In this document: in pieces, positions 1-64,000 of the stretch | Position numbering within the stretch: the first letter of the stretch is position 1 | How the letters are laid out: the number at the start of each line of letters is the position of its first letter | Source: Alphaproteobacteria bacterium | GTDB taxonomy: Bacteria; Pseudomonadota; Alphaproteobacteria; RF32; CAG-239 | Length of the DNA stretch: 64,000 bases | Direction: 5' to 3' | NCBI GenBank assembly: GCA_017467515.1 | Contig: JAFUSU010000027.1 | Location: 51,099-115,098 of the forward strand | The notes under the pieces: generated by a model | What the model was told of the DNA's origin: nothing | What the model saw: only the letters and a program-made list of their open reading frames with translations | Database searches by the model: none | Translations under genes and position numbers: made by a program

Positions 1-108
1 TTCATAAGTATTAACGGTTTCCTCGTTTTTTTTGACGTCGGCATTTGTATTTAAGGCCCAAAAGCCGGATAAAATTACAGAAGCGCTTATTAATAGTATT
101 TTTTTCAT
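1..108 (-). CDS. Partial CDS (N-terminus only, runs off window); secreted protein, possibly C-terminal processing protease by gpmI-envC-ctpA synteny
   Basis: ATG at 108-106 on minus strand. Translation MKKILLISASVILSGFWALNTNADV... is a typical signal peptide. It lies immediately downstream of the EnvC-like gene. The function is an inference from alphaproteobacterial synteny only. Confidence 0.35.
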   Translation of the reverse strand, partial: MKKILLISASVILSGFWALNTNADVKKNEETVNTYE

Positions 109-128
109 AGTGTTGCTTTCATTCATTA

Positions 129-1358
129 TCATTTAACCAACCACGATTCCGGATTAATCGGATGATTATCCTTTCGTATTTCCATATATAAACGGGCAGC
201 TTCACCAGACGGCATTAACCCGACCGGTTCACCGGCCAGCAGCATCTGCCCTGTTTCACAGTCTATACTGTCCATTCCCGCTAACAAGGAAGTATACCCC
301 TTGCCATGTTCTATAATAATAAGATTACCATATCCTCTGAACGGTCCCGCAAATAAAACAGATCCGTCAAACGGGGCTATAACTTGAGCCATTTGACGCG
401 TTTTTATGGTTATTCCTTTTGAAGAAACCCCTTTTGAAGTTTCTTGTCCGTAACGCGTTATAATTTGCCCCCGAACAGGATATGGTAATTTTCCTTTTGC
501 TTTAATAAAATTAGTCCCTGTTTCATTTATAATCTGAGGATCAAATTTAATCAAGTCAGCTGTTGATACTTGTCCAGACTTTTGAGAAGAAAGTATTTTT
601 TTCTTTGCCTCCTCAGCCATCTGACGCCGCTTAGCTTCTTTATCTTTTTCCAGTTTAACCAACAAATCTTTTAAATCCTGAGCCTGACCTGCTAATTTTT
701 GAATATTTTTTTTCGTTTCCATAGATTGTTGAGAAACTTTTGCTCGATATTTTGTTTTAGCTTCCGCTAAAACTTTCATTTGCGAATGTTCCCTCTCTAA
801 TTTTCGCTGTTGTCCGACAATCCTTTCAACCTGTCGCCGAATGATTTCTTTTTTATTTTTTAAAACATCAAGTTCCTGTTTAATAATATCAGCTTCGGCC
901 TCCAAATAAGGAACCGTTTCTCTGAGTAACATCGCACTCCGAACAATATCGACCGGCGCCAACGGTTGAACAAATAGAGCTTCGGTAGGCTTAAGGGCCA
1001 AACTTTGTAAAGCCGAAAGCATTTTAACCATATTTTCATCTTGTCCGATGAGTTTTGCTTCCGCCGCCTTATAGTCATCTTCTAAAACTTTTAATTGATC
1101 CTCCATTTCAGAAATGGATTCTTCATTATTTTGAATCATCCTTGCGGCTTTAATCATTTCTTGATTGACGCGTTGTAATTCTCGACTTGCCTTTTCAGCT
1201 TCTCGTTCTAACTGTTTTTGTTTCTGGGCTTGAATTTGAACTTGTTTTTCAACCTGTTCCAAATCACTTCTTGAAACTTCCGCACGGCAGACAACAGCTC
1301 CTGTCAGTATAACACCGACAAAAAAGAAACTGTATATCTGTCGTACGGTCAGTCTCAT
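129..1358 (-). CDS. envC: EnvC-like murein hydrolase activator / M23 (LytM-domain) peptidase with long N-terminal coiled coil
   Basis: Signal peptide, ~250 aa Q/E/K-rich coiled coil, C-terminal LytM-like block (GYGNLIIIEHGKGYTSLLAG). Lies next to gpmI as in many proteobacteria. Confidence 0.75.
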   Translation of the reverse strand: MRLTVRQIYSFFFVGVILTGAVVCRAEVSRSDLEQVEKQVQIQAQKQKQLEREAEKASRELQRVNQEMIKAARMIQNNEESISEMEDQLKVLEDDYKAAEAKLIGQDENMVKMLSALQSLALKPTEALFVQPLAPVDIVRSAMLLRETVPYLEAEADIIKQELDVLKNKKEIIRRQVERIVGQQRKLEREHSQMKVLAEAKTKYRAKVSQQSMETKKNIQKLAGQAQDLKDLLVKLEKDKEAKRRQMAEEAKKKILSSQKSGQVSTADLIKFDPQIINETGTNFIKAKGKLPYPVRGQIITRYGQETSKGVSSKGITIKTRQMAQVIAPFDGSVLFAGPFRGYGNLIIIEHGKGYTSLLAGMDSIDCETGQMLLAGEPVGLMPSGEAARLYMEIRKDNHPINPESWLVK

Positions 1359-1364
1359 TGAAAT

Positions 1365-2897
1365 TTATTTCACAAGCAAAGATTGCCCGTTCATCTCCTG
1401 CGGTTTATCAATATTCAAAAGTTCAAGTAATGTCGGCGCAATATCAGCTAATTTACCTTCATTCATAGCCTTAATCGGCCGGTCACTGTTATACAAAACA
1501 GCCTGAACTTTACCAACGGTATGTGCCGTATAAGGCTCGCCTGTTTTTTCATCTATCATTTTTTCGGCATTACCGTGATCTGCCGTCACCAACAATACAC
1601 CGTCAACAGACTTAATAGCTCTCATAACACTGCCCAAACACTCATCAACAGCGGCAACAGCTTTCAAAACGGCATCCATTTTACCGGTATGTCCGACCAT
1701 ATCGCCATTGGCAAAATTACAGATAATCACATCAAACTTTTTGTTTTGAATCACGTCGACCAAATGATCTGTTACTTCATAGACCGACATCTCAGGCTTC
1801 AGGTCATACGTTGCCACTTTCGGGCTGGGAACCAAAATTCTGGATTCGCCCTTAAATTCACGTTCTTCACCACCGTTAAAGAAGAATGTGACATGAGCAT
1901 ATTTTTCGGTTTCGGCAATACGCAACTGCGTTAAACCGTGTTCCGAAACAACTTGTCCGAAAATATTATGTAATGCTTCCGGACCAAACAAGGTTTTCAT
2001 AAAACGATTATGATCGACAGAATATTCGGTCATTCCGACAGCCATTGACAAGTTTAACATTTTTTTACGCTCAAAACCGGTAAATTCTTTATCGGCCAAA
2101 GCATAAAGAATTTCACGAGCACGGTCTGCACGGAAGTTAGCCATTAAAACGGCATCTCCGTCTTGAATACCCTGATAATTTCCAATAACGCAAGGAACAA
2201 CAAACTCATCGGTCACTTCTGCCTGATAAGAGGCTTCAATAGCCTCTGCGGCTGTTGCATAACGTTTTCCCTCGGCAAGAGCCATCGCATTATAAGCCGC
2301 CTCAACACGATCCCATCTCTTATCACGATCCATAGCGTAAAAACGGCCAGAAATTGTTGCAACTTGAACATTTTTCATTGTTGAAATGGATTTTTCAAAA
2401 TCAGCTACAAATTCTTTTGCCGAAGACGGCGGCGTATCGCGTCCGTCTAAAAAGGCATGAACAGCAACTTTGACGCCCTTATCCGACAAAACTTTACACA
2501 AAGCAACAATATGTTTTTGATGAGAGTGAACCCCTCCCGGTGACATTAACCCCATCAAATGACAGGTACCGTTGCTTTTCTCTAAAGCGGCAATCATCTC
2601 CAGAAGGACTTTATTGTGAGCAATTGTTCCATCGGCAATGGCTTGGTCAATTCTCGGTAAATCTTGCATAACCACACGACCGGCACCCAAATTCATATGA
2701 CCGACCTCAGAGTTACCCATTTGCCCGTCCGGCAACCCGACAGCTAATCCGGAGGTTTCAATTAAACAGTGCGGATAATTATCAATCAGATAATGCCAAT
2801 TGGGTGTATTTCCGTTTTCAATCGCGTTATCCGGTGTAATCGGGCGGCGGTATCCCCAACCGTCAAGTATCAATAACATTACAGGTTTTTGTGTCAT
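1365..2897 (-). CDS. gpmI: 2,3-bisphosphoglycerate-independent phosphoglycerate mutase
   Basis: N-terminal LLILDGWG motif, 510 aa, metal-binding His/Asp blocks typical of iPGM. Confidence 0.9.
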   Translation of the reverse strand: MTQKPVMLLILDGWGYRRPITPDNAIENGNTPNWHYLIDNYPHCLIETSGLAVGLPDGQMGNSEVGHMNLGAGRVVMQDLPRIDQAIADGTIAHNKVLLEMIAALEKSNGTCHLMGLMSPGGVHSHQKHIVALCKVLSDKGVKVAVHAFLDGRDTPPSSAKEFVADFEKSISTMKNVQVATISGRFYAMDRDKRWDRVEAAYNAMALAEGKRYATAAEAIEASYQAEVTDEFVVPCVIGNYQGIQDGDAVLMANFRADRAREILYALADKEFTGFERKKMLNLSMAVGMTEYSVDHNRFMKTLFGPEALHNIFGQVVSEHGLTQLRIAETEKYAHVTFFFNGGEEREFKGESRILVPSPKVATYDLKPEMSVYEVTDHLVDVIQNKKFDVIICNFANGDMVGHTGKMDAVLKAVAAVDECLGSVMRAIKSVDGVLLVTADHGNAEKMIDEKTGEPYTAHTVGKVQAVLYNSDRPIKAMNEGKLADIAPTLLELLNIDKPQEMNGQSLLVK

Positions 2898-3168
2898 TTT
2901 ATTCCCTTTTCATTATAACCAAAATTTATTTTTGCCTATTATATATAAGAAAACAGAATAAAAAAACATTATTTGCGAGTTATTGACTCTAAAAAAATAA
3001 AAGAAAAACCCCTACATTGACAAACAGAGCTTAATTTGCTAGCTCTTGTACATAAAAACGGGAAAACAAGATGACTTCTGAGACAAGATTTTGTTCTCCG
3101 ACGGGAGATCTGCTATAGATGCGGATTAGAGAAACCTTATAGTTAGCTTCTAAATCTGCACCAGAAAA

Positions 3169-4971
3169 TTATTTTGCGCATTCTAACATAACGCGGCGCC
3201 AGATTTCTGCGGGCAATGTACCACCGGTAATTCCTCTCATCGGCGAATTATTATCATTACCAACCCAAACCACGCAAACATATTTTCCTGTAAAACCGGC
3301 AAACCACGCATCTCTGAAATCTTGTGACGTACCCGTTTTTCCGGCAGCAAAAAACGGCAAGCGAGCCCTTTTTCCCGTTCCCGTATTTATAACTTCCTCC
3401 AACATTTTGCTCAAAGATAAAACACTTTGTGCATCTAAAATTCGCCGTGGTTCATCGGCCTGACGCATATATCTTTCATAACCGTCACGGCTGAAAATTT
3501 CCAAAATACCATACGGCCAAACCGCATATCCGCCATTGGCTAAAGAGGCATAGGCCGCTGCCATATCAAGCACTCTGACTTCCGAAGTACCGAGCGATAA
3601 AGTCGCATCATTAACCAACGGCGTTGTGATTCCCATTTTCTTTGCATTTGCAATAATTGAACGACGACCGACCCTCTCTGCCAAATCAATCGTTGCCAAA
3701 TTATAAGATTGACGCAGTGCTTCTTTTAAAGTGACCTCACCGTGATATTGTTTATCAATATTTTCCGGCCGCCATTTGCCGATTTGAATCGGGCTGTCCA
3801 TAACTTTATCATTCGGGGTAAAACCCTGTTGCAAGGCCGTTAAATATACAAAAGGCTTAAATGCGGATCCCGGTTGTCGTAAAGCGGAAACCGCACGATT
3901 AAACTGACTTTTTTCATAACCTACGCCGCCAACCATCGCCCGAACCGCACCATCTTTATCCATAACCACGATAGCCCCTTGCGTCACATTTTTATTTCTG
4001 TTTGCAAGAATGGCTTCATCAAGAATCTTTTCGGCTTTCTCTTGAATATCTTGATCCAAAGTTGTATGAACATAAACATCTTCTTCCCGTTCTCCTAAGA
4101 TAGCATTGACATCTTGATACACCCAATCCGCAAAATGTTTTCCGCCCAACACTTTGTCCGAAATTTCCGGACCAAGGCGCATCGTCAATGCCTGTGCCAT
4201 CTGTTTTGAGGTAATTAAACCGGCATTAACCATATTTTGTAAAACAATTTTCGCGCGCTGATTGGCTCGTTCTTTACTGGCAATCGGATTATAGCGCGAA
4301 GGAGCTTTTAACATTCCGGCTAAAATGGCGGCCTCTCGTAAATTAAGATCATTTGACGTTTTTTGAAAATATTTATTTGCCGCCGATTCTATACCATAAG
4401 TGCCATTTCCGAGATAAACCCGATTCATATACAAAGCCAAAATCTGATCTTTTGTAAATTTATGTTCCAGCCAAAAAGCCAACAGCAATTCCTGAACTTT
4501 TCTCTTTATATTTTTTTGCGATGTCAAAAATAAGTTTTTGGCAACTTGTTGGGTAATGGTACTTCCGCCTTGAACATAACGGCGATGCATGACATTAATA
4601 ATCATAGCTCGCGTAAAAGAAATAATATCAAATCCGAAATGTTCATAAAACCGTCTATCTTCTGTTGCCACAATGGCCTGAGAAACATATTTCGGCAAGT
4701 CATCAGGCATAATAATTGAGGAATAGACACTCCCGAAAGACTGTATTTCATTGCCGTTTTCTGCCGTAATAGTGGTTGACGGTTGCCTTGTGCGGTGAAT
4801 AGCCTGCTCAATATTCGGCATCGTCACATAACAATAACCGACATATATCACTAAAACAATAAAAAGCCAAAAGCAACTTATCAACAACCATTTGAAAATT
4901 TTTCCGCGTTGCTTAGTGACTCTCTTTTTACGTTTCGGAGTCTTTTTCTTTGTTTTTGTTTTTTTTGCCAT
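3169..4971 (-). CDS. Class A penicillin-binding protein (bifunctional glycosyltransferase/transpeptidase), compact 600 aa form
   Basis: Lys-rich cytoplasmic tail plus TM. GT51 motifs (EDRRFYEHFGFD, GGSTITQQ, RKVQE). Transpeptidase motifs SAFKP (SxxK), SYN (SxN), KTGT. Confidence 0.8.
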   Translation of the reverse strand: MAKKTKTKKKTPKRKKRVTKQRGKIFKWLLISCFWLFIVLVIYVGYCYVTMPNIEQAIHRTRQPSTTITAENGNEIQSFGSVYSSIIMPDDLPKYVSQAIVATEDRRFYEHFGFDIISFTRAMIINVMHRRYVQGGSTITQQVAKNLFLTSQKNIKRKVQELLLAFWLEHKFTKDQILALYMNRVYLGNGTYGIESAANKYFQKTSNDLNLREAAILAGMLKAPSRYNPIASKERANQRAKIVLQNMVNAGLITSKQMAQALTMRLGPEISDKVLGGKHFADWVYQDVNAILGEREEDVYVHTTLDQDIQEKAEKILDEAILANRNKNVTQGAIVVMDKDGAVRAMVGGVGYEKSQFNRAVSALRQPGSAFKPFVYLTALQQGFTPNDKVMDSPIQIGKWRPENIDKQYHGEVTLKEALRQSYNLATIDLAERVGRRSIIANAKKMGITTPLVNDATLSLGTSEVRVLDMAAAYASLANGGYAVWPYGILEIFSRDGYERYMRQADEPRRILDAQSVLSLSKMLEEVINTGTGKRARLPFFAAGKTGTSQDFRDAWFAGFTGKYVCVVWVGNDNNSPMRGITGGTLPAEIWRRVMLECAK

Positions 4972-5052
4972 AAATCAATCCTTGCAACGAGTCGCAAACT
5001 ATTTTAGTATCTGTCTTATAAGTTATCATAAAACATTAAAGGAAGTTTTAAG

Positions 5053-5250
5053 ATGGACGCCAGCATTGATATAAATTTTTCACTTTATCAAAAATTGCAA
5101 ACAATTGCTTCTGAACAAAATTGTGATTTGCGTGACTGTCTGGAACAAGCTTTAAACGATTACATTGATAACTACGGTGACAGTCAAAACAGCGATTTGG
5201 AAAGCCTGAGCCAAAATGAGCGCGCTTTCTTTTTATCCGTCGCCGAATAA
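5053..5250 (+). CDS. Small acidic hypothetical protein (65 aa)
   Basis: ORF with GGAAG SD-like sequence 8 nt upstream; no recognisable domain. Confidence 0.4.
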   Translation: MDASIDINFSLYQKLQTIASEQNCDLRDCLEQALNDYIDNYGDSQNSDLESLSQNERAFFLSVAE

Positions 5251-5372
5251 AATACTTATTAACTTTTTCCCAATCATACCGATTTCAATAGCTCACCTCA
5301 TTTTATTAATTTGACAAAAAATTAGACGTATGATATATTTTAAATAATCTGAAAATTTAAGGAGTAAAGAAT

Positions 5373-6191
5373 ATGGATGCGGCTGAAACAAGAAAAAAAC
5401 TTCATTATCGCGAATTAATGAAAAAGGCTGTCTATGTATCATCACATGAAGGTGCTAGAGGACTTGGCGTAGATAACCTTGTAAAAAAAATGGTTCTTGA
5501 AGCAAAAAAAGGCATCCCTGTAAAATCTGAATGGCAAAACAGAGAATTCGTTATAGATGCTGAACTACCTCTGGAATTAGCTCTAAAAGAATGGAGAGAA
5601 CAAGCCTGTAAACCTCTCTTACAACAAAAAATAGATGATGGATCGCTAACTCCCGAAAAATTAATTAAAACACTTCAAGCTACCGCTGAAGATACATGCG
5701 TAGATAAAAAAGATTCTGATTCCCATATAAATGCCGCATGGACAGAAGCTTTAGTTACAAATTTTCCTGAATACGCTGATAAGCCAACAATATTACAAAT
5801 AATGAATGCATATTATAAAGCCAGTGATAAAAATGCTGTAACTTTAGAAACGATTCTTGATACTAAGATTCAAAAATATATATCAGGAGAAGAGACATTT
5901 CCCCACACCCTGGATAATATTGTAGCTCTACAACGCCTGTCTGAATCATATTCAGCGCAAAAATTAGAAAACCCTCAAGAACTTGAAGATAAAATAGCAG
6001 AAAGTGAATTAAAAATGCTAAAAGAACTTAATCCAGAAGATTTAAAATACACTTCAGATGCCTTATTGGCTGCGGGTCGAAATATTGCAGAAAAGCATCA
6101 AGAAGAAGGTGATTTCAGTAAACCATTTCAAACTGAATTAATGTCCCGATTAGCTGCAGGAAAAATTTTTAACCCACACACACAAGGTTAA
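5373..6191 (+). CDS. Hypothetical protein (272 aa)
   Basis: Strong RBS (TAAGGAG) 8 nt upstream of ATG; no recognisable family. Confidence 0.55.
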   Translation: MDAAETRKKLHYRELMKKAVYVSSHEGARGLGVDNLVKKMVLEAKKGIPVKSEWQNREFVIDAELPLELALKEWREQACKPLLQQKIDDGSLTPEKLIKTLQATAEDTCVDKKDSDSHINAAWTEALVTNFPEYADKPTILQIMNAYYKASDKNAVTLETILDTKIQKYISGEETFPHTLDNIVALQRLSESYSAQKLENPQELEDKIAESELKMLKELNPEDLKYTSDALLAAGRNIAEKHQEEGDFSKPFQTELMSRLAAGKIFNPHTQG

Positions 6192-6282
6192 TTTATAGCG
6201 AGTATTACTGTAAATTTTTCTTTTGAATTATCCTAAATCTCGTATATATTGCTTGATAAGAATAATTATCAGGATGCTTTTG

Positions 6283-9021
6283 ATGAGTAAAAAAATTTGT
6301 TTAATTGATGGTTCAGGCTACATTTTCAGAGCTTTTTATGCACTTCCGGCGATGACAAGTCCGGACGGAACACCTGTCAATGCCGTTTACGGTTTTACGA
6401 ATATGTTCTTAAAACTCACGCAACGCTTAAAATGCGACTACTGCCTCGTTTTATTTGATGCTAAGCGACAAAATTACCGCAATAACATTTTTGCAGACTA
6501 TAAAGGCACGCGAAAGGAAACACCTGAAGAATTAATTCCTCAATTTTCCATAATTCGAGAAGCTTTAAATGCTCTGAATATTCCTTACCTTGATATGGAA
6601 GGATATGAGGCTGATGACTTGATTGCCACCTACGTTGAACAAGGTTTGGATAAAAATTATAGTGTAACCGTCATTTCTGCCGATAAAGATTTAATGCAAC
6701 TGATAAAACCAAATGTCGATTTCTATGATCCGATGAAAGATAAGTTTTTTTCTCCCGAAGATGTTAAAGAGAAATTCGGCGTTTATCCTGATAAAGTCAT
6801 AGATGTTCAAGCGCTCGCCGGTGATAGTATTGACAATATTCCGGGGGTTCCGGGAATTGGCCTAAAAACAGCGGCCGAACTTGTTAATCAGTTTGGTTCT
6901 TTGGAAAATGTTCTCACGCACGCTTCTGAAATTAAACAAAACAAGCGCCGTGAAACACTGCTGGCAAACACTGAACAAGCCCGCATTTCATTACAACTTG
7001 TTACACTAAAAAAAGATGTTCCCGTAGAACATAATATTGAAGATTACCCTTGCCAAAGTCCTGTTAAAAATAATGTCATCTCTTTTGTTGAAAAATATGG
7101 CTTTAACAGTATTCGCCCACGTATTGAAAAATGGGTTGAAGAACAGTGTCACACCCCGCAAAGCAAACCGGAAACAGTGAAAAACTACTTTTTAATTGAA
7201 AATGAAACCCAATTACGGGAAATGTGCTCGCGGATCCGTCAGTCTCATCGTTTCAGCTTTGAAACGCTTTCCGATGGACCGAATCCTCAATTTGATTCTA
7301 TCATCGGTTTGTCTTTATCGGATACAATCGGGCACGCCGCTTATGTTCCTTTAGCAAAGGAAGAAAGTACTTCTGCAACACTTGATTTGTTTACCGCCTC
7401 TGCGCCTCAAACGGGCGGACTGAAAAAGCAAACCGTTTTATCTTACTTGGCAAGTTTATTAAATGATAAATCCATTCTTAAAATCAGCTTTGACGCCAAA
7501 ACAAATATTCATTTTTTGAATCAAATTTTCGGGGCGGAACAATCATATCAACCGCTGGAAGATACTGCCGTCTTATCATACGTATTGGATAATTCCGCAC
7601 AAAAACATCTGATACCTGAGCTGGCTGACTTCTTCCTGAATATAAAAACAGTCAATCTTGAAACATTAACCGGAAGCGGTAAAAATAAACTTTCAACAGC
7701 AGATTTACCCGCTTCCTCTCTAACAGAATATGCAGCTGAAAGAGCTGATTTAACGTTACGTTTGTATGATTTATTTCGTGAACGATTGTACAAAGAACAT
7801 CAAATCAGTGTTTATGAAGACCTCGACCGCCCGCTTATTCCCATTTTGCAAAAAATGGAGCATATAGGAATTATGGTCGATGCCGCTAAACTCAAAAATT
7901 TAAGTACCGAATTATCTCAAACCCTGCAAACTTATGAACAAGACGTTTACCGCCTTGCCGGAAAAGAATTTAACCTCGGTTCTCCTAAACAAATAGGCGA
8001 TGTTCTCTTTGAAGGGACCGGCATCAAAGGCAAAAAAACAGCCGGCGGGGCATGGCAAACCGGCGCTGATGTTCTCGAAAGTTTAGCTGAAGACGGAAAC
8101 TTACTGGCGGCCAAAATCCTTGATTGGCGCGCTTTCAGTAAGCTGAAATCAACTTACACGGATACGTTACTCAATCAATTGGATAAAGCATCTCGCCTGC
8201 ATACAACTTTCAGCCAAATTGCTGTCAATACCGGACGTCTTGCCTCCTCAAATCCGAACTTACAGAATATTCCTATTCGCAGCACAGAGGGAAAGAAAAT
8301 ACGCTCATGTTTTATTGCACCTAAAGGCTGCAAACTAATTTCCTGCGATTACAGTCAGGTTGAATTGCGTTTATTAGCCGTGGTTGCCAACGTAAAGGAA
8401 CTGAAACAAGCTTTTCTCGACGGGCAAGACATTCACGCTGCCACCGCCGCCAAAGTGTTTAATGTTCCTTTATCGGAAGTAACACCGGATCTGCGACGCC
8501 ACGCTAAAGCCATCAATTTCGGCATTGTTTACGGTATTTCACAATTCGGTCTGTCCCGACAAATAGATGTTTCTCCGGCAGAAGCAAAAGTTTATATTGA
8601 TTCTTATTTTGAAAAAATGCCCGAAATCAAAAAATATATGGATGACACAATTGCTTTTGCGCATAAACACGGTTATGTTGTCACCCCGTTTGGCAGGAAA
8701 TGCCCTGTTTTCGGAATCAATGATCAAAACAAGCGCATTGTTCAAAATGCCGAGCGCGCCGCAATAAACGCACCTATTCAGGGTGGCGCGGCCGACATTA
8801 TCAAAATGGCTATGAGGCAAGTTGCCGAAAAATTGGAACAAGGAAAATTCAAAACAAAAATGCTTTTACAAGTACATGATGAATTGATTTTTGAAGCGCC
8901 TCTGGAAGAATTAGATTCTGTCAGTAAACTCATTAAAGAAACAATGCAAAACACGGTTCATTACGACATTCCGTTTATTGCCGAACTCGGTATCGGAGAT
9001 AACTGGACTGAAGCTCACTAA
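6283..9021 (+). CDS. polA: DNA polymerase I
   Basis: 5'-3' exonuclease N-terminus (LIDGSGYIFRAFYALP), 3'-5' exonuclease and palm motifs (DYSQVELR, QVHDEL). The ORF track begins at 6223, but the ATG at 6283 (MSKKICLIDGS) with an upstream AGGA is the likelier start. Confidence 0.9.
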   Translation: MSKKICLIDGSGYIFRAFYALPAMTSPDGTPVNAVYGFTNMFLKLTQRLKCDYCLVLFDAKRQNYRNNIFADYKGTRKETPEELIPQFSIIREALNALNIPYLDMEGYEADDLIATYVEQGLDKNYSVTVISADKDLMQLIKPNVDFYDPMKDKFFSPEDVKEKFGVYPDKVIDVQALAGDSIDNIPGVPGIGLKTAAELVNQFGSLENVLTHASEIKQNKRRETLLANTEQARISLQLVTLKKDVPVEHNIEDYPCQSPVKNNVISFVEKYGFNSIRPRIEKWVEEQCHTPQSKPETVKNYFLIENETQLREMCSRIRQSHRFSFETLSDGPNPQFDSIIGLSLSDTIGHAAYVPLAKEESTSATLDLFTASAPQTGGLKKQTVLSYLASLLNDKSILKISFDAKTNIHFLNQIFGAEQSYQPLEDTAVLSYVLDNSAQKHLIPELADFFLNIKTVNLETLTGSGKNKLSTADLPASSLTEYAAERADLTLRLYDLFRERLYKEHQISVYEDLDRPLIPILQKMEHIGIMVDAAKLKNLSTELSQTLQTYEQDVYRLAGKEFNLGSPKQIGDVLFEGTGIKGKKTAGGAWQTGADVLESLAEDGNLLAAKILDWRAFSKLKSTYTDTLLNQLDKASRLHTTFSQIAVNTGRLASSNPNLQNIPIRSTEGKKIRSCFIAPKGCKLISCDYSQVELRLLAVVANVKELKQAFLDGQDIHAATAAKVFNVPLSEVTPDLRRHAKAINFGIVYGISQFGLSRQIDVSPAEAKVYIDSYFEKMPEIKKYMDDTIAFAHKHGYVVTPFGRKCPVFGINDQNKRIVQNAERAAINAPIQGGAADIIKMAMRQVAEKLEQGKFKTKMLLQVHDELIFEAPLEELDSVSKLIKETMQNTVHYDIPFIAELGIGDNWTEAH

Positions 9022-9028
9022 AAAGTTT

Positions 9029-10267
9029 TTACAAAACAGACTTAAGCGAACTGTGAATCTGCGCCAAAAGATCTTCCCTGCTCATCGTAAAATTGCTTTC
9101 AATCCACAAATGTTCAAGCATATCGAGCATTTGCCCTATTTTGCGATTATCATTTACGCCGACTTCAATTAAATCTCGTCCTTTTAGCGGAAAAGTGTAA
9201 ATCGGTAAATTTTGAATGTTTTCAAGAACTTGGTGAAAATTTTCCGGCATTTGACCTAATTCGGCACAACGCAGAATAAATTTATGATGACAAAAATCGC
9301 GCCCCCGCTCATACAGTAATTTTTGCAAAGTTTGCGGATTGGTAAAATCAGTGATACTTGGATTGAAGCGTGCCCAACCGATAAATTGTTCTTTTTCTTT
9401 TCGGCTCAACTTCAATCGATTCGAAAAACTCTCTGCCAAAGTTTCATCGGGAAGATAAAGAATAAACAGCCGACGCAAAGCAGATTCGTCAAGCTTTTCG
9501 GAACGAACTAATTTGATTAATCTTTCCAAACAGCCGAAATGCGGTGCCGGAGGTAAAATATATCCTAAAATATCATTATCAATCATAATTTTGACTGTTT
9601 TAATAACATTCGGCGTTAACAGTATTTTCAAAAATTCATCCCGAACTCGTTCAATGGAAATATTCTTCAAACCGACCTGATTTTCACGGCAAGCTTTTAA
9701 AGCCCTTGCGTCAATATCACCCTTTCCGAAAATAGAGTAAAAACGAAAAAAACGAAGTATACGCAAATAATCCTCTTGGATTCGATGTGCCGGATTTCCT
9801 ATAAACCGAACAACACCTTTTTCCAAATCATCTATCCCGTTATAGTAATCAAAAACATTGCCTTTTTCATCAGCATAAACAGCATTAATTGTCAAATCAC
9901 GACGGGAGGCATCCTCATTCCAATCCGTTGTAAATTCAACCTCTGCATGGCGCCCGTCTGTCTTGATATCTTTACGTAAAGATGTTACTTCCAAAACCGT
10001 ATCATTAATAACAACACCCACCGTTCCGTATTTGATGCCGATAGGAATGGTCTTTAGACCGCTTTCCTCGCACATTTCCACCAATTCATCCGGAGACATA
10101 TCCGTAGCAAGGTCTAAATCAAATCCTTCCAAGCCGGCAAGGGCATCACGCACTGCACCACCGACAAATCTTAAGACACCGCCATGTTTTTCAACGACTT
10201 CAAAAAGTTGTAAGACGGCTTTATCCTTAATAATTTTGCTCATATCCAAATAATTATCTTTGAACAT
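9029..10267 (-). CDS. cca: tRNA nucleotidyltransferase (CCA-adding) / poly(A) polymerase family
   Basis: GGAVRD motif and DLD..D polymerase-beta fold signature; 412 aa. Confidence 0.8.
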   Translation of the reverse strand: MFKDNYLDMSKIIKDKAVLQLFEVVEKHGGVLRFVGGAVRDALAGLEGFDLDLATDMSPDELVEMCEESGLKTIPIGIKYGTVGVVINDTVLEVTSLRKDIKTDGRHAEVEFTTDWNEDASRRDLTINAVYADEKGNVFDYYNGIDDLEKGVVRFIGNPAHRIQEDYLRILRFFRFYSIFGKGDIDARALKACRENQVGLKNISIERVRDEFLKILLTPNVIKTVKIMIDNDILGYILPPAPHFGCLERLIKLVRSEKLDESALRRLFILYLPDETLAESFSNRLKLSRKEKEQFIGWARFNPSITDFTNPQTLQKLLYERGRDFCHHKFILRCAELGQMPENFHQVLENIQNLPIYTFPLKGRDLIEVGVNDNRKIGQMLDMLEHLWIESNFTMSREDLLAQIHSSLKSVL

Positions 10268-10342
10268 AGATTGACCTTTTACTAGACAATGTTTTAAAAG
10301 TTTGTTACAAGCTATATATAATGTTTATTTGAGGATGTAAAT

Positions 10343-10855
10343 ATGAAAAAATATAAAGGGATAACTCTTTTAATTGCATTGTTTTTCAGTGCACAAGCCC
10401 AAGCCGGAAAACCTCAAATCTTAGGCGAATACGGCGATTGGACGGCTTACCATTTTCACGACGGTCGAGGCAGTGTTTGCTATATGATTTCCAAACCGAC
10501 CAAAGATGAAGGAAAATACAGCAAACGCGGTGATATTTACGTTGTTGTTACTCATCGTCCGGCGGATAAAAGTTTTGACGTTGTAAACTTTGATGCCGGC
10601 TATACTTTCAAAAACGGAGCTCCTTTTGTTGTCAAAATCGGGCATAACACCGTTAATAGCTTCTTTACGGAAGGAACAAAAGCTTGGACGCTTAATGATG
10701 AAGCCGATAAGAAAATGGTTTCTCTGATGAAAGGCGGCGACAGAATGATTGTTGACGGCATTTCCTCTCGCGGAACAAAAACAAAAGACACTTACTCGCT
10801 CAAAGGATTCACCGGCGCATATAAGGCAATCAGCGCTAAATGCAAAAAGAAATGA
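10343..10855 (+). CDS. Secreted hypothetical protein (signal peptide; possibly IalB-like, unverified)
   Basis: MKKYKGITLLIALFFSAQAQA signal peptide; 170 aa; RBS GAGGA upstream. Confidence 0.55.
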   Translation: MKKYKGITLLIALFFSAQAQAGKPQILGEYGDWTAYHFHDGRGSVCYMISKPTKDEGKYSKRGDIYVVVTHRPADKSFDVVNFDAGYTFKNGAPFVVKIGHNTVNSFFTEGTKAWTLNDEADKKMVSLMKGGDRMIVDGISSRGTKTKDTYSLKGFTGAYKAISAKCKKK

Positions 10856-11907
10856 TTGAGATTATCGGTTTAACAAAAAAAGAATTAACCTCCGTCCTTG
10901 AAGAAATGGGCGAAAAATCTTTTCGTGCCAAACAGATATGGCACTGGCTTTATGTGCAAGGCGCTAAATCTTTTGAAGAAATGACAAACATCTCAAAAGA
11001 CTTGCGAAACAAACTGACGGAAAAATTTACACTAAACCGTCCGAAAATCGTCACGGAACAAATTTCTGCCGACAAGACACATAAATGGTTACTTGAATTT
11101 ACTGATGGACAAAGAATTGAAACCGTATTTATTCCCGAAGAAGAACATGGCGCTGTATGTGTTTCGACACAAGTCGGCTGTGCTGTCGGTTGTAAATTCT
11201 GCCATACCGGCAGTCAAAAAATTACACGCAATTTAACTGCCGGAGAAATCATCAGTCAGTTTATGCTGGTTAAAGACGTTTATGCCGAATGGCCAAGCTC
11301 TTCACAAGATAACAGGCTTGTTTCTAACATTGTGGTTATGGGAATGGGCGAACCGTTGCATAATGCGGATAATGTCATTAAAGCCCTTAATATTGCCACA
11401 GACCAAGACGGTTTAGCCGTCAGCAAACGGCGGGTTACTTTATCGACATCAGGCATTGTCCCTCATATTCCCGAAATTGCGCGCGAAACCGGCGTTAAAT
11501 TGGCAATCAGCCTACACGCACCGAATAATCAAAAGCGCTCACAAATTATGCCTATTAATGATCGCTATAAAATAGAAGAAATTTTATCAGCCTGTCAGGA
11601 ATATCAAAAAATTGTCACCAGTCGTTATATTACTTTTGAATACCTGATGCTTGACGGCTTTAATGACAGTTTACAAGACGCTCAAGAACTGGTTGCCCTA
11701 ATGAAAAAATATAAGATTGGTGCTAAATTTAACCTTATTCCGTTTAATCCGTGGCCGGGATGTCATTTTAAACCAAGTTCCAACAACCGTGTCTATGCCT
11801 TTTCCAAAGAATTAGAAAAAGCCGGTTTTGCAGCACCCGTACGCACAGCACGCGGGCAAGATATTTTGGCAGCTTGCGGCCAACTAAAATCAAAAAAATC
11901 AGTCTGA
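10840..11907 (+). CDS. rlmN: 23S rRNA m2A2503 / tRNA m2A37 radical-SAM methyltransferase
   Basis: CAVGCKFCHTG radical-SAM CxxxCxxC motif and RlmN N-terminal region (FRAKQIWHWLY). Overlaps the previous gene by a few codons; start may be ATG at 10852. Confidence 0.9.
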   Translation: MQKEMIEIIGLTKKELTSVLEEMGEKSFRAKQIWHWLYVQGAKSFEEMTNISKDLRNKLTEKFTLNRPKIVTEQISADKTHKWLLEFTDGQRIETVFIPEEEHGAVCVSTQVGCAVGCKFCHTGSQKITRNLTAGEIISQFMLVKDVYAEWPSSSQDNRLVSNIVVMGMGEPLHNADNVIKALNIATDQDGLAVSKRRVTLSTSGIVPHIPEIARETGVKLAISLHAPNNQKRSQIMPINDRYKIEEILSACQEYQKIVTSRYITFEYLMLDGFNDSLQDAQELVALMKKYKIGAKFNLIPFNPWPGCHFKPSSNNRVYAFSKELEKAGFAAPVRTARGQDILAACGQLKSKKSV

Positions 11908-11940
11908 ACTTTTACTGATTACTTACATATTTTTTGCCTA

Positions 11941-12248
11941 AGAGCGCAGCGTACATAGAAGTACGTGAGCATTTTTTCTGCTTGAGAACGACGCACGAGT
12001 AACCCGTTACTGCTTAAAAATTCGGATAATGAGGTTAATCGTAGGAGTTGAAAGAGAAAAAAGCGCAGCGTACATAGAAGTACGTGAGCATTCTTTCTGC
12101 TTGAGAACGACGCACGAGTAACCCGTTACTGCTTAAAAATTCGGATAATGAGGTTAATCGTAGGAGTTGAAAGAGAAAAAAGCGCAGCGTACATAGAAGT
12201 ACGTGAGCATTTTTTCTGCTTGAGAACGACGCACGAGTAACCCGTTAG
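11941..12248. repeat. Tandem direct repeat, 119-bp unit x ~2.6 copies, each unit containing a GTAC-box hairpin
   Basis: Units start at 11944, 12063 and 12182 and are near-identical (single-base differences). Each unit contains CGTACATAGAAGTACG flanked by A-run and T-run, plus a GTAACCCGTTAC palindrome. Confidence 0.9.
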
Positions 12249-12943
12249 ACGAATTTTTTATAAAACTCCTTACGACCTTTACGTGACATACTCCATAAAT
12301 TTCCCCAACCGTTAATGGGCTGAATTTTATAAAGAGAGTCAAAGTGAAAATTACGGCTTAAAAATAAAGAGGTCGTTTTTGTATAATTATTCATCGGACA
12401 GAATCCGTAAAAATCAACTTGTATCAAATCAGCTTGTTGCAAAGCATCAACCGCTTTAACATATTCCTGAGAAGTATTGATACGATCACTGTCATCAAGA
12501 ATAATCATACCGCCGGAAGCTAACCCTCTAACCGCAGCTGAAGCGCATTCGGCACGACGTTTACCATCAATCACTATCACATCATACTTTTTGCCCTCTT
12601 CAAAAATAGCATTTTCATAAATTTCACCTTCATCACGCCAGCGAATATCAAGTTTAGGGTGAGAAAATTCATTTTGCCAGCGCTCAAACCATTGAGGATT
12701 ATCTTCAATACTGGTAACCGATTTAGCACGTTCTGCCCAAAACATTGAAGAATAACCGCAGCCATATTCAAAAATATCTTTATCCGTATAATCAAATTGA
12801 GATATATATTCTATTGCCGGATAGGTATACCAAGGTATCGGATTGCCATCTTTATCAACACAGACTTTTTCATCAATACTGCGTTCAATAGCAAACTCCT
12901 TTTGCCACATTTCAATAAATTTCAAAAATTTTTCACTATACAT
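12245..12943 (-). CDS. Putative class I SAM-dependent methyltransferase (hypothetical)
   Basis: FEYGCGYSS motif-I-like glycine-rich block and acidic residue pattern downstream. Assignment is weak. Confidence 0.45.
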   Translation of the reverse strand: MYSEKFLKFIEMWQKEFAIERSIDEKVCVDKDGNPIPWYTYPAIEYISQFDYTDKDIFEYGCGYSSMFWAERAKSVTSIEDNPQWFERWQNEFSHPKLDIRWRDEGEIYENAIFEEGKKYDVIVIDGKRRAECASAAVRGLASGGMIILDDSDRINTSQEYVKAVDALQQADLIQVDFYGFCPMNNYTKTTSLFLSRNFHFDSLYKIQPINGWGNLWSMSRKGRKEFYKKFV

Positions 12944-13023
12944 AAATACCTCTGTTGAATTTTTAGTTTTGATAGTTATATCACATTTGCCTAAAAAATA
13001 AACCTTTTTAAAAGGAGATAAAA

Positions 13024-13230
13024 ATGAACATCATCAATAAAATAGCTTATATTTTAGTCATTATCGGTGCTCTCAATTGGGGGTTAATCGGAATGGGCGG
13101 ATTTGATCTTGTTGCCTTTATTTTCGGCACAATGAGCTTATTGAGCCGCACCGTTTACAGTCTTGTCGGATTATCTGCTCTGTGGCTGATTATTGCGCCA
13201 TTTATTCAAGATCACAGCAACCACGGTTAG
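13024..13230 (+). CDS. DUF378-family small membrane protein
   Basis: Strong RBS AAAGGAGA. ALNWGLIG..GFDLVAFIFG pattern typical of DUF378/COG2155. Two TM helices. Confidence 0.75.
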   Translation: MNIINKIAYILVIIGALNWGLIGMGGFDLVAFIFGTMSLLSRTVYSLVGLSALWLIIAPFIQDHSNHG

Positions 13231-13266
13231 CAATACTTTAAAAACTTGAATAATGGGCTGTCCTTA

Positions 13267-14313
13267 TTAATAGCCCATTACTCGAGTTTTTTGCATTTTA
13301 GCCGCAGCTGAAGCTATCTGCATAATCAAATAGCTGACAATTTCCTCAGTCGGCATATTCGTTGTTTTACAATCCCGCTCTGCTTTATATAACAGTTCCA
13401 AAACATCAAGCAGACGATTCTTATGCCAGAGAGCAACCTGTGTTTTAAAAGTGCTTTTTCTGAAAAAAATAATTGGTGGAGATATTTTACTGACGGCATT
13501 GTCAATTGTTTCTCCTTTTTCCGTTATTGCCGCGCAATTGAGCAGTTTCATAAAATGATACATCAAATTTCTGACAACGGAAACAGGTTCTCCGCCTTCT
13601 CCTAATAGTTTATTATAAGCCTGCAATGCTTTTTCAACCTGACCTGATGCCGCATAATAACAGACATCATCACCGCTCGCTGCCGAATTATCACTGATAA
13701 CTTTGCAAACATCATCATTGGTAATATTTTTATGCCCGCCCATATAAATCATCAGTTTTTCAATTTCCCCGATATTACTTTTACGATCATTTGATAAACG
13801 GCTGCATAGAAGTTGTAAGGCCTCATTACTGATGGTGTACCCGTTTTCAATAAACATTTGCCGTGCCGTGGCGTAAATAGCCTCATCTCTGTCCTCATAA
13901 CAGGCAATCAAGGCAAAATCATCCCTTTCTTCAGCTAGAGAAACCAGAGAAGATTTCTTATTTAATGATGAAGAAGATAAAATCAGAAGTGTATCCGACT
14001 TAACGGCATCAAGCATTGCTTTTAAAGGTTTGGTAATATTATTGTCAACTTCTTTAACAATAACAACGCGTCGTCCACCCATCAAAGATTGTGCGCCGTA
14101 CTCTCCTGCTAAGACACCCGTATCCGAACTGATATTATCCCATAACAATTGTGAAACCTGAAAAGCATCATTTAAATCCGGCACGATAGCCTGAGCAAAT
14201 TGTTTAACATACTCTGCCACCAAACCGTCATTTGTTCCATATATAACGACACATTTAAGAGAAGGATCCGGATGCTTAATAAATCTGTCAATTTGGCCTT
14301 GTTTATAAATCAC
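13267..14313 (-). CDS. holA: DNA polymerase III delta subunit
   Basis: 348 aa, placed in conserved leuS-lptE-holA order; delta-like N-terminal region. Assignment relies largely on synteny. Confidence 0.7.
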   Translation of the reverse strand: MIYKQGQIDRFIKHPDPSLKCVVIYGTNDGLVAEYVKQFAQAIVPDLNDAFQVSQLLWDNISSDTGVLAGEYGAQSLMGGRRVVIVKEVDNNITKPLKAMLDAVKSDTLLILSSSSLNKKSSLVSLAEERDDFALIACYEDRDEAIYATARQMFIENGYTISNEALQLLCSRLSNDRKSNIGEIEKLMIYMGGHKNITNDDVCKVISDNSAASGDDVCYYAASGQVEKALQAYNKLLGEGGEPVSVVRNLMYHFMKLLNCAAITEKGETIDNAVSKISPPIIFFRKSTFKTQVALWHKNRLLDVLELLYKAERDCKTTNMPTEEIVSYLIMQIASAAAKMQKTRVMGY

Positions 14314-14317
14314 CGTT

Positions 14318-14890
14318 TTATTTCTCTTTTTGTTTTATATTTTTCTGTTCGACATCTTCATAAGAATTAGCCTTTGCGTTAAAAAACGCACCCAAACGCA
14401 ATGCTATATCATTAGCCATAATTTTAGCAGCATCTTTCTGAACTTTTTTACGAGCCACAACCGTAGAATAAGGATTATCTAAAATATCATAACTCACAAA
14501 AGAAACTGTATTTCCTTTAACGAGTTGCTGATCCTTCTCCGTCATATAATATTGAACACTATAATCTATTCGTTTACGAGTTGCCGTAATATCATTACGA
14601 AGAGCTTGATCGTACTCATTTTCCTTGTCAGGTGTAATATACAAATAATATTTTGGTTTTGAAGGCACACCGCGAGGAGTCAATAAATCAATCAGCTCAT
14701 TTTTAATCATTTGGCCTAATCTGCCTCCATGGGCAACAACTTTAATTTGTGCCATCTGATCTGAAACATAATTGTCAAAATCACCATCAAAATACCATTT
14801 TGTATGTTCACTGTCTTTTTGCACATACAAAGGCTCAAAGCCGCAAGCGGCAACAAATAGAAACAAGAAAGCGATAACACTTTTTTTCAT
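14318..14890 (-). CDS. lptE: LPS-assembly lipoprotein LptE
   Basis: Lipobox VAAC after signal peptide, ~190 aa, lies immediately downstream of leuS. Confidence 0.65.
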   Translation of the reverse strand: MKKSVIAFLFLFVAACGFEPLYVQKDSEHTKWYFDGDFDNYVSDQMAQIKVVAHGGRLGQMIKNELIDLLTPRGVPSKPKYYLYITPDKENEYDQALRNDITATRKRIDYSVQYYMTEKDQQLVKGNTVSFVSYDILDNPYSTVVARKKVQKDAAKIMANDIALRLGAFFNAKANSYEDVEQKNIKQKEK

Positions 14891-14900
14891 TGTTATTTTC

Positions 14901-17354
14901 CTAAGCTACAAGGTTAATCAAACGATTTGGAACAACAATAACTTTGCGGATTTCTTTTCCTTCAAGCTGACGTTTTACATTTTCCAATTCTAATGCTTTA
15001 GCCTTTACTTCTTCTTGTGAAGCATTTTTCGGCATTTCTATTGTTCCGCGCATTTTGCCGCAAATTTGAACGGCATATGTGACAACATTATCTTCCGCCA
15101 ATTTTGCATCACCTTTCGGCCAAGCGGCTTTAATTAATAAATCATTATGCCCCAGTCTTGCCCACATTTCTTCGCATAAATGCGGCGTAAACGGACACAT
15201 TAAACGCAATAAAGTTTCATACATCTCTGCCGGAATCTTATCCATATTGGACATATAATTAACGTATGTCATCAAAGAAGAAACGGCTGTATTAAACTTC
15301 ATTTGGTCAATACGTTCCGTCACTTCTAATATAGCCTTATGCATTGCACGAGCATCAGCTTCCGATAATGAAATATTATACACTTTTGTAAACAGAGTGT
15401 ATATCTTACCTATAAAGCGGTAAACACCCATCAGGCTTTCTTCTGACCAAGAAGCAACTTGGTCAAACGGACCGATAAACATTTCATATAATCTGAAAGT
15501 ATCCGCACCGTAAGCCTCAACAATTTCATCCGGATTGACAACATTACCGCGCGATTTAGACATTTTTTCACCATCTGCAGCCAAAATCATTCCGTGTGAA
15601 GTTCGACGATTGTAGGGTTCTTTAGTCGGGACATACCCGCAATCATATAAAAATTTATGCCAAAAACGAGAATATAACAGGTGCAACGTTGTATGCTCCA
15701 TACCACCGTTGTACCAGTCAACATTCATCCAATAATCCAACGCTTCTTTTGAAGCAAATTCCTTATGATTATGCGGATCACAATACCGTAAAAAATACCA
15801 CGAAGAACCGGCCCAGTTCGGCATAACATCTGTTTCACGACGAGCATGACCTCCACAACAAGGACACGTTGTATTAACCCAATCTGTTGCCTTTGCCAAC
15901 GGAGAATCTCCCTCATCATTTGGCAAGAAATCCGTGACCTCCGGCAGAGTTAACGGCAATTCCGATTCAGGAACAGGCTGCCAACCGCATTTTTCACAAT
16001 AAACCATCGGAATTGGCTCACCCCAATAACGTTGACGAGAAAATACCCAGTCACGCAACTTAAAATTAACTTTGGCACGACCGAAACCTTTTTCAGAAGC
16101 ATAAGCAATAGCTTTGCTCATAGCATCTTCTTTATTAAGGCCGTCTAAAAAGCCTGAATTAATATGTGTTCCATCTTCTTCCCACGCTTTTTCGGAAATA
16201 TCGCCACCGGCTAAAACCTGAATAATCGGTAAATTAAAGACTTTCGCAAAGTCATAATCTCGTTGATCGTGAGCAGGAACCGCCATAATAGCGCCCGTTC
16301 CGTACCCCGTTAAAACATAATCAGAAATAAAGACCGGTATTTCTTTTCCGTTAAACGGATTAACAGCTTTAATTCCTTTAAGTTCAACACCCGTTTTATC
16401 GGTACTTTGGGTACGCTGCAAATCAGATTTCTTAGCTGTTTCAGCCACATATGCTTTAACCTCTTCAGCGTTTTTAAATTTTGACATATACTTTTGAACA
16501 AACGGATGCTCCGGCGCCAAAACCATATATGTTACACCGAATGCGGTATCCGGACGTGTTGTAAAGACCGTTAACTTATCCTCACCAAATCCGAAATCCA
16601 GTTCGGCGCCCTCCGAACGACCAATCCAGTTAATTTGCTGAGATTTAACACGATCTATAAAATCCAAATCTTTTAAATCATCAATTAAACGGTCTGCATA
16701 TTTCGTAATGGCAACCATCCATTGCTCTTTATTTTTACGAACGACTTGCGCTCCGCAACGTTCACAACAGCCGTTGACAACTTCTTCATTAGCCAGACCG
16801 ACTTTACAACTCGGACACCAGTTAATTGCCATTTTGGATTTATAAGCCAATCCCTTTTTGAAGAGTTGAATAAACATCCACTGTGTCCATTTATAATACT
16901 CCGGATCACAAGTAGCAAAAGACCTATCCCAATCAAAACTGAATCCCAACGATTTCAGTTGACGCGTAAAATTAGCAATATTTGCCGCTGTGGAAACAGC
17001 CGGATGAACACCTGTCTTAATAGCATAATTTTCAGCAGGCAAACCGAACGCATCAAAGCCCATCGGGTACAAAACATTAAAGCCTTGCATTCTTTTTTTG
17101 CGTGCAATCACATCAAGTGCCGTGTAAGAGCGAGGATGCCCGACATGAAGTCCTGCACCGGAAGGGTAAGGAAATTCGACCAAAGCATAAAATTTTTCTT
17201 TTGTTTTATCAATTTCTACTTTATAAGCTTTCTCATCTTCCCAAATTTTTTGCCATTTTTCTTCAACGGTATGGAAATTATAACGTTCCTCCATAGCCCA
17301 ATCTTTTCGCCACTCATTCCATTCTTTATCGTTAAAATGCGTACTTTTAGTCAT
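14901..17354 (-). CDS. leuS: Leucyl-tRNA synthetase
   Basis: HVGHPRSYT (HIGH), KMSKS, zinc-binding Cys cluster; 817 aa. Confidence 0.95.
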   Translation of the reverse strand: MTKSTHFNDKEWNEWRKDWAMEERYNFHTVEEKWQKIWEDEKAYKVEIDKTKEKFYALVEFPYPSGAGLHVGHPRSYTALDVIARKKRMQGFNVLYPMGFDAFGLPAENYAIKTGVHPAVSTAANIANFTRQLKSLGFSFDWDRSFATCDPEYYKWTQWMFIQLFKKGLAYKSKMAINWCPSCKVGLANEEVVNGCCERCGAQVVRKNKEQWMVAITKYADRLIDDLKDLDFIDRVKSQQINWIGRSEGAELDFGFGEDKLTVFTTRPDTAFGVTYMVLAPEHPFVQKYMSKFKNAEEVKAYVAETAKKSDLQRTQSTDKTGVELKGIKAVNPFNGKEIPVFISDYVLTGYGTGAIMAVPAHDQRDYDFAKVFNLPIIQVLAGGDISEKAWEEDGTHINSGFLDGLNKEDAMSKAIAYASEKGFGRAKVNFKLRDWVFSRQRYWGEPIPMVYCEKCGWQPVPESELPLTLPEVTDFLPNDEGDSPLAKATDWVNTTCPCCGGHARRETDVMPNWAGSSWYFLRYCDPHNHKEFASKEALDYWMNVDWYNGGMEHTTLHLLYSRFWHKFLYDCGYVPTKEPYNRRTSHGMILAADGEKMSKSRGNVVNPDEIVEAYGADTFRLYEMFIGPFDQVASWSEESLMGVYRFIGKIYTLFTKVYNISLSEADARAMHKAILEVTERIDQMKFNTAVSSLMTYVNYMSNMDKIPAEMYETLLRLMCPFTPHLCEEMWARLGHNDLLIKAAWPKGDAKLAEDNVVTYAVQICGKMRGTIEMPKNASQEEVKAKALELENVKRQLEGKEIRKVIVVPNRLINLVA

Positions 17355-17361
17355 TTCTTAT

Positions 17362-17820
17362 TTATTCCTTATCCTGTATATATAAAACTTTTGCACGAGA
17401 GATAATTGCCTTTTCAATTTCTTTTTCAAAATCCGAACTCGGAGCTGTTTTAGTCCACCCGTTCTTTCCTTTAACTTCTTTATATACTTTCACATGAAGG
17501 GCATCTGCTCGCAATTCACCGTCATTAATTTCAGCAACGATTTTAAATCTTTCATTGGGAGCCGAGGGCAAATTCTTCCAAGCTGTTTCGATTCTACCCT
17601 CTTGCGGATTCTCGCTGACAATTTCCATAAAGGATAGTTTATCCAAACCGGCCTGCCATAAATATTTATTAACATTTGCAGGGAGTGCCGGTTGAGTTTC
17701 TGTGGATTCAACAGATACATCATTCTCAGACCAAGGATTCAACATATCCCAACTTAAATTGTTCCAATAAGAGCAGCCCGATAACATCGTGACAGCCATA
17801 AGTACAAAATATTTTTTCAT
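17362..17820 (-). CDS. Lipoprotein, hypothetical
   Basis: MKKYFVLMAVTMLSGC lipobox; 152 aa. Confidence 0.6.
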   Translation of the reverse strand: MKKYFVLMAVTMLSGCSYWNNLSWDMLNPWSENDVSVESTETQPALPANVNKYLWQAGLDKLSFMEIVSENPQEGRIETAWKNLPSAPNERFKIVAEINDGELRADALHVKVYKEVKGKNGWTKTAPSSDFEKEIEKAIISRAKVLYIQDKE

Positions 17821-17960
17821 TTTTGCCCTCTTTTTTTATTTCGATTGTGATTAAATTATATTACTTTTTTGCAAAAGACAAGTCAGATAAATAAATTTAT
17901 CACTTGTAATTGGCTTAAATCCAGCCTAAACTTGAGCAAATTTAACAACAGAGAACTCAA

Positions 17961-19205
17961 ATGAGCGACTTACGAGAAAGAACAGTCCTTTTCCTGCACC
18001 AGATTCTGCATCAGCACCTTTTGCCAGAAGCAGAGATAAAGCAATCGGCTTTTGAAAAAATGCTGACATTAACCGTTTGCCGTAATGTTCCCTCGCTTGA
18101 TAAAATCTTGGCCAAATTTCTTAAACATACAATTCCTGACAAGCAATTGCTGGTTCACACCATTTTACTCACGGGAACTGCAGAGTTACTGTTAATGGAT
18201 TCCCCTGATTATGCTGTTCTGAACAGCTATGTTGCGCTTACAAAGAAAAATTTCGGTAAAATTCTCAGTGGTTTTGTTAATGCTGTTTTACGCCAAATTT
18301 CCTTGCAAAAAGACATTTTATTACAAGGTTATCAACCTAAATTTTTTCCTGAAAATTTTGAAAAAATATTGGCAAAAGATTATGACGAACAAACCATTAA
18401 AAAAATTGAGCAGGTTTCTCGAAATCAACCGGCTCTGAATATAAGCGTAAAAAAAGACAGTTCTTTTTGGGCTGAGAAATTAAAAGCACAACGCGTCAAT
18501 CAAAATACGATTAGTCTCAAAAATTCGGGAAATATAGACACGCTGATCGGATATAACGAAGGAGAATGGTGGGTTCAAGATACAGCTGCAGCTTTGGCTG
18601 TTGCCCAATTTTCAAATCTGAAAAACAAGCGTGTTTTGGATTTATGTGCCGCCCCCGGAGGAAAAACAGCTCAGATGATAAACGCCGGAGCAGAAGTTAC
18701 TTCTTTGGATTGTTCCGACCTTCGTTTATCCGTCCTCCGAAAAAATCTTTCTCGTCTTCGATTTACGGCAAAACAAATCATTTGTGCTGACGCTCTTTTC
18801 TATTTAGAAAATTTTGACGGTATTCCTTTTGATGCCATTCTCCTTGATGCCCCCTGTTCTGCAACCGGTATTTTTCGCCGACACCCCGAACTTGTTCATC
18901 TGAAAACACAGCAAGACATTAGTCGACAAGCGGAACTTCAAGAAAAAATGCTCGAAAAAATATCGCCTGCCTTAAAGTCCGGAGGAGAATTAATTTATTG
19001 CGTTTGCTCGATAGCAAAAGATGAGGGAGAAAACCAAATAAAAAAATTCCTGAAAAAGCACCCCGAGTTTCATATTTGTCCGTTAAAAAACAAAGAAGAA
19101 CCTCAAAGTCTTACCAAAGAAGGATTTATCAGAACCTTACCCTTTCACTATGCCGCAACCGGCGGGTGCGATTCTTTTTTTATAGCTAAACTGATAAAGG
19201 ATTAA
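17961..19205 (+). CDS. rsmB: 16S rRNA m5C967 methyltransferase RsmB/Sun family
   Basis: DLCAAPGGKT SAM-binding motif, DAPCS and catalytic Cys motifs. Confidence 0.8.
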   Translation: MSDLRERTVLFLHQILHQHLLPEAEIKQSAFEKMLTLTVCRNVPSLDKILAKFLKHTIPDKQLLVHTILLTGTAELLLMDSPDYAVLNSYVALTKKNFGKILSGFVNAVLRQISLQKDILLQGYQPKFFPENFEKILAKDYDEQTIKKIEQVSRNQPALNISVKKDSSFWAEKLKAQRVNQNTISLKNSGNIDTLIGYNEGEWWVQDTAAALAVAQFSNLKNKRVLDLCAAPGGKTAQMINAGAEVTSLDCSDLRLSVLRKNLSRLRFTAKQIICADALFYLENFDGIPFDAILLDAPCSATGIFRRHPELVHLKTQQDISRQAELQEKMLEKISPALKSGGELIYCVCSIAKDEGENQIKKFLKKHPEFHICPLKNKEEPQSLTKEGFIRTLPFHYAATGGCDSFFIAKLIKD

Positions 19206-19209
19206 TATT

Positions 19210-20121
19210 ATGAGCAGTGACCTTTCTTTTCCGATATATGTTATTGGCGATACACCTCTTGCTTATTTTTTAGTGGCCAAACTTTCTATAGAGGGAGAAG
19301 ATGTTCGCCTGCTCTCAGAAAATAAAAGCCTGCACACACTAGATTCTTTTACACTAAAAGACGAAACTTTATCTCAAAAAAGAACCGTAAGAATTAAATT
19401 ACAGACAATTATGCACGATAATGCACAAATGATTTTATTGTGCATGAGTCCTGAAAAAATAAAATCCGGTTTAATTTATTTTTCAAAAGCCAAAGCTGAA
19501 AAATGCCCAGTTCTGTCTTTTTGCCAAACCTTAAAGACAGATCTTCTCACAAAGGTTATTGGACAACCGATTATACCGGCCTATTTTGACGGGTGGTTAA
19601 AAACCAATACGGATAATTCTCTTATCTATTACGGAACCCAAAAAGGATTAACTGTCGGTATATCTTCGCATCATTCTCATTATGATATTATTCAGGAAAC
19701 CTTGGATAAAACAGACATTCCAACAGTTTTCAGTGCAAACCAAAAACAAAATTTTTGGAATTATTTTATTCCCGAAGCCACCTGTTCCTTTTTTTCTCTG
19801 CAAAATGGGAACCATTTACGCGACATTGCAAAAAAAACAGCCTTCCGACAAAATTTAAACACCATTTTAGACGAGCTGTTAACCATTGTTCCGGAAAACA
19901 CCGAAATAAATAAAGAGCAGATTATCAGCAGCATATACTCAACACCGTCTAACTACAAATATCCGATATCAGAAGGGACAATTTTGCATCAAAAAGCCGT
20001 ATTATCATATTTGAGCGACGTTATTCGCTCTCAATCTGCTTATAAGGTTTCAAATTTACCGGTAATAAATGCACTCATTACACAACATCAGATGTTACAA
20101 TCATCTTCTGTGGAGGAATAA
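19210..20121 (+). CDS. Hypothetical protein; N-terminus resembles ketopantoate-reductase (ApbA/PanE) Rossmann fold but glycine motif degenerate
   Basis: IYVIGDTPLAYFLVAKL..DVRLL pattern; 303 aa. Confidence 0.45.
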   Translation: MSSDLSFPIYVIGDTPLAYFLVAKLSIEGEDVRLLSENKSLHTLDSFTLKDETLSQKRTVRIKLQTIMHDNAQMILLCMSPEKIKSGLIYFSKAKAEKCPVLSFCQTLKTDLLTKVIGQPIIPAYFDGWLKTNTDNSLIYYGTQKGLTVGISSHHSHYDIIQETLDKTDIPTVFSANQKQNFWNYFIPEATCSFFSLQNGNHLRDIAKKTAFRQNLNTILDELLTIVPENTEINKEQIISSIYSTPSNYKYPISEGTILHQKAVLSYLSDVIRSQSAYKVSNLPVINALITQHQMLQSSSVEE

Positions 20122-20195
20122 CGCATCACCGTTGAACAAATGAAAATATCATACTATAAAAAATATAAAACAAGAAGCAAACGGGGAAGATAAAA

Positions 20196-21263
20196 ATGGA
20201 TACCTTTATAATGATTGCTGTTTCTGTCAGTATATTTTTTCTAAGTTACAGTTGGTTTCTTTTTATTGTCCGAAACGCATCTTCCGAACATCATTTTCTT
20301 GAAATACTCAGGCAACCTCTCGCCCCTGTTTTGTGTCTTGGCAGCATCTGTTTTTTATTAGCCCATATTGTTTCTAAAGGACAACTTGATGCTATTGTTT
20401 ATTTACCGTTAAGATGCCCCGTAATTTTTATTCTGTCATCTTTTGCTTTGCTTATACTCTTAAAGAAGACTGCTTCAAATAAAAAACAATATTTAATCAT
20501 ACTGGCATTTACCCTGATAAACACCTTATGCCTGCCTTCCGAAATAAATATTACCGATAACATTCTGCCGCCTTTAGCGGAAAAATGCGCTTTAGCTTTG
20601 CTGTGGAGTTTATTTGCTTTCTTATATTTCACCCTCAATGGCGTAGAAGGCGTTTTATCCTTGCAAACCTTATCTATAGCCTTAGGCGTAATGGTTTTAT
20701 TTGCTCTGGGAATGATTTCCGGCCTTGACGGATTTTACAGTTGCATCGATATTGCACTGTTTCTCGGACTAATGCTTTTTACAAGCTTTCCCGCAACACT
20801 TAAATTATCCGTACCTGACTGCCGCATTATCGGATTTTTCATTGGGTGGTTAGGTATTTTAATCAGTATTGAAGGTGCCGGAAGCTGTTTTATTATTTTA
20901 AGTATGTACTACATATATGAAACTGCTTTTGCTCTACTAAAAAGATTGAGTTTTCAAGATCAGTTCAAACGGTTGGTTAATAACACTTTTTATGCCCGTT
21001 TGGCCGATACCGGGGTTTCTCCCAAAAATATTTGCAGATTCGTTTCTCGCTTAAATTTGGTAATGATTATTTTGGCCTGTTTTCAGGTGTATGCACCAAA
21101 CAATTATACATTGATTATCTTTTCCGTCTTTATGATTTTTTGGATGATCGGAAAAGTTATGTCAACACAGGAAACGAATAATCACTTATTATTAACGGGA
21201 AGCTTAATTTCTTTTCTGAAAAAAAATAAAAACAATCCCCCAATTCAAGAGAAAAAGGAATAG
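20196..21263 (+). CDS. Polytopic integral membrane protein, hypothetical
   Basis: ~9-10 hydrophobic helices; no recognisable family. Confidence 0.55.
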   Translation: MDTFIMIAVSVSIFFLSYSWFLFIVRNASSEHHFLEILRQPLAPVLCLGSICFLLAHIVSKGQLDAIVYLPLRCPVIFILSSFALLILLKKTASNKKQYLIILAFTLINTLCLPSEINITDNILPPLAEKCALALLWSLFAFLYFTLNGVEGVLSLQTLSIALGVMVLFALGMISGLDGFYSCIDIALFLGLMLFTSFPATLKLSVPDCRIIGFFIGWLGILISIEGAGSCFIILSMYYIYETAFALLKRLSFQDQFKRLVNNTFYARLADTGVSPKNICRFVSRLNLVMIILACFQVYAPNNYTLIIFSVFMIFWMIGKVMSTQETNNHLLLTGSLISFLKKNKNNPPIQEKKE

Positions 21264-21271
21264 CGCAGCTT

Positions 21272-22627
21272 ATGACTTTCCTTAGTAAAATGACCGGTTT
21301 GTTCTCTCCCAAATCTAAAAAAAATATTTCTTTAGAAACAAAATCTGATGTCAAATTCAGAATTGTTGTTGTTGATTTTCAAGACAATATAGAAAGCTCA
21401 AGCGGAGAAAACACCGTCCGGATTCTTCAAACAATGCCCGATTTTGAAGTTCGTTTTTTTGATGAACCATTCAATAAAGCATTCCTCAATCTGGAAAGCA
21501 AAACGCTATTTGATATGATAGATAAAGGACAAACGCTTATAGAAAGGACCGGTGCCGATGTCTTAATCTGGGGATGCCGAGATAATGATAAAATTCGGCT
21601 CAACTTTCAAACCGACAAACAATATGAAAATAAATCTCAAAATTTTGTTTCTTTATTGGATTCTCTTTATCTCCCTGCCAATTTATTCAATAATCCTGAA
21701 GATTTTCCTTCAGCCGTTAAAACTTTAATACACGGAGCAATCATCAGTGCTCTGCACCCAACCGAAACGAGCATTCGGATTCATCGCAAATATTTACTCA
21801 AAAAAGACATTGCAAATTTAAGCAATGATAATTCTGCCAAGCAATTGGCTATTAATTATATGCCATTCATTATGAACTTTTTAGGTATTATATATCTGAG
21901 TTGTAATTTTGACTCTGAAGATATCTCTGACTTTAAAATTACGCAAAATTTATTTACAACAGCCGTTAAGCATCAAGATCTGATTGATTCTCCTTTACAT
22001 TTGGGATGTATTTACTATCATTTGGGACAGCTTAATGACAGCGCAGCTTCTTATCAAAATAAACATCAAAATCGCTTTTTCAGCGATGCCGTCAACGCTT
22101 ATCATCAAGCTCAAAGATACCTCGGTAAATATACTTATCCTTATGATTACGCTCTTATTTGCTATCGTCTGGCTCATCTGTTTTTCAATTATTGGAAAAA
22201 GAAAGAGGATATTCAGGCGCTGCGTGACGCCGTTTCTCAGTTAAGAGAGGTTGAAAAAATCTTTTCTGTTGCTCAATTTTCAGAATTTTGGGCAGATATT
22301 CAGAAAGAACTGGGCTATTATCTTTCTGTTTTGGGAAATATTGTAAAAAGTGCCGATATATATCAACTCGCCATTAACTGCTATCAAAACCAACAAAAAG
22401 TCATCACCGAAAAAAGAGATCCTATCCATTGGGCTGATTCTCAGGAGCGCATCGGTCAGTTGCACTATAAAATCGGCATTGATCGCAGCAACAGAGATCA
22501 CCTTGAAGACGCCTTAGAATGTTTTCATGATGCTCTATATATTTACGAAAACGTTTCTCAAACAGAAAAAATAAAACAACTCCTGATAGCGATAAGTAAA
22601 ACAGATAACGAATTGCGAATTTTATAA
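21272..22627 (+). CDS. Hypothetical protein with TPR-like C-terminal half
   Basis: 451 aa; C-terminal repeats rich in Y/L/A with helical periodicity. Confidence 0.5.
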   Translation: MTFLSKMTGLFSPKSKKNISLETKSDVKFRIVVVDFQDNIESSSGENTVRILQTMPDFEVRFFDEPFNKAFLNLESKTLFDMIDKGQTLIERTGADVLIWGCRDNDKIRLNFQTDKQYENKSQNFVSLLDSLYLPANLFNNPEDFPSAVKTLIHGAIISALHPTETSIRIHRKYLLKKDIANLSNDNSAKQLAINYMPFIMNFLGIIYLSCNFDSEDISDFKITQNLFTTAVKHQDLIDSPLHLGCIYYHLGQLNDSAASYQNKHQNRFFSDAVNAYHQAQRYLGKYTYPYDYALICYRLAHLFFNYWKKKEDIQALRDAVSQLREVEKIFSVAQFSEFWADIQKELGYYLSVLGNIVKSADIYQLAINCYQNQQKVITEKRDPIHWADSQERIGQLHYKIGIDRSNRDHLEDALECFHDALYIYENVSQTEKIKQLLIAISKTDNELRIL

Positions 22628-22670
22628 CGAAAGGCATAGTTTTTTCCGTAATTTAGGACTAAAGACAGAC

Positions 22671-22699
22671 TTGTAAACACAAAATTAACTCTTTATACT
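22671..22699 (+). promoter_or_regulatory. Candidate sigma70 promoter of pilin-like gene 1 (TTGTAA-17-TATACT)
   Basis: Hexamers at 22671-22676 and 22694-22699 with 17-bp spacer, ~40 nt upstream of the ATG. Confidence 0.4.
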
Positions 22700-22740
22700 G
22701 TAAAGTGTAAGCAATAGACTTTTATAAAGGGAGAAAAACA

Positions 22741-23352
22741 ATGACTAAGATTTATCAATTATCAGAGCAAAAGGGCCGTTCTATGGTTGAAATGCTCGGC
22801 GTGCTCGCCATCGTCGGCGTGCTGTCCATCGGTGGTATTTCCGGATACTCTAAAGCTATGGCTAAATATAAAATCAACAAAACCGTTGATCAGGTTTCTA
22901 TGCTGATTACCAGCATTCGTACTGCTTTCGGCAACCAAAACTCTTATGCCGGTTTAACGACAGTAAAGGCCATTAACTATGATTTAGTCGGCAATGATTT
23001 GACACTGGGATCAACCAGTACCTTAACCAATGCCTACTCCGGTAGTGTAACAATCGAGGCCTTGACAGATGCAGGCGCTAGCTGTGGCACCAATACATAT
23101 TGTCCAAAATTTGCGGTTACTTATACAAATCTTGATCGTCAAGCTTGTGCTGTAATCGCCTCTTCTGACTGGGGTGGGTCTGCCGCTTCCGGCTTATATA
23201 GCATTACAATTAACTCAGTAGAGCATACTTGGAACGGAACCGCTAATACCGGTGACGGCTTACCGATTGGTTATGACAAAGCTATGAGCGAATGTTCCGG
23301 CGACGGTAAATCTAAATATGTTACAGCAACTATTAAATGGACTTATTACTAA
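22741..23352 (+). CDS. Type IV pilin-like protein, paralogue 1
   Basis: Leader MTKIYQLSEQKG followed by RSMVEMLGVLAIVGVLSIGGISGY, Glu at +5, hydrophobic alpha1-N helix. C-terminal region has 4 Cys. Strong RBS AAGGGAGA. A prepilin peptidase gene is present at 34405-35118. Confidence 0.75.
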   Translation: MTKIYQLSEQKGRSMVEMLGVLAIVGVLSIGGISGYSKAMAKYKINKTVDQVSMLITSIRTAFGNQNSYAGLTTVKAINYDLVGNDLTLGSTSTLTNAYSGSVTIEALTDAGASCGTNTYCPKFAVTYTNLDRQACAVIASSDWGGSAASGLYSITINSVEHTWNGTANTGDGLPIGYDKAMSECSGDGKSKYVTATIKWTYY

Positions 23353-23372
23353 TATTAATCTTAGTCATCTGA

Positions 23373-23404
23373 AAGGCCTCGTTTCAAAGCGAGGCTTTTT
23401 TTTA
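23373..23404 (+). terminator. Rho-independent terminator after pilin-like gene 1
   Basis: GCCTCG-loop-CGAGGC followed by T8. Confidence 0.8.
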
Positions 23405-23530
23405 TGGTTTTCGCAAAATACTAACTAAAGTTATATAATTATTTATCCCTTATACCTAAAGTCAGTCTTGTAAAATCGAAATATTTTGGATAGGATAGAA
23501 GTATAATAGATTTATAAAGGGAGAAAAACA

Positions 23531-24139
23531 ATGACTAAGATTTATCAATTATCAGAGCAAAAGGGCCGTTCTATGGTTGAAATGCTCGGCGTGCTCGCCA
23601 TCGTCGGCGTGCTGTCCATCGGTGGTATTTCCGGATATTCTAAAGCTATGGCTAAATATAAAATCAACAAAACAGTTGATCAGGTTTCTATGCTGATTAC
23701 CAGTATTCGCACGGCTTTCGGCAACCAAAACTCTTATTACGGTTTGACGACGGAAAAAGCCATTAACTATGATTTGGTCGGCAATGATTTGACATTGGGT
23801 TCAACCTCTACCTTAACCAATGCTTATTCAGGGAGCGTAACCATTGCCGCAAAAACATCTACAGGCGCTGCTTGTTCCACCACTTATTGTCCTGCCTTTT
23901 CAGTTACTTATACAAATCTTGATCGTCAAGCTTGTGCTGTAATCGCCTCTTCTGACTGGGGCGGATCTGCCGCTTCCGGCTTATATAGCATCACAATTAA
24001 CTCATCAACGCACACATGGAACGGAACCGCTAATACCGGTGACGGCTTACCGATTGGTTATGACAAAGCCATGAGCGAATGTTCCGGTGACGGTAAATCT
24101 AAATATGTTACAGCAACCATTATGTGGACTTATTACTAA
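23531..24139 (+). CDS. Type IV pilin-like protein, paralogue 2
   Basis: First ~70 and last ~40 residues are identical to paralogue 1. Central blocks have diverged. Same RBS and same terminator downstream. Confidence 0.75.
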   Translation: MTKIYQLSEQKGRSMVEMLGVLAIVGVLSIGGISGYSKAMAKYKINKTVDQVSMLITSIRTAFGNQNSYYGLTTEKAINYDLVGNDLTLGSTSTLTNAYSGSVTIAAKTSTGAACSTTYCPAFSVTYTNLDRQACAVIASSDWGGSAASGLYSITINSSTHTWNGTANTGDGLPIGYDKAMSECSGDGKSKYVTATIMWTYY

Positions 24140-24159
24140 TATTAATCTTAGTCATCTGA

Positions 24160-24190
24160 AAGGCCTCGTTTCAAAGCGAGGCTTTTTTTA
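24160..24190 (+). terminator. Rho-independent terminator after pilin-like gene 2 (same sequence as after gene 1)
   Basis: GCCTCG-loop-CGAGGC followed by T7. Confidence 0.8.
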
Positions 24191-24259
24191 TTTCCCTTGC
24201 CTTCTTTTGTTTTTTATGCTATAAATCCTGCTGTTTAAATATTATTATTCACAAAAATA

Positions 24260-24880
24260 ATGCTTATGGAAATAATTATCTTTTATGCAGCGCTTATCTG
24301 CGCGCTTTTTCTCGGTTTGAGCTATGGGATTTTATTTATCAGAAAAAAAACAAATCTCTCGTCGTTTAAAAGGTTCAATAAACTTGAGTCTTTTCTCTTA
24401 AAGATTCCGGCTCCCTCTGTTAAAATCCTGATAACCCTGCTTATCATTACTGCCATCTGCTTATGTTGGGCTGAAGCGTCTTATCTGACCGATTTATGGT
24501 TGGGAAGAATTGCACTTTCTGTGTGGAACTTAGGCTGTTTATATCTATTGGCCTACATCGTCTATACGATTATTCACCCCTACAGCTTAACAAAAGAAGC
24601 TGCTTGGGCATTTTCCGATAAATATCCTTGTGGGCATAATATAGCAGGATTTATACTGCTGGTTTTCTTGTCAGCCGGTTTAATGTGGCTGTTAAAAGTT
24701 AACGGATATGAGTGGAACATTGCCATTTTCGGTATAAGTGCTCTGGCTGATTATGCAATATTTATGACTGCATACGCTTGCTTCTTTATCGGCAAAATCA
24801 TTTTGTCACTTTGTAAAACAATCTATAAAATGGCAAAGTGGTTGAACAAAGCCTATTGGGAGTGGGTATTGAAACAATAA
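24260..24880 (+). CDS. Integral membrane protein, hypothetical (206 aa, ~6 TM)
   Basis: Hydrophobic helices throughout; immediately downstream of the pilin pair. Confidence 0.5.
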   Translation: MLMEIIIFYAALICALFLGLSYGILFIRKKTNLSSFKRFNKLESFLLKIPAPSVKILITLLIITAICLCWAEASYLTDLWLGRIALSVWNLGCLYLLAYIVYTIIHPYSLTKEAAWAFSDKYPCGHNIAGFILLVFLSAGLMWLLKVNGYEWNIAIFGISALADYAIFMTAYACFFIGKIILSLCKTIYKMAKWLNKAYWEWVLKQ

Positions 24881-24881
24881 T

Positions 24882-24914
24882 AAAAACCCCGTATCATCAG
24901 ATACGGGGTTTTTA
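24882..24914. terminator. Bidirectional rho-independent terminator shared by the membrane-protein gene (+) and rplL (-)
   Basis: A5-CCCCGTATC-loop-GATACGGGG-T5. Confidence 0.8.
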
Positions 24915-24936
24915 TATTTTCAAAATTAAAGTAAAA

Positions 24937-25308
24937 TTACTTCAATTCAACTTTAGCACCGGCTGCTTCCAACTTAGCTTTAATTTCTTCAGCTTCAGCT
25001 TTAGGAGCACCTTCTTTAACAGTTTTAGGAGCACCGTCAACTAAATCTTTAGCTTCTTTCAAGCCTAATTGTGTAATAGCACGGATTTCTTTAATAACAT
25101 TGATTTTGTTTGCGCCAGCTTCAGCTAAGATAACATCAAATTCATCTTTTTCTTCAGCGGCAGCAGCACCAGCGGCACCACCGGCAGCAACAGCAACAGC
25201 AGCAGCGGCAGAAACGCCCCATTTTTCTTCTAACATTTTTGATAAGTCAGCAGCTTCCATAACTGTTAAGGCTGACAATTCATCAACTAATTTGGCTAAA
25301 TCGGCCAT
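24937..25308 (-). CDS. rplL: 50S ribosomal protein L7/L12
   Basis: [22 protein letters not shown], Ala-rich hinge, C-terminal [12 protein letters not shown]...G(A)K. Confidence 0.95.
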
Positions 25309-25409
25309 ATTTTTTCTCCAATATAAAATAAATTAAACTTTTAACTAAAAACTCTTTTGTTCTTACAATTTGCATCAAACATTTTTCGTTTTAGGCTAGG
25401 TATTACGCT

Positions 25410-25459
25410 GTTATTTTTAAGCACAGTGTACCAAAACAGTACATAAGCGAAAAAATAAC
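25410..25459. repeat. GTAC-box hairpin element (rplJ-rplL intergenic)
   Basis: Stem GTTATTTTT/AAAAATAAC enclosing TGTACCAAAACAGTACA. Confidence 0.6.
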
Positions 25460-25485
25460 AAGTAAGAACTGCATAAAACAAAAAA

Positions 25486-25974
25486 TTAAGCAGCCTCTTG
25501 AGTTTTCTCAGAGTATGCTTTAGTAACGCGAGCTAATTGAGCACCCGGAGCTTGTAACAAACCAATAATTTTGGCGCGTAATTCGTCCATAGACGGAATA
25601 GTAGCCAAACGTTTGATTTCATCAACAGTGAGAACACCCGTTCCCATTGCACCGCCGACAACGATTAACTTTTCATTATCTTTAGCAAATTCGACACAAG
25701 CTTTACAAGCTGACACAGGATCATTGGCGAATGCAATAGCAGTCGGACCTTTGAATAAATCAGCGATAGCTTCAAACTTTGTGCCTTTAAGAGCCAAACG
25801 AGTAATCCGGTTTTTAGTAACTCTAAAACCTGCTCCAGCTTTTCTGATTTTATCTCTTAACTCAGAAACTTCTGCCACCGTTAATCCTTTATAGTGAGAA
25901 ACGACAACGATTTCAGCATCAGAAAACAAACCATTCAGTTCATTGAGCAAGTCTGATTTTTCATTACGATTCAC
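25486..25974 (-). CDS. rplJ: 50S ribosomal protein L10
   Basis: 162 aa; typical L10 N-terminus and position upstream of rplL. Confidence 0.9.
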   Translation of the reverse strand: MNRNEKSDLLNELNGLFSDAEIVVVSHYKGLTVAEVSELRDKIRKAGAGFRVTKNRITRLALKGTKFEAIADLFKGPTAIAFANDPVSACKACVEFAKDNEKLIVVGGAMGTGVLTVDEIKRLATIPSMDELRAKIIGLLQAPGAQLARVTKAYSEKTQEAA

Positions 25975-26289
25975 TTGTTGTCTCCAAATGTGGATATTCT
26001 AAGAGAATACCCGTTTACTTAAACACCATTATCCGCGGCAAAATACCGTGTGATAATGAACTCAATCTGTCCGAGGAGAAAAATATATAAAAAGAAATGT
26101 ATTTACTCTCGTCTATGCAGGAGATTAAGGCATTTGCCGCCTGCAGTCTTGGACAGGGTAAACGACTCATCGTCATTTATTGACTTGGTTAATAATACAT
26201 TACCACTCTCTTGTCAAGACCTTTTTTAAAAGGCTTTTCGCATAAAATAAAGGGAGTATAAAACTCCCTTTTCATAAACTTACCTATCA

Positions 26290-26620
26290 TTGTAAGATTT
26301 TAGTTTGTGGGTAATCTGTAAGATTTGAGACTAATACGACGAAACCTCTTAAGCGCGGTGTACAAACCTAGTACATAAGCTTAAGAGGTTTCTAGCAGTA
26401 GTCCAAGTACAAATATGTAAGATTTGAGGGTTATATGGAGAGAGTTTTTAACGACGTGTACAGCTAGTTACACGAGGAGAAAACTCTCCCATAGAACACC
26501 AAAGACTACAAGTTTGAGAAGTAATCTGTAAGATTTGAGGCTAATACGACGAAACCTCTTAAGCGCGGTGTACAAAACTAGTACATAAGCTTAAGAGGTT
26601 TCTAGTAGTAGTCCAAATAT
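26290..26620. repeat. Three tandem ~105-bp units in the rplA-rplJ leader, each = TGTAAGATTTGAG + GTAC-box hairpin
   Basis: Units begin at ~26318, 26421 and 26528. Units 1 and 3 are near-identical (AACCTCTTAAGC...GCTTAAGAGGTT around GCGGTGTACAAACCTAGTACATAAGC). The middle unit has different stem sequence (GGAGAGAGTTTT...AAAACTCTCCC) but preserved pairing and the GTAC box. Confidence 0.8.
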
Positions 26621-27300
26621 TATAGATTACTAAAGTCAACACGAACGCCAACACCCATAGTCGAGCTGAGTGAAACCTTCTTCATATAAGTTCCTTTAGC
26701 ACCGGCAGGTTTAGCTTTCAAAATTGTTTCGATGAAAGCTTTAGCATTCTGAGTTAATTGTTCTTCCGTAAAAGATGCTTTACCGATACCGGCATGAACA
26801 ATACCGCTTTTTTCAACACGGAATTGAACTTCACCGGCTTTTGCGTTTTTAACGGCTGTTGTAACATCGGCCGTAACGGTACCGAGCTTCGGGTTTGGCA
26901 TCAAACCTTTCGGACCTAAAACACGAGCAACACGACCAGCCATTCCCATCATATCAGGAGTTGCAATACAACGATCAAAATCAACTTTACCTGACATAAT
27001 AGAGTCAACCAAGTTTTCAGCGCCGACAATATCAGCACCGGCAGCTTTAGCTTCATCAGCTTTTTCGCCCTGAGCAAAAACGGCAACACGGATTTTTTTA
27101 CCGCTTCCGTTAGGCAAAGCGCAAACACCGCGAACCATTTGGTCTGCATACTTCGGATCAACGCCGAGGTTAATTGCGACATCGATTGTTTCGTCAAACT
27201 TAGCAGTAGCGTTAGCTTTAACGATTTTAACAGCTTCAGCCAAGCTGTAAGCCTGGTCTTTATTTACTGTTTTGTAAGCATTTTCTATTCTTTTTCCCAT
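26620..27300 (-). CDS. rplA: 50S ribosomal protein L1
   Basis: Aligns along its length with bacterial L1. The likely start is MGKRIEN at 27300, 4 bp from the rplK stop, rather than the track's 27315. Confidence 0.95.
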
Positions 27301-27304
27301 CGTC

Positions 27305-27742
27305 TTACTCCACAACCTTAATACCCATAGAAACAGCCTGACCTTTAACCATATTCATAGCGGCTTCAACGGTTGAGCAATTCAAATCCGGCATTTTTGT
27401 TTCAGCGATTTCTTTAACCTGAGCCAAAGTAATTTGACCGGCAAAAGATTTACCCGGTTCTTTAGAAGCAGACTTAACTTTCGCAGCGGTCTTGATATAG
27501 TAAGCAACCGGCGGAAGTTTGGTAACGAAAGTGAAAGACTTATCTTCAAAAGCCGTAATCACAACCGGAACAGGAACACCCGGTTCCATTTTTTGTGTTG
27601 CGGCATTGAAAGCCTTACAAAATTCCATAATGTTCAAGCCTTTTTGACCCAAAGCAGGACCAACCGGCGGAGAAGGGTTAGCTTTTCCGGCGGGGATTTG
27701 CAGCTTGATTAATCCTAAAATTTTCTTTTTAGATTTAGCCAT
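27305..27742 (-). CDS. rplK: 50S ribosomal protein L11
   Basis: [34 protein letters not shown]-terminus. Confidence 0.95.
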
Positions 27743-27927
27743 TTTTCCCTCTATAAAAAGTTAGGTTTGTGGTAAACTTCAGACTATGGCAAGTCTCCCA
27801 CAAAATTATTAAAACAAGACTATCCTCAACGATTCTCCGCGCACCAAAAAAGGCGCTCAATCGTTTCAGAGTCGCCTTTGTATAACACAATTTATTAAAA
27901 TAGCAAGTGTTTTCTTCTTTAAAAACC

Positions 27928-28425
27928 TTATTTTCTGTTTTTCCAAGCCTGATACAATGACCAAAAACATAAAACAACATTATTTATCGCGGACGGGTAA
28001 GACTGAATATAAAAATCATGCACAATCCAAAACGCCAAATTAAAAGCCAAAGCGTAGCGCATCTGTTGTTCATTTTTGGTCACATATAAGCAGATTGTGT
28101 ATTGAAGCGTTGCGACCACAGGCAACCACCCGATAACCCCTCGATTATTAAGGTACAAGCCGATTGCAACGGCCAGTCCGCAAAAAATAATCGTCAGAAC
28201 ACTGTTTAATTTATTATAATATGCAAAAAGATTTCTGATTAAACTGAGTGTATTGGCAACCACCGCCGAATAACTGCGTAAGACATACGTTGAGGCAATA
28301 AAAAAAGCGGTATCTAATATCTGCCAACCGATGAGTTTCTTTTTGCTTTTAACGACAACAGAAACCGCCATACACAGCACAGCCAACAGCGAAAATATAT
28401 TTCCCAAAATCAAAGAACTTGTCAT
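27928..28425 (-). CDS. Small inner-membrane protein, hypothetical (YgjV-like?)
   Basis: 165 aa, ~5 TM. Hairpin plus T-run terminator at 27848-27880 on the minus strand. Confidence 0.5.
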   Translation of the reverse strand: MTSSLILGNIFSLLAVLCMAVSVVVKSKKKLIGWQILDTAFFIASTYVLRSYSAVVANTLSLIRNLFAYYNKLNSVLTIIFCGLAVAIGLYLNNRGVIGWLPVVATLQYTICLYVTKNEQQMRYALAFNLAFWIVHDFYIQSYPSAINNVVLCFWSLYQAWKNRK

Positions 28426-28549
28426 TTTTTAAATCCTTCATCTATAAAACCGATTACGCCACAATGCCTCTTTACCTTACCATACTTGCAAATAAGTTAA
28501 AAACCAATAAAAAAAGGAACCAACCTAAAAGTTGATTCCTTTTTTAATA

Positions 28550-29572
28550 TTAGAAGTTATAACAGAAGGTCAGACCAAACTGCCAAGAGTCCGGCGACCA
28601 TAAATAGTAACCTAACTCCTGGCCCTCAACAACGAAATCGTTATCATCCGTCGGATCCTTTGATGTTACGTACCGAGCAAAGAGACGAATATCCGCATTT
28701 TTGATGTTAGCGTGGAGTAGATTGCTCCTAACCCACAGCTGGAAGCCATATTTCAGACACCAGCGCGTATCGTAATCATTATAATCTTCTCCATATTCAC
28801 CACCGTCAAACACTAAGGTAACGGCCGAATTGCCTGTACCGACTAAGAAGTCTACCCCGATACCCATAGCGTGCCCGTTTCCTGTTTCAAGACCAATTTT
28901 TGCTAGCAGGTCACAGGTTGCCCCATATTTATCCTGCTTATCAATTGAGGCTATAAAGCCTAAGGTATAACCAAACCCAAAAGAATTGAGCTTCAGCTGA
29001 TCACCTTCAATATGGCCGGGAACGAATACTAGAGAATACCCTACATTCAATCCCATATTGAAGGAGTGATTGTCATCGGTATCTCCTGTTTTAACATCAT
29101 CTCTATATTCAGACATATCGCTGTCATCAGGATCTTCAGCTTTATCAGATCCACCTAGGATACTGATTTCTAAGCGTTGAGTGATATAATTCCTGCGAGT
29201 AAACTTTGTCCGCCCATGAATAGGAACATACATGTTATCGTAATCAGGCTGCTCGAGCTGAGACTCTGCTAAAGCGTTTTTGTTAAACTCGCGCAATAGT
29301 GCTTTCAGTTCCTCCATATTATCACGCGTTTGAGCAACTTTCTTGTGCTTAGGCTTCGCAGCAGGCGTTTCAGCATCTGCATCAGGAGCTTCAATTACCA
29401 ACGAGTCTTCAACTATCTGAGAAGAACTCGCAACAGCGTTGACCTCAGGGTCATCTGTCTGCGCATGCATCCCGCTTACGCAAACCATCATACATAGTAC
29501 GATGCAAAAAATTTTCTGTTTCATAATTAATAATAATTGGTTCATAATATTTTGATAAAACAGAGTATACAC
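28550..29572 (-). CDS. Putative outer-membrane beta-barrel protein, hypothetical
   Basis: Signal peptide (start may be internal, MKQKIFCIV at 29524). Alternating amphipathic strands. C-terminal ...FCYNF ending in Phe, typical of an OMP. Confidence 0.5.
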   Translation of the reverse strand: MYTLFYQNIMNQLLLIMKQKIFCIVLCMMVCVSGMHAQTDDPEVNAVASSSQIVEDSLVIEAPDADAETPAAKPKHKKVAQTRDNMEELKALLREFNKNALAESQLEQPDYDNMYVPIHGRTKFTRRNYITQRLEISILGGSDKAEDPDDSDMSEYRDDVKTGDTDDNHSFNMGLNVGYSLVFVPGHIEGDQLKLNSFGFGYTLGFIASIDKQDKYGATCDLLAKIGLETGNGHAMGIGVDFLVGTGNSAVTLVFDGGEYGEDYNDYDTRWCLKYGFQLWVRSNLLHANIKNADIRLFARYVTSKDPTDDNDFVVEGQELGYYLWSPDSWQFGLTFCYNF

Positions 29573-30016
29573 GATTTTTTAGCAAAAAACAAACATTTTT
29601 TGTCATATTTTTTGACAAATTAAAAAAATAGAGGAAACAAGCCGTTTTCACGAGCATTTTAAATTTGCGACTCTTATAAATACATCCGCATTAAATTTAT
29701 GAAATAATGTTTTTCATCAAAACCATTGACAAAATATTCTTCTATAGTACACTGGCAACACTTACATACAATGATTAAATTATTTTGTTTATAAAAATTG
29801 CTTGTCTGTAAAAAAAACAGAGTTCCCCTCGCAATTTTAACAATTTTGCTCCGAGGCGAACCGGAGATTTTTCAAATTTTTTCAATTATGGACACCCAAA
29901 AAAAACTAACTCTCTCCAAATTTCTTGAAGAAAGAAGAAAGAATTACGAACTTCTTTTCTGCCTTTTAGACGCTAAGCAGAAAAGCGGGGCATAACAACC
30001 AACAGTTCCCAATAAC

Positions 30017-30058
30017 AAAAAAGCCACCCTCTTCGGTGGCTTTTTTGTTATTGGAGCG
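30017..30058. repeat. Direct duplicate of the terminator hairpin plus last ~15 nt of tRNA-Gly (att-like scar)
   Basis: CCAATAACAAAAAAGCCACCCTCTTCGGTGGCTTTTTTGTTATTGGAGCGGGC matches 30436-30490 with one mismatch. Confidence 0.7.
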
Positions 30059-30478
30059 GGCTGGAGGCAAAAAATTGCTCTTGAATGAGCAATTTTTAAC
30101 GACAGGCGAAGTTTTGTTATTGAGTGAGCTAGTGAAAACGACGCGAAACAAACATTACAAAACGAGTGACCGCAGCGACTTAGTGTTGCGATTAACGCAA
30201 TGCTTACGAGTAAGAAACGTTTCACTCCGCCGCTTCGTCATTTTCTCCCTTTTTCCGTCATACTCGGGCTTGACCCGAGTATCCATTGATAAAGGAATCA
30301 AAATCATTTAATTGCAATGGGATTTGGCTTCGCTACGCTTCGCCGCTTCGTCGTCGCAAGAGCGGCGATGCTTCCGCCTCGCCTGCTCCTCCTAGTGAAC
30401 CCACTTCTTCGTGGCTTCACATCCGTTATCTCTTTCCAATAACAAAAAAGCCACCCTCTTCGGTGGCTTTTTTGTTAC

Positions 30479-30553
30479 TGGAGCGGGCAATGGGATTTGA
30501 ACCCACGACATCAACCTTGGCAAGGTTGCGCTCTACCCCTGAGCTATACCCGC
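30479..30553 (-). tRNA. tRNA-Gly (anticodon GCC)
   Basis: Reverse complement GCGGGTATAGCTCAGGGGTAGAGCGCAACCTTGCCAAGGTTGATGTCGTGGGTTCAAATCCCATTGCCCGCTCCA: cloverleaf, anticodon loop TTGCCAA, T-arm GGTTCAAATCC, encoded CCA. Confidence 0.85.
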
Positions 30554-30695
30554 ATCACTTTAACGAGATATTAGATACCATAATTTTTTTTAATTGCAAG
30601 CACTTTTTTTATATTTTTATAAAATAATAATAAATGGGCCTTTCCTTATCCCGTAAAAACTTGAATAATGCGGCAAGTAATAAGATTTAAGAGAG

Positions 30696-30735
30696 GGGAA
30701 ATGGCATCGTACAAAGAGGTACGTAAGCATTTCCC
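30696..30735. repeat. GTAC-box hairpin element (downstream of groEL)
   Basis: GGGGAAATG...CATTTCCCC stem around ATCGTACAAAGAGGTACGTAAG. Confidence 0.6.
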
Positions 30736-30824
30736 CTACTCGAAAAATCTGTATTAATAGCCCATTAAACGAGTTCTTAAAATACGATAGATGGCATTTC
30801 TAGTAAGATATCGAAAAAATTACG

Positions 30825-30864
30825 AAGGGAGTGTACATAAGCGTACATGACCGAATAATTTTTA
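30825..30864. repeat. GTAC-box hairpin element (downstream of groEL)
   Basis: AAAAATTA...TAATTTTT stem around GTGTACATAAGCGTACATGACC. Confidence 0.5.
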
Positions 30865-30902
30865 AGATATCTGCCCTAGAAATTCATCTTGCGCATTTTA
30901 AT

Positions 30903-32546
<1,644 letters not shown>

Positions 32547-32568
32547 TTATTCCTTTTCTCTTTATAAA

Positions 32569-32856
32569 TTACTCAACAATAGCCAAAATATCTGATTCTT
32601 TCATAATCAAACGAGGCTCTCCGTCTAATTTAATTTCCGTACCGGACCATTTGCCGAACAAAACTTTATCGCCGACTTTAACAGACATCGGGACAATCTT
32701 ACCATCTTCGGCGCGAAAACCGTTACCGATAGCTTCAACAATACCTTCGCTCGGTTTTTCTTTAGCATTATCCGGAATAATAATGCCACCGGCTGTTTTA
32801 TTAACTTCTTCTACCCGTTTGACGAGAACTTTATCGTGTAAAGGGACTATTTTCAT
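32569..32856 (-). CDS. groS: Co-chaperonin GroES
   Basis: 95 aa, [15 protein letters not shown]-terminus. Confidence 0.95.
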
Positions 32857-32902
32857 ATCTAACTCCTTATGATTATAACATAAAACCTCATAACTGATAG
32901 TT

Positions 32903-32940
32903 TAGGTAGGGAGTCAAAAAACAAAAGTCAAGAGGAACAG
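32903..32940 (-). promoter_or_regulatory. Candidate heat-shock (sigma32-like) promoter of groESL
   Basis: On the minus strand: CTTGACT-N15-CCCTACCT, resembling CTTGAAA-N13-15-CCCCATNT. No CIRCE inverted repeat was seen. Confidence 0.3.
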
Positions 32941-33007
32941 AAAAAAAATTCTAAGTTTTTATCCTTTTACGCATTAAAAAAATAATTGTGTCAATTCCCC
33001 TTTACTA

Positions 33008-33607
33008 TTGACAAAAATAAGAACAATGCTATTTTCTAGACTGAAGAAACTATTATTAATAAAACAATTATATATGAAAAAGAGAATTCTGGAAACACTC
33101 GGCACATTTAAATATAATGCCGATGTTCAAAAAAAATTCGAGAGTATTCTCGATGTCCGCTTCGGTCACAAGTCAGATATTAAAGCTAAATTTGAAGCAT
33201 TTTTCAGTTCAGATGAAGAAATGAAAAAACTGCTCAATGAGTCCGATGAATTATTTATGGCTGAGCTCAAGCGTCTTGATCTGATGAACCTGAAACAAAG
33301 GCTCATTGACCTTAAAGGACAAAAAGAAACCGTTGTTATTGCTTATATGAAGGCGCTGGTTCAAGAAATTGAGCAGCAGGCTCTTTTCTGTCCTTCTTCT
33401 GAATTAGAGCGGACAGAAGACACTATGTTCCAACATCTTCTTGACGGAGCTGTCTATAACGATGAGCTGACAGGACTGGAAGGAATCAGCAATGAGAATT
33501 TGCGCTTGGTTTTGCAAAGCTGGGCTTTGTATCCGGAATTTGTGAAGCATCCGGAAAAATGCATTGAAATGCTGGATTGCTTCGCAATAAGCTGTATGAA
33601 ACTCTAA
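33008..33607 (+). CDS. Hypothetical protein (199 aa)
   Basis: ORF followed by a terminator; no recognisable domain; start may be at the internal Met (MKKRILETLG). Confidence 0.45.
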   Translation: MTKIRTMLFSRLKKLLLIKQLYMKKRILETLGTFKYNADVQKKFESILDVRFGHKSDIKAKFEAFFSSDEEMKKLLNESDELFMAELKRLDLMNLKQRLIDLKGQKETVVIAYMKALVQEIEQQALFCPSSELERTEDTMFQHLLDGAVYNDELTGLEGISNENLRLVLQSWALYPEFVKHPEKCIEMLDCFAISCMKL

Positions 33608-33608
33608 T

Positions 33609-33638
33609 CAAAAAGCCGCCCTCTCGGACGGCTTTTTT
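33609..33638. terminator. Bidirectional terminator between convergent genes
   Basis: A5-GCCGCC..GGACGGC-T7. Confidence 0.7.
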
Positions 33639-33640
33639 TG

Positions 33641-34375
33641 TTAGTATTTATTTTTCTTTGTCTTATCTGCACCGCATTTTACCGAAATATCGGCAAACAC
33701 ACTCATTACAAAACTGATGACAATTAAAAATGAAATAAAGACAAATGAGATAAAGAAAATCCAGGCATTCGGGAAAACAGACATCACCGGACGCGCAATA
33801 TTTGAAGCCCAACCGTCAAGTGTAAATACCTGAAGCATTGTAAATACGGCATGAGACAATGTTGAAAATTCAACAAATACACCGCCGTATAAATAAACCG
33901 ACATAATCGAAAAAACATAGAAAAAGACGGCAAAAACAGCCAACATCGCCAAAAAATTGGGAAGCAGTGTAATAAAGATATTGACGATATTTTTCAAACG
34001 AGAAAAACGATTAATATACTTCAATGCTCGGAACAAACGGAATGTTCGTAAAATAATGAAATAATTGGCAAACGGTAACGATGAAATCAAAACGACCGCA
34101 AAATCAAAAACATTCCATCCTTTTTTAAAGAAACCGATTCCGTATGCATAAATTTTCATCAGCATTTCAACAACGAAAATACCCATACATAAGCGATCAA
34201 GAACAAATAAAATTTGATCAAAACGAACATTTTTTATATCTGAGGCCATCAAACCGAGAGCCATCGCATCAATAACAATCAAAGACAAAATGAGCAAATC
34301 AAAGCTCGAGCCTTCGAGTAATTTTTTAATTTTACGTTTATCCGTTTCAACAATTTTTTTCATTATTTTACCCAC
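33641..34375 (-). CDS. Voltage-gated ion channel of the bacterial NaChBac/BacNav family (single 6-TM domain)
   Basis: S4-like segment with Arg/Lys every third residue (RTFRLFRALKYINRFSRLKNI). Pore helix and filter FTLDGWASNIARPVM, close to NaChBac FTLESWAS. Confidence 0.7.
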   Translation of the reverse strand: MGKIMKKIVETDKRKIKKLLEGSSFDLLILSLIVIDAMALGLMASDIKNVRFDQILFVLDRLCMGIFVVEMLMKIYAYGIGFFKKGWNVFDFAVVLISSLPFANYFIILRTFRLFRALKYINRFSRLKNIVNIFITLLPNFLAMLAVFAVFFYVFSIMSVYLYGGVFVEFSTLSHAVFTMLQVFTLDGWASNIARPVMSVFPNAWIFFISFVFISFLIVISFVMSVFADISVKCGADKTKKNKY

Positions 34376-34404
34376 CTTTATTAAAAAACTGCTTTTATTT
34401 TATA

Positions 34405-35118
34405 TCAGAAAAAGTAAAAAGCAAGCACAATTGCGGCAAGAGATATTGCCGGACCGAAAGCACCATCTCTCCGTCGCATAACAAAAGCAAAAACAGCAAA
34501 CAGGACCGATGCCGCTAAAATAGTATAAACAACAGGTAAAAGCCCCAACCACGCCCCGACTGCCGCCAACAATTTAATATCTCCGCCACCAAAGGCATCT
34601 TTATGTTTCCATACAATCAACACAGCTGCAGTCACCGGCAGCAAATATCCTGCGACAGCCCCTAAAGCACTCTCTATCGGAAGAACCCAAACGCCGTAAA
34701 AAGAGGAAAAAACAAAACCACCGATTAATAAAGGAACCGTAACGACATCAGGCAAAAACATTGTTTTATAGTCAATTTCAAACAACAGAAGCAGTGCCCA
34801 GAAAAAAGCCAAAACGCCCCCCAATCCCAACGGACTGAAATGGAGAGAAGCAGCATAAAACAGAACACCTCCGGCTATACCATACATAAAACTGCGCCAA
34901 AAATATGCGCCGACCAATTTTTTATAAACTTCTCGATCATGGCGCTTCGATCTTGCTACTTTCTTAACCGGCAAAATCAAACGCCAAAAAGCAACGGCAG
35001 CCGTTGCCGGCATAAATTTAGCAAATCGCCGCGCCATATAGGGAATAACAAAACCAAGTACAAAACCGTAAACTGCATAAATCATCATCGGAATTCCTTT
35101 TTGCATATAGGAATACAA
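34405..35118 (-). CDS. pilD: Prepilin leader peptidase / N-methyltransferase (A24 family, PilD-like)
   Basis: GGGDIKLLAAVGAWLG motif and polytopic membrane topology; 237 aa. Confidence 0.75.
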   Translation of the reverse strand: MYSYMQKGIPMMIYAVYGFVLGFVIPYMARRFAKFMPATAAVAFWRLILPVKKVARSKRHDREVYKKLVGAYFWRSFMYGIAGGVLFYAASLHFSPLGLGGVLAFFWALLLLFEIDYKTMFLPDVVTVPLLIGGFVFSSFYGVWVLPIESALGAVAGYLLPVTAAVLIVWKHKDAFGGGDIKLLAAVGAWLGLLPVVYTILAASVLFAVFAFVMRRRDGAFGPAISLAAIVLAFYFF

Positions 35119-35151
35119 TACCTCGGAAATATTAAAATCAATTTAAAATAA

Positions 35152-35190
35152 AAAAAGCGCCCTACACGGACGCTGAAAAAAGTTAAAAAC
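35152..35190 (-). terminator. Rho-independent terminator downstream of htpG
   Basis: On minus strand AGCGTCCGTGTAGGGCGCT followed by a T7-rich run. Confidence 0.55.
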
Positions 35191-35448
35191 TTGAGGCGGC
35201 ATCTGTACTAGAGCGGCTCTCGTTAATTTTCTCTATCAAGCCCTACTTTCCTTCAGACTTAATTTCGCTATCTTCTTTACCCAACTTATTAACAAATGCA
35301 CATGGCACGACAATCAGGCAAAAAAGAGCTAAAGCTGTGTACTCTATCATATCTTAATAATTATTTTCTGTCTAATTTTATACACCTTTATTCGAGTCGC
35401 GTCAACAACTTTTTTATTAATAAATGATTAAAAATACACAATTTTAAA

Positions 35449-37308
35449 CTAAACGGCTTTATCTGTTTCGTTTAGACCAAAAAGCATATATTCACCCATT
35501 TTTTCGGTATAAAAAGACGGATTTGTAATCGCTTCACCCTCGGCAATTTTAGCCTGATCCAACAATAAGCGCGTTATTTCTTCTATTTTTGCCTTATTTT
35601 TATCCTCGTGAATCATTTCGCTCAACTTGATTATCAACGGATGATAAGGATTAACCTCTAAGATTCGCGTGCTGGCAAAAGCAGTTTGTTGTTGGTGATT
35701 ACGCATCAATCGTTCAAGGTGAATACTCATCTGACCGTTTTCAACCGTCAAACTGACCGGACTCTTGGTTAATTTATCAGTACTTTCAACTTTGCCGACC
35801 TCTTCTTTCAAAATATCAGCCATAAAGTGAGTTAATTTATCTAAAGAGCCTTCTTCTGCTTTAGGCTCATTTCTCTCGACTTTTAAATCTTCATCGGCTT
35901 GAGAAATATGCTTAATCGCTTTTTCTTTATAAGTTGTCAGTACTTGCGGCCAAAATTCATCAATCGGATCCGTCAGCAATAAGACTTCGATTCCTTTGGC
36001 CTTAAATGCTTCCAATTGCGGATTATTCATTAACGTTTTAACATCATCTCCGGTAATGTAATAGATTGATTTTTGTTCCGGTTGCATCCGAGAAATATAT
36101 TCATCTAAAGAAGTCAGCTTCTCCGGATCATTAGTTGAAATAAAACGGGATAATTCGGCAACTTCATTACGGTTGCTCATATCTTCATAAATTCCTTCTT
36201 TAAACGCTGCACCGAAAGCACTCCAAAATTTCGCATAATCGTCAGCATTTTCGCTGCGTTTTTTGAGCTCTTTCAACAAACGGGAAACCGTTCCTTGTTT
36301 AATTTTTGCAATCAACGGACTTTGTTGCAGCATCTCTCGGGAAATATTCAAAGATAAATCTGCCGAATCAATCACCCCTTTAACAAAGCGCAAATATGTC
36401 GGCAACAACTCTTCTACCTTGTCTGAAATAAACACTTTATTGACATAAAGCTTTAACCCTTGTTTTTTATCAGGCTGGAACAAATCATACGGCTGCTCTG
36501 ACGGAATATAAAGCAAACCGGTATATTCGATATTTCCTTCTGCCTTAAAATGTAAGCGCAACCACGGATCATCAAAGTTTTTGGAAATATGATGATAAAA
36601 TTCTTTATATTGGTCATCGGTAATTTCCGCTTTATTTTTTGCCCACAATGCGGAACCGGTATTAACGGTTTCCTCTCCCGCTTTGCCTAAATCCAAAACA
36701 ATCGGATAATCAATATGATCTGAGTAAAGACGAATGATTTGACGCAAATAAATACTGTCTAAAAACTCTTTAGCATCCTCTTTTAAATACAGTTTAATAG
36801 ATGTTCCGTTACTCTCCCTTTTGGCATCCGTAATTTCAAAACCTTCAACTCCGTTTGATGTCCAGCAATAGGCTTTTTCTTCTCCGGCTTTACGGGTTGT
36901 GACCTCAACTTTTTCAGCAACCATAAACGCCGAATAAAAACCGACACCGAATTGTCCGATTAAATCCATCGCCGAGCCGTTTTCCTTAACATTTTTTACA
37001 AAATCAGCCGTGCCCGATTTTGCAATTGTTCCCAAATGAGTAATCAGGTCATCTTTATTCATACCGATACCGTTATCTTCGATCGTTAAGTTTTTTTCCT
37101 CGATATTCGGCGTGATTTTTATTTTCATTTCACCGGCTGTTTTGCCGATTTCCGGATTTGTCAAACATAAATAATGCAATTTATCGCAAGCATCGCTGGC
37201 ATTGGAAATCAGCTCACGCAAAAAGATCTGCCGTTCCGAATAAATCGAATTAATCATAATATCCAATAACTTACCGACTTCCGCCTGAAAATTAATTTTT
37301 TCGCTCAT
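35449..37308 (-). CDS. htpG: Molecular chaperone HtpG (Hsp90)
   Basis: GHKL ATPase motifs (ELISNASDA, IGQFGVGFYSAF). Start chosen at MSEKINF (ATG 37308) with GGAG 8 nt upstream; the track's longer ORF begins at 37341. Confidence 0.9.
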   Translation of the reverse strand: MSEKINFQAEVGKLLDIMINSIYSERQIFLRELISNASDACDKLHYLCLTNPEIGKTAGEMKIKITPNIEEKNLTIEDNGIGMNKDDLITHLGTIAKSGTADFVKNVKENGSAMDLIGQFGVGFYSAFMVAEKVEVTTRKAGEEKAYCWTSNGVEGFEITDAKRESNGTSIKLYLKEDAKEFLDSIYLRQIIRLYSDHIDYPIVLDLGKAGEETVNTGSALWAKNKAEITDDQYKEFYHHISKNFDDPWLRLHFKAEGNIEYTGLLYIPSEQPYDLFQPDKKQGLKLYVNKVFISDKVEELLPTYLRFVKGVIDSADLSLNISREMLQQSPLIAKIKQGTVSRLLKELKKRSENADDYAKFWSAFGAAFKEGIYEDMSNRNEVAELSRFISTNDPEKLTSLDEYISRMQPEQKSIYYITGDDVKTLMNNPQLEAFKAKGIEVLLLTDPIDEFWPQVLTTYKEKAIKHISQADEDLKVERNEPKAEEGSLDKLTHFMADILKEEVGKVESTDKLTKSPVSLTVENGQMSIHLERLMRNHQQQTAFASTRILEVNPYHPLIIKLSEMIHEDKNKAKIEEITRLLLDQAKIAEGEAITNPSFYTEKMGEYMLFGLNETDKAV

Positions 37309-37460
37309 TTTATTTACTCCATAAAAATCTTCTTTACCCATTATATAGAGAGCAAAAAATGCTTTCGCAACCTTATAACCGAAATTTTTACTTGATTTTA
37401 ATGAAAATGCCGTTAGAGTAACGGTGTTGTCTATAAAAAATTTTTTAAGGAGTGAATTAT

Positions 37461-37700
37461 ATGGTTTCCGTAGTTAATGATTCCTGCATCAAATGCAGAA
37501 CTTGCGTAAGTGTTTGTCCGGTTGACGCTTTCCACGAAGCTGAAGCACAAATGGTTATTGATCCGGATACTTGTATCGCTTGCGGTGTTTGCATTTCTGA
37601 ATGTCCTGTCAGCGCAATTTCTTCTGAAGATGAAGCTGATGCCGCTACTGTTGCATTTAACGCAGAACAAGCAAAAGTTTGCCCGAACGCAAACGACTAA
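37461..37700 (+). CDS. fdxA: 2[4Fe-4S]/7Fe-type ferredoxin
   Basis: Two CxxCxxCxxxCP clusters (CIKCRTCVSVCP, CIACGVCISECP); AAGGAG RBS 8 nt upstream of ATG at 37461. Confidence 0.8.
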   Translation: MVSVVNDSCIKCRTCVSVCPVDAFHEAEAQMVIDPDTCIACGVCISECPVSAISSEDEADAATVAFNAEQAKVCPNAND

Positions 37701-37720
37701 TCAGAAATTTTTAGAAATTT

Positions 37721-37752
37721 CACTCCACTACTCAGATAGTGGAGTTTTTTTT
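37721..37752 (+). terminator. Rho-independent terminator after ferredoxin gene
   Basis: CTCCACTA-loop-TAGTGGAG followed by T8. Confidence 0.8.
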
Positions 37753-37869
37753 GCATTTTTTTGCGATAAAGTCTTGATATTTAAAATCAAGTTGTTATTG
37801 TAAGGCAAATTTTGATTAATCACAAAACCACGACACTCGAGTTCCTAACCGTTTTCTTTCATAAATGGT

Positions 37870-37930
37870 TATGCTGCGACGGAATTTTCGAGCGCCGCGT
37901 ACAACTAGCTACGCTAGCGAGAAAATCCCT
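37870..37930. repeat. GTAC-box-like element upstream of typA (more degenerate)
   Basis: CGCGTACAACTAGCTACGCTAGCG flanked by TTTTCGAG/CGAGAAAA. Confidence 0.35.
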
Positions 37931-37962
37931 AGCATGATGACTATTTAGGAAAGAAAACAAAA

Positions 37963-39783
37963 ATGCAGATGAGGAATATTGCCATAATTGCCCACGTTGA
38001 CCACGGTAAAACGACACTTGTGGACGGGCTGTTAAGACAAAGCGGCACATTCAGAGATAATCAAAAAGTTGCCGAATGTGTTATGGATAGTAATGATTTG
38101 GAAAGAGAAAGAGGAATTACGATTCTTTCTAAATGTACCTCCGTTGATTGGCACGGCACACATATTAATATTGTTGACACTCCCGGACACGCCGATTTTG
38201 GCGGAGAGGTTGAACGCATTTTATCAATGGTTGACGGCGTTGTTTTATTGGTAGATGCTTCCGAAGGCCCGATGCCTCAAACCAAATTCGTTTTAGGTAA
38301 AGCGCTCAAAATCGGGTTAAAACCGATTGTGGTTATTAACAAAGCCGATAAGCCCGATGCTCGTGTTGATGAGGTTTTAGATGAAATTTTCGATTTATTT
38401 GTCAGCCTGAATGCCAATGACGAACAACTGGATTTCCCTGTTTTATATGCTTCCGGTCGTAACGGTTGGGCTGTTAAAGAAATGACGGATGAGAAAAAAG
38501 ACTTAACCCCGTTGTTTGAGTTAATCTTATCTTATGTTCCGGAACCGAATTGCGAACCTGATGCCCCATTTAAGATGCTTGCCACCACGTTGGAAGCTAA
38601 CAAATTTATCGGACGTCTGCTAACCGGTAAAATTCAATCAGGCACCTTACACGTGAATGATACCGTTAAAGTCTTAGACGGCAATAATCAAGAACTGGAA
38701 CGTGTTCGTATCAGCAAAATTCTGGCTTATCAAGGCTTGGACCGTGTTTCTTTAGATGTTGCTCATGCCGGAGATATTGTTGCTGTTGCCGGTGTTGTTA
38801 AAGGTACCGTGGCTGATACTTTATGCGATTTCACGGTAGAAGAAGCAATTAAAGCACAACCGATTGATCCGCCGACTTTGGCAATGACTTTTTCAATTAA
38901 CGATTCTCCTCTTGCCGGACGCGAGGGCGATAAAGTAACCTCTCGTATGATTTGGGACAGATTGTGTAAAGAGGCTGAAGGCAACATCGCCCTCAAGATT
39001 TCCCGTACCGATCAAACCGATTCTTTTGAAGTCGCCGGTCGCGGTGAGTTACAGCTCGGTGTTTTGATTGAAACAATGCGCCGTGAAGGATTCGAGCTTT
39101 CCATTTCTCGTCCGAAAGTTTTAATGAAACGCGATGAAAACGGCAATTTGTTAGAGCCGGTTGAAGAAGTTGTCATTGATGTTGATGAAGAATTTTCCGG
39201 TACGGTTGTTGAAAAACTCGGTCAAAAACGTGCCGAATTGGTTGAGATGATTCCTTCTCAGCTCGGTAATAAAGTTCGTTTAATTTTCAATGCCCCGTCA
39301 CGCGGCCTCATCGGTTATCACTCCGAATTTTTAACCGACACCCGCGGTACCGGTGTTATGAACCGAATTTTTAAAGCGTATGAACCCTATAAAGGAGATA
39401 TGATGGGGCGCCGCAACGGCGTGCTGATTTCTGCCGAAAACGGTACTGCGATTGCTTATTCGTTATGGAAATTACAAGACCGCGGTCCGATGTTTATTGA
39501 TGCCAATGTTCCGGTTTATACCGGTATGATTATCGGCGAACACACCAAATCCAATGATTTGGAAGTTAACTGCTGCAAATCTAAGCAATTAACCAACATC
39601 CGCGCCGCCGGTAAAGATGAGGCGATTGATTTGATTCCTCCGCGCAAATTGTCTTTGGAACAAGCTTTGTCCTATATTCAAGATGATGAACTCTTGGAAG
39701 TTACTCCGAAAACATTGCGTCTGCGCAAACGTATTTTAGATCCGTTAGCCCGCAAACGTGCTAAACCGGAAGTAATTGAATAA
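37963..39783 (+). CDS. typA: Translational GTPase TypA/BipA
   Basis: [16 protein letters not shown]1 motif, [12 protein letters not shown]; 606 aa. Confidence 0.95.
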
Positions 39784-39935
39784 AACGGAAACAAAAAACG
39801 ACATCAGCCTCCAAGCCTTTATCTGTAAGTCTTGGAGGTTTATTTTTGGAATAAATTGGAACATTTTGAAACATTTTGGAACATTTTGGAACGTTTCACC
39901 CTCTGGAAAGATGATGTTATTTATGATAAATATAT
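39784..39935 (+). repeat. Cassette repeat A: terminator-like hairpin (39808-39847) + conserved segment with 3x 10-bp AACATTTTGG micro-tandem
   Basis: CCTCCAAG-loop-CTTGGAGG followed by a T-run. Homologous to the repeats at 40385 and 41216. Confidence 0.8.
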
Positions 39936-40069
39936 TTATGTCTTACCACAAAAAATGCCACAAATTCACCTTTGTATAAATATGATCAACAATTGCAAAA
40001 CAATGCATATGAGTATATAAAATATAGGGCAAAACATCGTTTTGGCGGTCTATTTTAAGGATAAATTTA

Positions 40070-40384
40070 ATGAAAAAAATATCATCTACTGTAAAAAAAA
40101 CACTCATTTTTTTATTTTTAGCGTTTACAATCCCTTGGATAAATATGGCAACATTTTTTACATCTGCAAAAAATTATCTCGATGAGGAATCTCTAACTTT
40201 ACTCGAAAATGAATCTGAAACAATATATCGCCATTTTTACCTTATTTCCTTATGGGCTCTTATACTGACTTACATTATCGCCAAACAAGTCATTAATAAA
40301 AAAACAAACAAATGGCTTTGGCGAATTGTTTGGTATGTCATTACTGACATTATCCTTTTCTTTGCTTTATGCTTTCTTCCTTAA
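40070..40384 (+). CDS. Small 3-TM membrane protein, paralogue 1 of 3 (immunity-like, hypothetical)
   Basis: 104 aa. C-terminal LTYIIAKQVINKKTNKWLWRIVWYVITDIILFFALCFLP is shared with 40907 and 41414; the N-terminal half has diverged. Confidence 0.65.
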   Translation: MKKISSTVKKTLIFLFLAFTIPWINMATFFTSAKNYLDEESLTLLENESETIYRHFYLISLWALILTYIIAKQVINKKTNKWLWRIVWYVITDIILFFALCFLP

Positions 40385-40535
40385 GAAAAATAAAAAAACG
40401 ACATCACCCTCTATACCTTATAGACTAAGCTTTGAAGGTTTGTTTTTGAAACAAATTGGAACATTTTGGGACACATTAGAACATTTCCCCTACTGGAAAG
40501 ACGATCCTTTTTATGATAAATATATTTTTGTTTTG
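40385..40535 (+). repeat. Cassette repeat B (degenerate hairpin) with conserved peptide-coding stub ...LFLKQIGTFWDTLEHFPYWKDDPFYDKYIFVL
   Basis: Aligns to repeat A (39784) and repeat C (41216); hairpin arms are mutated. Confidence 0.75.
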
Positions 40536-40557
40536 ATAACTAAAAAAGGAAAATATT

Positions 40558-40896
40558 ATGCTATATCCATTACTAAAATTTTCGTTTCGACAAGGAGCTA
40601 AATACTTCGGCTTAAAAAATATTGATTCCGCAGGAATAAAAGAATTAAATAAAAAAGAAGACTATGCCATAAACGCATACCGTGATAAATCTAGCAAACT
40701 CTATAAAAACAAAAAACTGCTTAAAGAATATTACAATCCAGACCTTCCTATTGATAAAAAAGTGTCAAAATGGAATGAAAAAGACTTAATAAATGCCGTA
40801 AATTCGCCTTTATATAAATATGATAAAAACTTGCAATCTATGGCAAAGAATTATATAAAGAAAAGAGCAAAACATAGATTTAACGGATTGAAATAA
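40558..40896 (+). CDS. Lysine-rich basic 112-aa protein (hypothetical; candidate toxin/bacteriocin-like partner of the membrane proteins)
   Basis: ATG with a GGAAAA RBS-like sequence. A truncated copy of its C-terminus (..YDKNLQSMAKNYIKKRAKHRYNGLK) follows repeat C (41330-41410). A more divergent C-terminal remnant (EYIKYRAKHRFGGLF) follows repeat A (~39985-40032). Confidence 0.55.
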   Translation: MLYPLLKFSFRQGAKYFGLKNIDSAGIKELNKKEDYAINAYRDKSSKLYKNKKLLKEYYNPDLPIDKKVSKWNEKDLINAVNSPLYKYDKNLQSMAKNYIKKRAKHRFNGLK

Positions 40897-40906
40897 GGAA
40901 TATTTT

Positions 40907-41215
40907 ATGTCTAAAAAACTTTTTAAAAATATCTTACTCTTTTTGACTTTGGCTTTCACTATTCCATGGCTTAATCTGGCGGCATATTTTACCCTGTTAA
41001 TGGTTAACGCTGATAGTGAAATACAGGAAATTTTAGAAGAAGATCCCGCAACCATTTTCGAAAATTTCTACCTTATTTCTTTATGGGCTTTTATACTGAC
41101 TTACATTATTGCCAAACAAGTCATCAATAAAAAAACAAATAACTGGCTGTGGCGAATAATTTGGTACATCATTACCGATATTATCCTTTTCTTTGCTCTG
41201 TGCCTGATTCCTTAA
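40907..41215 (+). CDS. Small 3-TM membrane protein, paralogue 2 of 3
   Basis: RBS AAGGAA. The last ~45 codons are near-identical at DNA level to 41414..41725. Confidence 0.65.
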   Translation: MSKKLFKNILLFLTLAFTIPWLNLAAYFTLLMVNADSEIQEILEEDPATIFENFYLISLWAFILTYIIAKQVINKKTNNWLWRIIWYIITDIILFFALCLIP

Positions 41216-41340
41216 AAAAAAATAAAAAAAACGACATAAACCTCCAAGCCTTATCACCTAAGGTTTGGAGGTTTGTTTTTGGAACGGATTGGAACATATT
41301 GGGACACATTTGAACATTTCCCCTACTGGGAATATGATAA
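41216..41340 (+). repeat. Cassette repeat C: near-perfect hairpin (41241-41280) + conserved stub fused in-frame to a 3' fragment of the 112-aa ORF
   Basis: CCTCCAAGCCTTA-loop-TAAGGTTTGGAGG followed by TTTGTTTTT; encodes IGTYWDTFEHFPYWEYDKNLQSMAKNYIKKRAKHRYNGLK with no obvious start codon. Confidence 0.8.
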
Positions 41341-41413
41341 AAACTTGCAATCTATGGCAAAGAATTATATAAAGAAAAGAGCAAAACATAGATACAATGG
41401 GCTAAAATAGAAA

Positions 41414-41725
41414 ATGTACAACTTTTTTACAACCATTAAGAAAGCTTTTTTTCTTTTAATCACCGCCTTTATTGTAGCTTGGTTTTCAACCGGTGCTTTA
41501 TTTGCGATGTTTGAAAGCTTGGAGGATGAAGATATTCAAGCGCTTATTTCGAAAAACTTCTCTTTTGCATATATGAATATTTTTCAAGATGCAATTATTG
41601 CTTTTACGCTGACTTACATTATTGCCAAACAAGTCATCAATAAAAAAACAAATAACTGGCTGTGGCGAATAATTTGGTACATCATTACCGACATTATCCT
41701 TTTCTTTGCTTTATGTCTTATTTGA
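41414..41725 (+). CDS. Small 3-TM membrane protein, paralogue 3 of 3
   Basis: 103 aa; conserved C-terminus, divergent N-terminal loop. Confidence 0.65.
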   Translation: MYNFFTTIKKAFFLLITAFIVAWFSTGALFAMFESLEDEDIQALISKNFSFAYMNIFQDAIIAFTLTYIIAKQVINKKTNNWLWRIIWYIITDIILFFALCLI

Positions 41726-41804
41726 TAAATTTCTTTGTTTAAAGCTTGCTTTTAGACAAAATTTGTGATATATTCTCAGCTAATAGAATATTAAAAATAA
41801 ATTA

Positions 41805-42041
41805 TTGAAAAGTATGAAGAAGGTTTTATTTTACACAGTAATGTCAGCAACATTTAGCTGTGTTGCTATACTTGATTTAATTGCGTCTGTTGTAAATTTT
41901 ATAGAGCACAGATATATGGATTTTACTTTTGGAATAGGCATAACTGTTCTGGCAACATTTGCCGCCGGATATTTTGCCGGTTGTACCTCAAGAACTATCC
42001 ATAAAATAAAACAATCCGCAAAAAATCCCCGAGTTACATAA
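41805..42041 (+). CDS. Small 2-TM membrane protein, hypothetical (78 aa)
   Basis: Two hydrophobic helices. Followed by terminator AAAAATCCCCGAG..CTCAGGGATTTTTT (42021-42056). Confidence 0.45.
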   Translation: MKSMKKVLFYTVMSATFSCVAILDLIASVVNFIEHRYMDFTFGIGITVLATFAAGYFAGCTSRTIHKIKQSAKNPRVT

Positions 42042-42142
42042 GCTCAGGGATTTTTTATTTGTATTTTTACAAACTTATTCTTTACAGAAAAATTTTCCTT
42101 TTATATACTCCCTGCAAAATTAATTATTAAAACTACTATTAT

Positions 42143-42556
42143 ATGAAAAAAATTATTATTTACTTTTTAGCGGTCCTGATGGTCTTATTCTGCATCAGTT
42201 GCACCAGCGCCCCGGTTCACCCGAAAATTATCGGTTGTGCAAAGATTCAATACGCACCGGATGATGATCTTTATTTCATTGACGTGGATAACAATTTACA
42301 CGAAGTTGTTCATATCATTGATAATAAAGCCTTATTGAGCGGAGATAAACAAATTCCACCTAGAGAGGGTGTGCTGGTAACGGCGTTCGTAACAGCAAAT
42401 GATTCTCAGATTCAGTTTATAAAGGGAAACCTGAATAAAAAAGACATTGAGGCCGCTTTCAGTAAAGACTATACCTTATTCTGGTTATTGGTTTTAGGGT
42501 TGTCTTGGCTGTTCTACCTAAATCGCAAAAAAGAAAAACTTTCTCATTACGATTAA
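42143..42556 (+). CDS. Lipoprotein with C-terminal TM anchor, hypothetical (137 aa)
   Basis: Lipobox FCISC after signal peptide. C-terminal LFWLLVLGLSWLFYL. Followed at 42558-42597 by a second copy of the same terminator seen after 41805..42041. Confidence 0.55.
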   Translation: MKKIIIYFLAVLMVLFCISCTSAPVHPKIIGCAKIQYAPDDDLYFIDVDNNLHEVVHIIDNKALLSGDKQIPPREGVLVTAFVTANDSQIQFIKGNLNKKDIEAAFSKDYTLFWLLVLGLSWLFYLNRKKEKLSHYD

Positions 42557-42715
42557 TAAAAATCCCCGAGTTGCCTAAACTCAGGGATTTTTTTATAAGT
42601 ATCCGAATATTCATCCCCTTTGTAAAGGGGAGGCTAGGCAGGGTAGAATAACCCACCCTAACCCTCCCTCACATAGGGAGGGAATAATAAGCATTTTTTA
42701 TCGATTAACTCTGCA

Positions 42716-43249
42716 CTAATCGTGCGAAGACTGAGTTTTCTGCAACTTCTTTATAATCATCTGCCTTTTCAACCGACTAATCCGATCAATATATAAAACC
42801 CCGTCCAAATGATCTAACTCGTGTTGCAAACAAACCGACAACAACCCGTCGCCCAAAATTTCCTGCTCTTTACCATTGTAGTCGGTATAATGAACTTTCA
42901 CTTGCGCATAACGTTCTACTTCGGCACGTTGTCCGGGAACGGATAAACATCCTTCTTCACCGCAAACTTTCTCATCAGAATGCCAAATAATTGAAGGATT
43001 AACTAAAAACAGGGGCGTTCCTTTCCGAAGTTCTCCGGTTTCCTCATCATCTTCCTGATGAACATCTATCACAACAATTCGTTTGGAAATACCGACTTGA
43101 GGAGCGGCTAAACCGACACCGGCATCGGCATACATTGTTTCCAACATATTATCAAGCAGTTGACGTATTTCATCGTCAACTTTATCGACTTTTTGAGCCT
43201 TTTTTTTCAACACCGGCTCAGGATAGGTATAGAGTTTTAATACTGTCAT
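42716..43249 (-). CDS. def: Peptide deformylase
   Basis: GVGLAAPQVG, EGCLSVPG, HELDHLDG motifs. Confidence 0.9.
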   Translation of the reverse strand: MTVLKLYTYPEPVLKKKAQKVDKVDDEIRQLLDNMLETMYADAGVGLAAPQVGISKRIVVIDVHQEDDEETGELRKGTPLFLVNPSIIWHSDEKVCGEEGCLSVPGQRAEVERYAQVKVHYTDYNGKEQEILGDGLLSVCLQHELDHLDGVLYIDRISRLKRQMIIKKLQKTQSSHD

Positions 43250-43316
43250 TTCTTTTCACAAACCTTATCTAAACTTGAAGCGTTCGATTATGAAAGCAAA
43301 TAATAAGAATTTAGGA

Positions 43317-43360
43317 TTTTTGTGAAGGCGCGTACATAAAAAGTACGTAACTGAACAAAA
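43317..43360. repeat. GTAC-box hairpin element (def-nusB intergenic)
   Basis: TTTTGT...ACAAAA around GCGCGTACATAAAAAGTACGTAAC. Confidence 0.55.
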
Positions 43361-43377
43361 TATCCGCTAATTCTGCA

Positions 43378-43872
43378 TTAGTTGCTTTCAGAGCGGACGC
43401 TCTTGGATATTTGGTCAAGCAGAGCATTAATAACCTTCGGCTCATACTTTGTATAGAAAGCATACGCCAAATCGACATATTCTTTAATAATAACTTTAGC
43501 GTCAATATCCAAGGTATGCGCAAGTTCATAAACAGCACACAGCAATAAAGCCTGCATTGTACCGTCCATACGTTCAAAAGACCAACCCTCATTCAAATAA
43601 GAGGCTAACGATTTTTCAATTTGTTCTTTATTGGTATGAACACCTTTAACCAAAGAGGTAAAATACACTGTATCCATTTGCTCAACCGGAACCATTTCTT
43701 CGTGTTCCAAAGAATCTTCTTCTATAACATAACGACCGACATCACCCTTAACAAAATCTTGAATAACCTCCTCGACCGGAAGTTGCCCGTAAGCAATCAT
43801 ATAAGTTGCCTGAACCGCTGCTAAACGAGCACTGGTTCTCATTCTTATTTTTTCGGATACAAATTTAACCAT
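43378..43872 (-). CDS. nusB: Transcription antitermination factor NusB
   Basis: 164 aa; RSARLAAVQATY-type N-terminus characteristic of NusB. Confidence 0.85.
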   Translation of the reverse strand: MVKFVSEKIRMRTSARLAAVQATYMIAYGQLPVEEVIQDFVKGDVGRYVIEEDSLEHEEMVPVEQMDTVYFTSLVKGVHTNKEQIEKSLASYLNEGWSFERMDGTMQALLLCAVYELAHTLDIDAKVIIKEYVDLAYAFYTKYEPKVINALLDQISKSVRSESN

Positions 43873-43881
43873 TTTAACCTC

Positions 43882-44352
43882 TTATACTGTTTCCGGCTTG
43901 GCCAGTTTATCAATTGTTTCTACAAAATCTTCAAAATCTTTTATTTCACGAAAATCTTTATAAACAGAGGCGAAACGAATATACGCAACGTGATCAATTT
44001 TTGACAAAGCATCCATAACGTATTCTCCGATAACGCGTGAAGGAATTTCCGACTCTCCGGAGCTTTCCAATTGCCGCTGAATTGAATTAACAATTTTTTG
44101 AACTCTGTCAGCATCTACGGGACGTTTGCGCACAGATAAAGATATGGATTTCTCAAGTTTATCTCTATCAAACGGAACTCTCTCGCCATTTTTTTTAACC
44201 ACAACCAATTCTCTGAGTTGGATTCTTTCAAAAGTTGTAAAGCGGGAACCGCACTCCGGACACTCTCGGCGTCGACGAATGGCTGTATTATCATCAGCAT
44301 TTCGAGAATCTTTTACTTGCGTGTCATCACATCCGCAAAAAGGACATTTCAT
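43882..44352 (-). CDS. nrdR: Transcriptional repressor NrdR
   Basis: [17 protein letters not shown] zinc ribbon plus ATP-cone. Confidence 0.9.
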
Positions 44353-45746
44353 TTTTCACTTCCCTGTTTAAGTAATTCATCAGCAACCTGATAAAGTTTT
44401 GAAGAATATCTAGCCCCCTTTATAAGGATAATATCCTTATTTTGCAACAATTTATTTAATAAAAATTCTGATAAACCTTCTTTATTTTCAAAATAATAAG
44501 TTTGGCGTCCGTCAGAAATTTGTGCCAACATATCTTTCATTTCCGGACAAACGCCGATAACAATATCTATATTCGTATGAGCAACAACCTGCCCGACCTC
44601 AATATGCTGTTGTAACGAGGTATCTCCCAATTCGGCCATTTTACCGAGAACGGCAATTTTACGCCCTTCACAAGGCATTTTATCTAAAGCTTTAATGGCC
44701 AATTTCATTGCCTCCGGCTGACCGGAATAGCTGTCATCAACCAGCGTATATTGTCCTTTTGCAAACTTCAATTGAGAAATTTTACCACGTCCGGCCAATG
44801 CACCGAAATGTTCAATTTCTGCAGCAGCTTTAGCAACATCTAAACCTAAAACGGCTACAACATTCAAAGCACACAAAGCATTATACAGATAATGCTCGGC
44901 ATTAACACTTAATCGGAATTTAACAACCGTTCCTTGAATATCTGCCGTATATTCTCCGTTTTCTTCTTTGAAAACTTCAGATTTACCAAACGTATAAATT
45001 TTAGCCGCATTTCCTTGAGCTCTGAGTTTCAGAATATTGGCAAAATTGGTGTCTTCATTAATCAGTGCCGGTGAATGAGGCTTAATGGATTTAAATATTT
45101 CCGCTTTTGCCTCAGCAATTCCTTCAAAATTTTCAAAAAATTCTATATGCATCGGGTAGACATTTGTAACTAAGGCTATATCAGGTTGAACATAGGAAGC
45201 TAATTTTTCAATTTCTCCTTTGCCGCTCATTCCCATCTCAATTACGGCATAATCAGCCTCCATATCTAAATCGCACAAACAACGAGGAACACCTATATGG
45301 TTATTAAAATTACCCGTTGTTGCATAGGTTTTACCAAATAAAGACAATAAAAATTTAATTTCTTCTTTTGTTGTTGTTTTTCCGGCACTACCTGTTAAAC
45401 CGATAATTTTTCCTTTAAATAAAGAGCGATTATAAGCGCCTATTTTGCCAAATGCCTCAATAGAAGAATCAACAACAATTTGCCGATTCTTCGGAACGCC
45501 GGCAACAAAATGCTCTACGACAGCCAATTCAACACCCTGATCTATCACTTGTTTGACAAAGTCGTGGGCATCAAATTTTTCACCTTTAATGGCTATAAAC
45601 AAATCTCCCTTTTGGGCGATTCGGCTGTCTGTTACAATATTTTTAATTTCCGCATCAACCAAAGGATGTTGATAATTAAGCACTTCAGCTAATTTTTGAG
45701 ATGATATTTTTTCCATTTTTGAATATTCCTCCTCGAATACACACAA
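44349..45746 (-). CDS. murF: UDP-N-acetylmuramoyl-tripeptide--D-alanyl-D-alanine ligase
   Basis: Mur ligase P-loop [19 protein letters not shown] block; 465 aa. Overlaps the nrdR start by 4 bp. Confidence 0.7.
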
Positions 45747-45807
45747 AATAAAGCAAAGTTATTAAAATTTGATTGAGTCTTACAATGTTTATGAGTATTA
45801 TTTTCTT

Positions 45808-45966
45808 GAGTTTTGAGCATCGCATAAAATGCATAGATGCCGCATACCTTGCTTTAAATTTTTTTTAGGCAGGCAGATATGCGGTTTACAGAAGCGCAAA
45901 AACTTGAGCGTACATAAAGAGTACGTGAGTTTTGAGCAGCGCATAAAATGCATAGATGCCGCATAA
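45808..45966. repeat. Partial tandem duplication (120-bp offset) upstream of dnaE containing GAGTTTTGAGCA(T/G)CGCATAAAATGCATAGATGCCGCATA twice and a GTAC-box hairpin (45896-45935)
   Basis: Two near-identical copies of a 39-mer at 45808 and 45928, with CAAAAACTTGAGCGTACATAAAGAGTACGTGAGTTTTG between them. Confidence 0.7.
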
Positions 45967-45979
45967 AAAGGATTTAAAT

Positions 45980-48900
45980 ATGGCAGAACCTCGTTTTGTT
46001 CATTTACGCGTACATACAGCCTATTCGCTTTCCGAAGGAGCCATTCAGGTTCCTGCTTTGATGCATAAATGCAAAGATAACGGCATTGCAGCCATTGCCA
46101 TTACGGATACGGCGAATATGTTTGGCGGTAAGGCCTTTTCAAAATATGCCAATGAAGAAGGAATAAAACCGATTCTCGGATGCCAATTTAATCTGCGTAA
46201 CCCTGATGCCGATAATCCGCTCAAATCAAAAGGAAAAGTCATTGAACCGGATAAAATCATCTTATTGGTAATGAATGCCGAGGGCTATGCCAATATTATG
46301 AAATTGATGAAAATGGCCTATCTTGATGGCCCGAATATGGAAAAGCCGCAAATAAAAATAGATGATTTTCAAAATCATAATGAGGGATTAATTCTTTTAA
46401 CCGGAGGGGTAGAAGGTCCGATCGGAAGATTATTGCTGACCGGACAAAAAGATGAAGCTGAAACCGCATTACTTAAATTAAAAGAATATTTCGGCAATCG
46501 CTTGTATATGGAAATTTCCCGTATAGGTCTGGAAACAGAGAAAAAAACGGAAGAAACTTTTATTGATTTGGCTTATAAACACAATATTCCGTTGGTTGCA
46601 ACCAATGAAGCCTTTTTCTTTGATACGGATATGTACGAAGCACACGATATTTTGATGTGTATTGCGGCAGGAGAGTATGCAGCTAACGAGAACCGACCTA
46701 AAAAATCTCCCAACAATCGCCTTAAAACTGAAGAAGAAATGATTGAGTTGTTTAAGGACTTGCCGGAAGCCGTTCAAAACACCGTACAAATAGCTAAACG
46801 TTGTAATTATCTTTCTAAAAAAGTCCAACCGCTACTCCCTATTTTTGAATGTCCTGATGGAAAAACCCAAGATCAATACATTACGGAAGAAGCTTACAAA
46901 GGTCTTGAAGAAAGAATGAAAGCTCATGTCTATTTCGATGGAATGACAGAGGAACAAAAAGCCGAAATTGATAAAAGATATTATGATCGTTTGGAGTACG
47001 AATTAAGCGTTATCAAAAAAATGGGATTCCCCGGATATTTTCTCATCGTGTCTGACTTTATCAGGTGGTCAAAAAACAATGGTGTCCCTGTCGGTCCCGG
47101 ACGAGGCTCCGGCGCCGGTTCCATTGTTGCATGGTCTCTTAAAATTACAGACTTAGATCCCCTTAAGCTTGATTTACTGTTTGAGCGTTTCTTAAATCCG
47201 GAACGTGTTAATATGCCGGATTTCGACGTCGACTTTTGTCAGGAAAATCGTTTTAAAACGATCGATTATGTGCAGAGAAAATACGGCTTTGACCACGTTG
47301 CACAAATCATTACCTATGGTAAACTCCAAGCCAAAAACGTTATTCGTGACGTTGCGCGTGTTTTACAAATGCCTTATTCTCAAGCGGATAAACTCAGTAA
47401 GATGATTCCTCCGCCGGTACAAGGCAAAAACGTTACTTTAAAGGAATCTCTGGAGCAAGTTCCCGAATTGGAAGAAATGCGCCAAAATGATCCACAAATT
47501 AACAAACTTTTTGATATCGGTATGAAACTGGAAGGACTATATCGTCAATCCGGCGTTCACGCCGCCGGTGTCGTCATCGGAGATCGTCCGCTTGATCAGC
47601 TTGTTCCTTTATACAAAGACCCTAAAGCAGATATGCCGGTTACACAGTATGATATGAAATATGTTGAAGAAACAGGCTTAATTAAATTTGACTTTTTAGG
47701 ATTAAAAACTTTAACCGTCATTCAACGTGCCGTTGATTGGATAAAAAAAACAAAAAACATCGAATTAGATATAGATTCTATTCCTCTGGACGATAAAGCG
47801 ACTTATGAGTTGCTGCAAAGAGGGGACACCGCCGCCGTTTTCCAATTTGAATCAGCCGGTATGAAAGATGTTCATAAGCAAATCAAACCGGACCGATTTG
47901 AAGATTTAATCGCTATTGTTTCCCTTTACCGCCCCGGACCGATGGATAATATTCCAAGTTATATTCGCCGCAAACACGGTGAAGAAGAAATTACTTACCT
48001 TCACCCGGCTCTGGCTCCGATTATCGGCGAAACTTACGGTATTATGATTTACCAAGAGCAAGTTATGAAAATTGCGCAAGTTCTCGGGGGTTATACTCTG
48101 GGGGGAGCAGATAAGCTGCGTAAAGTTATGGGTAAAAAAATGCGTGATGAAATTCCGAAGCAACGCAAAATGTTTACCGAAGGAGCGGTTAAAAACGGTA
48201 TTGAAGAAGCGACGGCTACCGCTATTTTTGACCAAATGGAAAAATTTGCATCTTATGGCTTTAATAAATCGCACGCCGCAGCATATTCTCTGATTTCGTA
48301 CCGAACCGCTTATTTAAAAGCACACTATCCTGTTGAATTTATGTGCGCCATTATGTCGCTTGATATCACCAATACAGATAAGTTGTTGTTTTTCAAAGAA
48401 GAATGTAAACATTTGGGATTTGAAGTTCTTAAACCGGATATTAATAAATCAGGCGCTGATTTTGCTGTAGAAGGAGGGAATATCCGCTATGCCCTCGGCG
48501 CTATCAAAGGCGTCGGCGCCGCTAATATGCAAAGCATTGTCGAAGAAAGAGAAAAAAACGGTCCTTATAAAACTGTTTCGGATTTTATCCATCGAACCGA
48601 CAGCAAGCAAATCAATCGCAAACAAATGGAACAATTAATTAAAGCAGGTGCTTTTGATTGTTTAGAACTTAACCGCGGTAAACTCTTTGCAAACCTCGAT
48701 CCGATTATGCAACACATTGCCAGTGATACAGCTATGAAAAACAGTTCTCAGACATCTTTGTTTGGTGACGAGGAATTGCAAGCAGAAATCCGCTTAGCCG
48801 ATAAACCTGATTGGCCGGAGCTTGAAAAATTACGCTTGGAAGCTGAAGCTATCGGTTTTTATTTATCGGCACATCCTTTAGACAGCTACCGTAAAGGAAT

Positions 48901-49450
48901 AGAAAAGCTCGGTGCCAAAAATGCTATCGACGTTTTTGCTAATATTAAGGCAGGCGACAGTATTCAGGTAAAATTAGCCGGTTGCGTTAACAATGTTCAA
49001 AAACGTATCAGTAAAAACGGCAATAAATATGCTTTTGTTGAATTTTCGGATACAACAAGCAAATTTGAAGGAATGCTGTTTTCCGAAGGGCTTGCCAAAT
49101 ATGAGGACACCTTAAGCGCAGGTATTCCCGTTTTAGTTTATATGACAATCGATAAACAAAATGAAGAAGGCAACCCAAGATGCTTAATTAATCGTGTTGA
49201 AACTCTGGATAAAGCAATTGCAGACAGTGCTAACGGTATTGAAATAAAAATCAATGACATCAGCGCCATCGATCCCTTAAAGCAAATATTACAAAGTGAT
49301 AGAAACGGGAAAAATAAAGTATATATCATCCCTGAAAATAAAGAATGGGATGTTCGTATCCAATTATCCGGAGGATTTGCTTTTGCAGAGGCCGACTTTT
49401 TAAGCAAAATAAGAAGCATTCCGGGGATAACAACCATAAAGGAAATATAG
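45980..49450 (+). CDS. dnaE: DNA polymerase III alpha subunit
   Basis: PHP domain N-terminus (RFVHLRVHTAYSLSEGA), polymerase core motifs (FDFLGLKTL, GFNKSHAAAY). Start at ATG 45980 (AAAGGA RBS); the track's ORF begins at 45956. Confidence 0.95.
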   Translation: MAEPRFVHLRVHTAYSLSEGAIQVPALMHKCKDNGIAAIAITDTANMFGGKAFSKYANEEGIKPILGCQFNLRNPDADNPLKSKGKVIEPDKIILLVMNAEGYANIMKLMKMAYLDGPNMEKPQIKIDDFQNHNEGLILLTGGVEGPIGRLLLTGQKDEAETALLKLKEYFGNRLYMEISRIGLETEKKTEETFIDLAYKHNIPLVATNEAFFFDTDMYEAHDILMCIAAGEYAANENRPKKSPNNRLKTEEEMIELFKDLPEAVQNTVQIAKRCNYLSKKVQPLLPIFECPDGKTQDQYITEEAYKGLEERMKAHVYFDGMTEEQKAEIDKRYYDRLEYELSVIKKMGFPGYFLIVSDFIRWSKNNGVPVGPGRGSGAGSIVAWSLKITDLDPLKLDLLFERFLNPERVNMPDFDVDFCQENRFKTIDYVQRKYGFDHVAQIITYGKLQAKNVIRDVARVLQMPYSQADKLSKMIPPPVQGKNVTLKESLEQVPELEEMRQNDPQINKLFDIGMKLEGLYRQSGVHAAGVVIGDRPLDQLVPLYKDPKADMPVTQYDMKYVEETGLIKFDFLGLKTLTVIQRAVDWIKKTKNIELDIDSIPLDDKATYELLQRGDTAAVFQFESAGMKDVHKQIKPDRFEDLIAIVSLYRPGPMDNIPSYIRRKHGEEEITYLHPALAPIIGETYGIMIYQEQVMKIAQVLGGYTLGGADKLRKVMGKKMRDEIPKQRKMFTEGAVKNGIEEATATAIFDQMEKFASYGFNKSHAAAYSLISYRTAYLKAHYPVEFMCAIMSLDITNTDKLLFFKEECKHLGFEVLKPDINKSGADFAVEGGNIRYALGAIKGVGAANMQSIVEEREKNGPYKTVSDFIHRTDSKQINRKQMEQLIKAGAFDCLELNRGKLFANLDPIMQHIASDTAMKNSSQTSLFGDEELQAEIRLADKPDWPELEKLRLEAEAIGFYLSAHPLDSYRKGIEKLGAKNAIDVFANIKAGDSIQVKLAGCVNNVQKRISKNGNKYAFVEFSDTTSKFEGMLFSEGLAKYEDTLSAGIPVLVYMTIDKQNEEGNPRCLINRVETLDKAIADSANGIEIKINDISAIDPLKQILQSDRNGKNKVYIIPENKEWDVRIQLSGGFAFAEADFLSKIRSIPGITTIKEI

Positions 49451-49452
49451 CC

Positions 49453-50325
49453 ATGACGAACACTTCAAAAAAACAGTTGGAACAAAATATAAAAAAACCT
49501 TTTTTTAGTCTGGCGCCTAATGCCACAGTTAAAGTATCAATCGGAAAGTTAGCTTTTCAGCCTATTAAATTATTGTTTAAAAATTTTTCTTCTTTAATTT
49601 TATTAGGTGTTCCTTTCGCCATTTTATTAACTTTGTGCTCAATGCTTGCGGGAAGATCCTCTCTTTGTAACATTGATTCCGGCATTATTTCAACAGATTT
49701 TCATTGCAGTGACAGCGTTGAATCATATTATTTAGATGTTTTTATTCGCTTTCTTCTCATCTGTATTTTCATCATCAAATGGCATCAGATTGCTCTGAAC
49801 AAAGAAAAATTTAGCCTTAAAAGCATTTGTTTTTTTACAAAAAAAGACATTAAAGGATTTGGCTTTATTGCAGCGTACGCGGTCATTAATCTTCTCCCCT
49901 TGGTCGGATTACTGATTTTAATAATGCGCGTTCCTAATCCGAATTGGAAAATTGAGCTCGTATTTTTTACTTGTGTCGCATGGGTTTTCCTTTTACCGTT
50001 AATTCTCGTCCGATTTTATTCTCTTTTGGCTTTTGCTCTTGAAAACAATAAATTGCCCTCTCTGAAAGATTTATGGCAAAGAACCTCGGGGAATATGCTC
50101 AAACTTCTTTTAGGAACAGGGCTTATTGTCTTTATTGCTTTAATCCTTTTTATGCAATATTATAGCTTTATTCTGAAAATAACCGATTATTCTTTATTAA
50201 CAGCCATATCGGTAGAATTTGAATATGATTTCATCGTCATTCTTTTTGCCGCTTGCTTTATGAATTACTGTCATACTCAAAAAGAATTACTTTACAAAGG
50301 AGATAATGATGTCGAAAACAATTAA
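49453..50325 (+). CDS. Polytopic membrane protein, hypothetical, paralogue A
   Basis: Start ATG 49453, 3 bp after the dnaE stop; ~8 TM; weak similarity to the following gene. Confidence 0.5.
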   Translation: MTNTSKKQLEQNIKKPFFSLAPNATVKVSIGKLAFQPIKLLFKNFSSLILLGVPFAILLTLCSMLAGRSSLCNIDSGIISTDFHCSDSVESYYLDVFIRFLLICIFIIKWHQIALNKEKFSLKSICFFTKKDIKGFGFIAAYAVINLLPLVGLLILIMRVPNPNWKIELVFFTCVAWVFLLPLILVRFYSLLAFALENNKLPSLKDLWQRTSGNMLKLLLGTGLIVFIALILFMQYYSFILKITDYSLLTAISVEFEYDFIVILFAACFMNYCHTQKELLYKGDNDVENN

Positions 50326-51085
50326 TTTACCTCTGGAGGAAACAGTTCGACGCAGCTTTCTTTATGCCGTAAAAAATACAAAATTATTTCTGAAAATATC
50401 TTCAATTTTTATTGTCCTTTGGGGTGCCGAAATCTTGGACGGATTACCTTTTTTATGTGCTATCGAGGAATCCTACTGTCGCGATGATTTTAGCAGTAAT
50501 ATGATTGGTATTTTGCTTTACCTTGCTTCTACCATCATTTCGGTCAGCACTATTCGTCACATCATCCTAAAAGAAGAAACACAGTGGTTCCATTTGCACT
50601 TTGGTAAAAACAATATCCGTTTTATCGGATATAATTTGCTTATTGCCGCGATGATCATTGTTCCGACAGCTTTGTTCATTATGATTGGAGAAATATCCGC
50701 AACAACAAATGCGTCTGCTCCTATGAAAGCGTTTACTCATATTCTCGGCTTGTTAACAATGATCGGATTAGGCATCTTTTGCTGCCGACTTGTTTTAATT
50801 TATGGGGGAAGTGCCATTAATGATGAGGAAATGACGTTGGGAAAATCATATAACCTGACACGAGGAAACACTCTAAAAATCTGTTTTGGACAAGTTTTAT
50901 TAAGCTTACCGATGATTATAGCAGCTTTTCTTATTTTTTCTTTCTACAAAACAATGAGTTGGGGAATAATTGGAAACAGCATTTTTGTCTTTTTAGGAAT
51001 CTTATGTTCCTTTTTTGATTCGGCAATAAAAGCTTCTTATTACTGTCACTTATATCAATATTTTTTATACAGCACAAAGCATTAA
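50306..51085 (+). CDS. Polytopic membrane protein, hypothetical, paralogue B
   Basis: Overlaps the previous gene by 20 bp; similar length and hydropathy, with scattered conserved positions. Confidence 0.5.
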   Translation: MMSKTINLPLEETVRRSFLYAVKNTKLFLKISSIFIVLWGAEILDGLPFLCAIEESYCRDDFSSNMIGILLYLASTIISVSTIRHIILKEETQWFHLHFGKNNIRFIGYNLLIAAMIIVPTALFIMIGEISATTNASAPMKAFTHILGLLTMIGLGIFCCRLVLIYGGSAINDEEMTLGKSYNLTRGNTLKICFGQVLLSLPMIIAAFLIFSFYKTMSWGIIGNSIFVFLGILCSFFDSAIKASYYCHLYQYFLYSTKH

Positions 51086-51102
51086 GTTCAAAATAATCCT
51101 TT

Positions 51103-51166
51103 ATATCCTAAAAAAAGAGAGGCGGTAAACCGTCTCTCTATAAATCGGTGGAGCTAAGGAGGATCG
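51103..51166. repeat. Direct duplicate of terminator hairpin + 3' 21 nt of tRNA-Ala (att-like scar)
   Basis: AAAAAAGAGAGGCGGTAAACCGTCTCTCTATAAATCGGTGGAGCTAAGGAGGATCG matches 51352-51407 with one mismatch. Confidence 0.7.
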
Positions 51167-51381
51167 CAGAGCAAAAACAATCCTGTGAATTGTTTTTGCC
51201 GAGATCAGTAGCAGTTGTTAGCTTGCGAGAAGCGACAGCGCACAGAGCAAGCGTTACAACTGGCTTGACCGAAGCGCAGTTATGGCGTGCTTTATAGCAC
51301 ACCATTACGAAGCAAGAGCGAACCTTGGTTCGATCCTCCTTCCTAAAAAAAAGAGAGGCGGTAAACCGTCTCTCTATAAAT

Positions 51382-51457
<76 letters not shown>

Positions 51458-51774
51458 AAATAAAAAAATAATATATCAGGTCGAGCGTCAAGCGCTTCTT
51501 GCTTGTAAGCTCACTTTGCTCACTAACTGCGCTGCGGTCACTCGTTTTCTAAATTCGCTTTGTTGCGCTACCGCTTCTCGCTCATATAAGAAAACTTCGT
51601 CTGTCGTCATAAAATGACATTTTAAGGTCATTTTATTTTCTCCAGCCCAGCTGAGCTATAACCCCTTTGACATTTTTCTTTTATTATACTCTGTCTGTAA
51701 AATCAAGTATTTTTTGTTGTTTTACCATACCTTTACTTTTTTGAGCCATAATACCTCCCAAAGAAAGGATAAAA

Positions 51775-52932
51775 ATGCGTTCAGCCGTTTGTTTACATAA
51801 TGCTACTTTATTAACCGGATTTTCGGCAATGCCGAACTGTGCCGTCTACATTAAAAAAGACAAAATAGCCGATATTTACAGCGAAACCCGATTTGCACAA
51901 AAGAAATTCGGCTCCGATGTTAAAATGATAGATGTCAAAGGATCTTACATTGCACCGGGGTTCATTGACACTCATATTCACGGAATCGGAGGATACAGCA
52001 CAGATGATGCCAGTATTCGTTCTATTTTGAAAATGTCAAAATTCTTAACACAGTTCGGTGTAACATCTTTTATTCCGACCATCTGCGCTTCTCCGGAAAA
52101 AGAGCTGATGGAGAAAATAAAAGCCATTTTATCGGCAATGGGCAAAGAAAAAGGCGCACGGATTTTAGGTATTCATCTGGAAGGACCTTTTATTTCACAA
52201 GAAAAAATAGGCGGACAGGAAAAAACAGGAATATCTCCTGTTGATTTGGAATATCTGAAAAGAATTATCAGTGCCGGCAAAGGACACATTATCAATATGA
52301 CGGTTGCGCCGGAAATCAAACATATGCGTGATCTGGCTCTCAAATGTCTTGAAGCGGGCATTATTTTACAAGCCGGCCACACAAATGCAACTTACTCACA
52401 AATGATTGAAGGAATGCAGGCCGGAATTTTTCACACCACACATATGTTTAATGCTATGCGTCCTCTGCATCATCGAGAACCGGGCACAGTCGGTGCTGTT
52501 TTAACACATCCTGAATTATCTTGTGAAATTATCGGGGACGGAATTCACGTTCATCCTGATTTATTTGCTTTATTAACAAAATGCAAGCCGATTAATCAAA
52601 TCGTTTTGATTACCGATAGTTTAAAATATGCTAAAGCAAAAATTCCGGAAAATATTGATTTATATTTTGACCAATGCTTTAAGCGCAAATCTGATGATAC
52701 AATAATGGGATCAGGAATTTCAATGCTGGACGGATTCCAAAATTTAATTAAGTTTGGCGTTCGTCTTGAAGATGCCGTACAAACAGCAACATCAAATCCG
52801 GCTCGCATAATGCATCAAAATAACATTGGTTCGATTGTTCCGAATTACGATGCCGATCTTATAGTTATGGATAAACATTTTTCTTTACAAATGACAATGA
52901 TTAAAGGTAAAATTATCTCATCTTATCTTTAA
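51775..52932 (+). CDS. nagA: N-acetylglucosamine-6-phosphate deacetylase (amidohydrolase superfamily)
   Basis: GFIDTHIHGIGG metal-binding motif; 385 aa; RBS GGATAAAAATG. Confidence 0.65.
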   Translation: MRSAVCLHNATLLTGFSAMPNCAVYIKKDKIADIYSETRFAQKKFGSDVKMIDVKGSYIAPGFIDTHIHGIGGYSTDDASIRSILKMSKFLTQFGVTSFIPTICASPEKELMEKIKAILSAMGKEKGARILGIHLEGPFISQEKIGGQEKTGISPVDLEYLKRIISAGKGHIINMTVAPEIKHMRDLALKCLEAGIILQAGHTNATYSQMIEGMQAGIFHTTHMFNAMRPLHHREPGTVGAVLTHPELSCEIIGDGIHVHPDLFALLTKCKPINQIVLITDSLKYAKAKIPENIDLYFDQCFKRKSDDTIMGSGISMLDGFQNLIKFGVRLEDAVQTATSNPARIMHQNNIGSIVPNYDADLIVMDKHFSLQMTMIKGKIISSYL

Positions 52933-52986
52933 TTTCTGAAAATAAGAATTATATTTTTTATGATAACATCAACAAAGGAGAAAAAT

Positions 52987-53364
52987 ATGAAAAATTTATA
53001 TGCAACAGTTGCTTTAGCTTCTGCTTTTTTGTTTAATTTATCTGCCAATGCTATGGATACCAATTCTCAAGCACAACAACCAATGGCGCAACAACCGGCT
53101 ATGGCTGTTATGACCGTTGAACAGGTTCAAGGTTTGGCTGATGATACACCGGTTATGCTTGAAGGAATGATTGTTCAATCTTTGGGCGATGAAAAGTATA
53201 CTTTCCAAGATGCTGCCGGCAATACCTTAACTGTTGAAATTGATGACGATGATTGGAATGGAATGCAACCAAATCCTCAGGCAATGGTTGTCATTACCGG
53301 TGAAGTTGACAAGGAAGGAAATATCACGGAAATAGATGTTGACACTATTGCACCGAAACAATAA
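52987..53364 (+). CDS. Periplasmic OB-fold protein, YgiW/BOF (DUF388) family
   Basis: Start MKNLYATVALASAFLFNLSANA (RBS AAAGGAGAAAAAT). Pattern TVEQV...V.LEG.IV...GDEKYTFQDA.GN.LTVEIDDDDW typical of BOF proteins. Confidence 0.6.
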   Translation: MKNLYATVALASAFLFNLSANAMDTNSQAQQPMAQQPAMAVMTVEQVQGLADDTPVMLEGMIVQSLGDEKYTFQDAAGNTLTVEIDDDDWNGMQPNPQAMVVITGEVDKEGNITEIDVDTIAPKQ

Positions 53365-53422
53365 AAATAAAACCTTATAAAAAAATCTCAATTCAAAACA
53401 CTGAATTGAGATTTTTTTATTG

Positions 53423-54439
53423 CTAACTGTAACTCATCAATCCTTCCCGACACAACTTTGCAAAAACAGGTCTGTTTAATCCCAGCATCTCAATAATTTC
53501 TGATGGTTTGCGATGAATATCCAAAGCATGAGACCAAATAACACCGTCTTTGATTGTTTTAACTTCCGCACTTGGCAAATCGCATTGTCCGATACAAGAA
53601 GACAAATAAACAAAACATTCGTCATTATCTTTTAAATTTTCCAAAGCTAATTTTCTTGCATAAAGATTCAGCGTTAAATCTGCCTTGCTGGCATCTTTAG
53701 TCCAAGGGCTTCCACCTCCGACCGGACAAGTTCCCGAATAAAAGTCGCAGGCTAATTTTCGCCCCGTAACACCGCAGTCGGCAATTGACGAGTGGCACTT
53801 ATAAGTCCCTGTACCATTGATAATAACACGCCGAGGTTCTTCTTCCAAGGCATCAAAAACAAACTCCGCCAAGTTCACCGGCTCAAGCATTGGAATAGCC
53901 ACAATCACCGTATCAATTCCTCCCCGATCATCAAGGGTAATTTGTGTTTTAATATCAATTCCTAAATTTTTGCTTTGCAACGCCTTTTCGTACAATGATT
54001 TATTAAGCTTCTGCGCCAAAAATTGTTCTTTGGAAACATACCCCTCTCCTTGGCAGGCATAACCCACAAAAATACCTTGATCACCCCAACCGGACTGATC
54101 AACCCCCTTACCGATTTCAACAGACTGAGCACCTATTAAATTAACGATTTTAAGTTTATCCGGATTAATAGCATTCTCTTTCCAACAAGAAGAATATTCC
54201 TTTGTATATCCTATTTCGGCAAGAGCCTCTTTAACATACCCTTCGAGATTTTTTAATTTTATATGACCACTGACTTCTCCCCCAAAAACGACGGTATTGT
54301 CTTTAATCATAACTTCTACGGCATAACGAACATTTTTATCTTGTTCTATCATACGATCAAGAATATAGCTGGAAATATAATCACAAGTTTTATCCGGATG
54401 TCCGAGAGACACCGCTTCTGCTGTTTTTTGCATAGTCAA
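53423..54439 (-). CDS. metK: S-adenosylmethionine synthetase (short, 338 aa form)
   Basis: GHPDK, GDQGIFVGYA, GGG..W.KD motifs; ~45 aa shorter than typical bacterial MetK. Confidence 0.8.
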   Translation of the reverse strand: MTMQKTAEAVSLGHPDKTCDYISSYILDRMIEQDKNVRYAVEVMIKDNTVVFGGEVSGHIKLKNLEGYVKEALAEIGYTKEYSSCWKENAINPDKLKIVNLIGAQSVEIGKGVDQSGWGDQGIFVGYACQGEGYVSKEQFLAQKLNKSLYEKALQSKNLGIDIKTQITLDDRGGIDTVIVAIPMLEPVNLAEFVFDALEEEPRRVIINGTGTYKCHSSIADCGVTGRKLACDFYSGTCPVGGGSPWTKDASKADLTLNLYARKLALENLKDNDECFVYLSSCIGQCDLPSAEVKTIKDGVIWSHALDIHRKPSEIIEMLGLNRPVFAKLCREGLMSYS

Positions 54440-54513
54440 ATCTCCTTATTTAGTCCTCTGATGCGGGACAAGTCAGGTTAAATCCACATTGTGCATCAAG
54501 CACATTCCTCTGC

Positions 54514-54542
54514 CATTATGATTTTTTTTAAAACGATGTCAA
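54514..54542 (-). promoter_or_regulatory. Candidate sigma70 promoter of metK (TTGACA-N18-CATAAT)
   Basis: On minus strand CTTGACATCGTTTTAAAAAAAATCATAATG, ~75 nt upstream of the metK ATG. Confidence 0.4.
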
Positions 54543-54590
54543 GCAGGAATATATTTCCGGTACCGCTCAGATAATAAATTTTATTCCCGA

Positions 54591-55172
54591 CTATTTCCTG
54601 ACCTCTTTTGATAAATCTATCTGTGATAACACTGCCTCAAACGGTTGTGCTGACGGGGCACAAACATAAGCACCGACTTTAACTTCCGATAAATCATTAA
54701 GTAAATGAACCATACGGAGTTGAATGTACTTTTCACCATCTAAGGAATAAGAAAAAATATAATCACCCTGAAAACGCCGTAATTTAAACAAAATTTGATC
54801 AGTATTTTTGGCAATATCTTGTGCTGCCCAATCAGAATAACCGTTCTGAGTAACAGAAGATCCTATCATCGGCCGCTCCGGATTATCGTAAATCAATGCG
54901 GCTTTCACCCAATTATTTTCATCAATACGAACCATCACACCGCATTGGCAGGCTGCTTGTTGCACGTCAAATTCCCATTTAGCATTAAATGTAAAATCAC
55001 CATTTTCTCGCATAAAGAACAAATGTCCGTTATCGCGACTGAAATGATGATGTTTACTTTGCCAGAAATCTGTTTGAGGTTGCGCCGTAACACATAATTC
55101 TTTATCCCGAAAAACAACGTTATCAGGTTCATTATACCATTCAAAATTCTGCAACGCTTCCAATAACATCAA
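54591..55172 (-). CDS. Hypothetical protein, DUF1349-like (concanavalin-like fold?)
   Basis: 193 aa; no catalytic motifs recognised; weak family guess. Confidence 0.4.
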
Positions 55173-56092
55173 AAGTCCCTTACCCGCTCATCATCCATTG
55201 TTTTTAAAACGCTTTCGAGCTCAGCATTTTTTGTTTTAGGCATCATCACTTTAAGTGTAACAATTTCATCGCCCTGACCGAGTTTTGTTTTAATACCTTG
55301 TCCTTTAAGACGTAATTTTGCCCCACTGCTTGAATAAGGCGGAATATTAACCGCAACCTTACCGTTAATTGTCGGTACAGTCACTTTAGCCCCTAAAAGG
55401 GCTTCTTTTAAACTGATTGGCAATTCCAAATTGATATTTTTTCCCTCAGCACAAAAATAAGGATGTGCGCTCACTTTTAAAGTAATGAGGACATCACCGT
55501 TCTCACCGCCATTCAAACTGGACTGTCCCAATCCTTTTAAGCGCAACGTTTGTCCGTCCTCGGTTCCTGCCGGAATTTTAACATTAATACTTTTCCCCTG
55601 AATGGTCACTGTCTTATCTTCACCGCGAGCCGCACTCAAAAAATCGATTTGCATCGTATAATTAATATCCTGCCCTTTGCGCGGACGAGAGCGCCCACCG
55701 CCAAAACCTTGAAAACCCCCGGCTCCTCCATTAAATTGTGAAAAAATATCATCACCGAAAATAGAAGAAAAATCAAAACTTCCGGCACCCTCGAACGGAT
55801 TACTGCCGCTATAATAATAAGATTGACCTCCTGCTCCGCCGAAACCGGCTCCGAAACCTGTCGGTTTGCCATCAGCATCTATTTCTTTATTATCATATTT
55901 TTGGCGTTTTTCTTTATCACCCAAAATATCGTATGCACAAGAAATTTCTTTAAATTTCTCGGCTGCCGATGGATTGTCCTTATTTAAATCCGGATGATAT
56001 TTACGTGCCAATTTACGGTATGCGGATTTAATCTCCGCATCGCTTGCCGTTTTATTGACTCCAAGTATATTATATAAGTCTTTATTCATCAT
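55169..56092 (-). CDS. cbpA: Curved-DNA-binding protein CbpA (DnaJ homologue lacking zinc finger)
   Basis: J-domain ([34 protein letters not shown]), G/F-rich linker, C-terminal DnaJ substrate-binding domains, no CxxCxGxG repeats. Confidence 0.8.
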
Positions 56093-56150
56093 AATTGCCT
56101 ATTAAACCCTCTCTTATAATTAATATAAGGAAGACATTTTGCTTTTGCAA

Positions 56151-56456
56151 CTAAAGACAGTGAAAAGTTGCACGGCGCGAAAAATTTTTATAGAGTTGCG
56201 AATCAAATAAAACAGCTTTTTTTCCATCTTGCTCATAACAATACTGAGCTGCCAAAAAAGCTATTTCATCAATGCGAACATCTTTATATTCATAGGTAAT
56301 ACCGAAAGCATCTGCTTGTTTAATACGGATATTTTCAAGAAATCTTTCCGAGGCACTGAAATATGCCGGCTCGACTTCAACCACAGAAGTCATTTCCTGC
56401 TTTGCAGCACAACCCGACAACAAAAGCCCCGCTAACAGCAAAATATTATATTTCAT
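56151..56456 (-). CDS. Small lipoprotein, hypothetical
   Basis: MKYNILLLAGLLLSGC lipobox. Confidence 0.5.
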   Translation of the reverse strand: MKYNILLLAGLLLSGCAAKQEMTSVVEVEPAYFSASERFLENIRIKQADAFGITYEYKDVRIDEIAFLAAQYCYEQDGKKAVLFDSQLYKNFSRRATFHCL

Positions 56457-56669
56457 ATTCTCTTCCCTGTTTTTGATTTACAACACTTACATCAATACCT
56501 CTGGCTTGAACCATTATCAATTCATCAACAGAATGATACCCCTTAATTTTGCTGATAGCTAAGCGCATTTTACGAAGCTTATTAAAAAAATATTTCACAC
56601 TAAAAGTTTTTTCCATATTCCGCCCCTCATAACCGGATTCCAGTTTATCACCGAGTTATTAAACCTTTC

Positions 56670-56969
56670 TTAATTCAATATCTTAGAAATATCTTCACCG
56701 GCCTTTTCTAAGATTTTCATAACCTTACGATTAGTACTGTTTTTAGTCCGGCGATTATCTAATTTATCAAGTTTCTTCTGCAATTTTTCCAAAAAATGAC
56801 GATTTTCTCTCAGTCTTTGAATATCCTTTGATATTTCTTCATCATCAATCTTATAATTAACCACCGCCTTTAAGGTTGCAATGTATTGAGCATCTCTTGA
56901 GGCACTATACTGAGCTTGAACGGGAGTCGCAAGACAAAAAAGAAATAACAGTACATAAAGCTTTTGCAT
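56670..56969 (-). CDS. Small secreted coiled-coil protein, hypothetical
   Basis: Start MQKLYVLLFLFCLATPVQA (ATG 56969, AAGGA RBS); the remainder is K/E/R-rich and helical. Confidence 0.45.
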   Translation of the reverse strand: MQKLYVLLFLFCLATPVQAQYSASRDAQYIATLKAVVNYKIDDEEISKDIQRLRENRHFLEKLQKKLDKLDNRRTKNSTNRKVMKILEKAGEDISKILN

Positions 56970-57062
56970 TTTATGTTTCCTTCTTATTAAAAATAAATTG
57001 CTTTTCAACTGTTTTTAGATTAACACATTATATATAAAAAAACAATAATTTGAGTAAGAGAA

Positions 57063-58028
57063 ATGAAAAAAACTATCTGGATATTATTAGACAATCGTAT
57101 GGGCAGTGTCGGACAAGCAAAAGGAATAATGCAAGAAATAGACTCTTCCCGCTATAATCTTGTTACTAAAGAACTTCAATATTCTCGTTGGGCGGGATTA
57201 CCTAATTTTATCCGAAGACAGTCCTTAATCGGTATTGCCAATCCTGAAATTTTAAACGGAGAAACACCGCATCTTGTCCTTTCCACCAGCCGAAGAACGG
57301 CTCCGGTTGCTTTATATTTAAAAAAACGCCATCCTGAAATTGTCCTTGTACAATTAATGTATCCGGGCAGCTATGGAATTAATAAATTTGCCAAAGTCTT
57401 TTTGCCCAAACACGATGACAACAAACACACAAGACCTAACTTTCATTTTACGGTCGGTTCTCCTCACCGCGTCAATCAGGCAACTTTGAATACTTATCAC
57501 CAAGAATGGGAGACTGCTTTTTCTCACCTTCCCAAACCTTGGACGGCTTTAATCATCGGAGGAGCTATAAAAGGAAAACCTTTTACAATCGAAAATGCTC
57601 AAGCCTTAGCCGTTTCTGTTAAAAATTTAAAATCTCGTATCGGAGGCAGTTTGCTGATCACTGATTCTCGACGCACGGGTTCGGAGGCGGAAACTACCAT
57701 TATGAATACTTTACAAAATATTCCGTGTTATTCTTTCTTGTGGGGAAGTAAAGATAAAAATCCTCTGATGGGGTATTATGCCTGCGCTGATAATATTATC
57801 GTCACGGGAGATTCTGTTTCAATGTGCTGCGAGGCCTGCGGCACGGGTAAACCGGTATTCGTTTTTGAAGGAAAAAACTGGTTAACATCCAAGCACTTAC
57901 GCTTTACAAAATCTCTGTTTGATACAGGATATGCCACGCCGTTGATTGATGGTTGCGAAAAATTTACCGGCGGCAAATTTCTATATCCGTCAGCAGAAAT
58001 AGCCAGAGAAATAATGAAACTTGTCTAA
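57063..58028 (+). CDS. ELM1/DUF1022-family protein (mitochondrial-fission ELM1 homologue; putative nucleotide-sugar transferase)
   Basis: N-terminus IWILLDNRMGSVGQAKGIMQEI matches the ELM1-family IW.LSDGK.GH..Q..GL pattern; 321 aa. Confidence 0.55.
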   Translation: MKKTIWILLDNRMGSVGQAKGIMQEIDSSRYNLVTKELQYSRWAGLPNFIRRQSLIGIANPEILNGETPHLVLSTSRRTAPVALYLKKRHPEIVLVQLMYPGSYGINKFAKVFLPKHDDNKHTRPNFHFTVGSPHRVNQATLNTYHQEWETAFSHLPKPWTALIIGGAIKGKPFTIENAQALAVSVKNLKSRIGGSLLITDSRRTGSEAETTIMNTLQNIPCYSFLWGSKDKNPLMGYYACADNIIVTGDSVSMCCEACGTGKPVFVFEGKNWLTSKHLRFTKSLFDTGYATPLIDGCEKFTGGKFLYPSAEIAREIMKLV

Positions 58029-58792
58029 TAAATATACTGGTCTTTATTTCTGCGCGTAACCACAACCTTTTGATAGAGCCCGCCTAAATATTTTGTTTTT
58101 TTCCAGTTATACTCCAGATCTTTTTCTGCAAAACTGGCAATTTCTCTATCCCAAAGTTTTTCCGCAAACGGCTGTTTTAAACGATTAAACAAACGAATGA
58201 CATACGCCAAAGGATGGAGCATATTCGGACGTCCGTAATCTACAAAAATAACCTTTCCACCTTCTTTTATACTTTTAAGCGCATTGTTTACCACATTCAT
58301 TTTGCTGACAATAGGCAACTCATGCAAAAGCATAAAACAAATGACAACATCATATTTTTCAGGAATTGGCTCTTCAGCATTATAATGATAAAAAACAACT
58401 TGCGGATAATTATCTCCCAATGCATTTTTTGCAAAAGTTATCTGCGCCGTATTAACATCAATAATATCGTAACGGCCTTTTAAGCCGACTTGTTCCGCCA
58501 CAGCCTGAATTTCATCTCCAAAACAAATGCCCATCTGCAAAACATCTGACTGCTCAGGAATATCATCCAACATAACGTTGATGATTTTATCTCTTGTAAA
58601 CAGGCTTAAAAGGTTATTTATAAAGCGCCCTTTAAACAGTTTAAACCATTTTTCATCTCTGTAAAAATTCGGATAAATAGCCGTATGATATACCGGCGTC
58701 GGAAAATCTTTAGATTTTAATTTAGGAAGAGAATAAATATCTTCATTTTTTTCATAATTTTCTGTTTCCATTTCACTAATTAATTTTATCAT
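58025..58792 (-). CDS. Putative methyltransferase-like protein (hypothetical)
   Basis: DVVICFMLLHELP and GGKVIFVDYGRP resemble class I MTase motifs II/post-I. No clear GxGxG. Confidence 0.4.
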   Translation of the reverse strand: MIKLISEMETENYEKNEDIYSLPKLKSKDFPTPVYHTAIYPNFYRDEKWFKLFKGRFINNLLSLFTRDKIINVMLDDIPEQSDVLQMGICFGDEIQAVAEQVGLKGRYDIIDVNTAQITFAKNALGDNYPQVVFYHYNAEEPIPEKYDVVICFMLLHELPIVSKMNVVNNALKSIKEGGKVIFVDYGRPNMLHPLAYVIRLFNRLKQPFAEKLWDREIASFAEKDLEYNWKKTKYLGGLYQKVVVTRRNKDQYIY

Positions 58793-58793
58793 A

Positions 58794-59477
58794 TCACACC
58801 TGCTGTTTTTTATAAATTAACCCTAATCTGGTCGCCTCAAGAACTGCGCCCATACGGTTATAAACGCCCAGTATTTTAAATATCGCAGTCAAATGAAGCT
58901 TGACCGTTCCCTCTGTTAACCCCAATTCATAAGCAATTTGCTTGTTAGATTTTCCGGAAGCAACCGCTTCCAAAACATCTTTTTGTCGTGGTGTTAAATG
59001 TTTGGTTGTGAACTCCTGAGGATGATCTTCTATCAATTTTAATAACAATTTATCTGTCGTAGAATTTTTATCAATATGTTGTCCCTGCAACAAATCTTTT
59101 GAAAAATAAGCACCACCTGAAATAACAACATCGAGAGCATCTAAAATTTCTTGATGAGATGATGTTTTTGATAAGTAACCGGAAACCCCTATTTCTATGG
59201 TCTTTTGAACAATTTCTTCATCAAAAATGGCTGATAAAATAATAATCGGTGTATCCGATAATTTGTTATGAATTTTTGCAATAGCATTATTCCAAATATC
59301 GCCTGGCATTGCCAAATCTGTTAAAATGACATCAAAATCAGATTCTTTTTCAATAATATCATATAATTCCAGATAATTTCCGGCCGTTAAAATTTTAGCA
59401 CGAGGATATTTGCCGGATAGAACCAATTCCAACCCGCGCAAAAACAATTCGTGATCATCTGCCACCAAAAATTTCAT
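58794..59477 (-). CDS. LuxR/NarL/FixJ-family response regulator (REC + HTH)
   Basis: MKFLVADDHELF.. with phospho-acceptor Asp in ILTDLAMPG. C-terminal LTPRQKDVLEAVASGKSNKQIAYELGLTEGTVKLH LuxR HTH. Start ATG 59477 with GGAG upstream. Confidence 0.8.
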   Translation of the reverse strand: MKFLVADDHELFLRGLELVLSGKYPRAKILTAGNYLELYDIIEKESDFDVILTDLAMPGDIWNNAIAKIHNKLSDTPIIILSAIFDEEIVQKTIEIGVSGYLSKTSSHQEILDALDVVISGGAYFSKDLLQGQHIDKNSTTDKLLLKLIEDHPQEFTTKHLTPRQKDVLEAVASGKSNKQIAYELGLTEGTVKLHLTAIFKILGVYNRMGAVLEATRLGLIYKKQQV

Positions 59478-60199
59478 TGCCAATCTCCACTTAATGCCTG
59501 CCAACAAGACAATGCCGCGACAACGGCTGTTTCTGCCCTTAATATTCTCTGTCCCAAATTCACGGCTTTTGCAAAAGAAGCTTTTCTCAAAGTTGCTAAC
59601 TCTTCCGTGGAAAATCCGCCTTCGGGACCAACCATTATGGCGCAGGGAACATCAGCTTGTGCAAATACTTTAGCCACCGTATCTCCCGCCAAAGTTTCAT
59701 CCATATAGTATAATATTCTTTTTTTATCCCATTTTTGCAACAAATCAACAAATTTAACGACTTCGGAAATTTCCGGAAGATCTGTCCGCCGGCATTGTTC
59801 CGCAGCTTCGATAGAATTTGCTTCAAATCGCTCTTTTTTTATTCTTTCGCTTATTGTATATCTTGTCAAGACCGGAATAATACGACGTGCCCCCAATTCT
59901 GTTGCTTTTTGAATAATAAAATCCGTATTATCCTTTTTCACGGGAGCAAAAATCAACCAAACATCAGGAACTTGAATGTATGGTCTTTCCATACTGATGG
60001 ACCTCAAGACCGTATGTTTTTTATTCAAAACAACAGGCACACAACGATACTCTCCGCTTTGATTGTCAAAACAATACAAAATCTGATTTTCTTTTATTTT
60101 CATAACATTGCACAAATAGTGACTCTGCTGCTCACTCAGGTCAACTGGCTCATCAATGTTTAATCTTTGAGGTATGTATAAGCGGATTTGTCCCATCAA
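59474..60199 (-). CDS. rsmE: 16S rRNA m3U1498 methyltransferase RsmE
   Basis: PUA-like N-terminus and SPOUT C-terminal motif (GPEGGFS..E); 241 aa. Confidence 0.75.
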   Translation of the reverse strand: MMGQIRLYIPQRLNIDEPVDLSEQQSHYLCNVMKIKENQILYCFDNQSGEYRCVPVVLNKKHTVLRSISMERPYIQVPDVWLIFAPVKKDNTDFIIQKATELGARRIIPVLTRYTISERIKKERFEANSIEAAEQCRRTDLPEISEVVKFVDLLQKWDKKRILYYMDETLAGDTVAKVFAQADVPCAIMVGPEGGFSTEELATLRKASFAKAVNLGQRILRAETAVVAALSCWQALSGDWQ

Positions 60200-60286
60200 T
60201 AAACTCTGTATAACTCTAAAAATATGCTCTTATTTTAGAAGATATATGTTAAATTTTACTAAACAGATTTGAAAACAGAGGCAAAA

Positions 60287-60952
60287 ATGATCATTACGAT
60301 TGACGGTCCTGCCGCCGCCGGAAAAGGAACATTGGCCGGCGTTCTGGCAAAAACATATCACTTAGCATATTTTGACACGGGAATGGTATATCGTGCCGTT
60401 GGGTTGGATATGTATCTCAATAATGACAGTCCCGAAAACGAAAACAAAGCTGAAGAATATGCTCTGAATCTTACCTTCAGTAAAATGAATCAATTGGCTC
60501 AAAATCCGGATTTCAGATCGGCAATCGGTGGCAAATATGCTTCTATTGTTTCTGCACATCCGAAAGTACGAGCAGCATTGCTGAAAATGCAACAAAATTT
60601 TGCCTTAAATCCTACTTTTGCTGACGGGACACCGGCGCAAGGCGCTATATATGACGGACGAGATACCGGTACGGTCGTCTGCCCGAATGCTGATATTAAA
60701 TTTTTCATTACAGCCTCAACAGAAGTCCGCGCTATGCGTCGTTTTAAAGAATTTGAAGCCAAAGGAATTGAAACTGATTTTCAAACCGTTCTGAATGATA
60801 TGAAAGCCCGCGATGAACGAGATGCTTCAAGAGCGACAGCCCCTATGAAACCCGCTGTCGACGCCATCATTTTTGATACATCTACTTTGTCTATCGATGA
60901 AGTTTTAGCTTTTGCCTTGAAAATTATTGATAAAAAAATCAAAAATTCATAA
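60287..60952 (+). CDS. cmk: Cytidylate kinase
   Basis: ITIDGPAAAGKGT P-loop; located upstream of rpsA as in many bacteria. Start ATG 60287 after AGAGG. Confidence 0.9.
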   Translation: MIITIDGPAAAGKGTLAGVLAKTYHLAYFDTGMVYRAVGLDMYLNNDSPENENKAEEYALNLTFSKMNQLAQNPDFRSAIGGKYASIVSAHPKVRAALLKMQQNFALNPTFADGTPAQGAIYDGRDTGTVVCPNADIKFFITASTEVRAMRRFKEFEAKGIETDFQTVLNDMKARDERDASRATAPMKPAVDAIIFDTSTLSIDEVLAFALKIIDKKIKNS

Positions 60953-61087
60953 AAAATGCTTGAAAAATAAAAAGATAGTGATATAAACAGCGTGTTCGAT
61001 GCTATGGGGCGCGCCATATCGAATATTAACCCCGCGCAAGTCCGCCCGCTTTTTTTATGGGTTGGCATTTTTGAAATTAATTTATTT

Positions 61088-62773
61088 ATGACAAATACTG
61101 AATTTAAAATCCCTGAAACAAATGAAAACTTTGCCGAATTACTCAATGAACAATTCGGAGAAGATTCTTTAACCGGTTCTGTTGTTAAGGGAACTGTTAT
61201 TCGTTTAACTCCTGATTTTGCAATGGTTGATGTCGGTTTGAAATCTGAAGGCCGCATTCCTTTGCGTGAATTTGGTCAAAATCCTGAACTCAACGTTGGT
61301 GATCAAATCGAAGTTTACGTTGACAGATATGAAGATAAAGACGGACAAATTGTTTTATCTCGTGAAAAAGCTCGCCGTGAAGAAGTATGGCAAGATTTGG
61401 AAAAATGCCTCAACTCCGGTGAACGCGTTAACGGAATTATTTTCGGTCGTGTTAAAGGCGGCTTTACCGTTGACTTGAACGGCGCTATTGCTTTCTTACC
61501 GGGTTCTCAAATTGATATTCGTCCGATCCGTGACATTACACCGTTAATGGGCATTTCTCAACCTTTCCAAATTTTGAAAATGGATAAAGTAAGAGGAAAT
61601 ATCGTTGTTTCTCGCCGTGTTGTCCTTGAAGAAACTCGTGCTGAAGCTCGCGCTGAACTCATCGGCGACCTTAAAGAAGGTTCTATTCTTGACGGTGTTG
61701 TTAAAAATATTACTGACTACGGTGCATTCATTGACTTGGGCGGCGTTGATGGTTTATTACACGTTACCGATATTTCTTGGAAACGTATCAACCACCCTGC
61801 TGAAGTTTTATCTGTCGGTCAAACAGTTAAAGTACAAGTTATCAAATTCAATGAAGACAATCAACGCATCAGCTTGGGTATGAAACAACTTGAAAATGAC
61901 CCATGGCAAAATGTTGCTGATAAATTTAAAGTTGGCGATATTTGCACAGGTAAAGTTACAAATATTACAGATTATGGTGCATTTGTTGAATTAGAAGACG
62001 GTATTGAAGGTCTTGTTCACGTTTCTGAAATGAGCTGGACACGCAAAAACGTACACCCGGGTAAAATTGTTTCTACTTCTCAGGAAGTTGAAGTTAAAGT
62101 CCTTGAAGTTGATGCAGATAAACGTCGTATTTCATTGGGTATCAAACAATGCACACCAAATCCTTGGGCTGCTTATATTGAAGAACACCCGGTCGGATCA
62201 ATTATTGAAGGTAAAATCAAAAACATTACCGAATTCGGTCTGTTTGTTGGTTTATCTGATGAAATTGACGGTATGATTCATTTATCCGATATCTCTTGGG
62301 ATAAAGCAGGCGAAGAAGCCGTTAAAGATTATACAAAGGGTCAAGACATTCAAGCTAAAATCATTGATGTTGATGTTGAAAAAGAACGTATCAGCCTCGG
62401 CATTAAACAATTAAGCGAAGAAGCCGTTGCCGGTGCTCTTGAAAGCCTGAAAAAAGGTGATGTTGTTAAAGCAACCATTACAGCTGTTGAAGATAAAGGC
62501 GTTGTTGTTGATGTTAACGGTTTAACCGCAAACATCAAAAAGGCAGACTTATCTAAAGAAAAAGCAAACCAAAACCTCGACAATTATCACGAAGGTGATG
62601 TTTTAGAGGCTAAAGTTACTTCTGTCGATAAGAAAAACGCTAAGATCGGCTTGTCTGTAAAAGCTCTTGAAATTGAAGAAGAAAAGAAAGCTTTAGAAGA
62701 ATATTCTAATTCTGACTCTTCTAACTCAGCTTTAGGAGATGCTTTAGGTAAAGCCTTAAAGAAAAACGCTTAA
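61088..62773 (+). CDS. rpsA: 30S ribosomal protein S1
   Basis: Six S1 repeats with GxV.G.V..I..FGAFV blocks. Start taken at MTNTEFKIPE (ATG 61088); the track's ORF begins at 60992. Confidence 0.95.
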   Translation: MTNTEFKIPETNENFAELLNEQFGEDSLTGSVVKGTVIRLTPDFAMVDVGLKSEGRIPLREFGQNPELNVGDQIEVYVDRYEDKDGQIVLSREKARREEVWQDLEKCLNSGERVNGIIFGRVKGGFTVDLNGAIAFLPGSQIDIRPIRDITPLMGISQPFQILKMDKVRGNIVVSRRVVLEETRAEARAELIGDLKEGSILDGVVKNITDYGAFIDLGGVDGLLHVTDISWKRINHPAEVLSVGQTVKVQVIKFNEDNQRISLGMKQLENDPWQNVADKFKVGDICTGKVTNITDYGAFVELEDGIEGLVHVSEMSWTRKNVHPGKIVSTSQEVEVKVLEVDADKRRISLGIKQCTPNPWAAYIEEHPVGSIIEGKIKNITEFGLFVGLSDEIDGMIHLSDISWDKAGEEAVKDYTKGQDIQAKIIDVDVEKERISLGIKQLSEEAVAGALESLKKGDVVKATITAVEDKGVVVDVNGLTANIKKADLSKEKANQNLDNYHEGDVLEAKVTSVDKKNAKIGLSVKALEIEEEKKALEEYSNSDSSNSALGDALGKALKKNA

Positions 62774-62954
62774 TCTTTTATATTAAGCAAATAAGCCCTC
62801 TCAGACTAATTGCCTGAGGGGGTTTTATTATCAAAAAAATTATTTTTTATAAAGAGTAAAATTCTCAAGAAAATCAATGCCTAAACTATATAATATTTTA
62901 TATAAAGTATATGATTTTGGATTTTGCTTAGCATTTTCTATTTGATTAATTGAT

Positions 62955-63437
62955 TTGTTATCGTCAAGCTTTTGGAACAATAGAAATTTACTCAACATTA
63001 TGGGCGGACATCATTGCATAGATAATGGGATGAAATCTGTTGATGAAATAGAAGCTTATTTCTGCGCAGAAAACATAAATAAAGAAGATATTTGTCATAA
63101 TGTACTTATTGTTAATATTAATAAGACATATGCCCTGTTAGATAACATTTACGAAAGCACCCGCAAAAGCTGGGCTATAAGTGAGAAAACAACGAAAAAT
63201 ATTGAACTGGTTATTAGCGAATACCGAGGAGTATTTAGAAAAGTTTACAAACCGCTTAAATGGTATAAAGATGAAACTGCCACTAAAAGGACAAGATGGA
63301 TATTTGATGGTATAGATGTTTCAGATAAATATCCTCAATATATTAATAAGCACAATAACTTTAAAAAAAGAGGGAATATAAGTCCTACTCAAATTATATG
63401 GGGTAGAAAACAATATCTTTTAGGAGGTATAAAATAA
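62955..63437 (+). CDS. Hypothetical protein (160 aa)
   Basis: ORF only; lower local GC and no SD; no recognisable domain. Confidence 0.4.
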   Translation: MLSSSFWNNRNLLNIMGGHHCIDNGMKSVDEIEAYFCAENINKEDICHNVLIVNINKTYALLDNIYESTRKSWAISEKTTKNIELVISEYRGVFRKVYKPLKWYKDETATKRTRWIFDGIDVSDKYPQYINKHNNFKKRGNISPTQIIWGRKQYLLGGIK

Positions 63438-64000
63438 ATGAAAAAATTTCTAGATTGGTTAATTATGATTATTTGCGCTATGATAATTTTTCCATATGAT
63501 GGAGATAGCTGACATCAATTTTTACTTCTTCATTATCATTCTCCGCATATTTTGTCAGAGCCTTATCATCATTACTCGATTTTAGTCCTTAAACATATCT
63601 AAACCGCTCATATTCATGCTTACAGATTTACCTGCAACTTTTTGAGGCTTATAGGGCTCAGCTTTGGCACCGGCAGTTATAATCTTCTCCTCTTTAATAT
63701 ATTTTAACTATCGCTATATACGATATAGGTATGAGGTGTAAAATGAAAAAATTGTTTTAAGTTTTATTTGTTTCTTAACAGCTTGTAGCTCCATATTCGG
63801 TTATAATAAGGAGTTTAAAAATCCTATTTTCAATCAACCATTGAGACCATTAAGCAAGACATCAACTTGGACTTACTTGACACCGACATCATATGTTTCA
63901 ATGACTCCTTTAGATAAAAATAAGATTGATACACGAGGCAAATGCGACCTTGTTGAAAATAAACAAGATCGCATTACTTTGAAATGTAGGCTTGAAGAGC

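Follow-up and report, generated by a model that had tools for sequence, protein, structure and literature searches.

A family of covarying intergenic hairpins with a conserved GTAC apex in Alphaproteobacteria

Short GTAC palindromes recur between the genes of a 64,000-nt stretch of DNA from a gut alphaproteobacterium (contig JAFUSU010000027.1; hereafter the window), which raises the question as to what these motifs are. A sequence-only reading had listed at least ten intergenic sites with the motif YGTAC-N6-7-GTACR. We found the exact motif ten times, far above the 0.11 occurrences expected by chance: five sites have a 6-nt and five a 7-nt spacer, compared with 0.05 and 0.06 in dinucleotide-preserving shuffles. 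The exact sites are at 11950, 12069, 12188, 25427, 26359, 26569, 30708, 30832, 43331 and 45909; all copies and partial copies described here lie on the plus strand. The list itself needed correction at 26437 and ~37885, where the inner hairpins, GTGTA-CAGCTAGT-TACAC and GCGTA-CAACTAG-CTACGC, belong to the family and depart from the literal motif. A covariance model of the 57-nt core (R1), run over the window, returned exactly 12 copies with E ≤ 5e-6, only on the plus strand and all between 11.9 and 46 kb; the next match had E = 0.06.

The motifs are the conserved tips of hairpin elements of about 105 bases. Each motif forms the apex of an imperfect palindrome (~105–120 nt over the family) that consists of an outer stem specific to its locus, frequently a short second stem, a middle stem of 10–14 bp, an asymmetric internal loop and the apex, with the consensus GC-GCRG-YGTAC-(6-8 nt loop)-GTACR-TRA-GC. 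The apex is invariant between 34% and 69% GC. Computed fold energies of the long hairpins in the window range from −27 to −47 kcal/mol. The sequence of the middle stem is free and its complementarity is kept. Among 34 distinct copies from the window and its relatives, 88.7% of the middle-stem cells are paired, compared with 65.4% in shuffles, and 125 cells carry double changes, compared with 41; none of 500 shuffles reached either value, and slid controls in the same test were 33–67% paired. The compensatory variation around a conserved core that had been proposed is therefore strong, and the four outer stems quoted in its support were all found and are complementary. The motifs are also the tips of one longer palindromic repeat unit, an outcome that the same reading had listed as refuting its view. 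Its further claim that this is not a simple mobile repeat holds in part. Pairwise identity among the window copies has a median of 0.58, compared with 0.56 for shuffled sequence, and therefore no recent burst of one mobile repeat has taken place. That pairing is intact despite such divergence is most simply explained if each locus maintains its copy. Against the claim stand gains and losses of the REP type, remnants and tandem duplications.

The three copies at 11941–12247 form one tandem array of 2.6 units of 119 bp (TRF, 11943–12247: 98% identity). Unit 1 (11940–12010; apex CGTACATAGAAGTACG) lacks the outer 5′ arm and gives a partial R1 match at 11940–11974 (model positions 12–46). Unit 2 (12025–12129) is a full ~105-nt hairpin with 50.6 bits against R1, E = 2.9e-6 against model R3 (see below) and −32.3 kcal/mol. 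Unit 3 (12144–12248) holds the stop codon of a minus-strand methyltransferase gene (12245–12247) in its outer 3′ arm; with an A-run 5′ and a T-run 3′ in its middle stem, it looks like a bidirectional terminator. The copy in the rplJ–rplL spacer (25383–25487; R1 52.1 bits) abuts the rplJ stop codon (25486–25488). Three neighbouring copies lie between the rplJ leader and rplA. The first (26313–26420) is 92% identical to the third (26523–26630; R1 56.8 bits; −47.2 kcal/mol), with an outer arm that overlaps the stop codon of rplA (26620–26622). The second (26411–26517; R1 47 bits) carries the GTGTA/TACAC apex, a variant type that also occurs in the related loci L086/L087, L104 and L157. Two copies with R1 matches lie 3′ of groEL: the proximal one (30788–30892) follows the groEL stop codon (30903–30905) by 11 nt, and the other (30664–30768) lies 5′ of a tRNA-Gly gene. 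The variant copy in the 5′ region of typA (37852–37958; R1 44.9 bits) is sense to this gene and includes its ribosome-binding site, GGAAAG, in the outer 3′ arm. Immediately past the stop codon of def lies a truncated remnant (42688–42718), the def-side arm alone, cut at the apex, which was recognised against the full copy after def in L171. The nusB–def spacer copy (43287–43391) takes the last nusB codons and the stop codon (43378–43380) into its outer stem. Finally, the copy upstream of dnaE (45865–45969; R1 42.7 bits; R3 E = 2.2e-5) is sense to dnaE, the true start codon of which is likely the ATG at 45980. Its 3′ arm is partially duplicated at 45808–45847, as a ~39-nt direct repeat with 45927–45966.

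Among the neighbouring genes, Pfam confirmed rlmN, rplL, rplJ, rplA, typA, def and nusB, together with htpG and a Mur ligase gene. The gene adjoining the copies at 30664–30892 encodes the chaperonin Cpn60 and is read here as groEL; the assignment of dnaE rests on the Pfam domains (PHP, DNA_pol3_alpha) of the syntenic gene in L171 and L172. The copies adjoin gene ends, usually 0–30 nt past the stop codon, within operons or between convergent genes. Most begin within ~13 nt of a stop codon, five overlap or abut one (offsets −13 to +11 nt), and typA and dnaE each have one in the 5′ region.

In related genomes from gut and rumen metagenomes, copies are kept at the same sites; some have changed in a compensatory way, some have been gained or lost, and others are truncated to remnants or form partial tandem arrays (periods 105–121 nt). 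Across species the fold of these same-site copies is kept while the sequence has turned over. The rplJ–rplL copy, for example, is present in most relatives and spans lineages with 85–100% L10 identity in which the arms, and even the apex type, differ; relatives without it have a spacer of only 32–65 nt. At the rplA end, L088, L089 and L092 have the outer arm in common with 26523–26630 and a middle stem that is different yet complementary. Upstream of typA, L171 and L172 carry two copies each, in the same place and orientation, common to genomes at 75–78% NusB identity. The nusB–def site is occupied in L171 and L173 and empty in L172, and its outer stem co-varies with the nusB coding sequence; the dnaE-upstream copy is present in L172 and missing from L171. 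With this presence and absence among relatives, its remnants, partial tandem duplication and lineage-specific expansion, the family resembles REP-type repeats in its behaviour. The copies examined show neither a conserved target sequence in their flanks nor a target-site duplication (TSD).

The proposed covariance-model search led beyond these relatives. Rfam gave no match to the window even at E ≤ 1, and none in eight gene-transfer-agent (GTA) contigs at the gathering threshold. A pattern scan and a covariance model linked the window copies to a related 117-nt hairpin in GC-rich Alphaproteobacteria. This hairpin lies after the capsid and tape-measure genes of GTA clusters, and between genes on megaplasmids of Rhizobiales and Sphingomonadales. 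The pattern GCGCRGYGTACN{6,8}GTACRTRAGC matched 23 viral contigs; Pfam identified L186 as a GTA cluster, and the other 22 have similar-looking flanks. Model R3, built solely from these GTA-contig matches, recovers window copies with E = 9e-7 to 5e-4 and scores 72–118 bits on 15 of 16 fetched plasmid loci (10 genera), with 24.7 bits on the remaining one. In a control of 1.45 Mb of other alphaproteobacterial loci, model R2 found no match and R3 one weak match (E = 0.35). In the GTA clusters the hairpin follows within ~1 nt of the major capsid gene and within a few nt of the gene upstream of the DUF2460 gene; the plasmid copies checked are ~12–40 nt from a stop codon, and near-identical 117-nt copies occur on plasmids from different orders. 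Judged by these cross-matches, the window copies and the GTA and plasmid hairpins are related and make up one family, previously unannotated, that a gut alphaproteobacterium shares with distant Alphaproteobacteria and that belongs to this class as a native element.

The two strands of the element are not equivalent. The strand represented by the models folds more stably than its complement in 40 of 47 copies (20/21 and 20/26). On this strand G.T and A.C counts are 35 and 8 in the GTA copies, but only 17 and 14 in the low-GC copies. In GTA clusters and at most sites in the window, the better-folding strand runs antisense to the genes beside it; at typA, at dnaE and at 4 of the 13 plasmid sites with annotation it is sense. 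Every copy in the window and in syntenic loci, including the two sense to their neighbours, is on one DNA strand, which is C-rich; a plasmid copy in sense orientation to its genes is on the C-rich strand as well.

How might these elements work? We tentatively favour the view that they are REP-like structured intergenic palindromes, maintained copy by copy, which probably act as stem-loops where cistrons end, their apex being recognised by a putative factor. A copy would be kept at its own locus because its fold matters there. Co-transcribed with the neighbouring cistron, it would fold into a highly stable stem-loop where the two cistrons meet. By stopping 3′ exonucleases, by attenuating read-through, or by both, this structure would determine how strongly adjacent cistrons are expressed relative to each other. 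The invariant apex would be the recognition site of a sequence-specific factor. New copies would seldom appear, through tandem duplication in place and now and then through dispersal, and in the window lineage the family may have expanded around highly expressed genes. In favour of this view are the observed excess of motif sites, the long covarying hairpins, their position at gene ends, their persistence at the same sites and their relatives in GTA clusters and on plasmids; we infer the action on transcripts, the apex-binding factor and the mode of spread. There are precedents: REP elements affect mRNA stability, and translation when close to stop codons, E. coli REP elements and the intercistronic stem-loops of Rhodobacter puf stabilise upstream mRNA segments, and the tandem repeats of the Caulobacter GTA cluster (terGTA, below) are a strong terminator in experiments. 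Several observations sit less easily with stem-loops at cistron ends. A bare stem-loop function leaves the invariance of the apex from 34% to 69% GC unexplained; the better-folding, G.T-bearing strand is antisense to the GTA-cluster genes and at most window sites; the asymmetry is conserved in both orientations to transcription; and a uniform C-rich strand would fit a DNA process linked to replication. A T-run is found in only 2 of 12 copies.

A possible, though doubtful, alternative is selfish DNA of the REPIN or REP kind: the hairpin would form in single-stranded DNA at the replication fork, its apex recognised by a trans-acting HUH enzyme (Y1, of RAYT or IS200/IS605 type) that copies or moves the element, with incidental effects on transcripts. 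This reading would account for a dispersed intergenic family of variable copy number, with the gains, losses, remnants and arrays described above, for the C-rich strand shared by 12 of 12 window copies, every syntenic copy and the one plasmid copy, and for the near-identical plasmid copies in different orders. A transposase that binds hairpins would need just such a combination, an apex of defined sequence on a strand that folds preferentially. In Enterobacteria and Pseudomonas, REP/BIME elements and REPINs, with their RAYT transposases, are likewise extragenic palindromic repeats near gene ends and within operons, and they too form long hairpins. Compensatory changes, clustering in tandem and vertical persistence over long times are further common traits (PMC3116915). 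However, a REPIN is conserved at its two REP ends and varies in between, whereas the present family has a conserved apex and locus-specific ends. It also lacks the GT[AG]G hallmark, a detectable RAYT gene, a conserved flanking target, a TSD and a master sequence: outside the apex, copies in the same genome have diverged to saturation, unlike replicating REPINs. Pfam identified no transposase among 30 window ORFs scanned, and precomputed Pfam lists for the genes of the fetched related loci contain no Y1 family. IS200/IS605 elements use the lagging-strand template, whereas the better-folding strand here has the sequence of the leading-strand template; GC skew on plasmids was split, with one case for, one against and one null.

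The remaining readings are less probable. It is unlikely that the apex CGTAC-N6-7-GTACG and its flanks are a DNA site bound by a chromosomal protein, such as a nucleoid-associated protein, a topoisomerase or a replication factor, with arms that favour cruciform extrusion. Gyrase and IHF binding has been proposed at enterobacterial BIMEs. An apex invariant across very different GC contents, the uniform chromosomal orientation and the position after strongly transcribed genes (those for rpl proteins, groEL and capsid) agree with such a site, and the few, roughly symmetric wobbles of the low-GC copies (926 Watson–Crick pairs, 29 G.T, 39 A.C) fit pressure for complementarity in DNA. Yet a duplex binding site needs no 100 nt of covarying arms, the wobble asymmetry of the GTA copies is not expected of a duplex or cruciform, and we know of no candidate apex-binding chromosomal protein. 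More improbable still is that the better-folding strand is transcribed into independent small RNAs or cis-antisense RNAs, antisense to the rpl, groEL, nusB and GTA 3′ ends and sense in the typA and dnaE leaders. The model strand does fold better and carries the G.U pairs of the GTA copies, and in Sinorhizobium meliloti REP elements and 3′-end antisense RNAs were detected as small stable RNAs (PMC2873474). By inspection, however, there is no conserved promoter upstream of the copies (a recurring TAAGAT has no consistent −35 partner) and no terminator downstream on the model strand, and Rfam gave no match in the searches described above. Promoter-like matches in the region exceed the shuffled expectation at most modestly (66 vs 54.2, sd 6.3; 52 vs 46.9, sd 6.0). 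Very improbable, and largely refuted by sequence, are ordinary intrinsic (Rho-independent) terminators that share stem sequence by chance. The copies at 11949 and 12187 do have a hairpin followed by a T-run, and in a minority, located at the end of an operon or where two genes converge, the apex is preceded by an A-run and followed by a T-run. Ten of the 12 copies have no such T-run, as the sequence-only reading had noted for several; in most copies, the T-run comes before the apex and the A-run after it. Several copies lie inside operons (rplJ–rplL, nusB–def), and canonical short GC-rich terminators occur elsewhere in the window, for example after rplL (24880–24915) and after a ferredoxin gene (37722–37745).

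The element is neither a canonical terminator nor a REPIN, nor a MITE with terminal inverted repeats (TIRs) and TSDs. Correia/NEMIS, ERIC, the Rickettsia palindromic elements and Coxiella QMITE2 are similar as ~100–150 bp palindromes in intergenic regions or 3′-UTRs that sometimes supply stop codons, and one subclass of the present family has inverted-repeat-like ends (TAGKGCAGATTT...AAATCTTACTA). Unlike bacterial MITEs, the family has no family-wide TIR, no TSD and no parent insertion sequence, is uniform in orientation, and has arms that co-vary instead of being conserved. Integron attC sites and the single-strand origins of rolling-circle plasmids conserve structure over sequence, have one functional strand and lie just after ORFs, as the present copies do. 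In contrast to attC, these copies by inspection lack the R″/R′ GTTRRRY boxes and adjoin housekeeping genes rather than cassettes; no integrase or Rep gene is near them. The CIR repeats of Caulobacter, reportedly from Chen and Shapiro in 2003, are defined by an embedded CcrM GANTC site; GANTC occurs in only 3/26 and 3/21 copies of the present family. The CIR, RIME and Sm repeats of Alphaproteobacteria are >100 bp, strictly intergenic and organised as inverted repeats (PMC10969869), and by this description resemble our elements. RIME and Sm are repeats of rhizobia; for the present family, Sinorhizobium megaplasmids gave no blastn match. Another element of GTA clusters is terGTA of Caulobacter crescentus. 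It is made up of three GC-rich direct repeats of 150 bp in tandem, all containing imperfect inverted repeats, and is an experimentally strong terminator that GafZ bypasses by anti-termination (PMC11150451). Compared by description only, terGTA is a tandem array of long imperfect palindromes directly after a gene in an alphaproteobacterial GTA cluster; the present family forms tandem arrays too, and its GTA-cluster sites follow the capsid gene and lie upstream of the DUF2460 gene, whereas terGTA follows the first gene (gtaT) and has a 150-bp unit. The stem-loops of malE–malF (a REP element) and Rhodobacter pufA–pufL are intercistronic structures that set the stability of mRNA segments. Unlike the present elements, they share no sequence motif and do not make up a dispersed family that is conserved from order to order; like them, they place a stable hairpin right after the more highly expressed cistron, the equivalents here being capsid, rplJ and groEL.

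The sequence-only reading had pointed to a dispersed family of intergenic hairpins around the motif YGTAC-N6-7-GTACR, and the family indeed exceeds chance. Ten sites in the window match the literal pattern, compared with approximately 0.11 in dinucleotide-preserving shuffles; two further sites on the original list, 26437 and 37885, depart from it in that their inner stem is shifted (GYGTA-CARCTAGY-TACRC). R1, a covariance model made from the 57-nt core in alignment A2, identified 12 window copies at E ≤ 5e-6, all on the plus strand between 11.9 and 46 kb, and its next match had E = 0.06. Three of the copies make up a tandem array with a 119-bp period, and three others run head to tail from rplA to the rplJ leader. 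The neighbouring genes named in that reading largely hold up as well. Pfam families beside the copies identify rlmN, rplL, rplJ, rplA, htpG, typA, def, nusB and a Mur ligase. We read the chaperonin Cpn60 gene that adjoins the copies at 30664-30892 as groEL, and the identity of dnaE derives from the Pfam annotation of the syntenic gene in two loci of relatives (L171 and L172). The tetranucleotide GTAC is scarce across the whole window (98 sites, with about 220 expected from base composition). By our own count, about 22 of these 98 sites lie inside the elements, with two in each of the ten exact copies and one in each of the two variants.

Every motif caps an imperfect hairpin of approximately 105 nt, whose fold energy lies between -27 and -47 kcal/mol. 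The outermost part is a locus-specific outer stem, often followed inward by a stem of 3-4 bp between GAAG and CAAG-type internal loops. Next comes a middle stem of 10-14 bp, the sequence of which is specific to each copy although its complementarity is kept. An asymmetric internal loop (5' strand GCRG, 3' strand TRA) leads to the apex, a YGTAC/GTACR stem of 5-6 bp closed by a loop of 6-8 nt. The proposal that the stems co-vary around a conserved core was confirmed on 34 distinct copies: 88.7% of the cells are paired, compared with 65.4% after shuffling, and 125 cells carry double changes, compared with 41 in shuffles. None of 500 shuffles scored as high on either measure, and the signal was lost once the 3' partners were slid. 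A long hairpin with compensatory changes, one of the features by which REP/REPIN membership is judged, is therefore present. Outside the apex, dispersed window copies have a median identity of 0.58, compared with 0.56 for shuffled sequence, and 92% identity is reached only by the adjacent pair 26313/26523. A kink-turn in the internal loop was rejected on inspection because the bulged strand carries no G-A after the 3-nt loop. The stretch GUACGUGAGCACCGGA resembles GUACGAGAGGACCGGA of the 23S sarcin-ricin loop; we consider this likeness a probable coincidence since its GUAC pairs with an upstream GUAC and the motif is not kept in the low-GC copies of the window and its relatives.

To the right of five copies lies a minus-strand gene whose stop codon they overlap or abut, at offsets of -13 to +11 nt. 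The genes concerned encode a methyltransferase or are rplJ, rplA, groEL and nusB. The other window copies are additional array units or occupy the 5' region of a plus-strand gene. The ribosome-binding site of typA lies inside the outer arm of the copy upstream of this gene, and comparison with relatives places the true start of dnaE at the ATG at 45980. Several copies had been described as lacking a following T-run, and this holds for 10 of the 12: only the copies at 11949 and 12187 pass the hairpin-plus-T-run rule, so that the family does not show the GC-rich stem and U-tract of intrinsic terminators. Most copies have a T-run 5' of the apex and an A-run 3' of it, and canonical terminators occur elsewhere in the window. 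The TAAGAT of the 5' arm was rejected as a -10 element for want of a consistent -35 partner, and promoter-like matches in the region are at most modestly above shuffled expectation. A weak L10_leader match lies upstream of rplJ (26079-26171, minus strand; 30 bits, with a gathering threshold of 44). In this clade the L10 leader has probably diverged beyond what the Rfam model detects.

An identical GroEL is encoded on metagenome scaffolds, on DNA that is nearly identical too. Among the matches listed, the nearest named GroEL loci have 77% identity and belong to Rhodospirillales; distant GC-rich Alphaproteobacteria from these matches served as negative controls only. Relatives found through L10 and NusB are labelled "MAG: Alphaproteobacteria bacterium"; their human-gut origin is taken from contig and sample names, and a rumen origin for some is our reading of sample identifiers. 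The models found about 80 copies in approximately 1 Mb of these loci, all on the same strand relative to rplJ and nearly all at two sites. The first follows the gene that precedes the rplJ leader, which is rplA in L088 and L089, pyruvate phosphate dikinase (a PEP-utilising enzyme) in L086 and acylphosphatase in L090. The second is the rplJ-rplL spacer, which measures 162-181 nt in most lineages and contains a hairpin of about 105 nt that begins at the stop codon. This hairpin is kept even where the GTAC apex has changed to GTAG/CTAC or has been replaced, and lineages without it have a spacer of 32-65 nt. Copies after rplA have the outer arm in common, and their middle stems are unrelated but perfectly complementary. 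A copy follows nusB in L171 and L173, and def in L171; in the window, only a truncated remnant follows def (42688-42718). Two copies precede typA in each of L171 and L172, sense to this gene as in the window, and the copy upstream of dnaE is present in L172 and absent from L171. The outer stem at nusB consists of the last nusB codons and a downstream complement, which changes in step with the coding sequence between genomes. An element-derived NusB C-terminus was dropped as ambiguous, since the xxEN tail also occurs in L172, which has no element at nusB.

Partial tandem duplications are common and include direct repeats of about 39 and 44 nt. Head-to-tail arrays in relatives (L088 7945-8073, L089 5889-6087, L173 10500-10800 and L172 12934-13096) consist of 5' arm and apex units without the 3' arm, or of whole units at a period of about 121 nt, which suggests slippage or unequal exchange between copies. 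Downstream of def, at about 42560-42687, lies a cluster of G-run/C-run hairpins (CCCTCCC..GGGAGGG, GGGTGGG..CTACCC and CTCCCC..GGGGA) that is conserved in L171 at about 11325-11400. This cluster abuts the truncated GTAC element and may have replaced its other half.

The family extends beyond the low-GC lineages. The apex pattern GCGCRGYGTACN{6,8}GTACRTRAGC occurs in 23 viral contigs with 55-69% GC and mutually similar flanks. In L186, the one contig of the 23 that was annotated, a 117-nt hairpin lies between DUF2460 and the gene preceding it. Since this cluster encodes tail tube, tail assembly chaperone, baseplate hub and GTA TIM-barrel proteins, we identify the region as a gene-transfer-agent (GTA) cluster, and we infer from their flanks that the other 22 contigs would carry the hairpin at the same DUF2460-side site. 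A second GTA-type copy lies directly 3' of the major capsid gene. An alignment of 21 GTA hairpins gave 32 predicted pairs, 18 of them with double changes, around the invariant apex block CGAGAACCGG-A-GCGCAGCGTAC-loop-GTACGTGAGC-A-CCGGAAGCGCAG. The GC-rich relatives (L174-L196, alignment A8) also carry CCGGA(A)GCGCAG as a same-strand direct repeat, of which one copy adjoins the apex within the 5' arm and the other makes up the internal loop of the 3' arm.

A model built solely from GTA-cluster hairpins, without the window (R3), recovered window copies with E-values between 9e-7 and 5e-4, every one on the plus strand; 9 of the 12 scored E < 0.1 and five E ≤ 2.2e-5. In 1.45 Mb of other alphaproteobacterial loci, R3 gave one weak match (E = 0.35) and a further family model (R2) gave none. 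The apex GCGCRG-YGTAC-loop-GTACR-TRAGC on a hairpin of more than 100 nt is hence found by a window-independent model, as expected of a superfamily. A blastn search against plasmids placed the 117-nt element at 57 places in 32 records from Sphingobium, Shinella, Phyllobacterium, Agrobacterium/Allorhizobium, Ensifer, Rhizobium, Bosea, Novosphingobium, Aminobacter and Mesorhizobium. These places are mostly intergenic, with an annotated CDS overlapped in 3 of the 32 best, and R3 scored 72-118 bits on 15 of 16 plasmid loci and 24.7 bits on the remaining one. Rfam had been suggested as a place to look for the family; Rfam 15 returned no match on the window elements at gathering thresholds or E ≤ 1, and none at gathering thresholds on eight GTA contigs. 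We found no described hairpin in RcGTA clusters in the literature.

Throughout the window and all syntenic loci, the strand that reads GCRG...TRA, referred to here as the model strand, is the C-rich one. Since highly expressed genes are encoded on the opposite strand, we take the model strand to have the lagging-strand sequence. It is antisense to the adjacent upstream gene at most sites in the window and relatives and at both GTA sites, and has the sense orientation at typA and dnaE. The 13 annotated plasmid contexts comprise six antisense cases, four sense cases (one in a divergent 5' region) and three between convergent genes. A replication-strand rule had mixed support on plasmids: the GC skew around three copies was once C-rich on the model strand despite sense genes, once G-rich and once without signal. 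Either replication direction or transcription may thus set the orientation. Among GTA copies, the model strand is the better-folding strand in 20 of 21, with a mean difference of -9.2 kcal/mol; among low-GC copies this holds for 20 of 26, with a mean of -3.7 kcal/mol. GTA copies contain 35 G.T and 8 A.C pairs, in addition to the G.T pair that is invariably found at the foot of the apex stem; the low-GC middle stem contains 17 and 14, and an earlier arm-against-arm count gave 926 Watson-Crick, 29 G.T and 39 A.C pairs. Since cytosine deamination on an exposed strand predicts the opposite bias, the folding asymmetry looks selected, though the strand it favours is usually not the mRNA.

Family-wide terminal inverted repeats, as in MITEs, are absent, pairwise identity is at the level of shuffled sequence, and ends resembling TAGKGCAGATTT/AAATCTTACTA are common to one subclass only. 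Flanking direct repeats, searched for as target-site duplications, are no longer than chance, barring those from partial tandem duplication. The CcrM site GANTC, by which CIR repeats are defined, is embedded in only 3 of 26 low-GC and 3 of 21 GTA-type copies. Integron attC sites and the boxes of CtrA (TTAA-N7-TTAA) and alphaproteobacterial LexA (GTTC-N7-GTTC) were rejected because the sequences do not fit.

These results establish a family of structured palindromes with a conserved apex, which is spread across Alphaproteobacteria and behaves in genomes like REP elements. Since the copies are saturated in divergence yet paired, and the fold at a given site is kept during sequence turnover, maintenance seems to act on each copy and not by continual replacement from a master element. 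The reading we favour, though not as more likely than not, is that the stem-loop stabilises the upstream mRNA segment or attenuates read-through. It fits the position of copies between cistrons and close to stop codons, after genes such as the capsid gene, rplJ and groEL, and also the observation that tandem long imperfect palindromes in the Caulobacter GTA cluster terminate transcription in experiments (PMC11150451). It leaves the invariant apex, the strand asymmetry and the mixed orientation unaccounted for. The conserved apex, the single preferred strand with its uniform chromosomal orientation, and the gains, losses and arrays would all be explained by the main rival, a REPIN-like single-stranded DNA element served by a Y1 transposase. 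We nevertheless judge this rival rather unlikely. No Y1 (RAYT) transposase occurs among the 30 window ORFs scanned or in the gene lists of a set of the fetched loci, and there is no master sequence. The REP hallmark GT[AG]G is scattered or absent in the 26 low-GC and 21 GTA-type copies, with no fixed place by the palindrome. REPINs, moreover, have two conserved, inverted REP ends around a variable spacer, whereas here conservation peaks at the apex and each locus has outer arms of its own. Lower-ranked alternatives are a protein-binding site in duplex or cruciform DNA, independent antisense sRNAs and plain terminators.

The invariant apex calls for a sequence-specific reader. In a more speculative reading, which we consider improbable as a whole, the apex would be the docking site of a conserved putative alphaproteobacterial factor, and the hairpins would form a sequence-defined class of terminators or attenuators without a U-tract, of the same kind as terGTA, the terminator inside the Caulobacter crescentus GTA cluster. 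They would partition expression within GTA clusters, where they follow the capsid and tape-measure genes, and within core operons of some lineages, such as rplKAJL, groESL and nusB-def. Their gate would be processive anti-termination or the passage of ribosomes at the neighbouring stop codon.

Proteobacteria are already known to harbour REP-, CIR- and RIME-type repeats, so the kind of element is not new. What is new here and worth describing are the conserved apex with free covarying arms, the cross-order reach, the presence in GTA clusters and the lack of an Rfam model. The family may be the same as an older named repeat, such as CIR. An invariant-apex element common to gut and rumen Alphaproteobacteria, GTA clusters and the megaplasmids of Rhizobiales and Sphingomonadales points to an undescribed sequence-specific reader. 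GTA clusters have internal control points that lack an explanation, and the element is a concrete candidate for them; the copies at rplJ-rplL, groEL and typA may shape core-gene expression in an uncultured gut lineage. The family also lends itself naturally to testing how a long palindrome keeps its perfect pairing as its sequence turns over. Even if it were merely a REP-type repeat, it would be a useful marker and point to an annotation gap.

The window contains several other repeats. A 56-nt direct repeat with 96% identity (30006-30061 and 30433-30488) corresponds to the 3' end of tRNA-Gly(GCC) and its bidirectional terminator; its two copies enclose a gene-poor island of 427 bp beside the tRNA, and the repeat may be what an integrated element left behind. 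The pilin genes at 22741-23352 and 23531-24139, paralogues of the PilS/bundlin type (type IVb), each contain the same 18-nt tandem repeat and are each followed by the same terminator, GAAAGGCCTCGTTTCAAAGCGAGGCTTTTT (23371-23400 and 24158-24187). Finally, a 10-nt tandem repeat, TTTTGGAACA, is present in 5.3 units at 39844-39896, about 60 nt past the typA stop codon.

What the first reader, a model, noticed from the sequence alone, without database searches (positions are those of the whole stretch)
22741..24139. Tandem pilin-like paralogues with identical ends and a diversified centre
The two genes share identical upstream 30 nt with RBS and identical terminators. They share the first ~70 and last ~40 codons with only a few synonymous differences, but differ in three internal blocks (residues ~70-75, ~104-120, ~156-160, including the Cys-containing region). 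This mosaic is the signature of gene conversion or diversifying selection on surface-exposed pilin regions. The leader is atypical: 12 aa, with Arg at +1 after Gly instead of Phe/Met. The processing enzyme sits 10 kb away, next to an ion-channel gene. No pilB/pilC/pilQ genes are in the window.
Basis: partly seen in the sequence, partly recalled or inferred. Interest (0 to 1): 0.6.

Follow-up and report, generated by a model that had tools for sequence, protein, structure and literature searches.

The report
Tandem type IVb pilin genes exchanging segments
Two neighbouring genes for the main building block of a bacterial surface fibre (a type IVb pilus) in an uncultured ruminant-gut alphaproteobacterium keep copying their ends onto one another, which explains the 'identical ends, different middle' pattern; this is a clear natural example of a known process, not a new kind of system.

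Summary
Genes A (22741-23352) and B (23531-24139) are tandem, complete copies, each with its own promoter, ribosome-binding site and terminator. They encode type IVb major pilins: they match Pfam PilS and Bundlin, the AlphaFold model matches only type IVb pilins, and relatives sit at the end of complete type IVb pilus clusters.

The mosaic comes from gene conversion, not from demonstrable positive selection:
- Synonymous divergence is 0.11-0.20 in the ends but 0.75 in the centre.
- dN/dS in the variable core is 0.42.
- Other metagenome assemblies of the same strain are identical over 8.6 kb except for one 163-bp tract. In two contigs A carries B's 14 bases; in another contig B carries A's 14 bases.

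Other points:
- There are no silent cassettes in the window.
- The predicted cleavage site G12|R13 (Arg at +1, Glu at +5) is invariant in 81 aligned family members.
- The A24 peptidase at 34405-35118 has no detectable methyltransferase domain. In a relative it lies directly next to the pilin gene.
- Pilus assembly genes are absent from the window and from 10 kb beyond its left end. Whether this genome has them was not established.

Verdict: a new member of a known kind, of moderate interest.

The parts
22659..22699 (+). Promoter region of pilin A. It holds the 19-nt motif CTAAAGACAGACTTGTAAA (22659-22677), which overlaps a -35-like TTGTAA, then a 17-nt spacer, then TATACT.
   Evidence: Promoter scan. 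The motif occurs in the window only upstream of the two pilins, against 0.05 matches expected by chance. In 1.5 Mb of related loci, all 18 matches lie upstream of pilin genes. Promoter function is inferred.
22722..22740 (+). 5' UTR and ribosome-binding site of A, identical to that of B (TTTATAAAGGGAGAAAAACA).
   Evidence: Pairwise alignment.
22741..23352 (+). Pilin A: a 203-aa type IVb major prepilin. It is identical to GenBank MBQ8465562.1 (IJ545_06080).
   Evidence: Pfam PilS E 4e-10 and Bundlin E 1e-6, both above the gathering score. Exact look-up. AlphaFold model with pLDDT 86.7, whose top 16 PDB matches are all type IVb pilins.
22948..23115 (+). Old, unconverted centre of A (nt 208-375, codons 70-125). 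It covers part of the alpha-beta loop and the beta1-beta2 loop with the C115-C121 pair.
   Evidence: dS 0.75 and dN/dS 0.23. The A/B differences fall on family-wide variable columns (Mann-Whitney p = 3e-4). Secondary structure.
23175..23337 (+). 3' conversion tract in A (nt 435-597). In L001 and L003 all 14 A/B-distinguishing sites carry the B base.
   Evidence: The variant protein P0242 was seen on 8 contigs.
23354..23400 (+). 3' UTR of A: a 15-nt arm complementary to the first 15 nt of the coding sequence (23354-23368), followed by an intrinsic terminator (23371-23400).
   Evidence: Inverted repeats I4-I7. Terminator scan.
23456..23530 (+). Promoter region of pilin B (motif CTAAAGTCAGTCTTGTAAA at 23456-23474) and the shared 5' UTR and ribosome-binding site (23512-23530).
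23531..24139 (+). Pilin B: a 202-aa type IVb major prepilin. It is identical to P0003 / MBQ8465563.1 (IJ545_06085).
   Evidence: Pfam PilS E 2e-11 and Bundlin E 9e-8..
23962..24124 (+). 3' conversion tract in B (nt 432-594). In L102 all 14 sites carry the A base.
   Evidence: The variant protein P0244 was seen on 2 contigs.
24141..24187 (+). 3' UTR of B: the same 15-nt arm (24141-24155) and terminator (24158-24187) as in A.
34405..35118 (-). Prepilin peptidase, A24 domain only. The ORF is at most 237 aa (TTG start); the true start may be a few codons further in. It is the candidate enzyme for cleaving both pilins at G12|R13.
   Evidence: Pfam PF01478, E 2.6e-19, residues 103-211, with no other domain hit. 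The sequence shows EIDYKTMFLPD and GGGDIKLL and has no cysteine in residues 1-100. In relatives L015 and L016 its homologue lies directly downstream of the pilin gene. Cleavage itself is inferred.

Best explanation
A and B are two complete, separately transcribed genes for the major subunit of a type IVb pilus, of the PilS/bundlin kind, in an uncultured low-GC alphaproteobacterium from the ruminant gut.

How the proteins are most likely made and used:
- Each prepilin has a 12-residue leader ending in Gly.
- The A24 peptidase at 34405-35118 most likely removes the leader, leaving Arg as residue 1 and Glu as residue 5.
- This peptidase lacks the methyltransferase domain, so the new N-terminus is probably not methylated.
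- The mature pilins would be polymerised by a type IVb machinery encoded elsewhere in the genome. In relatives this machinery (TcpQ-like protein, secretin, PilO, ATPase, platform protein and a PilT-like ATPase) lies directly upstream of such pilin genes.

How the mosaic arose:
- The duplication is old, since dS in the centre is about 0.75.
- Recurrent non-reciprocal recombination (gene conversion) between the two copies keeps re-homogenising the 5' third and the 3' third.
- The divergent centre escapes. Either its low identity blocks the exchange, or selection keeps two surface variants.
- Conversion runs in both directions and is frequent compared with point mutation. Three haplotypes coexist among strains that show no other substitution in 8.6 kb.

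What is shown: the gene structure, the family assignment and fold, the heterogeneity of dS, and the conversion tracts.
What is inferred: cleavage, lack of methylation, assembly by an unlinked machinery, co-expression of both genes, and surface exposure of the variable loops.
For: Pilin identity:
- Pfam PilS and Bundlin score above the gathering threshold.
- The family profile matches BfpA 1zwt (E 2e-14), S. Typhi PilS 1q5f (E 5e-6) and TcpA 8uhf (E 9e-4).
- The AlphaFold model has pLDDT 86.7. Its top 16 Foldseek hits in the PDB are all type IVb pilins.
- G12, R13, S14, M15 and E17 are invariant, and C136 and C185 nearly invariant, in 81 sequences.

Machinery in relatives:
- L012-L014 carry TcpQ, secretin, PAP_PilO, a 522-aa protein, T2SSE, T2SSF, a pilin-like protein, a minor pilin and two major pilins in a row, with a PilT-like ATPase downstream after one unrelated gene.
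- The same cluster lies next to the pilin in 26 of 80 GTDB loci.

Link to the peptidase:
- The order pilin, A24 peptidase, Ion_trans is found in L015 and L016.

Separate expression:
- Each copy has its own promoter-like site with a conserved 19-nt motif, its own ribosome-binding site and its own terminator.

Gene conversion:
- dS is 0.11 (codons 1-69), 0.75 (70-125), 0.13 (126-158) and 0.20 (163-203).
- Synonymous differences cluster in the centre (binomial p = 1.6e-4).
- L001 and L003 differ from the window only by 14 sites in A nt 435-597, all switched to the B base. L001 has one further site, at B nt 108, switched to the A base.
- L102 differs only by 14 sites in B nt 432-594, all switched to the A base.
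- Protein haplotypes P0241, P0242, P0243, P0244 and P0001-P0004 show all four combinations of centre type and 3' type.
- The tandem pair in L012 shows the same mosaic.
- In 7 of 15 adjacent pairs across the loci examined (the window, lineage-representative metagenome loci and GTDB species), the two partners are each other's closest relatives.
Against: - No assembly ATPase, platform protein or secretin lies in the 64-kb window or in 10 kb beyond its left end. I could not establish that this genome has them.
- Expression, cleavage and surface exposure are untested.
- The haplotypes come from short-read metagenome assemblies, so a wrongly resolved repeat is conceivable. It is unlikely, because in the converted haplotypes one 3' variant is used twice and the other is absent. 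An assembler error would more likely swap the two. The converted forms also recur on 8 and 2 contigs.
- Homologous exchange between strains, rather than within one chromosome, could produce some of the mosaics.
Confidence: 0.8

Rival explanations
1. Positive (diversifying) selection on exposed loops is what made the centre different. On this view the ends are alike simply because they are constrained, and no conversion is needed.
For: The A/B amino-acid differences fall on the family's most variable columns. Codons 159-162 give dN/dS 1.5. The strain variants P0001, P0243 and P0004 change residues in the same blocks.
Against: Constraint on the protein cannot explain why synonymous divergence is 4 to 7 times lower in the ends (p = 1.6e-4). 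dN/dS in the variable core is 0.42. Codons 76-103 have dS 0.67 with dN/dS 0.05. Conversion tracts are seen directly. Selection may still be what preserves the centre, but it is not needed to explain the mosaic.
Confidence: 0.2
2. This is a programmed, high-frequency antigenic or phase variation system, as in Neisseria pilE/pilS, but with two expressed loci in place of silent cassettes.
For: Among strains with no other substitution in 8.6 kb there are at least two full conversion events, in opposite directions, and possibly a third (B nt 108 in L001). The samples are from one study and have neighbouring BioSample numbers.
Against: Both copies are complete genes with promoters. The window holds no truncated or silent copies. 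There is no G4 motif near the locus and no inverted repeat flanking a promoter. No recombinase gene was recognised by eye in the ORF translations, though not all ORFs were run against Pfam. The tracts homogenise the copies and so create little new diversity. A sister lineage appears to carry the same protein (P0002) in both slots.
Confidence: 0.12
3. The strain haplotypes are assembly chimeras of a two-copy repeat. Only the window arrangement exists in nature.
For: The tract is bounded by stretches of 59 and about 70 identical bases, which short k-mers cannot bridge. L007 has an N-gap in its second copy, and L008 and L009 break at the repeat.
Against: A wrongly resolved repeat should swap the two 3' variants. 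Instead one variant is duplicated and the other is lost. The converted forms recur (P0242 on 8 contigs, P0244 on 2). The same assembly pipeline returns the unconverted A 3' end in another sample (L005). The heterogeneity of dS within the window does not depend on any other assembly.
Confidence: 0.06
4. The two genes are orphan pilins that no longer serve a type IVb pilus. Either the machinery has been lost in this lineage, or the pilins feed another type IV filament system.
For: No machinery lies within about 74 kb. 54 of 80 GTDB pilin loci also lack adjacent machinery, and none of those genomes showed a machinery-linked locus among the 80 loci kept.
Against: Purifying selection is strong (overall dN/dS 0.20, and 0 in the N-terminal 69 codons). 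Promoters, ribosome-binding sites, terminators and an A24 peptidase are all intact and conserved across species at the same chromosomal slot. The GTDB scan kept only the best 80 of at least 589 hits, so failing to see machinery in those genomes says little.
Confidence: 0.12

Closest known systems
Type IVb major pilins: BfpA bundlin (EPEC), PilS (Salmonella Typhi and the R64 thin pilus), TcpA (Vibrio cholerae), CofA (ETEC)
   Same: - The genes match Pfam PF05307 and PF08805.
- The family profile matches 1zwt, 1q5f and 8uhf.
- The fold matches 3fhu, 8uhf, 9iuf and 3s0t.
- The leader is about 12 aa and ends in Lys-Gly, like the 13-aa leader of BfpA (the BfpA figure is from my own knowledge).
- Glu sits at +5, and a conserved Cys pair (C136, C185) brackets the C-terminal region.
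- Relatives lie in clusters with TcpQ, a secretin, PAP_PilO, T2SSE and T2SSF.
   Different: - Sequence identity to solved pilins is only 11-22%.
- Residue +1 is an invariant Arg. In the characterised members it is Met, Leu or Val (from my own knowledge).
- The associated peptidase has no methyltransferase domain.
- In this genome the pilin genes are unlinked from any assembly cluster.
- The hosts are uncultured gut Alphaproteobacteria, not enteric Gammaproteobacteria.
Streptococcus sanguinis PilE1/PilE2: two adjacent major pilins that build one heteropolymeric type IV pilus (PMC6497953, PMC10628169)
   Same: Both cases have two highly similar, complete major-pilin genes side by side, with identical N-termini and differences concentrated in a loop. 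In S. sanguinis both proteins are found in the same filament in a 4:3 ratio (PMC6497953). That makes co-assembly a reasonable expectation here.
   Different: S. sanguinis is a monoderm with a type IVa pilus, Phe at +1 and N-methylation. Co-assembly is untested here. Conversion between pilE1 and pilE2 was not something I examined.
Neisseria pilE/pilS pilin antigenic variation
   Same: In both, non-reciprocal transfer of pilin sequence between paralogous copies alters part of an expressed pilin while the conserved regions act as the recombination substrate.
   Different: Neisseria has one expressed locus and many promoterless, 5'-truncated silent copies. It needs a G4 element, and the process generates diversity. 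Here there are two expressed full-length copies, no silent copies and no G4 in the neighbourhood, and the observed tracts homogenise the copies.
Concerted evolution of tandem bacterial paralogues by RecA-dependent gene conversion (for example tufA/tufB; general treatment in PMC5485169)
   Same: Conversion tracts are bounded by homology, run in both directions, and keep parts of duplicated genes near-identical while divergent segments escape.
   Different: Here the target is a surface-structure gene, and the unconverted segment coincides with the family's hypervariable loops. Selection for two variants may therefore define the tract limits.

Membership tests
Type IV pilin (class III signal peptide) | A hydrophilic leader ending in Gly or Ala, followed by about 20 hydrophobic residues, often with Glu at +5 (definition from PMC10191384). 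| tested here: met
   MTKIYQLSEQKG | RSMVEMLGVLAIVGVLSIGGISGY in both genes. G12 and E17 are invariant in 81 sequences.
Type IV pilin (class III signal peptide) | Cleavage by a prepilin peptidase after the Gly. | not testable with these tools
   An A24 peptidase gene is present at 34405-35118 and lies next to the pilin in L015. Cleavage needs mass spectrometry or a processing assay.
Type IVb pilin (PilS/Bundlin, PF08805/PF05307) | A score above the Pfam gathering threshold. | tested here: met
   PilS 40.3 and 44.6 bits (cut-off 22). Bundlin 29.3 and 32.9 bits (cut-off 22.3).
Type IVb pilin (PilS/Bundlin, PF08805/PF05307) | The type IVb pilin fold: a long N-terminal helix plus a globular head, with a C-terminal region bracketed by a Cys pair. 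| tested here: met
   The AlphaFold model has pLDDT 86.7 and a helix over residues 11-63. The top 16 PDB matches are all type IVb pilins, with E down to 8e-7. C136 and C185 are nearly invariant. The disulfide itself is inferred.
Type IVb pilin (PilS/Bundlin, PF08805/PF05307) | A long leader (classically 15-30 aa) and a non-Phe residue at +1. | tested here: inconclusive
   The leader is 12 aa. That is longer than type IVa leaders and close to BfpA, but below the classical range. Residue +1 is Arg, which is non-Phe but not a residue known from characterised members. PMC10191384 notes that leader length does not discriminate reliably.
Type IVb pilus system | Pilin genes clustered with a dedicated secretin, extension ATPase and platform protein. 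| tested here: not met
   None of these is in the window or in 10 kb to its left. The feature is met in relatives: L012-L014 and 26 of 80 GTDB loci. Presence elsewhere in this genome was not tested: the ATPase search did not reach this lineage, and the GTDB scan did not return this species.
Neisseria-type pilE/pilS antigenic variation | Promoterless, truncated silent cassettes that donate to a single expression locus. | tested here: not met
   tblastn and blastn of the repeat unit against the window find only the two full-length copies. Both have promoter-like sites, a ribosome-binding site and a terminator.
Neisseria-type pilE/pilS antigenic variation | A G-quadruplex-forming element upstream of the expressed gene. 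| tested here: not met
   The only G4-type motif in the 64-kb window is at 42652, 19 kb away.
Gene conversion between paralogues (concerted evolution) | Non-reciprocal replacement of a contiguous tract by the paralogue's sequence, on an otherwise unchanged background. | tested here: met
   In L001 and L003, 14 of 14 sites in A nt 435-597 become the B base. In L102, 14 of 14 sites in B nt 432-594 become the A base. There are 0 other differences in 8.6 kb in L003 and L102, and 1 in L001.
Gene conversion between paralogues (concerted evolution) | Synonymous divergence that differs along the gene. | tested here: met
   dS is 0.11-0.20 in the ends and 0.75 in codons 70-125. Binomial p = 1.6e-4.
Heteropolymeric pilus of two major pilins (S. 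sanguinis type) | Both proteins found in the same filament. | not testable with these tools
   This needs pilus purification. Here only the gene arrangement and the identical N-terminal 69 residues are shown.

The most novel reading that the evidence does not exclude
The locus would be a minimal pilin variation device that needs no silent cassettes. It would consist of two expressed tandem major-pilin genes whose conserved 5' and 3' thirds serve as built-in recombination arms. Frequent conversion in both directions would then reshuffle which surface loops (the centre, the 160-161 turn, residue 199) sit together on each subunit, within a single host population.

Two unusual properties would come with it:
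- A family-wide mature N-terminus of Arg, made by a peptidase with no methyltransferase domain. The Arg side chain would replace the N-methyl amine as the partner of Glu5.
- A 3'-UTR element that pairs with the start-codon region of the same mRNA.
Probability: 0.15. Interest if true: 0.65.

Novelty: new member of a known kind. Interest (0 to 1): 0.42.

Why it matters
Type IVb pili have been studied almost only in enteric pathogens.
- This locus belongs to a family of at least 1,725 protein clusters (clustered at 90% identity) in uncultured gut and rumen Alphaproteobacteria. The family has a complete R64/Bfp-like machinery in many members and an invariant Arg at the mature N-terminus. A charged residue at +1 is unexpected for a residue that sits in the hydrophobic core of the filament beside Glu5.
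- The locus also gives an unusually clean natural record of gene conversion. There are three haplotypes, with both directions of transfer and no other mutation in 8.6 kb. That lets the rate and tract limits of conversion between expressed surface-protein paralogues be measured directly in metagenomes.
- For annotation, it shows that an 'identical ends, variable centre' pattern should not be read as positive selection without first checking synonymous sites.

Tried and rejected
1. Looking for the assembly machinery in the same organism.
   - A protein search with the ATPase of L012 returned 120 hits, all at least 80% identical to the query. None came from the window's lineage, and NCBI names carry no locus tag for named proteins.
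The best hit was 61% identical.
   - Extending the left end by 10 kb showed only housekeeping genes.
   - The look-up for the right end (rpsA from my guessed start codon) found no record.
2. Silent cassettes: tblastn and blastn found no partial copies in the window.
3. An invertible promoter or shufflon: no inverted repeat flanks a promoter. No recombinase was recognised by eye in the ORF translations, but the ORFs were not all run against Pfam.
4. A G4 element near the pilins: none.
5. The idea that the GC-rich N-terminal coding stretch is conserved at the DNA level across species, as a recombination substrate. The fraction of identical codons at identical residues is 0.45 in the N-terminus against 0.43 elsewhere, so this was rejected. 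Only GC3 is somewhat higher.
6. The three conserved upstream genes (303, 355 and 451 aa) and the downstream 206-aa membrane protein as pilus components. They have no Pfam or NCBIfam hits above threshold, and they accompany the pilin only in the window's own clade. They were not pursued.
7. Literature. No paper contains the N-terminal motif string. No paper was found on type IVb pili in these gut Alphaproteobacteria.
The statement that they are exposed rests on secondary structure and on analogy.
Full report
WHAT IS THERE.

On the + strand lie two ORFs, A (22741-23352, 203 aa) and B (23531-24139, 202 aa). A 680-nt unit is repeated at 91% identity (22722-23401 against 23512-24188). The unit contains:
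- 20 nt of 5' UTR with a GGGAG ribosome-binding site;
- the coding sequence;
- about 50 nt of 3' UTR with a 13-bp-stem terminator (23371-23400 and 24158-24187).

Upstream of the identical part the two copies differ, but both keep a 19-nt motif, CTAAAG[A/T]CAG[A/T]CTTGTAAA, overlapping a -35-like TTGTAA (22659-22677 and 23456-23474).
- In the window the motif occurs only there, against 0.05 matches expected by chance.
- In 1.5 Mb of related loci all 18 matches lie upstream of pilin genes.

So each copy is a complete transcription unit. The window holds no further copies or fragments, and no other ORF has a class III signal peptide.

WHAT THE PROTEINS ARE.

- Both proteins score above the Pfam gathering thresholds for PilS (PF08805) and Bundlin (PF05307).
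- A profile of 81 family members matches solved BfpA (1zwt, E 2e-14), S. Typhi PilS (1q5f, E 5e-6) and TcpA (8uhf, E 9e-4).
- An AlphaFold model (pLDDT 86.7, pTM 0.77) has a helix spanning residues 11-63 and a beta-sheet head. Its 16 best PDB matches are all type IVb pilins.
- The N-terminus reads MTKIYQLSEQKG|RSMVEMLGVLAIVGVLS. G12, R13, S14, M15 and E17 are invariant in the 81 sequences, whose identity to A (global, in alignment A1) goes down to about 42%. C136 and C185 are nearly invariant.
- The predicted mature protein therefore starts with Arg and has Glu at position 5. This fits the general definition of a class III signal peptide (PMC10191384). As far as I know, Arg at +1 is not found in any characterised type IVb pilin.

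FAMILY AND CONTEXT.

The family has at least 1,725 clusters at 90% identity. Almost all come from metagenomes or from MAGs labelled Alphaproteobacteria. The GTDB hits include 'Proteobacteria bacterium CAG:495', 'Acetobacter sp. CAG:977' and many rumen or gut MAGs. B is identical to MBQ8465563.1 and A to MBQ8465562.1, which are IJ545_06085 and IJ545_06080 of a MAG Alphaproteobacteria bacterium.

Machinery in relatives:
- In relative L012 (pilin 47% identical) the pilins close a full cluster. The order is a TcpQ-like protein, a secretin, PAP_PilO, a 522-aa protein, a T2SSE ATPase, a T2SSF platform protein, a pilin-like protein, a minor pilin and two tandem major pilins. A PilT-like ATPase follows downstream after one unrelated gene.
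- The same cluster lies next to the pilin in 26 of 80 GTDB loci. The other 54 are pilin loci with no machinery within 10 kb.

The window's own clade (L006, L015, L017):
- The pilin sits in a fixed slot after RsmB and three unannotated genes of 303, 355 and 451 aa.
- That slot holds one pilin in L006 and L015 and two in L017 and L018.
- In L015 and L016 the next genes are the A24 peptidase and the ion channel.
- In the window these two genes lie 10 kb away, on the other strand (34405-35118 and 33641-34375). So the peptidase-pilin linkage exists in the clade and has been broken here by rearrangement.

The peptidase:
- It has only the A24 domain (residues 103-211).
- It has the EID...LPD and GGGD motifs.
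- It has no cysteine in its first 100 residues.
- I therefore infer that it cleaves but does not N-methylate.

WHY THE ENDS ARE ALIKE AND THE CENTRE DIFFERS.

Nei-Gojobori estimates between A and B:

| Codons | dS | dN | dN/dS |
|---|---|---|---|
| 1-69 | 0.11 | 0 | 0 |
| 70-125 | 0.75 | 0.18 | 0.23 |
| 104-125 (most variable block, part of the row above) | not listed | not listed | 0.42 |
| 126-158 | 0.13 | 0 | 0 |
| 159-162 | not listed | not listed | 1.5 (four codons only) |
| 163-203 | 0.20 | not listed | 0.08 |

- Synonymous differences cluster in codons 70-125 (20 of 33 where 9.6 are expected; p = 1.6e-4).
- Protein-level constraint cannot lower synonymous divergence. The ends must therefore be younger than the centre, which is what conversion produces.
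- The amino-acid differences do fall on the family's most variable columns (p = 3e-4). In the model these lie in the alpha-beta loop (residues 70, 75), in the beta1-beta2 loop carrying the extra C115-C121 pair (106-124), and in a hairpin turn (160-161).
- That these residues are exposed on the filament is an inference.

DIRECT EVIDENCE FROM OTHER STRAINS.

I compared four other assemblies with the window over the same 8,609 bases; L003 covers only the first 5,795 of them.
- L002 is identical to the window.
- L001 and L003 differ at 14 positions, all within A nt 435-597, and every one is switched to the base that B carries. L001 also has B nt 108 switched to the A base.
- L102 differs at 14 positions, all within B nt 432-594, and every one is switched to the base that A carries.

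Three haplotypes therefore exist on an otherwise unmutated background, produced by non-reciprocal transfer in both directions. The corresponding proteins were seen on 4 contigs (P0241, window type A), 8 (P0242), 12 (P0003, window type B) and 2 (P0244). Further mosaics or point variants are P0001, P0002, P0004 and P0243. All four combinations of centre type and 3' type occur.

In a sister lineage (about 98% nucleotide identity) the same protein, P0002, sits in slot A (L007, L009) and in slot B (L008), and the contigs break or gap at the repeat. This suggests that both copies have become identical there.

The pattern is not unique to this species.
- The two major pilins of L012 show 90-100% identity in the ends and 27-60% in the centre.
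- Of 15 adjacent pilin pairs in the loci examined (the window, lineage-representative metagenome loci and GTDB species), 7 are each other's closest relatives. The others are old pairs conserved between species.

CAVEATS.

- All comparisons rest on short-read assemblies. Chimeric resolution of the repeat cannot be fully excluded. However, it would be expected to swap the two 3' variants, not to duplicate one and lose the other.
- I could not show that this organism has a pilus machinery.
- Expression, processing, co-assembly and exposure are all inferred.

COMPARISON WITH KNOWN SYSTEMS.

- The genes are members of the type IVb pilin family by sequence and by fold.
- The locus does not meet the 'clustered with machinery' feature of type IVb systems.
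- It is not a Neisseria-type system: there are no silent cassettes and no G4 motif nearby.
- The closest functional analogy for two expressed major pilins is S. sanguinis PilE1/PilE2, which form one heteropolymeric filament (PMC6497953).
- The evolutionary process is ordinary concerted evolution by gene conversion.

VERDICT.

Its interpretation is half right: gene conversion yes, diversifying selection not shown. This is a new member of a known kind. Its points of interest are the invariant Arg at +1, the methylase-less peptidase, and an exceptionally clean population record of conversion in both directions.

Noticed in passing
window 22741-22755 with 23354-23368, and 23531-23545 with 24141-24155: The first 15 nt of each pilin coding sequence (ATGACTAAGATTTAT) are 14/15 complementary to the 15 nt that start 2 nt after the stop codon (ATTAATCTTAGTCAT), just before the terminator. 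RNA duplex energy is -16.8 kcal/mol, against about -7 for shuffles. The pairing is kept in L006 (13 nt). In L019 it is kept through a compensatory C-G to U-A change. Unrelated but complementary sequence pairs occur in some other family genes (L025, L034, L062, L045, L012). Across the family, 9 of 88 genes reach p <= 0.01, but so do 4 of 88 in a distal control, so the signal is real only for a subset. It may be a 3'-UTR element that masks the start codon, as the icaR 3' UTR does in S. aureus (the icaR comparison is from my own knowledge).
   Followed up: partly
window 22659-22677 and 23456-23474; also upstream of pilins in L006, L019 and L023: A 19-nt motif, CTAAAG[A/T]CAG[A/T]CTTGTAAA, that includes the -35-like hexamer occurs only upstream of pilin genes. 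There are 2 exact matches in the window, and all 18 matches in 1.5 Mb of related loci are upstream of pilins. It is found even in a species whose pilin is 46% identical and linked to the machinery. It may be a binding site for a pilin-specific regulator.
   Followed up: partly
window 33641-34375 (-) and 34405-35118 (-); L015 10848-12286: The A24 prepilin peptidase is immediately next to a single-domain Ion_trans channel gene of about 240 aa (NaChBac-like). The pair stays together in L015 and L016 even though the surrounding genes are arranged differently. No functional link between them is known to me.
   Followed up: no
window 19210-22627 and 24260-24880: Four genes have no Pfam or NCBIfam hit above threshold: 303 aa, a 355-aa polytopic membrane protein, a 451-aa protein with weak TPR-like hits, and a 206-aa membrane protein downstream. 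The three upstream genes flank the pilin slot in all members of the window's clade (L006, L015, L017), and the 206-aa gene follows the pilin in L006 and L017 but not in L015, where the A24 peptidase takes that place. None of them is present at the GTDB pilin loci of more distant relatives.
   Followed up: partly
window 40070-41725: Three small paralogous membrane-protein genes (104, 102 and 103 aa) share a near-identical C-terminal half (IAKQVINKKTNxWLWRIxWYxITDIILFFALC) and have divergent N-terminal halves. A 112-aa gene lies between them. This is a second tandem family in the window with a mosaic pattern.
   Followed up: no
L024 9304-10671 (GTDB MAG CALYAW01): This locus carries three tandem major-pilin genes after the machinery. 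Two of them are 100% identical at the protein level and the third is 69% identical. It is an extreme case of the same homogenisation.
   Followed up: no
window 22801-22860 (and the same stretch in B): The stretch encoding the hydrophobic N-terminal helix is much more GC-rich (55%, GC3 0.53) than the genome (38%) and than the rest of the gene (GC3 0.38). The same holds across the family (mean GC3 0.47 against 0.35). It is not explained by extra synonymous conservation between species.
   Followed up: partly
window 30482-30553 (-) and 51385-51457 (-): These two tRNA genes are the only Rfam matches in the window at gathering threshold.
   Followed up: no

What the first reader, a model, noticed from the sequence alone, without database searches (positions are those of the whole stretch)
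39784..41760. Three-module cassette array between typA and def: repeat stub + lysine-rich ORF (or its fragment) + variable small membrane protein
Each module begins with a ~130-150 bp direct repeat (39784, 40385, 41216). The repeat is a terminator-like hairpin, then a segment that in copies B and C encodes a conserved peptide (..LFL(K/E)(Q/R)IGT(F/Y)WDT(L/F)EHFPYW..), joined at a YDK junction to different C-terminal tails. Copy B runs into a complete 112-aa Lys-rich ORF. In copy C the stub is fused in frame to only the last 22 codons of that ORF. Copy A carries a 10-bp micro-tandem expansion (AACATTTTGG x3) that shifts the frame, followed by a more divergent C-terminal remnant (EYIKYRAKHRFGGLF). 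Every module ends with a paralogous ~103-aa 3-TM protein. Their C-terminal 45 residues are nearly identical at the DNA level, while the N-terminal loop is unrelated between copies. A conserved junction, displaced variable tips, and co-varying small membrane partners are the organisation of orphan toxin-tip/immunity or class-II bacteriocin/immunity arrays. No full-length toxin, secretion gene or recognisable toxin domain is present, so this may be a new small-peptide/immunity or defence family. The island interrupts housekeeping genes and has no integrase.
Basis: partly seen in the sequence, partly recalled or inferred. Interest (0 to 1): 0.8.

Follow-up and report, generated by a model that had tools for sequence, protein, structure and literature searches.

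The report
Strain-variable small membrane-protein cassette array
Between two housekeeping genes of an uncultured gut alphaproteobacterium sit three tandem, separately switched mini-operons for an unannotated small protein and its 3-helix membrane partner; their number and order differ between strains, as in bacterial toxin/immunity loci, but the function is untested.

Summary
The three-module array is real. It also occurs in an independent assembly, and its copy number and order vary between strains. The "conserved stub peptide" is not a peptide. It is non-coding DNA: an intrinsic terminator followed by 4-5 TTGGAAC heptamers in strict 10-bp register and a conserved box, most likely an operator/promoter. 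The unit number changes the reading frame between otherwise intact modules.

The core is a conserved two-gene pair with no Pfam, NCBIfam, PADLOC or PHROG family:
- K, a small soluble protein (112 aa here).
- mem, a ~103-aa 3-TM protein.

K pairs with a mem homologue in at least six divergent lineages. K is repeatedly 5'-deleted or frameshifted, while mem is always kept.

The mem 3' halves, the terminator and the operator are homogenised. This shared stretch is the likely recombination substrate that duplicates and shuffles modules.

In a sister species the same terminator and heptamer array after typA drives a GH24/pesticin-like muramidase. That muramidase is 80% identical to the C-terminal part of MuF-domain proteins. 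A second shared upstream gene also precedes either K+mem or that muramidase.

Best reading, inferred only: a co-regulated effector/protector (immunity-like) cassette array. No parent toxin, secretion signal or recombinase was found. The "orphan toxin tip" reading is not supported.

The parts
37963..39783 (+). typA/bipA (left flank, housekeeping)
   Evidence: 606-aa ORF. Pfam GTP_EFTU/BipA_C on the identical gene in L001. 86-98% identical in 80 related genomes.
39806..39849 (+). Module A intrinsic-terminator hairpin and T-run (also ends typA)
   Evidence: Fold -17.1 kcal/mol, z -2.4. The T-run runs into the first heptamer.
39846..39911 (+). Module A operator: 5 phased decamers (TTGGAAC+3 nt) and conserved box TCACCCTCTGGAAAGA
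39954..40052 (+). Remnant of the K gene 3' end (GGLF-type allele), 5' part deleted
   Evidence: tblastn to K112 residues 79-111, 73% identity. The same remnant is in L001.
40070..40384 (+). memA, 104-aa 3-TM protein, subtype 1
   Evidence: 97% identical to the L001 gene.
40385..40445 (+). Module B hairpin, degenerate
   Evidence: Fold -7.7 kcal/mol, z -1.1. The same decayed sequence is in L001.
40446..40501 (+). Module B operator: 4 phased decamers and box TCCCCTACTGGAAAGA
40558..40896 (+). K112, the intact small soluble Lys-rich protein (K family)
   Evidence: ORF with an AAGGA ribosome-binding site. 4 close and ~13 distant homologues. pN/pS (ratio of non-synonymous to synonymous proportions of differences) is 0.35-0.65 with pS saturated. 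No family hit.
40907..41215 (+). memB, 102-aa 3-TM protein, subtype 1
   Evidence: AlphaFold2 pLDDT 87.7, helices 3-34, 37-45, 47-76, 80-99.
41236..41278 (+). Module C intrinsic-terminator hairpin and T-run
   Evidence: Fold -26.4 kcal/mol, z -5.9. Inverted repeat I7.
41279..41332 (+). Module C operator: 4 phased decamers and box TCCCCTACTGGGAA, ending at the deletion joint
   Evidence: The identical joint is in L223 module 2.
41310..41338 (+). Sigma-70-like hybrid promoter created by the deletion (TTGAAC-17-TATGAT)
   Evidence: Consensus scan, 9 of 12. Function is inferred.
41321..41410 (+). Remnant of the K gene 3' end (last ~29 codons)
   Evidence: tblastn to K112 residues 84-112, 86% identity. 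DNA alignment.
41414..41725 (+). memC, 103-aa 3-TM protein, subtype 2
   Evidence: 96% identical to the second membrane gene of L001.
41805..42056 (+). orf78, a small 2-TM protein whose last codons (NPRVT) are the 5' arm of a terminator hairpin (42020-42056)
   Evidence: 58% identical homologue directly after typA in L003.
42143..42593 (+). orf137, a predicted lipoprotein with a C-terminal anchor, plus a second copy of the same terminator (42558-42593)
   Evidence: Homologues in L013 (24% identity) and L223.
42716..43249 (-). def (right flank, housekeeping)
   Evidence: 177-aa ORF. Pfam Pep_deformylase on the orthologue in L001.

Best explanation
SHOWN
- The typA-def gap of this uncultured gut alphaproteobacterium is a hypervariable insertion spot.
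- Here it holds three tandem units. Each unit reads: hairpin and T-run (degenerate in B), then 4-5 TTGGAAC heptamers in 10-bp register, then a conserved box ...TTTCCCCTACTGGAAA, then cargo.
- The cargo is the gene pair K (small soluble protein) and mem (3-TM protein). The pair is intact only in module B. In A and C two different internal deletions removed most of K but kept mem.
- About 290 bp are shared between modules: the mem 3' half, the terminator and the operator. This stretch is homogenised, while the mem 5' halves are old paralogues of two subtypes.
- Copy number, order and cargo differ between strains.

INFERRED MECHANISM
1. The shared 290-bp segment is the substrate for unequal homologous recombination and gene conversion. 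These duplicate, delete and shuffle modules. No dedicated recombinase is needed.
2. The phased heptamers are binding sites for one oligomerising DNA-binding regulator, as in OmpR/PhoB/ArcA/TorR-type direct-repeat operators. They sit upstream of a weak promoter, so all modules respond to one signal.
3. The C-type deletion fuses the last heptamer to an internal TATGAT. This gives a sigma-70-like promoter that would express mem independently of the regulator.
4. K+mem works as an effector/protector pair. K is the harmful or costly partner, and mem is the membrane protein that protects the producer. Its variable TM1 and acidic periplasmic loop would set specificity. Strains therefore accumulate mem paralogues and lose K, as with orphan immunity genes.

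The stub 'peptide' is a by-product of translating the operator.
For: Architecture:
- Modules, repeats and ORFs.
- Heptamer arrays are 10-fold over chance. Information content is 1.25-2.0 bits at heptamer positions against 0.44-1.1 in the spacers, over 42 units from 9 arrays.
- Unit number is 4 or 5, so the frame is not conserved.
- Hairpins of A and C fold far better than shuffles.

Recombination:
- pS is 0.2-0.4 in the mem 3' part against 0.78-0.90 in the 5' part.
- The identical deletion joint sits in front of different mem subtypes in the window and in L223.
- Strain layouts: L222 has 3 modules; L001/2 have 2; L003-8 have a frameshifted K and 1 mem; L009 has mem-K-mem; L223 has at least 4 mem genes and a new 86-aa cargo.
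- The empty site in L014 is 66 bp.

Gene pair:
- K is next to a mem homologue in at least 6 divergent lineages. HMM bit scores are 102, 95, 53, 32, 28 and 12.
- K is under purifying selection.
- 5'-truncated K genes recur in the database (P0020, P0021, P0026, P0027, P0030, P0031), and K is inactivated in L001 and L003.

Conflict-type link:
- In L010/L217 the same terminator and heptamer array after typA precedes a 240-aa muramidase.
- Many homologues of that muramidase carry Pfam Pesticin, Phage_lysozyme or Phage_Mu_F. P0036 has Phage_Mu_F at 36.8 bits.
- MuF-fused C-terminal domains are a described family of phage-borne polymorphic toxins (PMC5576092).
- A 150/153-aa ORF (47% identity, E 6e-42) precedes either that muramidase or K83+mem.
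- Multiple 10-11-bp-phased direct repeats are documented operators of winged-helix response regulators (PMC3798270).
Against: - No toxicity, secretion or protection has been shown.
- K has no signal peptide, double-glycine leader or recognisable toxin domain. Its AlphaFold2 model is unreliable (pLDDT 55).
- Lys-richness is specific to this lineage; other K proteins have net charge 0 to +4.
- The muramidase of L010/L217 itself scores below Pfam threshold (19 bits against 25.8). It has no mem-like neighbour.
- No regulator, transporter or secretion gene lies at the locus. The only response regulator in the 64-kb window is a NarL/FixJ type 17 kb away.
- Promoter positions are consensus guesses.
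- Loss of K with retention of mem would also fit K simply being dispensable.
Confidence: 0.4

Rival explanations
1. Phage-exclusion or defence cassettes. The mem proteins, and perhaps orf78, orf86 and orf137, are prophage-type superinfection-exclusion or abortive-infection membrane proteins collected in a chromosomal hot spot. K is an accessory sensor or partner.
For: - Distant K+mem pairs sit in mobile contexts. One lies beside a tyrosine recombinase (L095; Pfam Phage_integrase 71 bits).
- The related 150-aa ORF with the muramidase lies next to a replication-initiator-like gene and a run of small ORFs (L218).
- The locus is AT-rich, strain-variable and full of small membrane or lipoprotein genes.
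- orf86 gives a weak PHROG 'moron membrane protein' hit (E 0.028).
Against: - No PADLOC hit for any protein.
- No significant PHROG hit for K or mem.
- No phage structural or regulatory genes at the typA-def locus.
- Recurrent loss of K is not predicted if K is the sensor.
Confidence: 0.2
2. Ordinary regulated envelope genes. The array is a tandemly amplified set of lineage-specific small inner-membrane proteins belonging to one envelope or stress regulon. That regulon would include a peptidoglycan hydrolase in a sister species. There is no role in conflict, and K is a dispensable chaperone-like partner.
For: - The common operator is shared with a muramidase gene.
- The TM2-loop-TM3 part of mem is strongly conserved (21 invariant columns in 16 sequences).
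- K is often lost without loss of mem.
- No toxin or secretion features are present.
Against: - The family is extremely narrow: 13 mem clusters among 5.8 billion.
- The genes are absent from the closest sister species, which have an empty or differently filled gap.
- Copy number and order change between strains, and the pair also occurs in mobile contexts. This is unusual for core envelope functions.
Confidence: 0.2
3. Lysis module. mem is a holin-like protein and K an accessory lysis factor, interchangeable with, or acting together with, the muramidase found at the same site in other strains.
For: - K+mem and the muramidase occupy equivalent positions in two contexts.
- memC gives a weak PHROG holin hit (E 0.03).
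- mem has three TM helices.
Against: - mem ends inside TM3, with no charged C-terminal tail.
- Three tandem paralogues with diverged periplasmic loops are not expected for a holin.
- No endolysin lies at the locus in this window.
- BFVD fold search gives no match with E < 2.
Confidence: 0.07
4. Each repeat encodes a conserved N-terminal peptide stub that is joined at a YDK junction to alternative toxin tips, as in CDI/Rhs orphan modules.
For: - ORFs of 91 and 45 aa can be read through the repeats in B and C.
- Each tip or remnant is followed by a membrane gene.
Against: - The ORFs read through a terminator hairpin and have no usable ribosome-binding site.
- All B/C differences are non-synonymous.
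- The 10-bp unit number varies between 4 and 5, so the frame shifts.
- In L010 the same element precedes an unrelated gene that has its own start codon 70 nt downstream.
- No parent gene exists in 1.84 billion representatives.
Confidence: 0.03

Closest known systems
Orphan immunity gene arrays, in particular recombinase-associated acquired interbacterial defence clusters (rAID-1) of gut Bacteroidales (Ross et al., bioRxiv 10.1101/471110)
   Same: - Gut bacterium.
- Co-directional array of small genes with low G+C.
- Repeated intergenic sequence in front of each gene.
- Toxin-gene remnants next to retained protective genes.
- Strain-to-strain variation in content.
   Different: - No XerD-like recombinase at the locus.
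- The repeats are a terminator plus a phased heptamer operator, not integron-like sites.
- All protective genes are paralogues of one family.
- No homology to any known immunity or toxin family.
- The host phylum differs (Alphaproteobacteria).
- Protection is not demonstrated.
Class II bacteriocin / microcin operons (structural gene followed by a small membrane immunity gene, under a signal-responsive regulator that binds direct repeats)
   Same: - A small protein gene is followed within ~10 nt by a ~100-aa multi-TM gene.
- Direct-repeat operator lies upstream.
- The structural gene decays while the immunity-like gene is retained.
   Different: - K (83-120 aa) has no double-glycine or Sec leader.
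- No ABC exporter or C39 peptidase, and no histidine kinase or regulator genes, lie nearby.
- K is helical and, in this lineage, Lys-rich; it is not Gly-rich or hydrophobic.
OmpR/PhoB/ArcA/TorR-type operators (several direct repeats spaced one helical turn apart; PMC3798270 for ArcA with 2-5 repeats at 11 bp)
   Same: - 4-5 direct repeats at one-turn spacing upstream of the presumed core promoter.
- The repeat number varies between promoters.
- From memory, TGAAACAT-like half-sites resemble OmpR sites.
   Different: - Spacing is exactly 10 bp.
- The regulator is unknown.
- The array abuts a terminator T-run.
- No binding or expression data exist.
MuF polymorphic toxins of temperate phages (PMC5576092)
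   Same: The muramidase that replaces K+mem behind the same operator in L010/L217 is 80% identical to the C-terminal part of proteins carrying a Phage_Mu_F domain.
   Different: - This concerns the sister-species cargo, not the window.
- The L217 protein lacks the MuF domain.
- K has no relation to MuF proteins.

Membership tests
CDI/Rhs-type orphan toxin-tip + immunity modules | Orphan tips are C-terminal fragments of a large delivery protein and share a conserved coding junction with a full-length parent | tested here: not met
   A profile search of 1.84 billion representatives finds only small stand-alone K proteins. The three long hits are repeat or low-complexity artefacts. The 'junction' is a deletion joint inside non-coding and K 3' sequence.
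CDI/Rhs-type orphan toxin-tip + immunity modules | A cognate immunity gene lies immediately downstream of each tip | tested here: inconclusive
   A mem gene follows each K or K remnant, and K-mem pairing is conserved in at least 6 lineages. Immunity function is not shown.
Class II bacteriocin / microcin with immunity | Precursor with a double-glycine or Sec leader, plus a dedicated exporter | tested here: not met
   No hydrophobic signal segment (max Kyte-Doolittle 0.30). No GG-leader motif is seen in the alignment. No transporter gene lies between typA and def. The rest of the genome is not available.
Class II bacteriocin / microcin with immunity | A small membrane immunity gene is co-transcribed downstream of the structural gene | tested here: inconclusive
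   The K stop and mem start are 3-22 nt apart in all lineages. Transcription was not measured.
rAID-1 (recombinase-associated acquired interbacterial defence) | [quoted passage not shown] | tested here: not met
   No recombinase ORF lies between typA and def. The only recombinase seen is a 194-aa protein next to a distant K+mem pair in L095.
rAID-1 (recombinase-associated acquired interbacterial defence) | At least 2 co-directional downstream genes, G+C of 41% or less, repeated intergenic sequences | tested here: met
   Six co-directional genes. GC is 29-32%. Repeat families D1 and D2.
rAID-1 (recombinase-associated acquired interbacterial defence) | Genes homologous to known interbacterial immunity families | tested here: not met
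   No Pfam, NCBIfam or PADLOC family.
Integron cassette array | intI integrase with attI, and attC sites flanking the cassettes | tested here: not met
   No integrase. The repeats are a terminator hairpin plus phased direct heptamers, not attC-like imperfect palindromes.
Phage holin | Small TM protein with a charged hydrophilic C-terminal tail, encoded next to an endolysin | tested here: not met
   mem ends in TM3 (...FFALCLIP). No endolysin in the window. PHROG holin E 0.03 only. BFVD gives no match.
Winged-helix response-regulator operator (OmpR/PhoB/ArcA type) | Direct repeats phased by one helical turn, upstream of or overlapping -35 | tested here: met
   4-5 heptamers at exactly 10 bp, ending ~25-40 nt before TATGAT-like -10 candidates.
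Winged-helix response-regulator operator (OmpR/PhoB/ArcA type) | A cognate regulator that binds the repeats | not testable with these tools
   Only 64 kb of the genome is available. The one response regulator in it is a NarL/FixJ type.

The most novel reading that the evidence does not exclude
K+mem is a previously undescribed interbacterial antagonism system of gut Alphaproteobacteria. K would be a leaderless small protein effector. Each mem would be a cognate 3-TM immunity protein whose TM1 and periplasmic loop set specificity. Strains would build immunity repertoires by recombination through a shared terminator/operator segment. The whole set, including an orphan MuF-type muramidase in sister species, would be switched on by one unknown regulator that reads phased TTGGAAC heptamers.
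Probability: 0.25. Interest if true: 0.75.

Novelty: new variant of a known kind. Interest (0 to 1): 0.55.

Why it matters
- These gut Alphaproteobacteria are uncultured, common in human and animal guts, and almost unstudied. Nothing is known about how they compete or defend themselves.
- The locus offers a compact, testable candidate. It comprises two unannotated protein families, a clear operator motif that could define a regulon, and a natural series of strains with 0 to at least 4 cassettes.
- It shows a way to build and shuffle cassette arrays without a dedicated recombinase. Each cassette carries the same ~290-bp gene-end/terminator/operator segment.
- As a caution for annotation, a regularly phased operator translates into a convincing-looking 'conserved peptide'.

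Tried and rejected
- Pfam, NCBIfam, PADLOC and PHROGs on K112, the three mem proteins, orf78 and orf137 gave nothing above threshold.
- A PDB sequence search with the K profile gave nothing.
- AlphaFold2 of K112 gave pLDDT 55, so it was not used for fold search.
- A genome-contig scan with the mem alignment found no relative among 185,579 species representatives.
- A metagenome-contig scan for TTGGAACNNNWTGRRACNNNTTNGAAC returned 120 stretches. None carries K, mem or the muramidase, so they are chance or unrelated repeats.
- Rfam on 39500-42800 gave only sub-threshold leader-peptide matches that reflect the terminators.
- Sigma-54, EcfG (GGAAC-N16-17-CGTT) and CtrA (TTAA-N7-TTAAC) readings of the heptamers were checked by eye. 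They were rejected because the second element is missing at the required spacing.
- A recalled E. coli OmpR sequence used as tblastn query found only one NarL/FixJ-type response regulator (58794-59507, -) in the window.
- Assembly artefact was rejected, because L222 and L223 reproduce the modules independently.
- Long hits of the K profile (P0018, P0024, P0025) were inspected and dismissed as repeat proteins.
Full report
OBSERVATION

The region between typA (37963-39783, +) and def (42716-43249, -) contains three head-to-tail modules: A 39784-40384, B 40385-41215 and C 41216-41725.

It also returns a second family covering the 3' ends of the three membrane genes.

Module B carries an intact 112-aa ORF, here called K112 (40558-40896). 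It is 21% Lys with net charge +16. Modules A and C keep only the 3' end of that gene, at 39954-40052 and 41321-41407.

Each module ends with a 102-104-aa protein, here called mem. It has three hydrophobic segments. Its AlphaFold2 model is confident (pLDDT 87.7) and shows three long helices and one short one.

The island has 29-32% G+C against 37-43% around it. The same three-module layout occurs in an independent metagenome assembly, L222, with no nucleotide difference in K112. It is therefore not an assembly artefact.

THE STUB IS AN OPERATOR, NOT A PEPTIDE

Written in 10-nt register, the repeats read as follows:
- A: TTGGAATAAA TTGGAACATT TTGAAACATT TTGGAACATT TTGGAACGTT | TCACCCTCTGGAAAGA
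- B: TTGAAACAAA TTGGAACATT TTGGGACACA TTAGAACATT | TCCCCTACTGGAAAGA
- C: TTGGAACGGA TTGGAACATA TTGGGACACA TTTGAACATT | TCCCCTACTGGGAA

The two-heptamer pattern occurs 11 times in the 64-kb window against 1.07 expected, and 0 of 100 shuffles reach 11. Ten of the 11 matches lie here.

Over 42 units from nine arrays (window, L001, L223, L010), the heptamer positions carry 1.25-2.0 bits and the three spacer positions 0.44-1.1 bits.

Arrays have four or five units. Window B, upstream of intact K112, has four. L223 module 3, upstream of a K112 that differs by 1 nt, has five. A 10-nt step changes the reading frame, so no peptide can be conserved across these arrays.

The putative ORFs would also have to be read through a hairpin that folds at -26.4 kcal/mol in C (z -5.9) and -17.1 in A. 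The B hairpin has decayed to -7.7.

The 'AACATTTTGG x3 expansion' in A is simply a fifth operator unit.

I read the element as an intrinsic terminator that insulates each module, then a phased array of protein-binding sites, then a weak promoter. Direct repeats one helical turn apart, in variable number, are the documented architecture of winged-helix response-regulator operators. ArcA uses 2-5 repeats at 11 bp, with OmpR and PhoB cited there (PMC3798270). The resemblance of TGAAACAT to OmpR half-sites is from memory only. The regulator is unknown.

THE CARGO IS A CONSERVED GENE PAIR

K112 has 4 close relatives among 5.8 billion clusters. A profile search of 1.84 billion representatives finds about 13 genuine small relatives of 48-120 aa. 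They share an N-terminal amphipathic segment, an LNxxED motif and a C-terminal ...VSxWxxxDLxxAxxSPxYxYxxxLQxKxxEYI... block. The three long hits are repeat proteins.

K genes from five lineages show saturated synonymous differences and pN/pS of 0.35-0.65, so K is a real protein under constraint.

mem has 13 relatives. The family has an almost invariant TM2-loop-TM3 part (21 invariant columns) and two N-terminal subtypes that recur across strains.

Wherever context is available, K lies next to a mem homologue. This holds for the window, L009, L091, L226, L094 and L090, with bit scores of 102 down to 12 against the mem HMM. The weakest shares only length and topology.

None of these proteins matches Pfam, NCBIfam, PADLOC or PHROGs above threshold. 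Fold searches with mem are uninformative. The K model is too poor to use.

STRAIN VARIATION AND HOW THE ARRAY IS BUILT

Record titles place the organism among uncultured gut Alphaproteobacteria, variously labelled 'uncultured Azospirillum sp.', 'Alphaproteobacteria bacterium' or 'Proteobacteria bacterium CAG:495'.

Among species with 91-98% identical TypA the typA-def gap varies widely:
- L014: 66 bp, with one bidirectional terminator.
- L011: 598 bp.
- L012: 2083 bp.
- L013: 2896 bp.
- K/mem-bearing strains: 1172-1848 bp in other strains; about 2.9 kb in this window.

Layouts in K/mem-bearing strains also differ:
- L001/L002 have two modules: an A-type remnant with mem subtype 1, then an internally deleted K with mem subtype 2.
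- L003-L008 have an orf78 homologue, a frameshifted K and one mem.
- L009 has mem-K-mem.
- L223 has at least four mem genes in another order. A new 86-aa membrane-anchored Cys-rich ORF sits behind one operator. The exact C-type deletion joint (CTACTGG|GAATATGAT) now sits in front of a subtype-1 mem.

Within the window the mem 5' halves have pS of 0.78-0.90, while the 3' halves have 0.2-0.4. B and C are identical over 60 nt.

The simplest mechanism is unequal homologous recombination and gene conversion through the ~290-bp shared segment (mem 3' half, terminator, operator), and through the K 3' end on the other side. No recombinase gene lies at the locus.

The C-type deletion fuses the last heptamer to an internal TATGAT. 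This gives TTGAAC-17-TATGAT, a plausible regulator-independent promoter for mem. That step is inferred.

LINK TO A MURAMIDASE

In L010/L217 (TypA 98% identical) typA is followed by a different hairpin, then five units: ATGAAAC, TTGGAAC, ATGGGAC, TTGGAAC, TTGGAAC. A box, TTTACCCCTATAG, comes next, and 70 nt later a 240-aa ORF.

That protein scores below the Pfam Pesticin threshold itself (19 against 25.8 bits). It has 180 homologues, many with precomputed Pesticin (PF16754), Phage_lysozyme (PF00959) or Phage_Mu_F (PF04233) domains. P0036, 80% identical over 83% of the query, has Phage_Mu_F at 36.8 bits. MuF-fused C-terminal domains are a described class of phage-borne polymorphic toxins (PMC5576092).

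There is a second, independent link. A 150-aa ORF precedes this muramidase in L218/L219. Its 47%-identical homologue (E 6e-42) precedes K83+mem in L093-L095. In L095 a 194-aa tyrosine recombinase lies just upstream.

K+mem and the muramidase are thus alternative cargos behind the same control elements in two contexts.

INTERPRETATION

Several features are those of effector/immunity loci in which toxins decay and orphan immunity genes accumulate:
- a narrow family with strain-variable copy number;
- a low-G+C island at a hot spot;
- a tightly linked pair of soluble and membrane proteins;
- recurrent 5' loss of K with strict retention of mem;
- divergence concentrated in TM1 and the predicted periplasmic loop;
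- exchangeability with a pesticin-like muramidase.

The closest described analogue is the rAID-1 cluster of gut Bacteroidales, with low G+C, repeated intergenic sequences and arrays of orphan immunity genes (10.1101/471110). Membership fails on the defining recombinase and on homology to known immunity genes.

There is no parent gene, and the junctions are regulatory DNA or deletion joints. K also lacks any export signal, and no exporter, kinase or regulator lies nearby.

I give the effector/protector reading about 0.4. Phage exclusion and a plain co-regulated envelope function get about 0.2 each. A holin-type lysis role gets less than 0.1.

VERDICT

This is a real, reproducible and strain-variable cassette array built from two undescribed protein families and a distinctive phased operator. 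The function is inferred, not shown. It is worth experimental follow-up. It is a new variant of the known 'orphan immunity / small effector-immunity array' theme rather than something categorically new.

Noticed in passing
window 42020-42056 and 42558-42593; also L001 7411-7445, L003 5500-5535, L011 2271-2305, L223 ~2600-2640: One terminator hairpin (AAAAATCCCCGAGTT-loop-AACTCAGGGATTTTT) recurs at the right side of the gap. At least three unrelated small 2-TM ORF families end ...NPRV(T/A/S)*. Their last codons are the 5' arm of this hairpin and the stop codon lies in its loop. These are window orf78, the ~90-aa ORFs of L011/L012, and the 69-76-aa ORFs of L001/L013. It looks like a fixed joint behind which cargo is exchanged.
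   Followed up: partly
L010 4520-5354; L217 1700-2618: A sister species carries, at the same site and behind the same kind of terminator and TTGGAAC array, a 240-aa GH24/pesticin-like muramidase. It is closely related to the C-terminal part of MuF-domain proteins. No mem-like gene follows it. A convergent ORF of unknown type starts 48 nt downstream.
   Followed up: partly
L218 4454-4906; L093 4441-4902; L094 2949-3410; L095 748-1209: A 150-153-aa protein family has no Pfam or PHROG match. It precedes either the muramidase or a K+mem pair. In L095 it is preceded by a 194-aa tyrosine recombinase. In L218 it is followed by a lipoprotein, a replication-initiator-like gene and a run of small ORFs, which suggests a mobile element.
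   Followed up: partly
L223 317-577: A new cargo sits behind one operator copy: an 86-aa protein with an N-terminal TM anchor and a Cys-rich, Lys-tailed C-terminal part. A subtype-2 mem gene follows directly.
   Followed up: no
window 42143-42556: orf137 is a predicted lipoprotein (signal ...LFCISC) with a C-terminal hydrophobic anchor. It has homologues in the same gap in L013 (142 aa, 24% identity) and L223 (139 aa). It is another recurrent cargo of the hot spot.
   Followed up: partly
window 42600-42700; L001 7440-7540: Two G+C-rich hairpin-like inverted repeats (CCCCTTTGTAAAGGGG and CCCTCCCTCACATAGGGAGGG) lie between the last terminator and def. They are conserved in L001. They may be a REP-like element.
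   Followed up: no
L012 9899-11351 and L013 10632-12054 (minus strand): In two sister species the same gap holds a 335-337-aa ORF and a 142-154-aa membrane ORF on the opposite strand. By eye they look like an SPFH/stomatin-NfeD pair. This was not tested.
   Followed up: no
window 58794-59507 (-): This is the only response regulator found in the 64-kb window. It is a NarL/FixJ type, with a receiver domain and a LuxR-type HTH. There is no evidence linking it to the heptamer arrays.
   Followed up: no
P0020, P0021, P0026, P0027, P0030, P0031: Many database K relatives are 5'-truncated or fused to unrelated N-termini, including a glycosyltransferase fragment and a translated terminator. Loss of the K 5' part with retention of its 3' end is therefore recurrent across strains.
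   Followed up: partly
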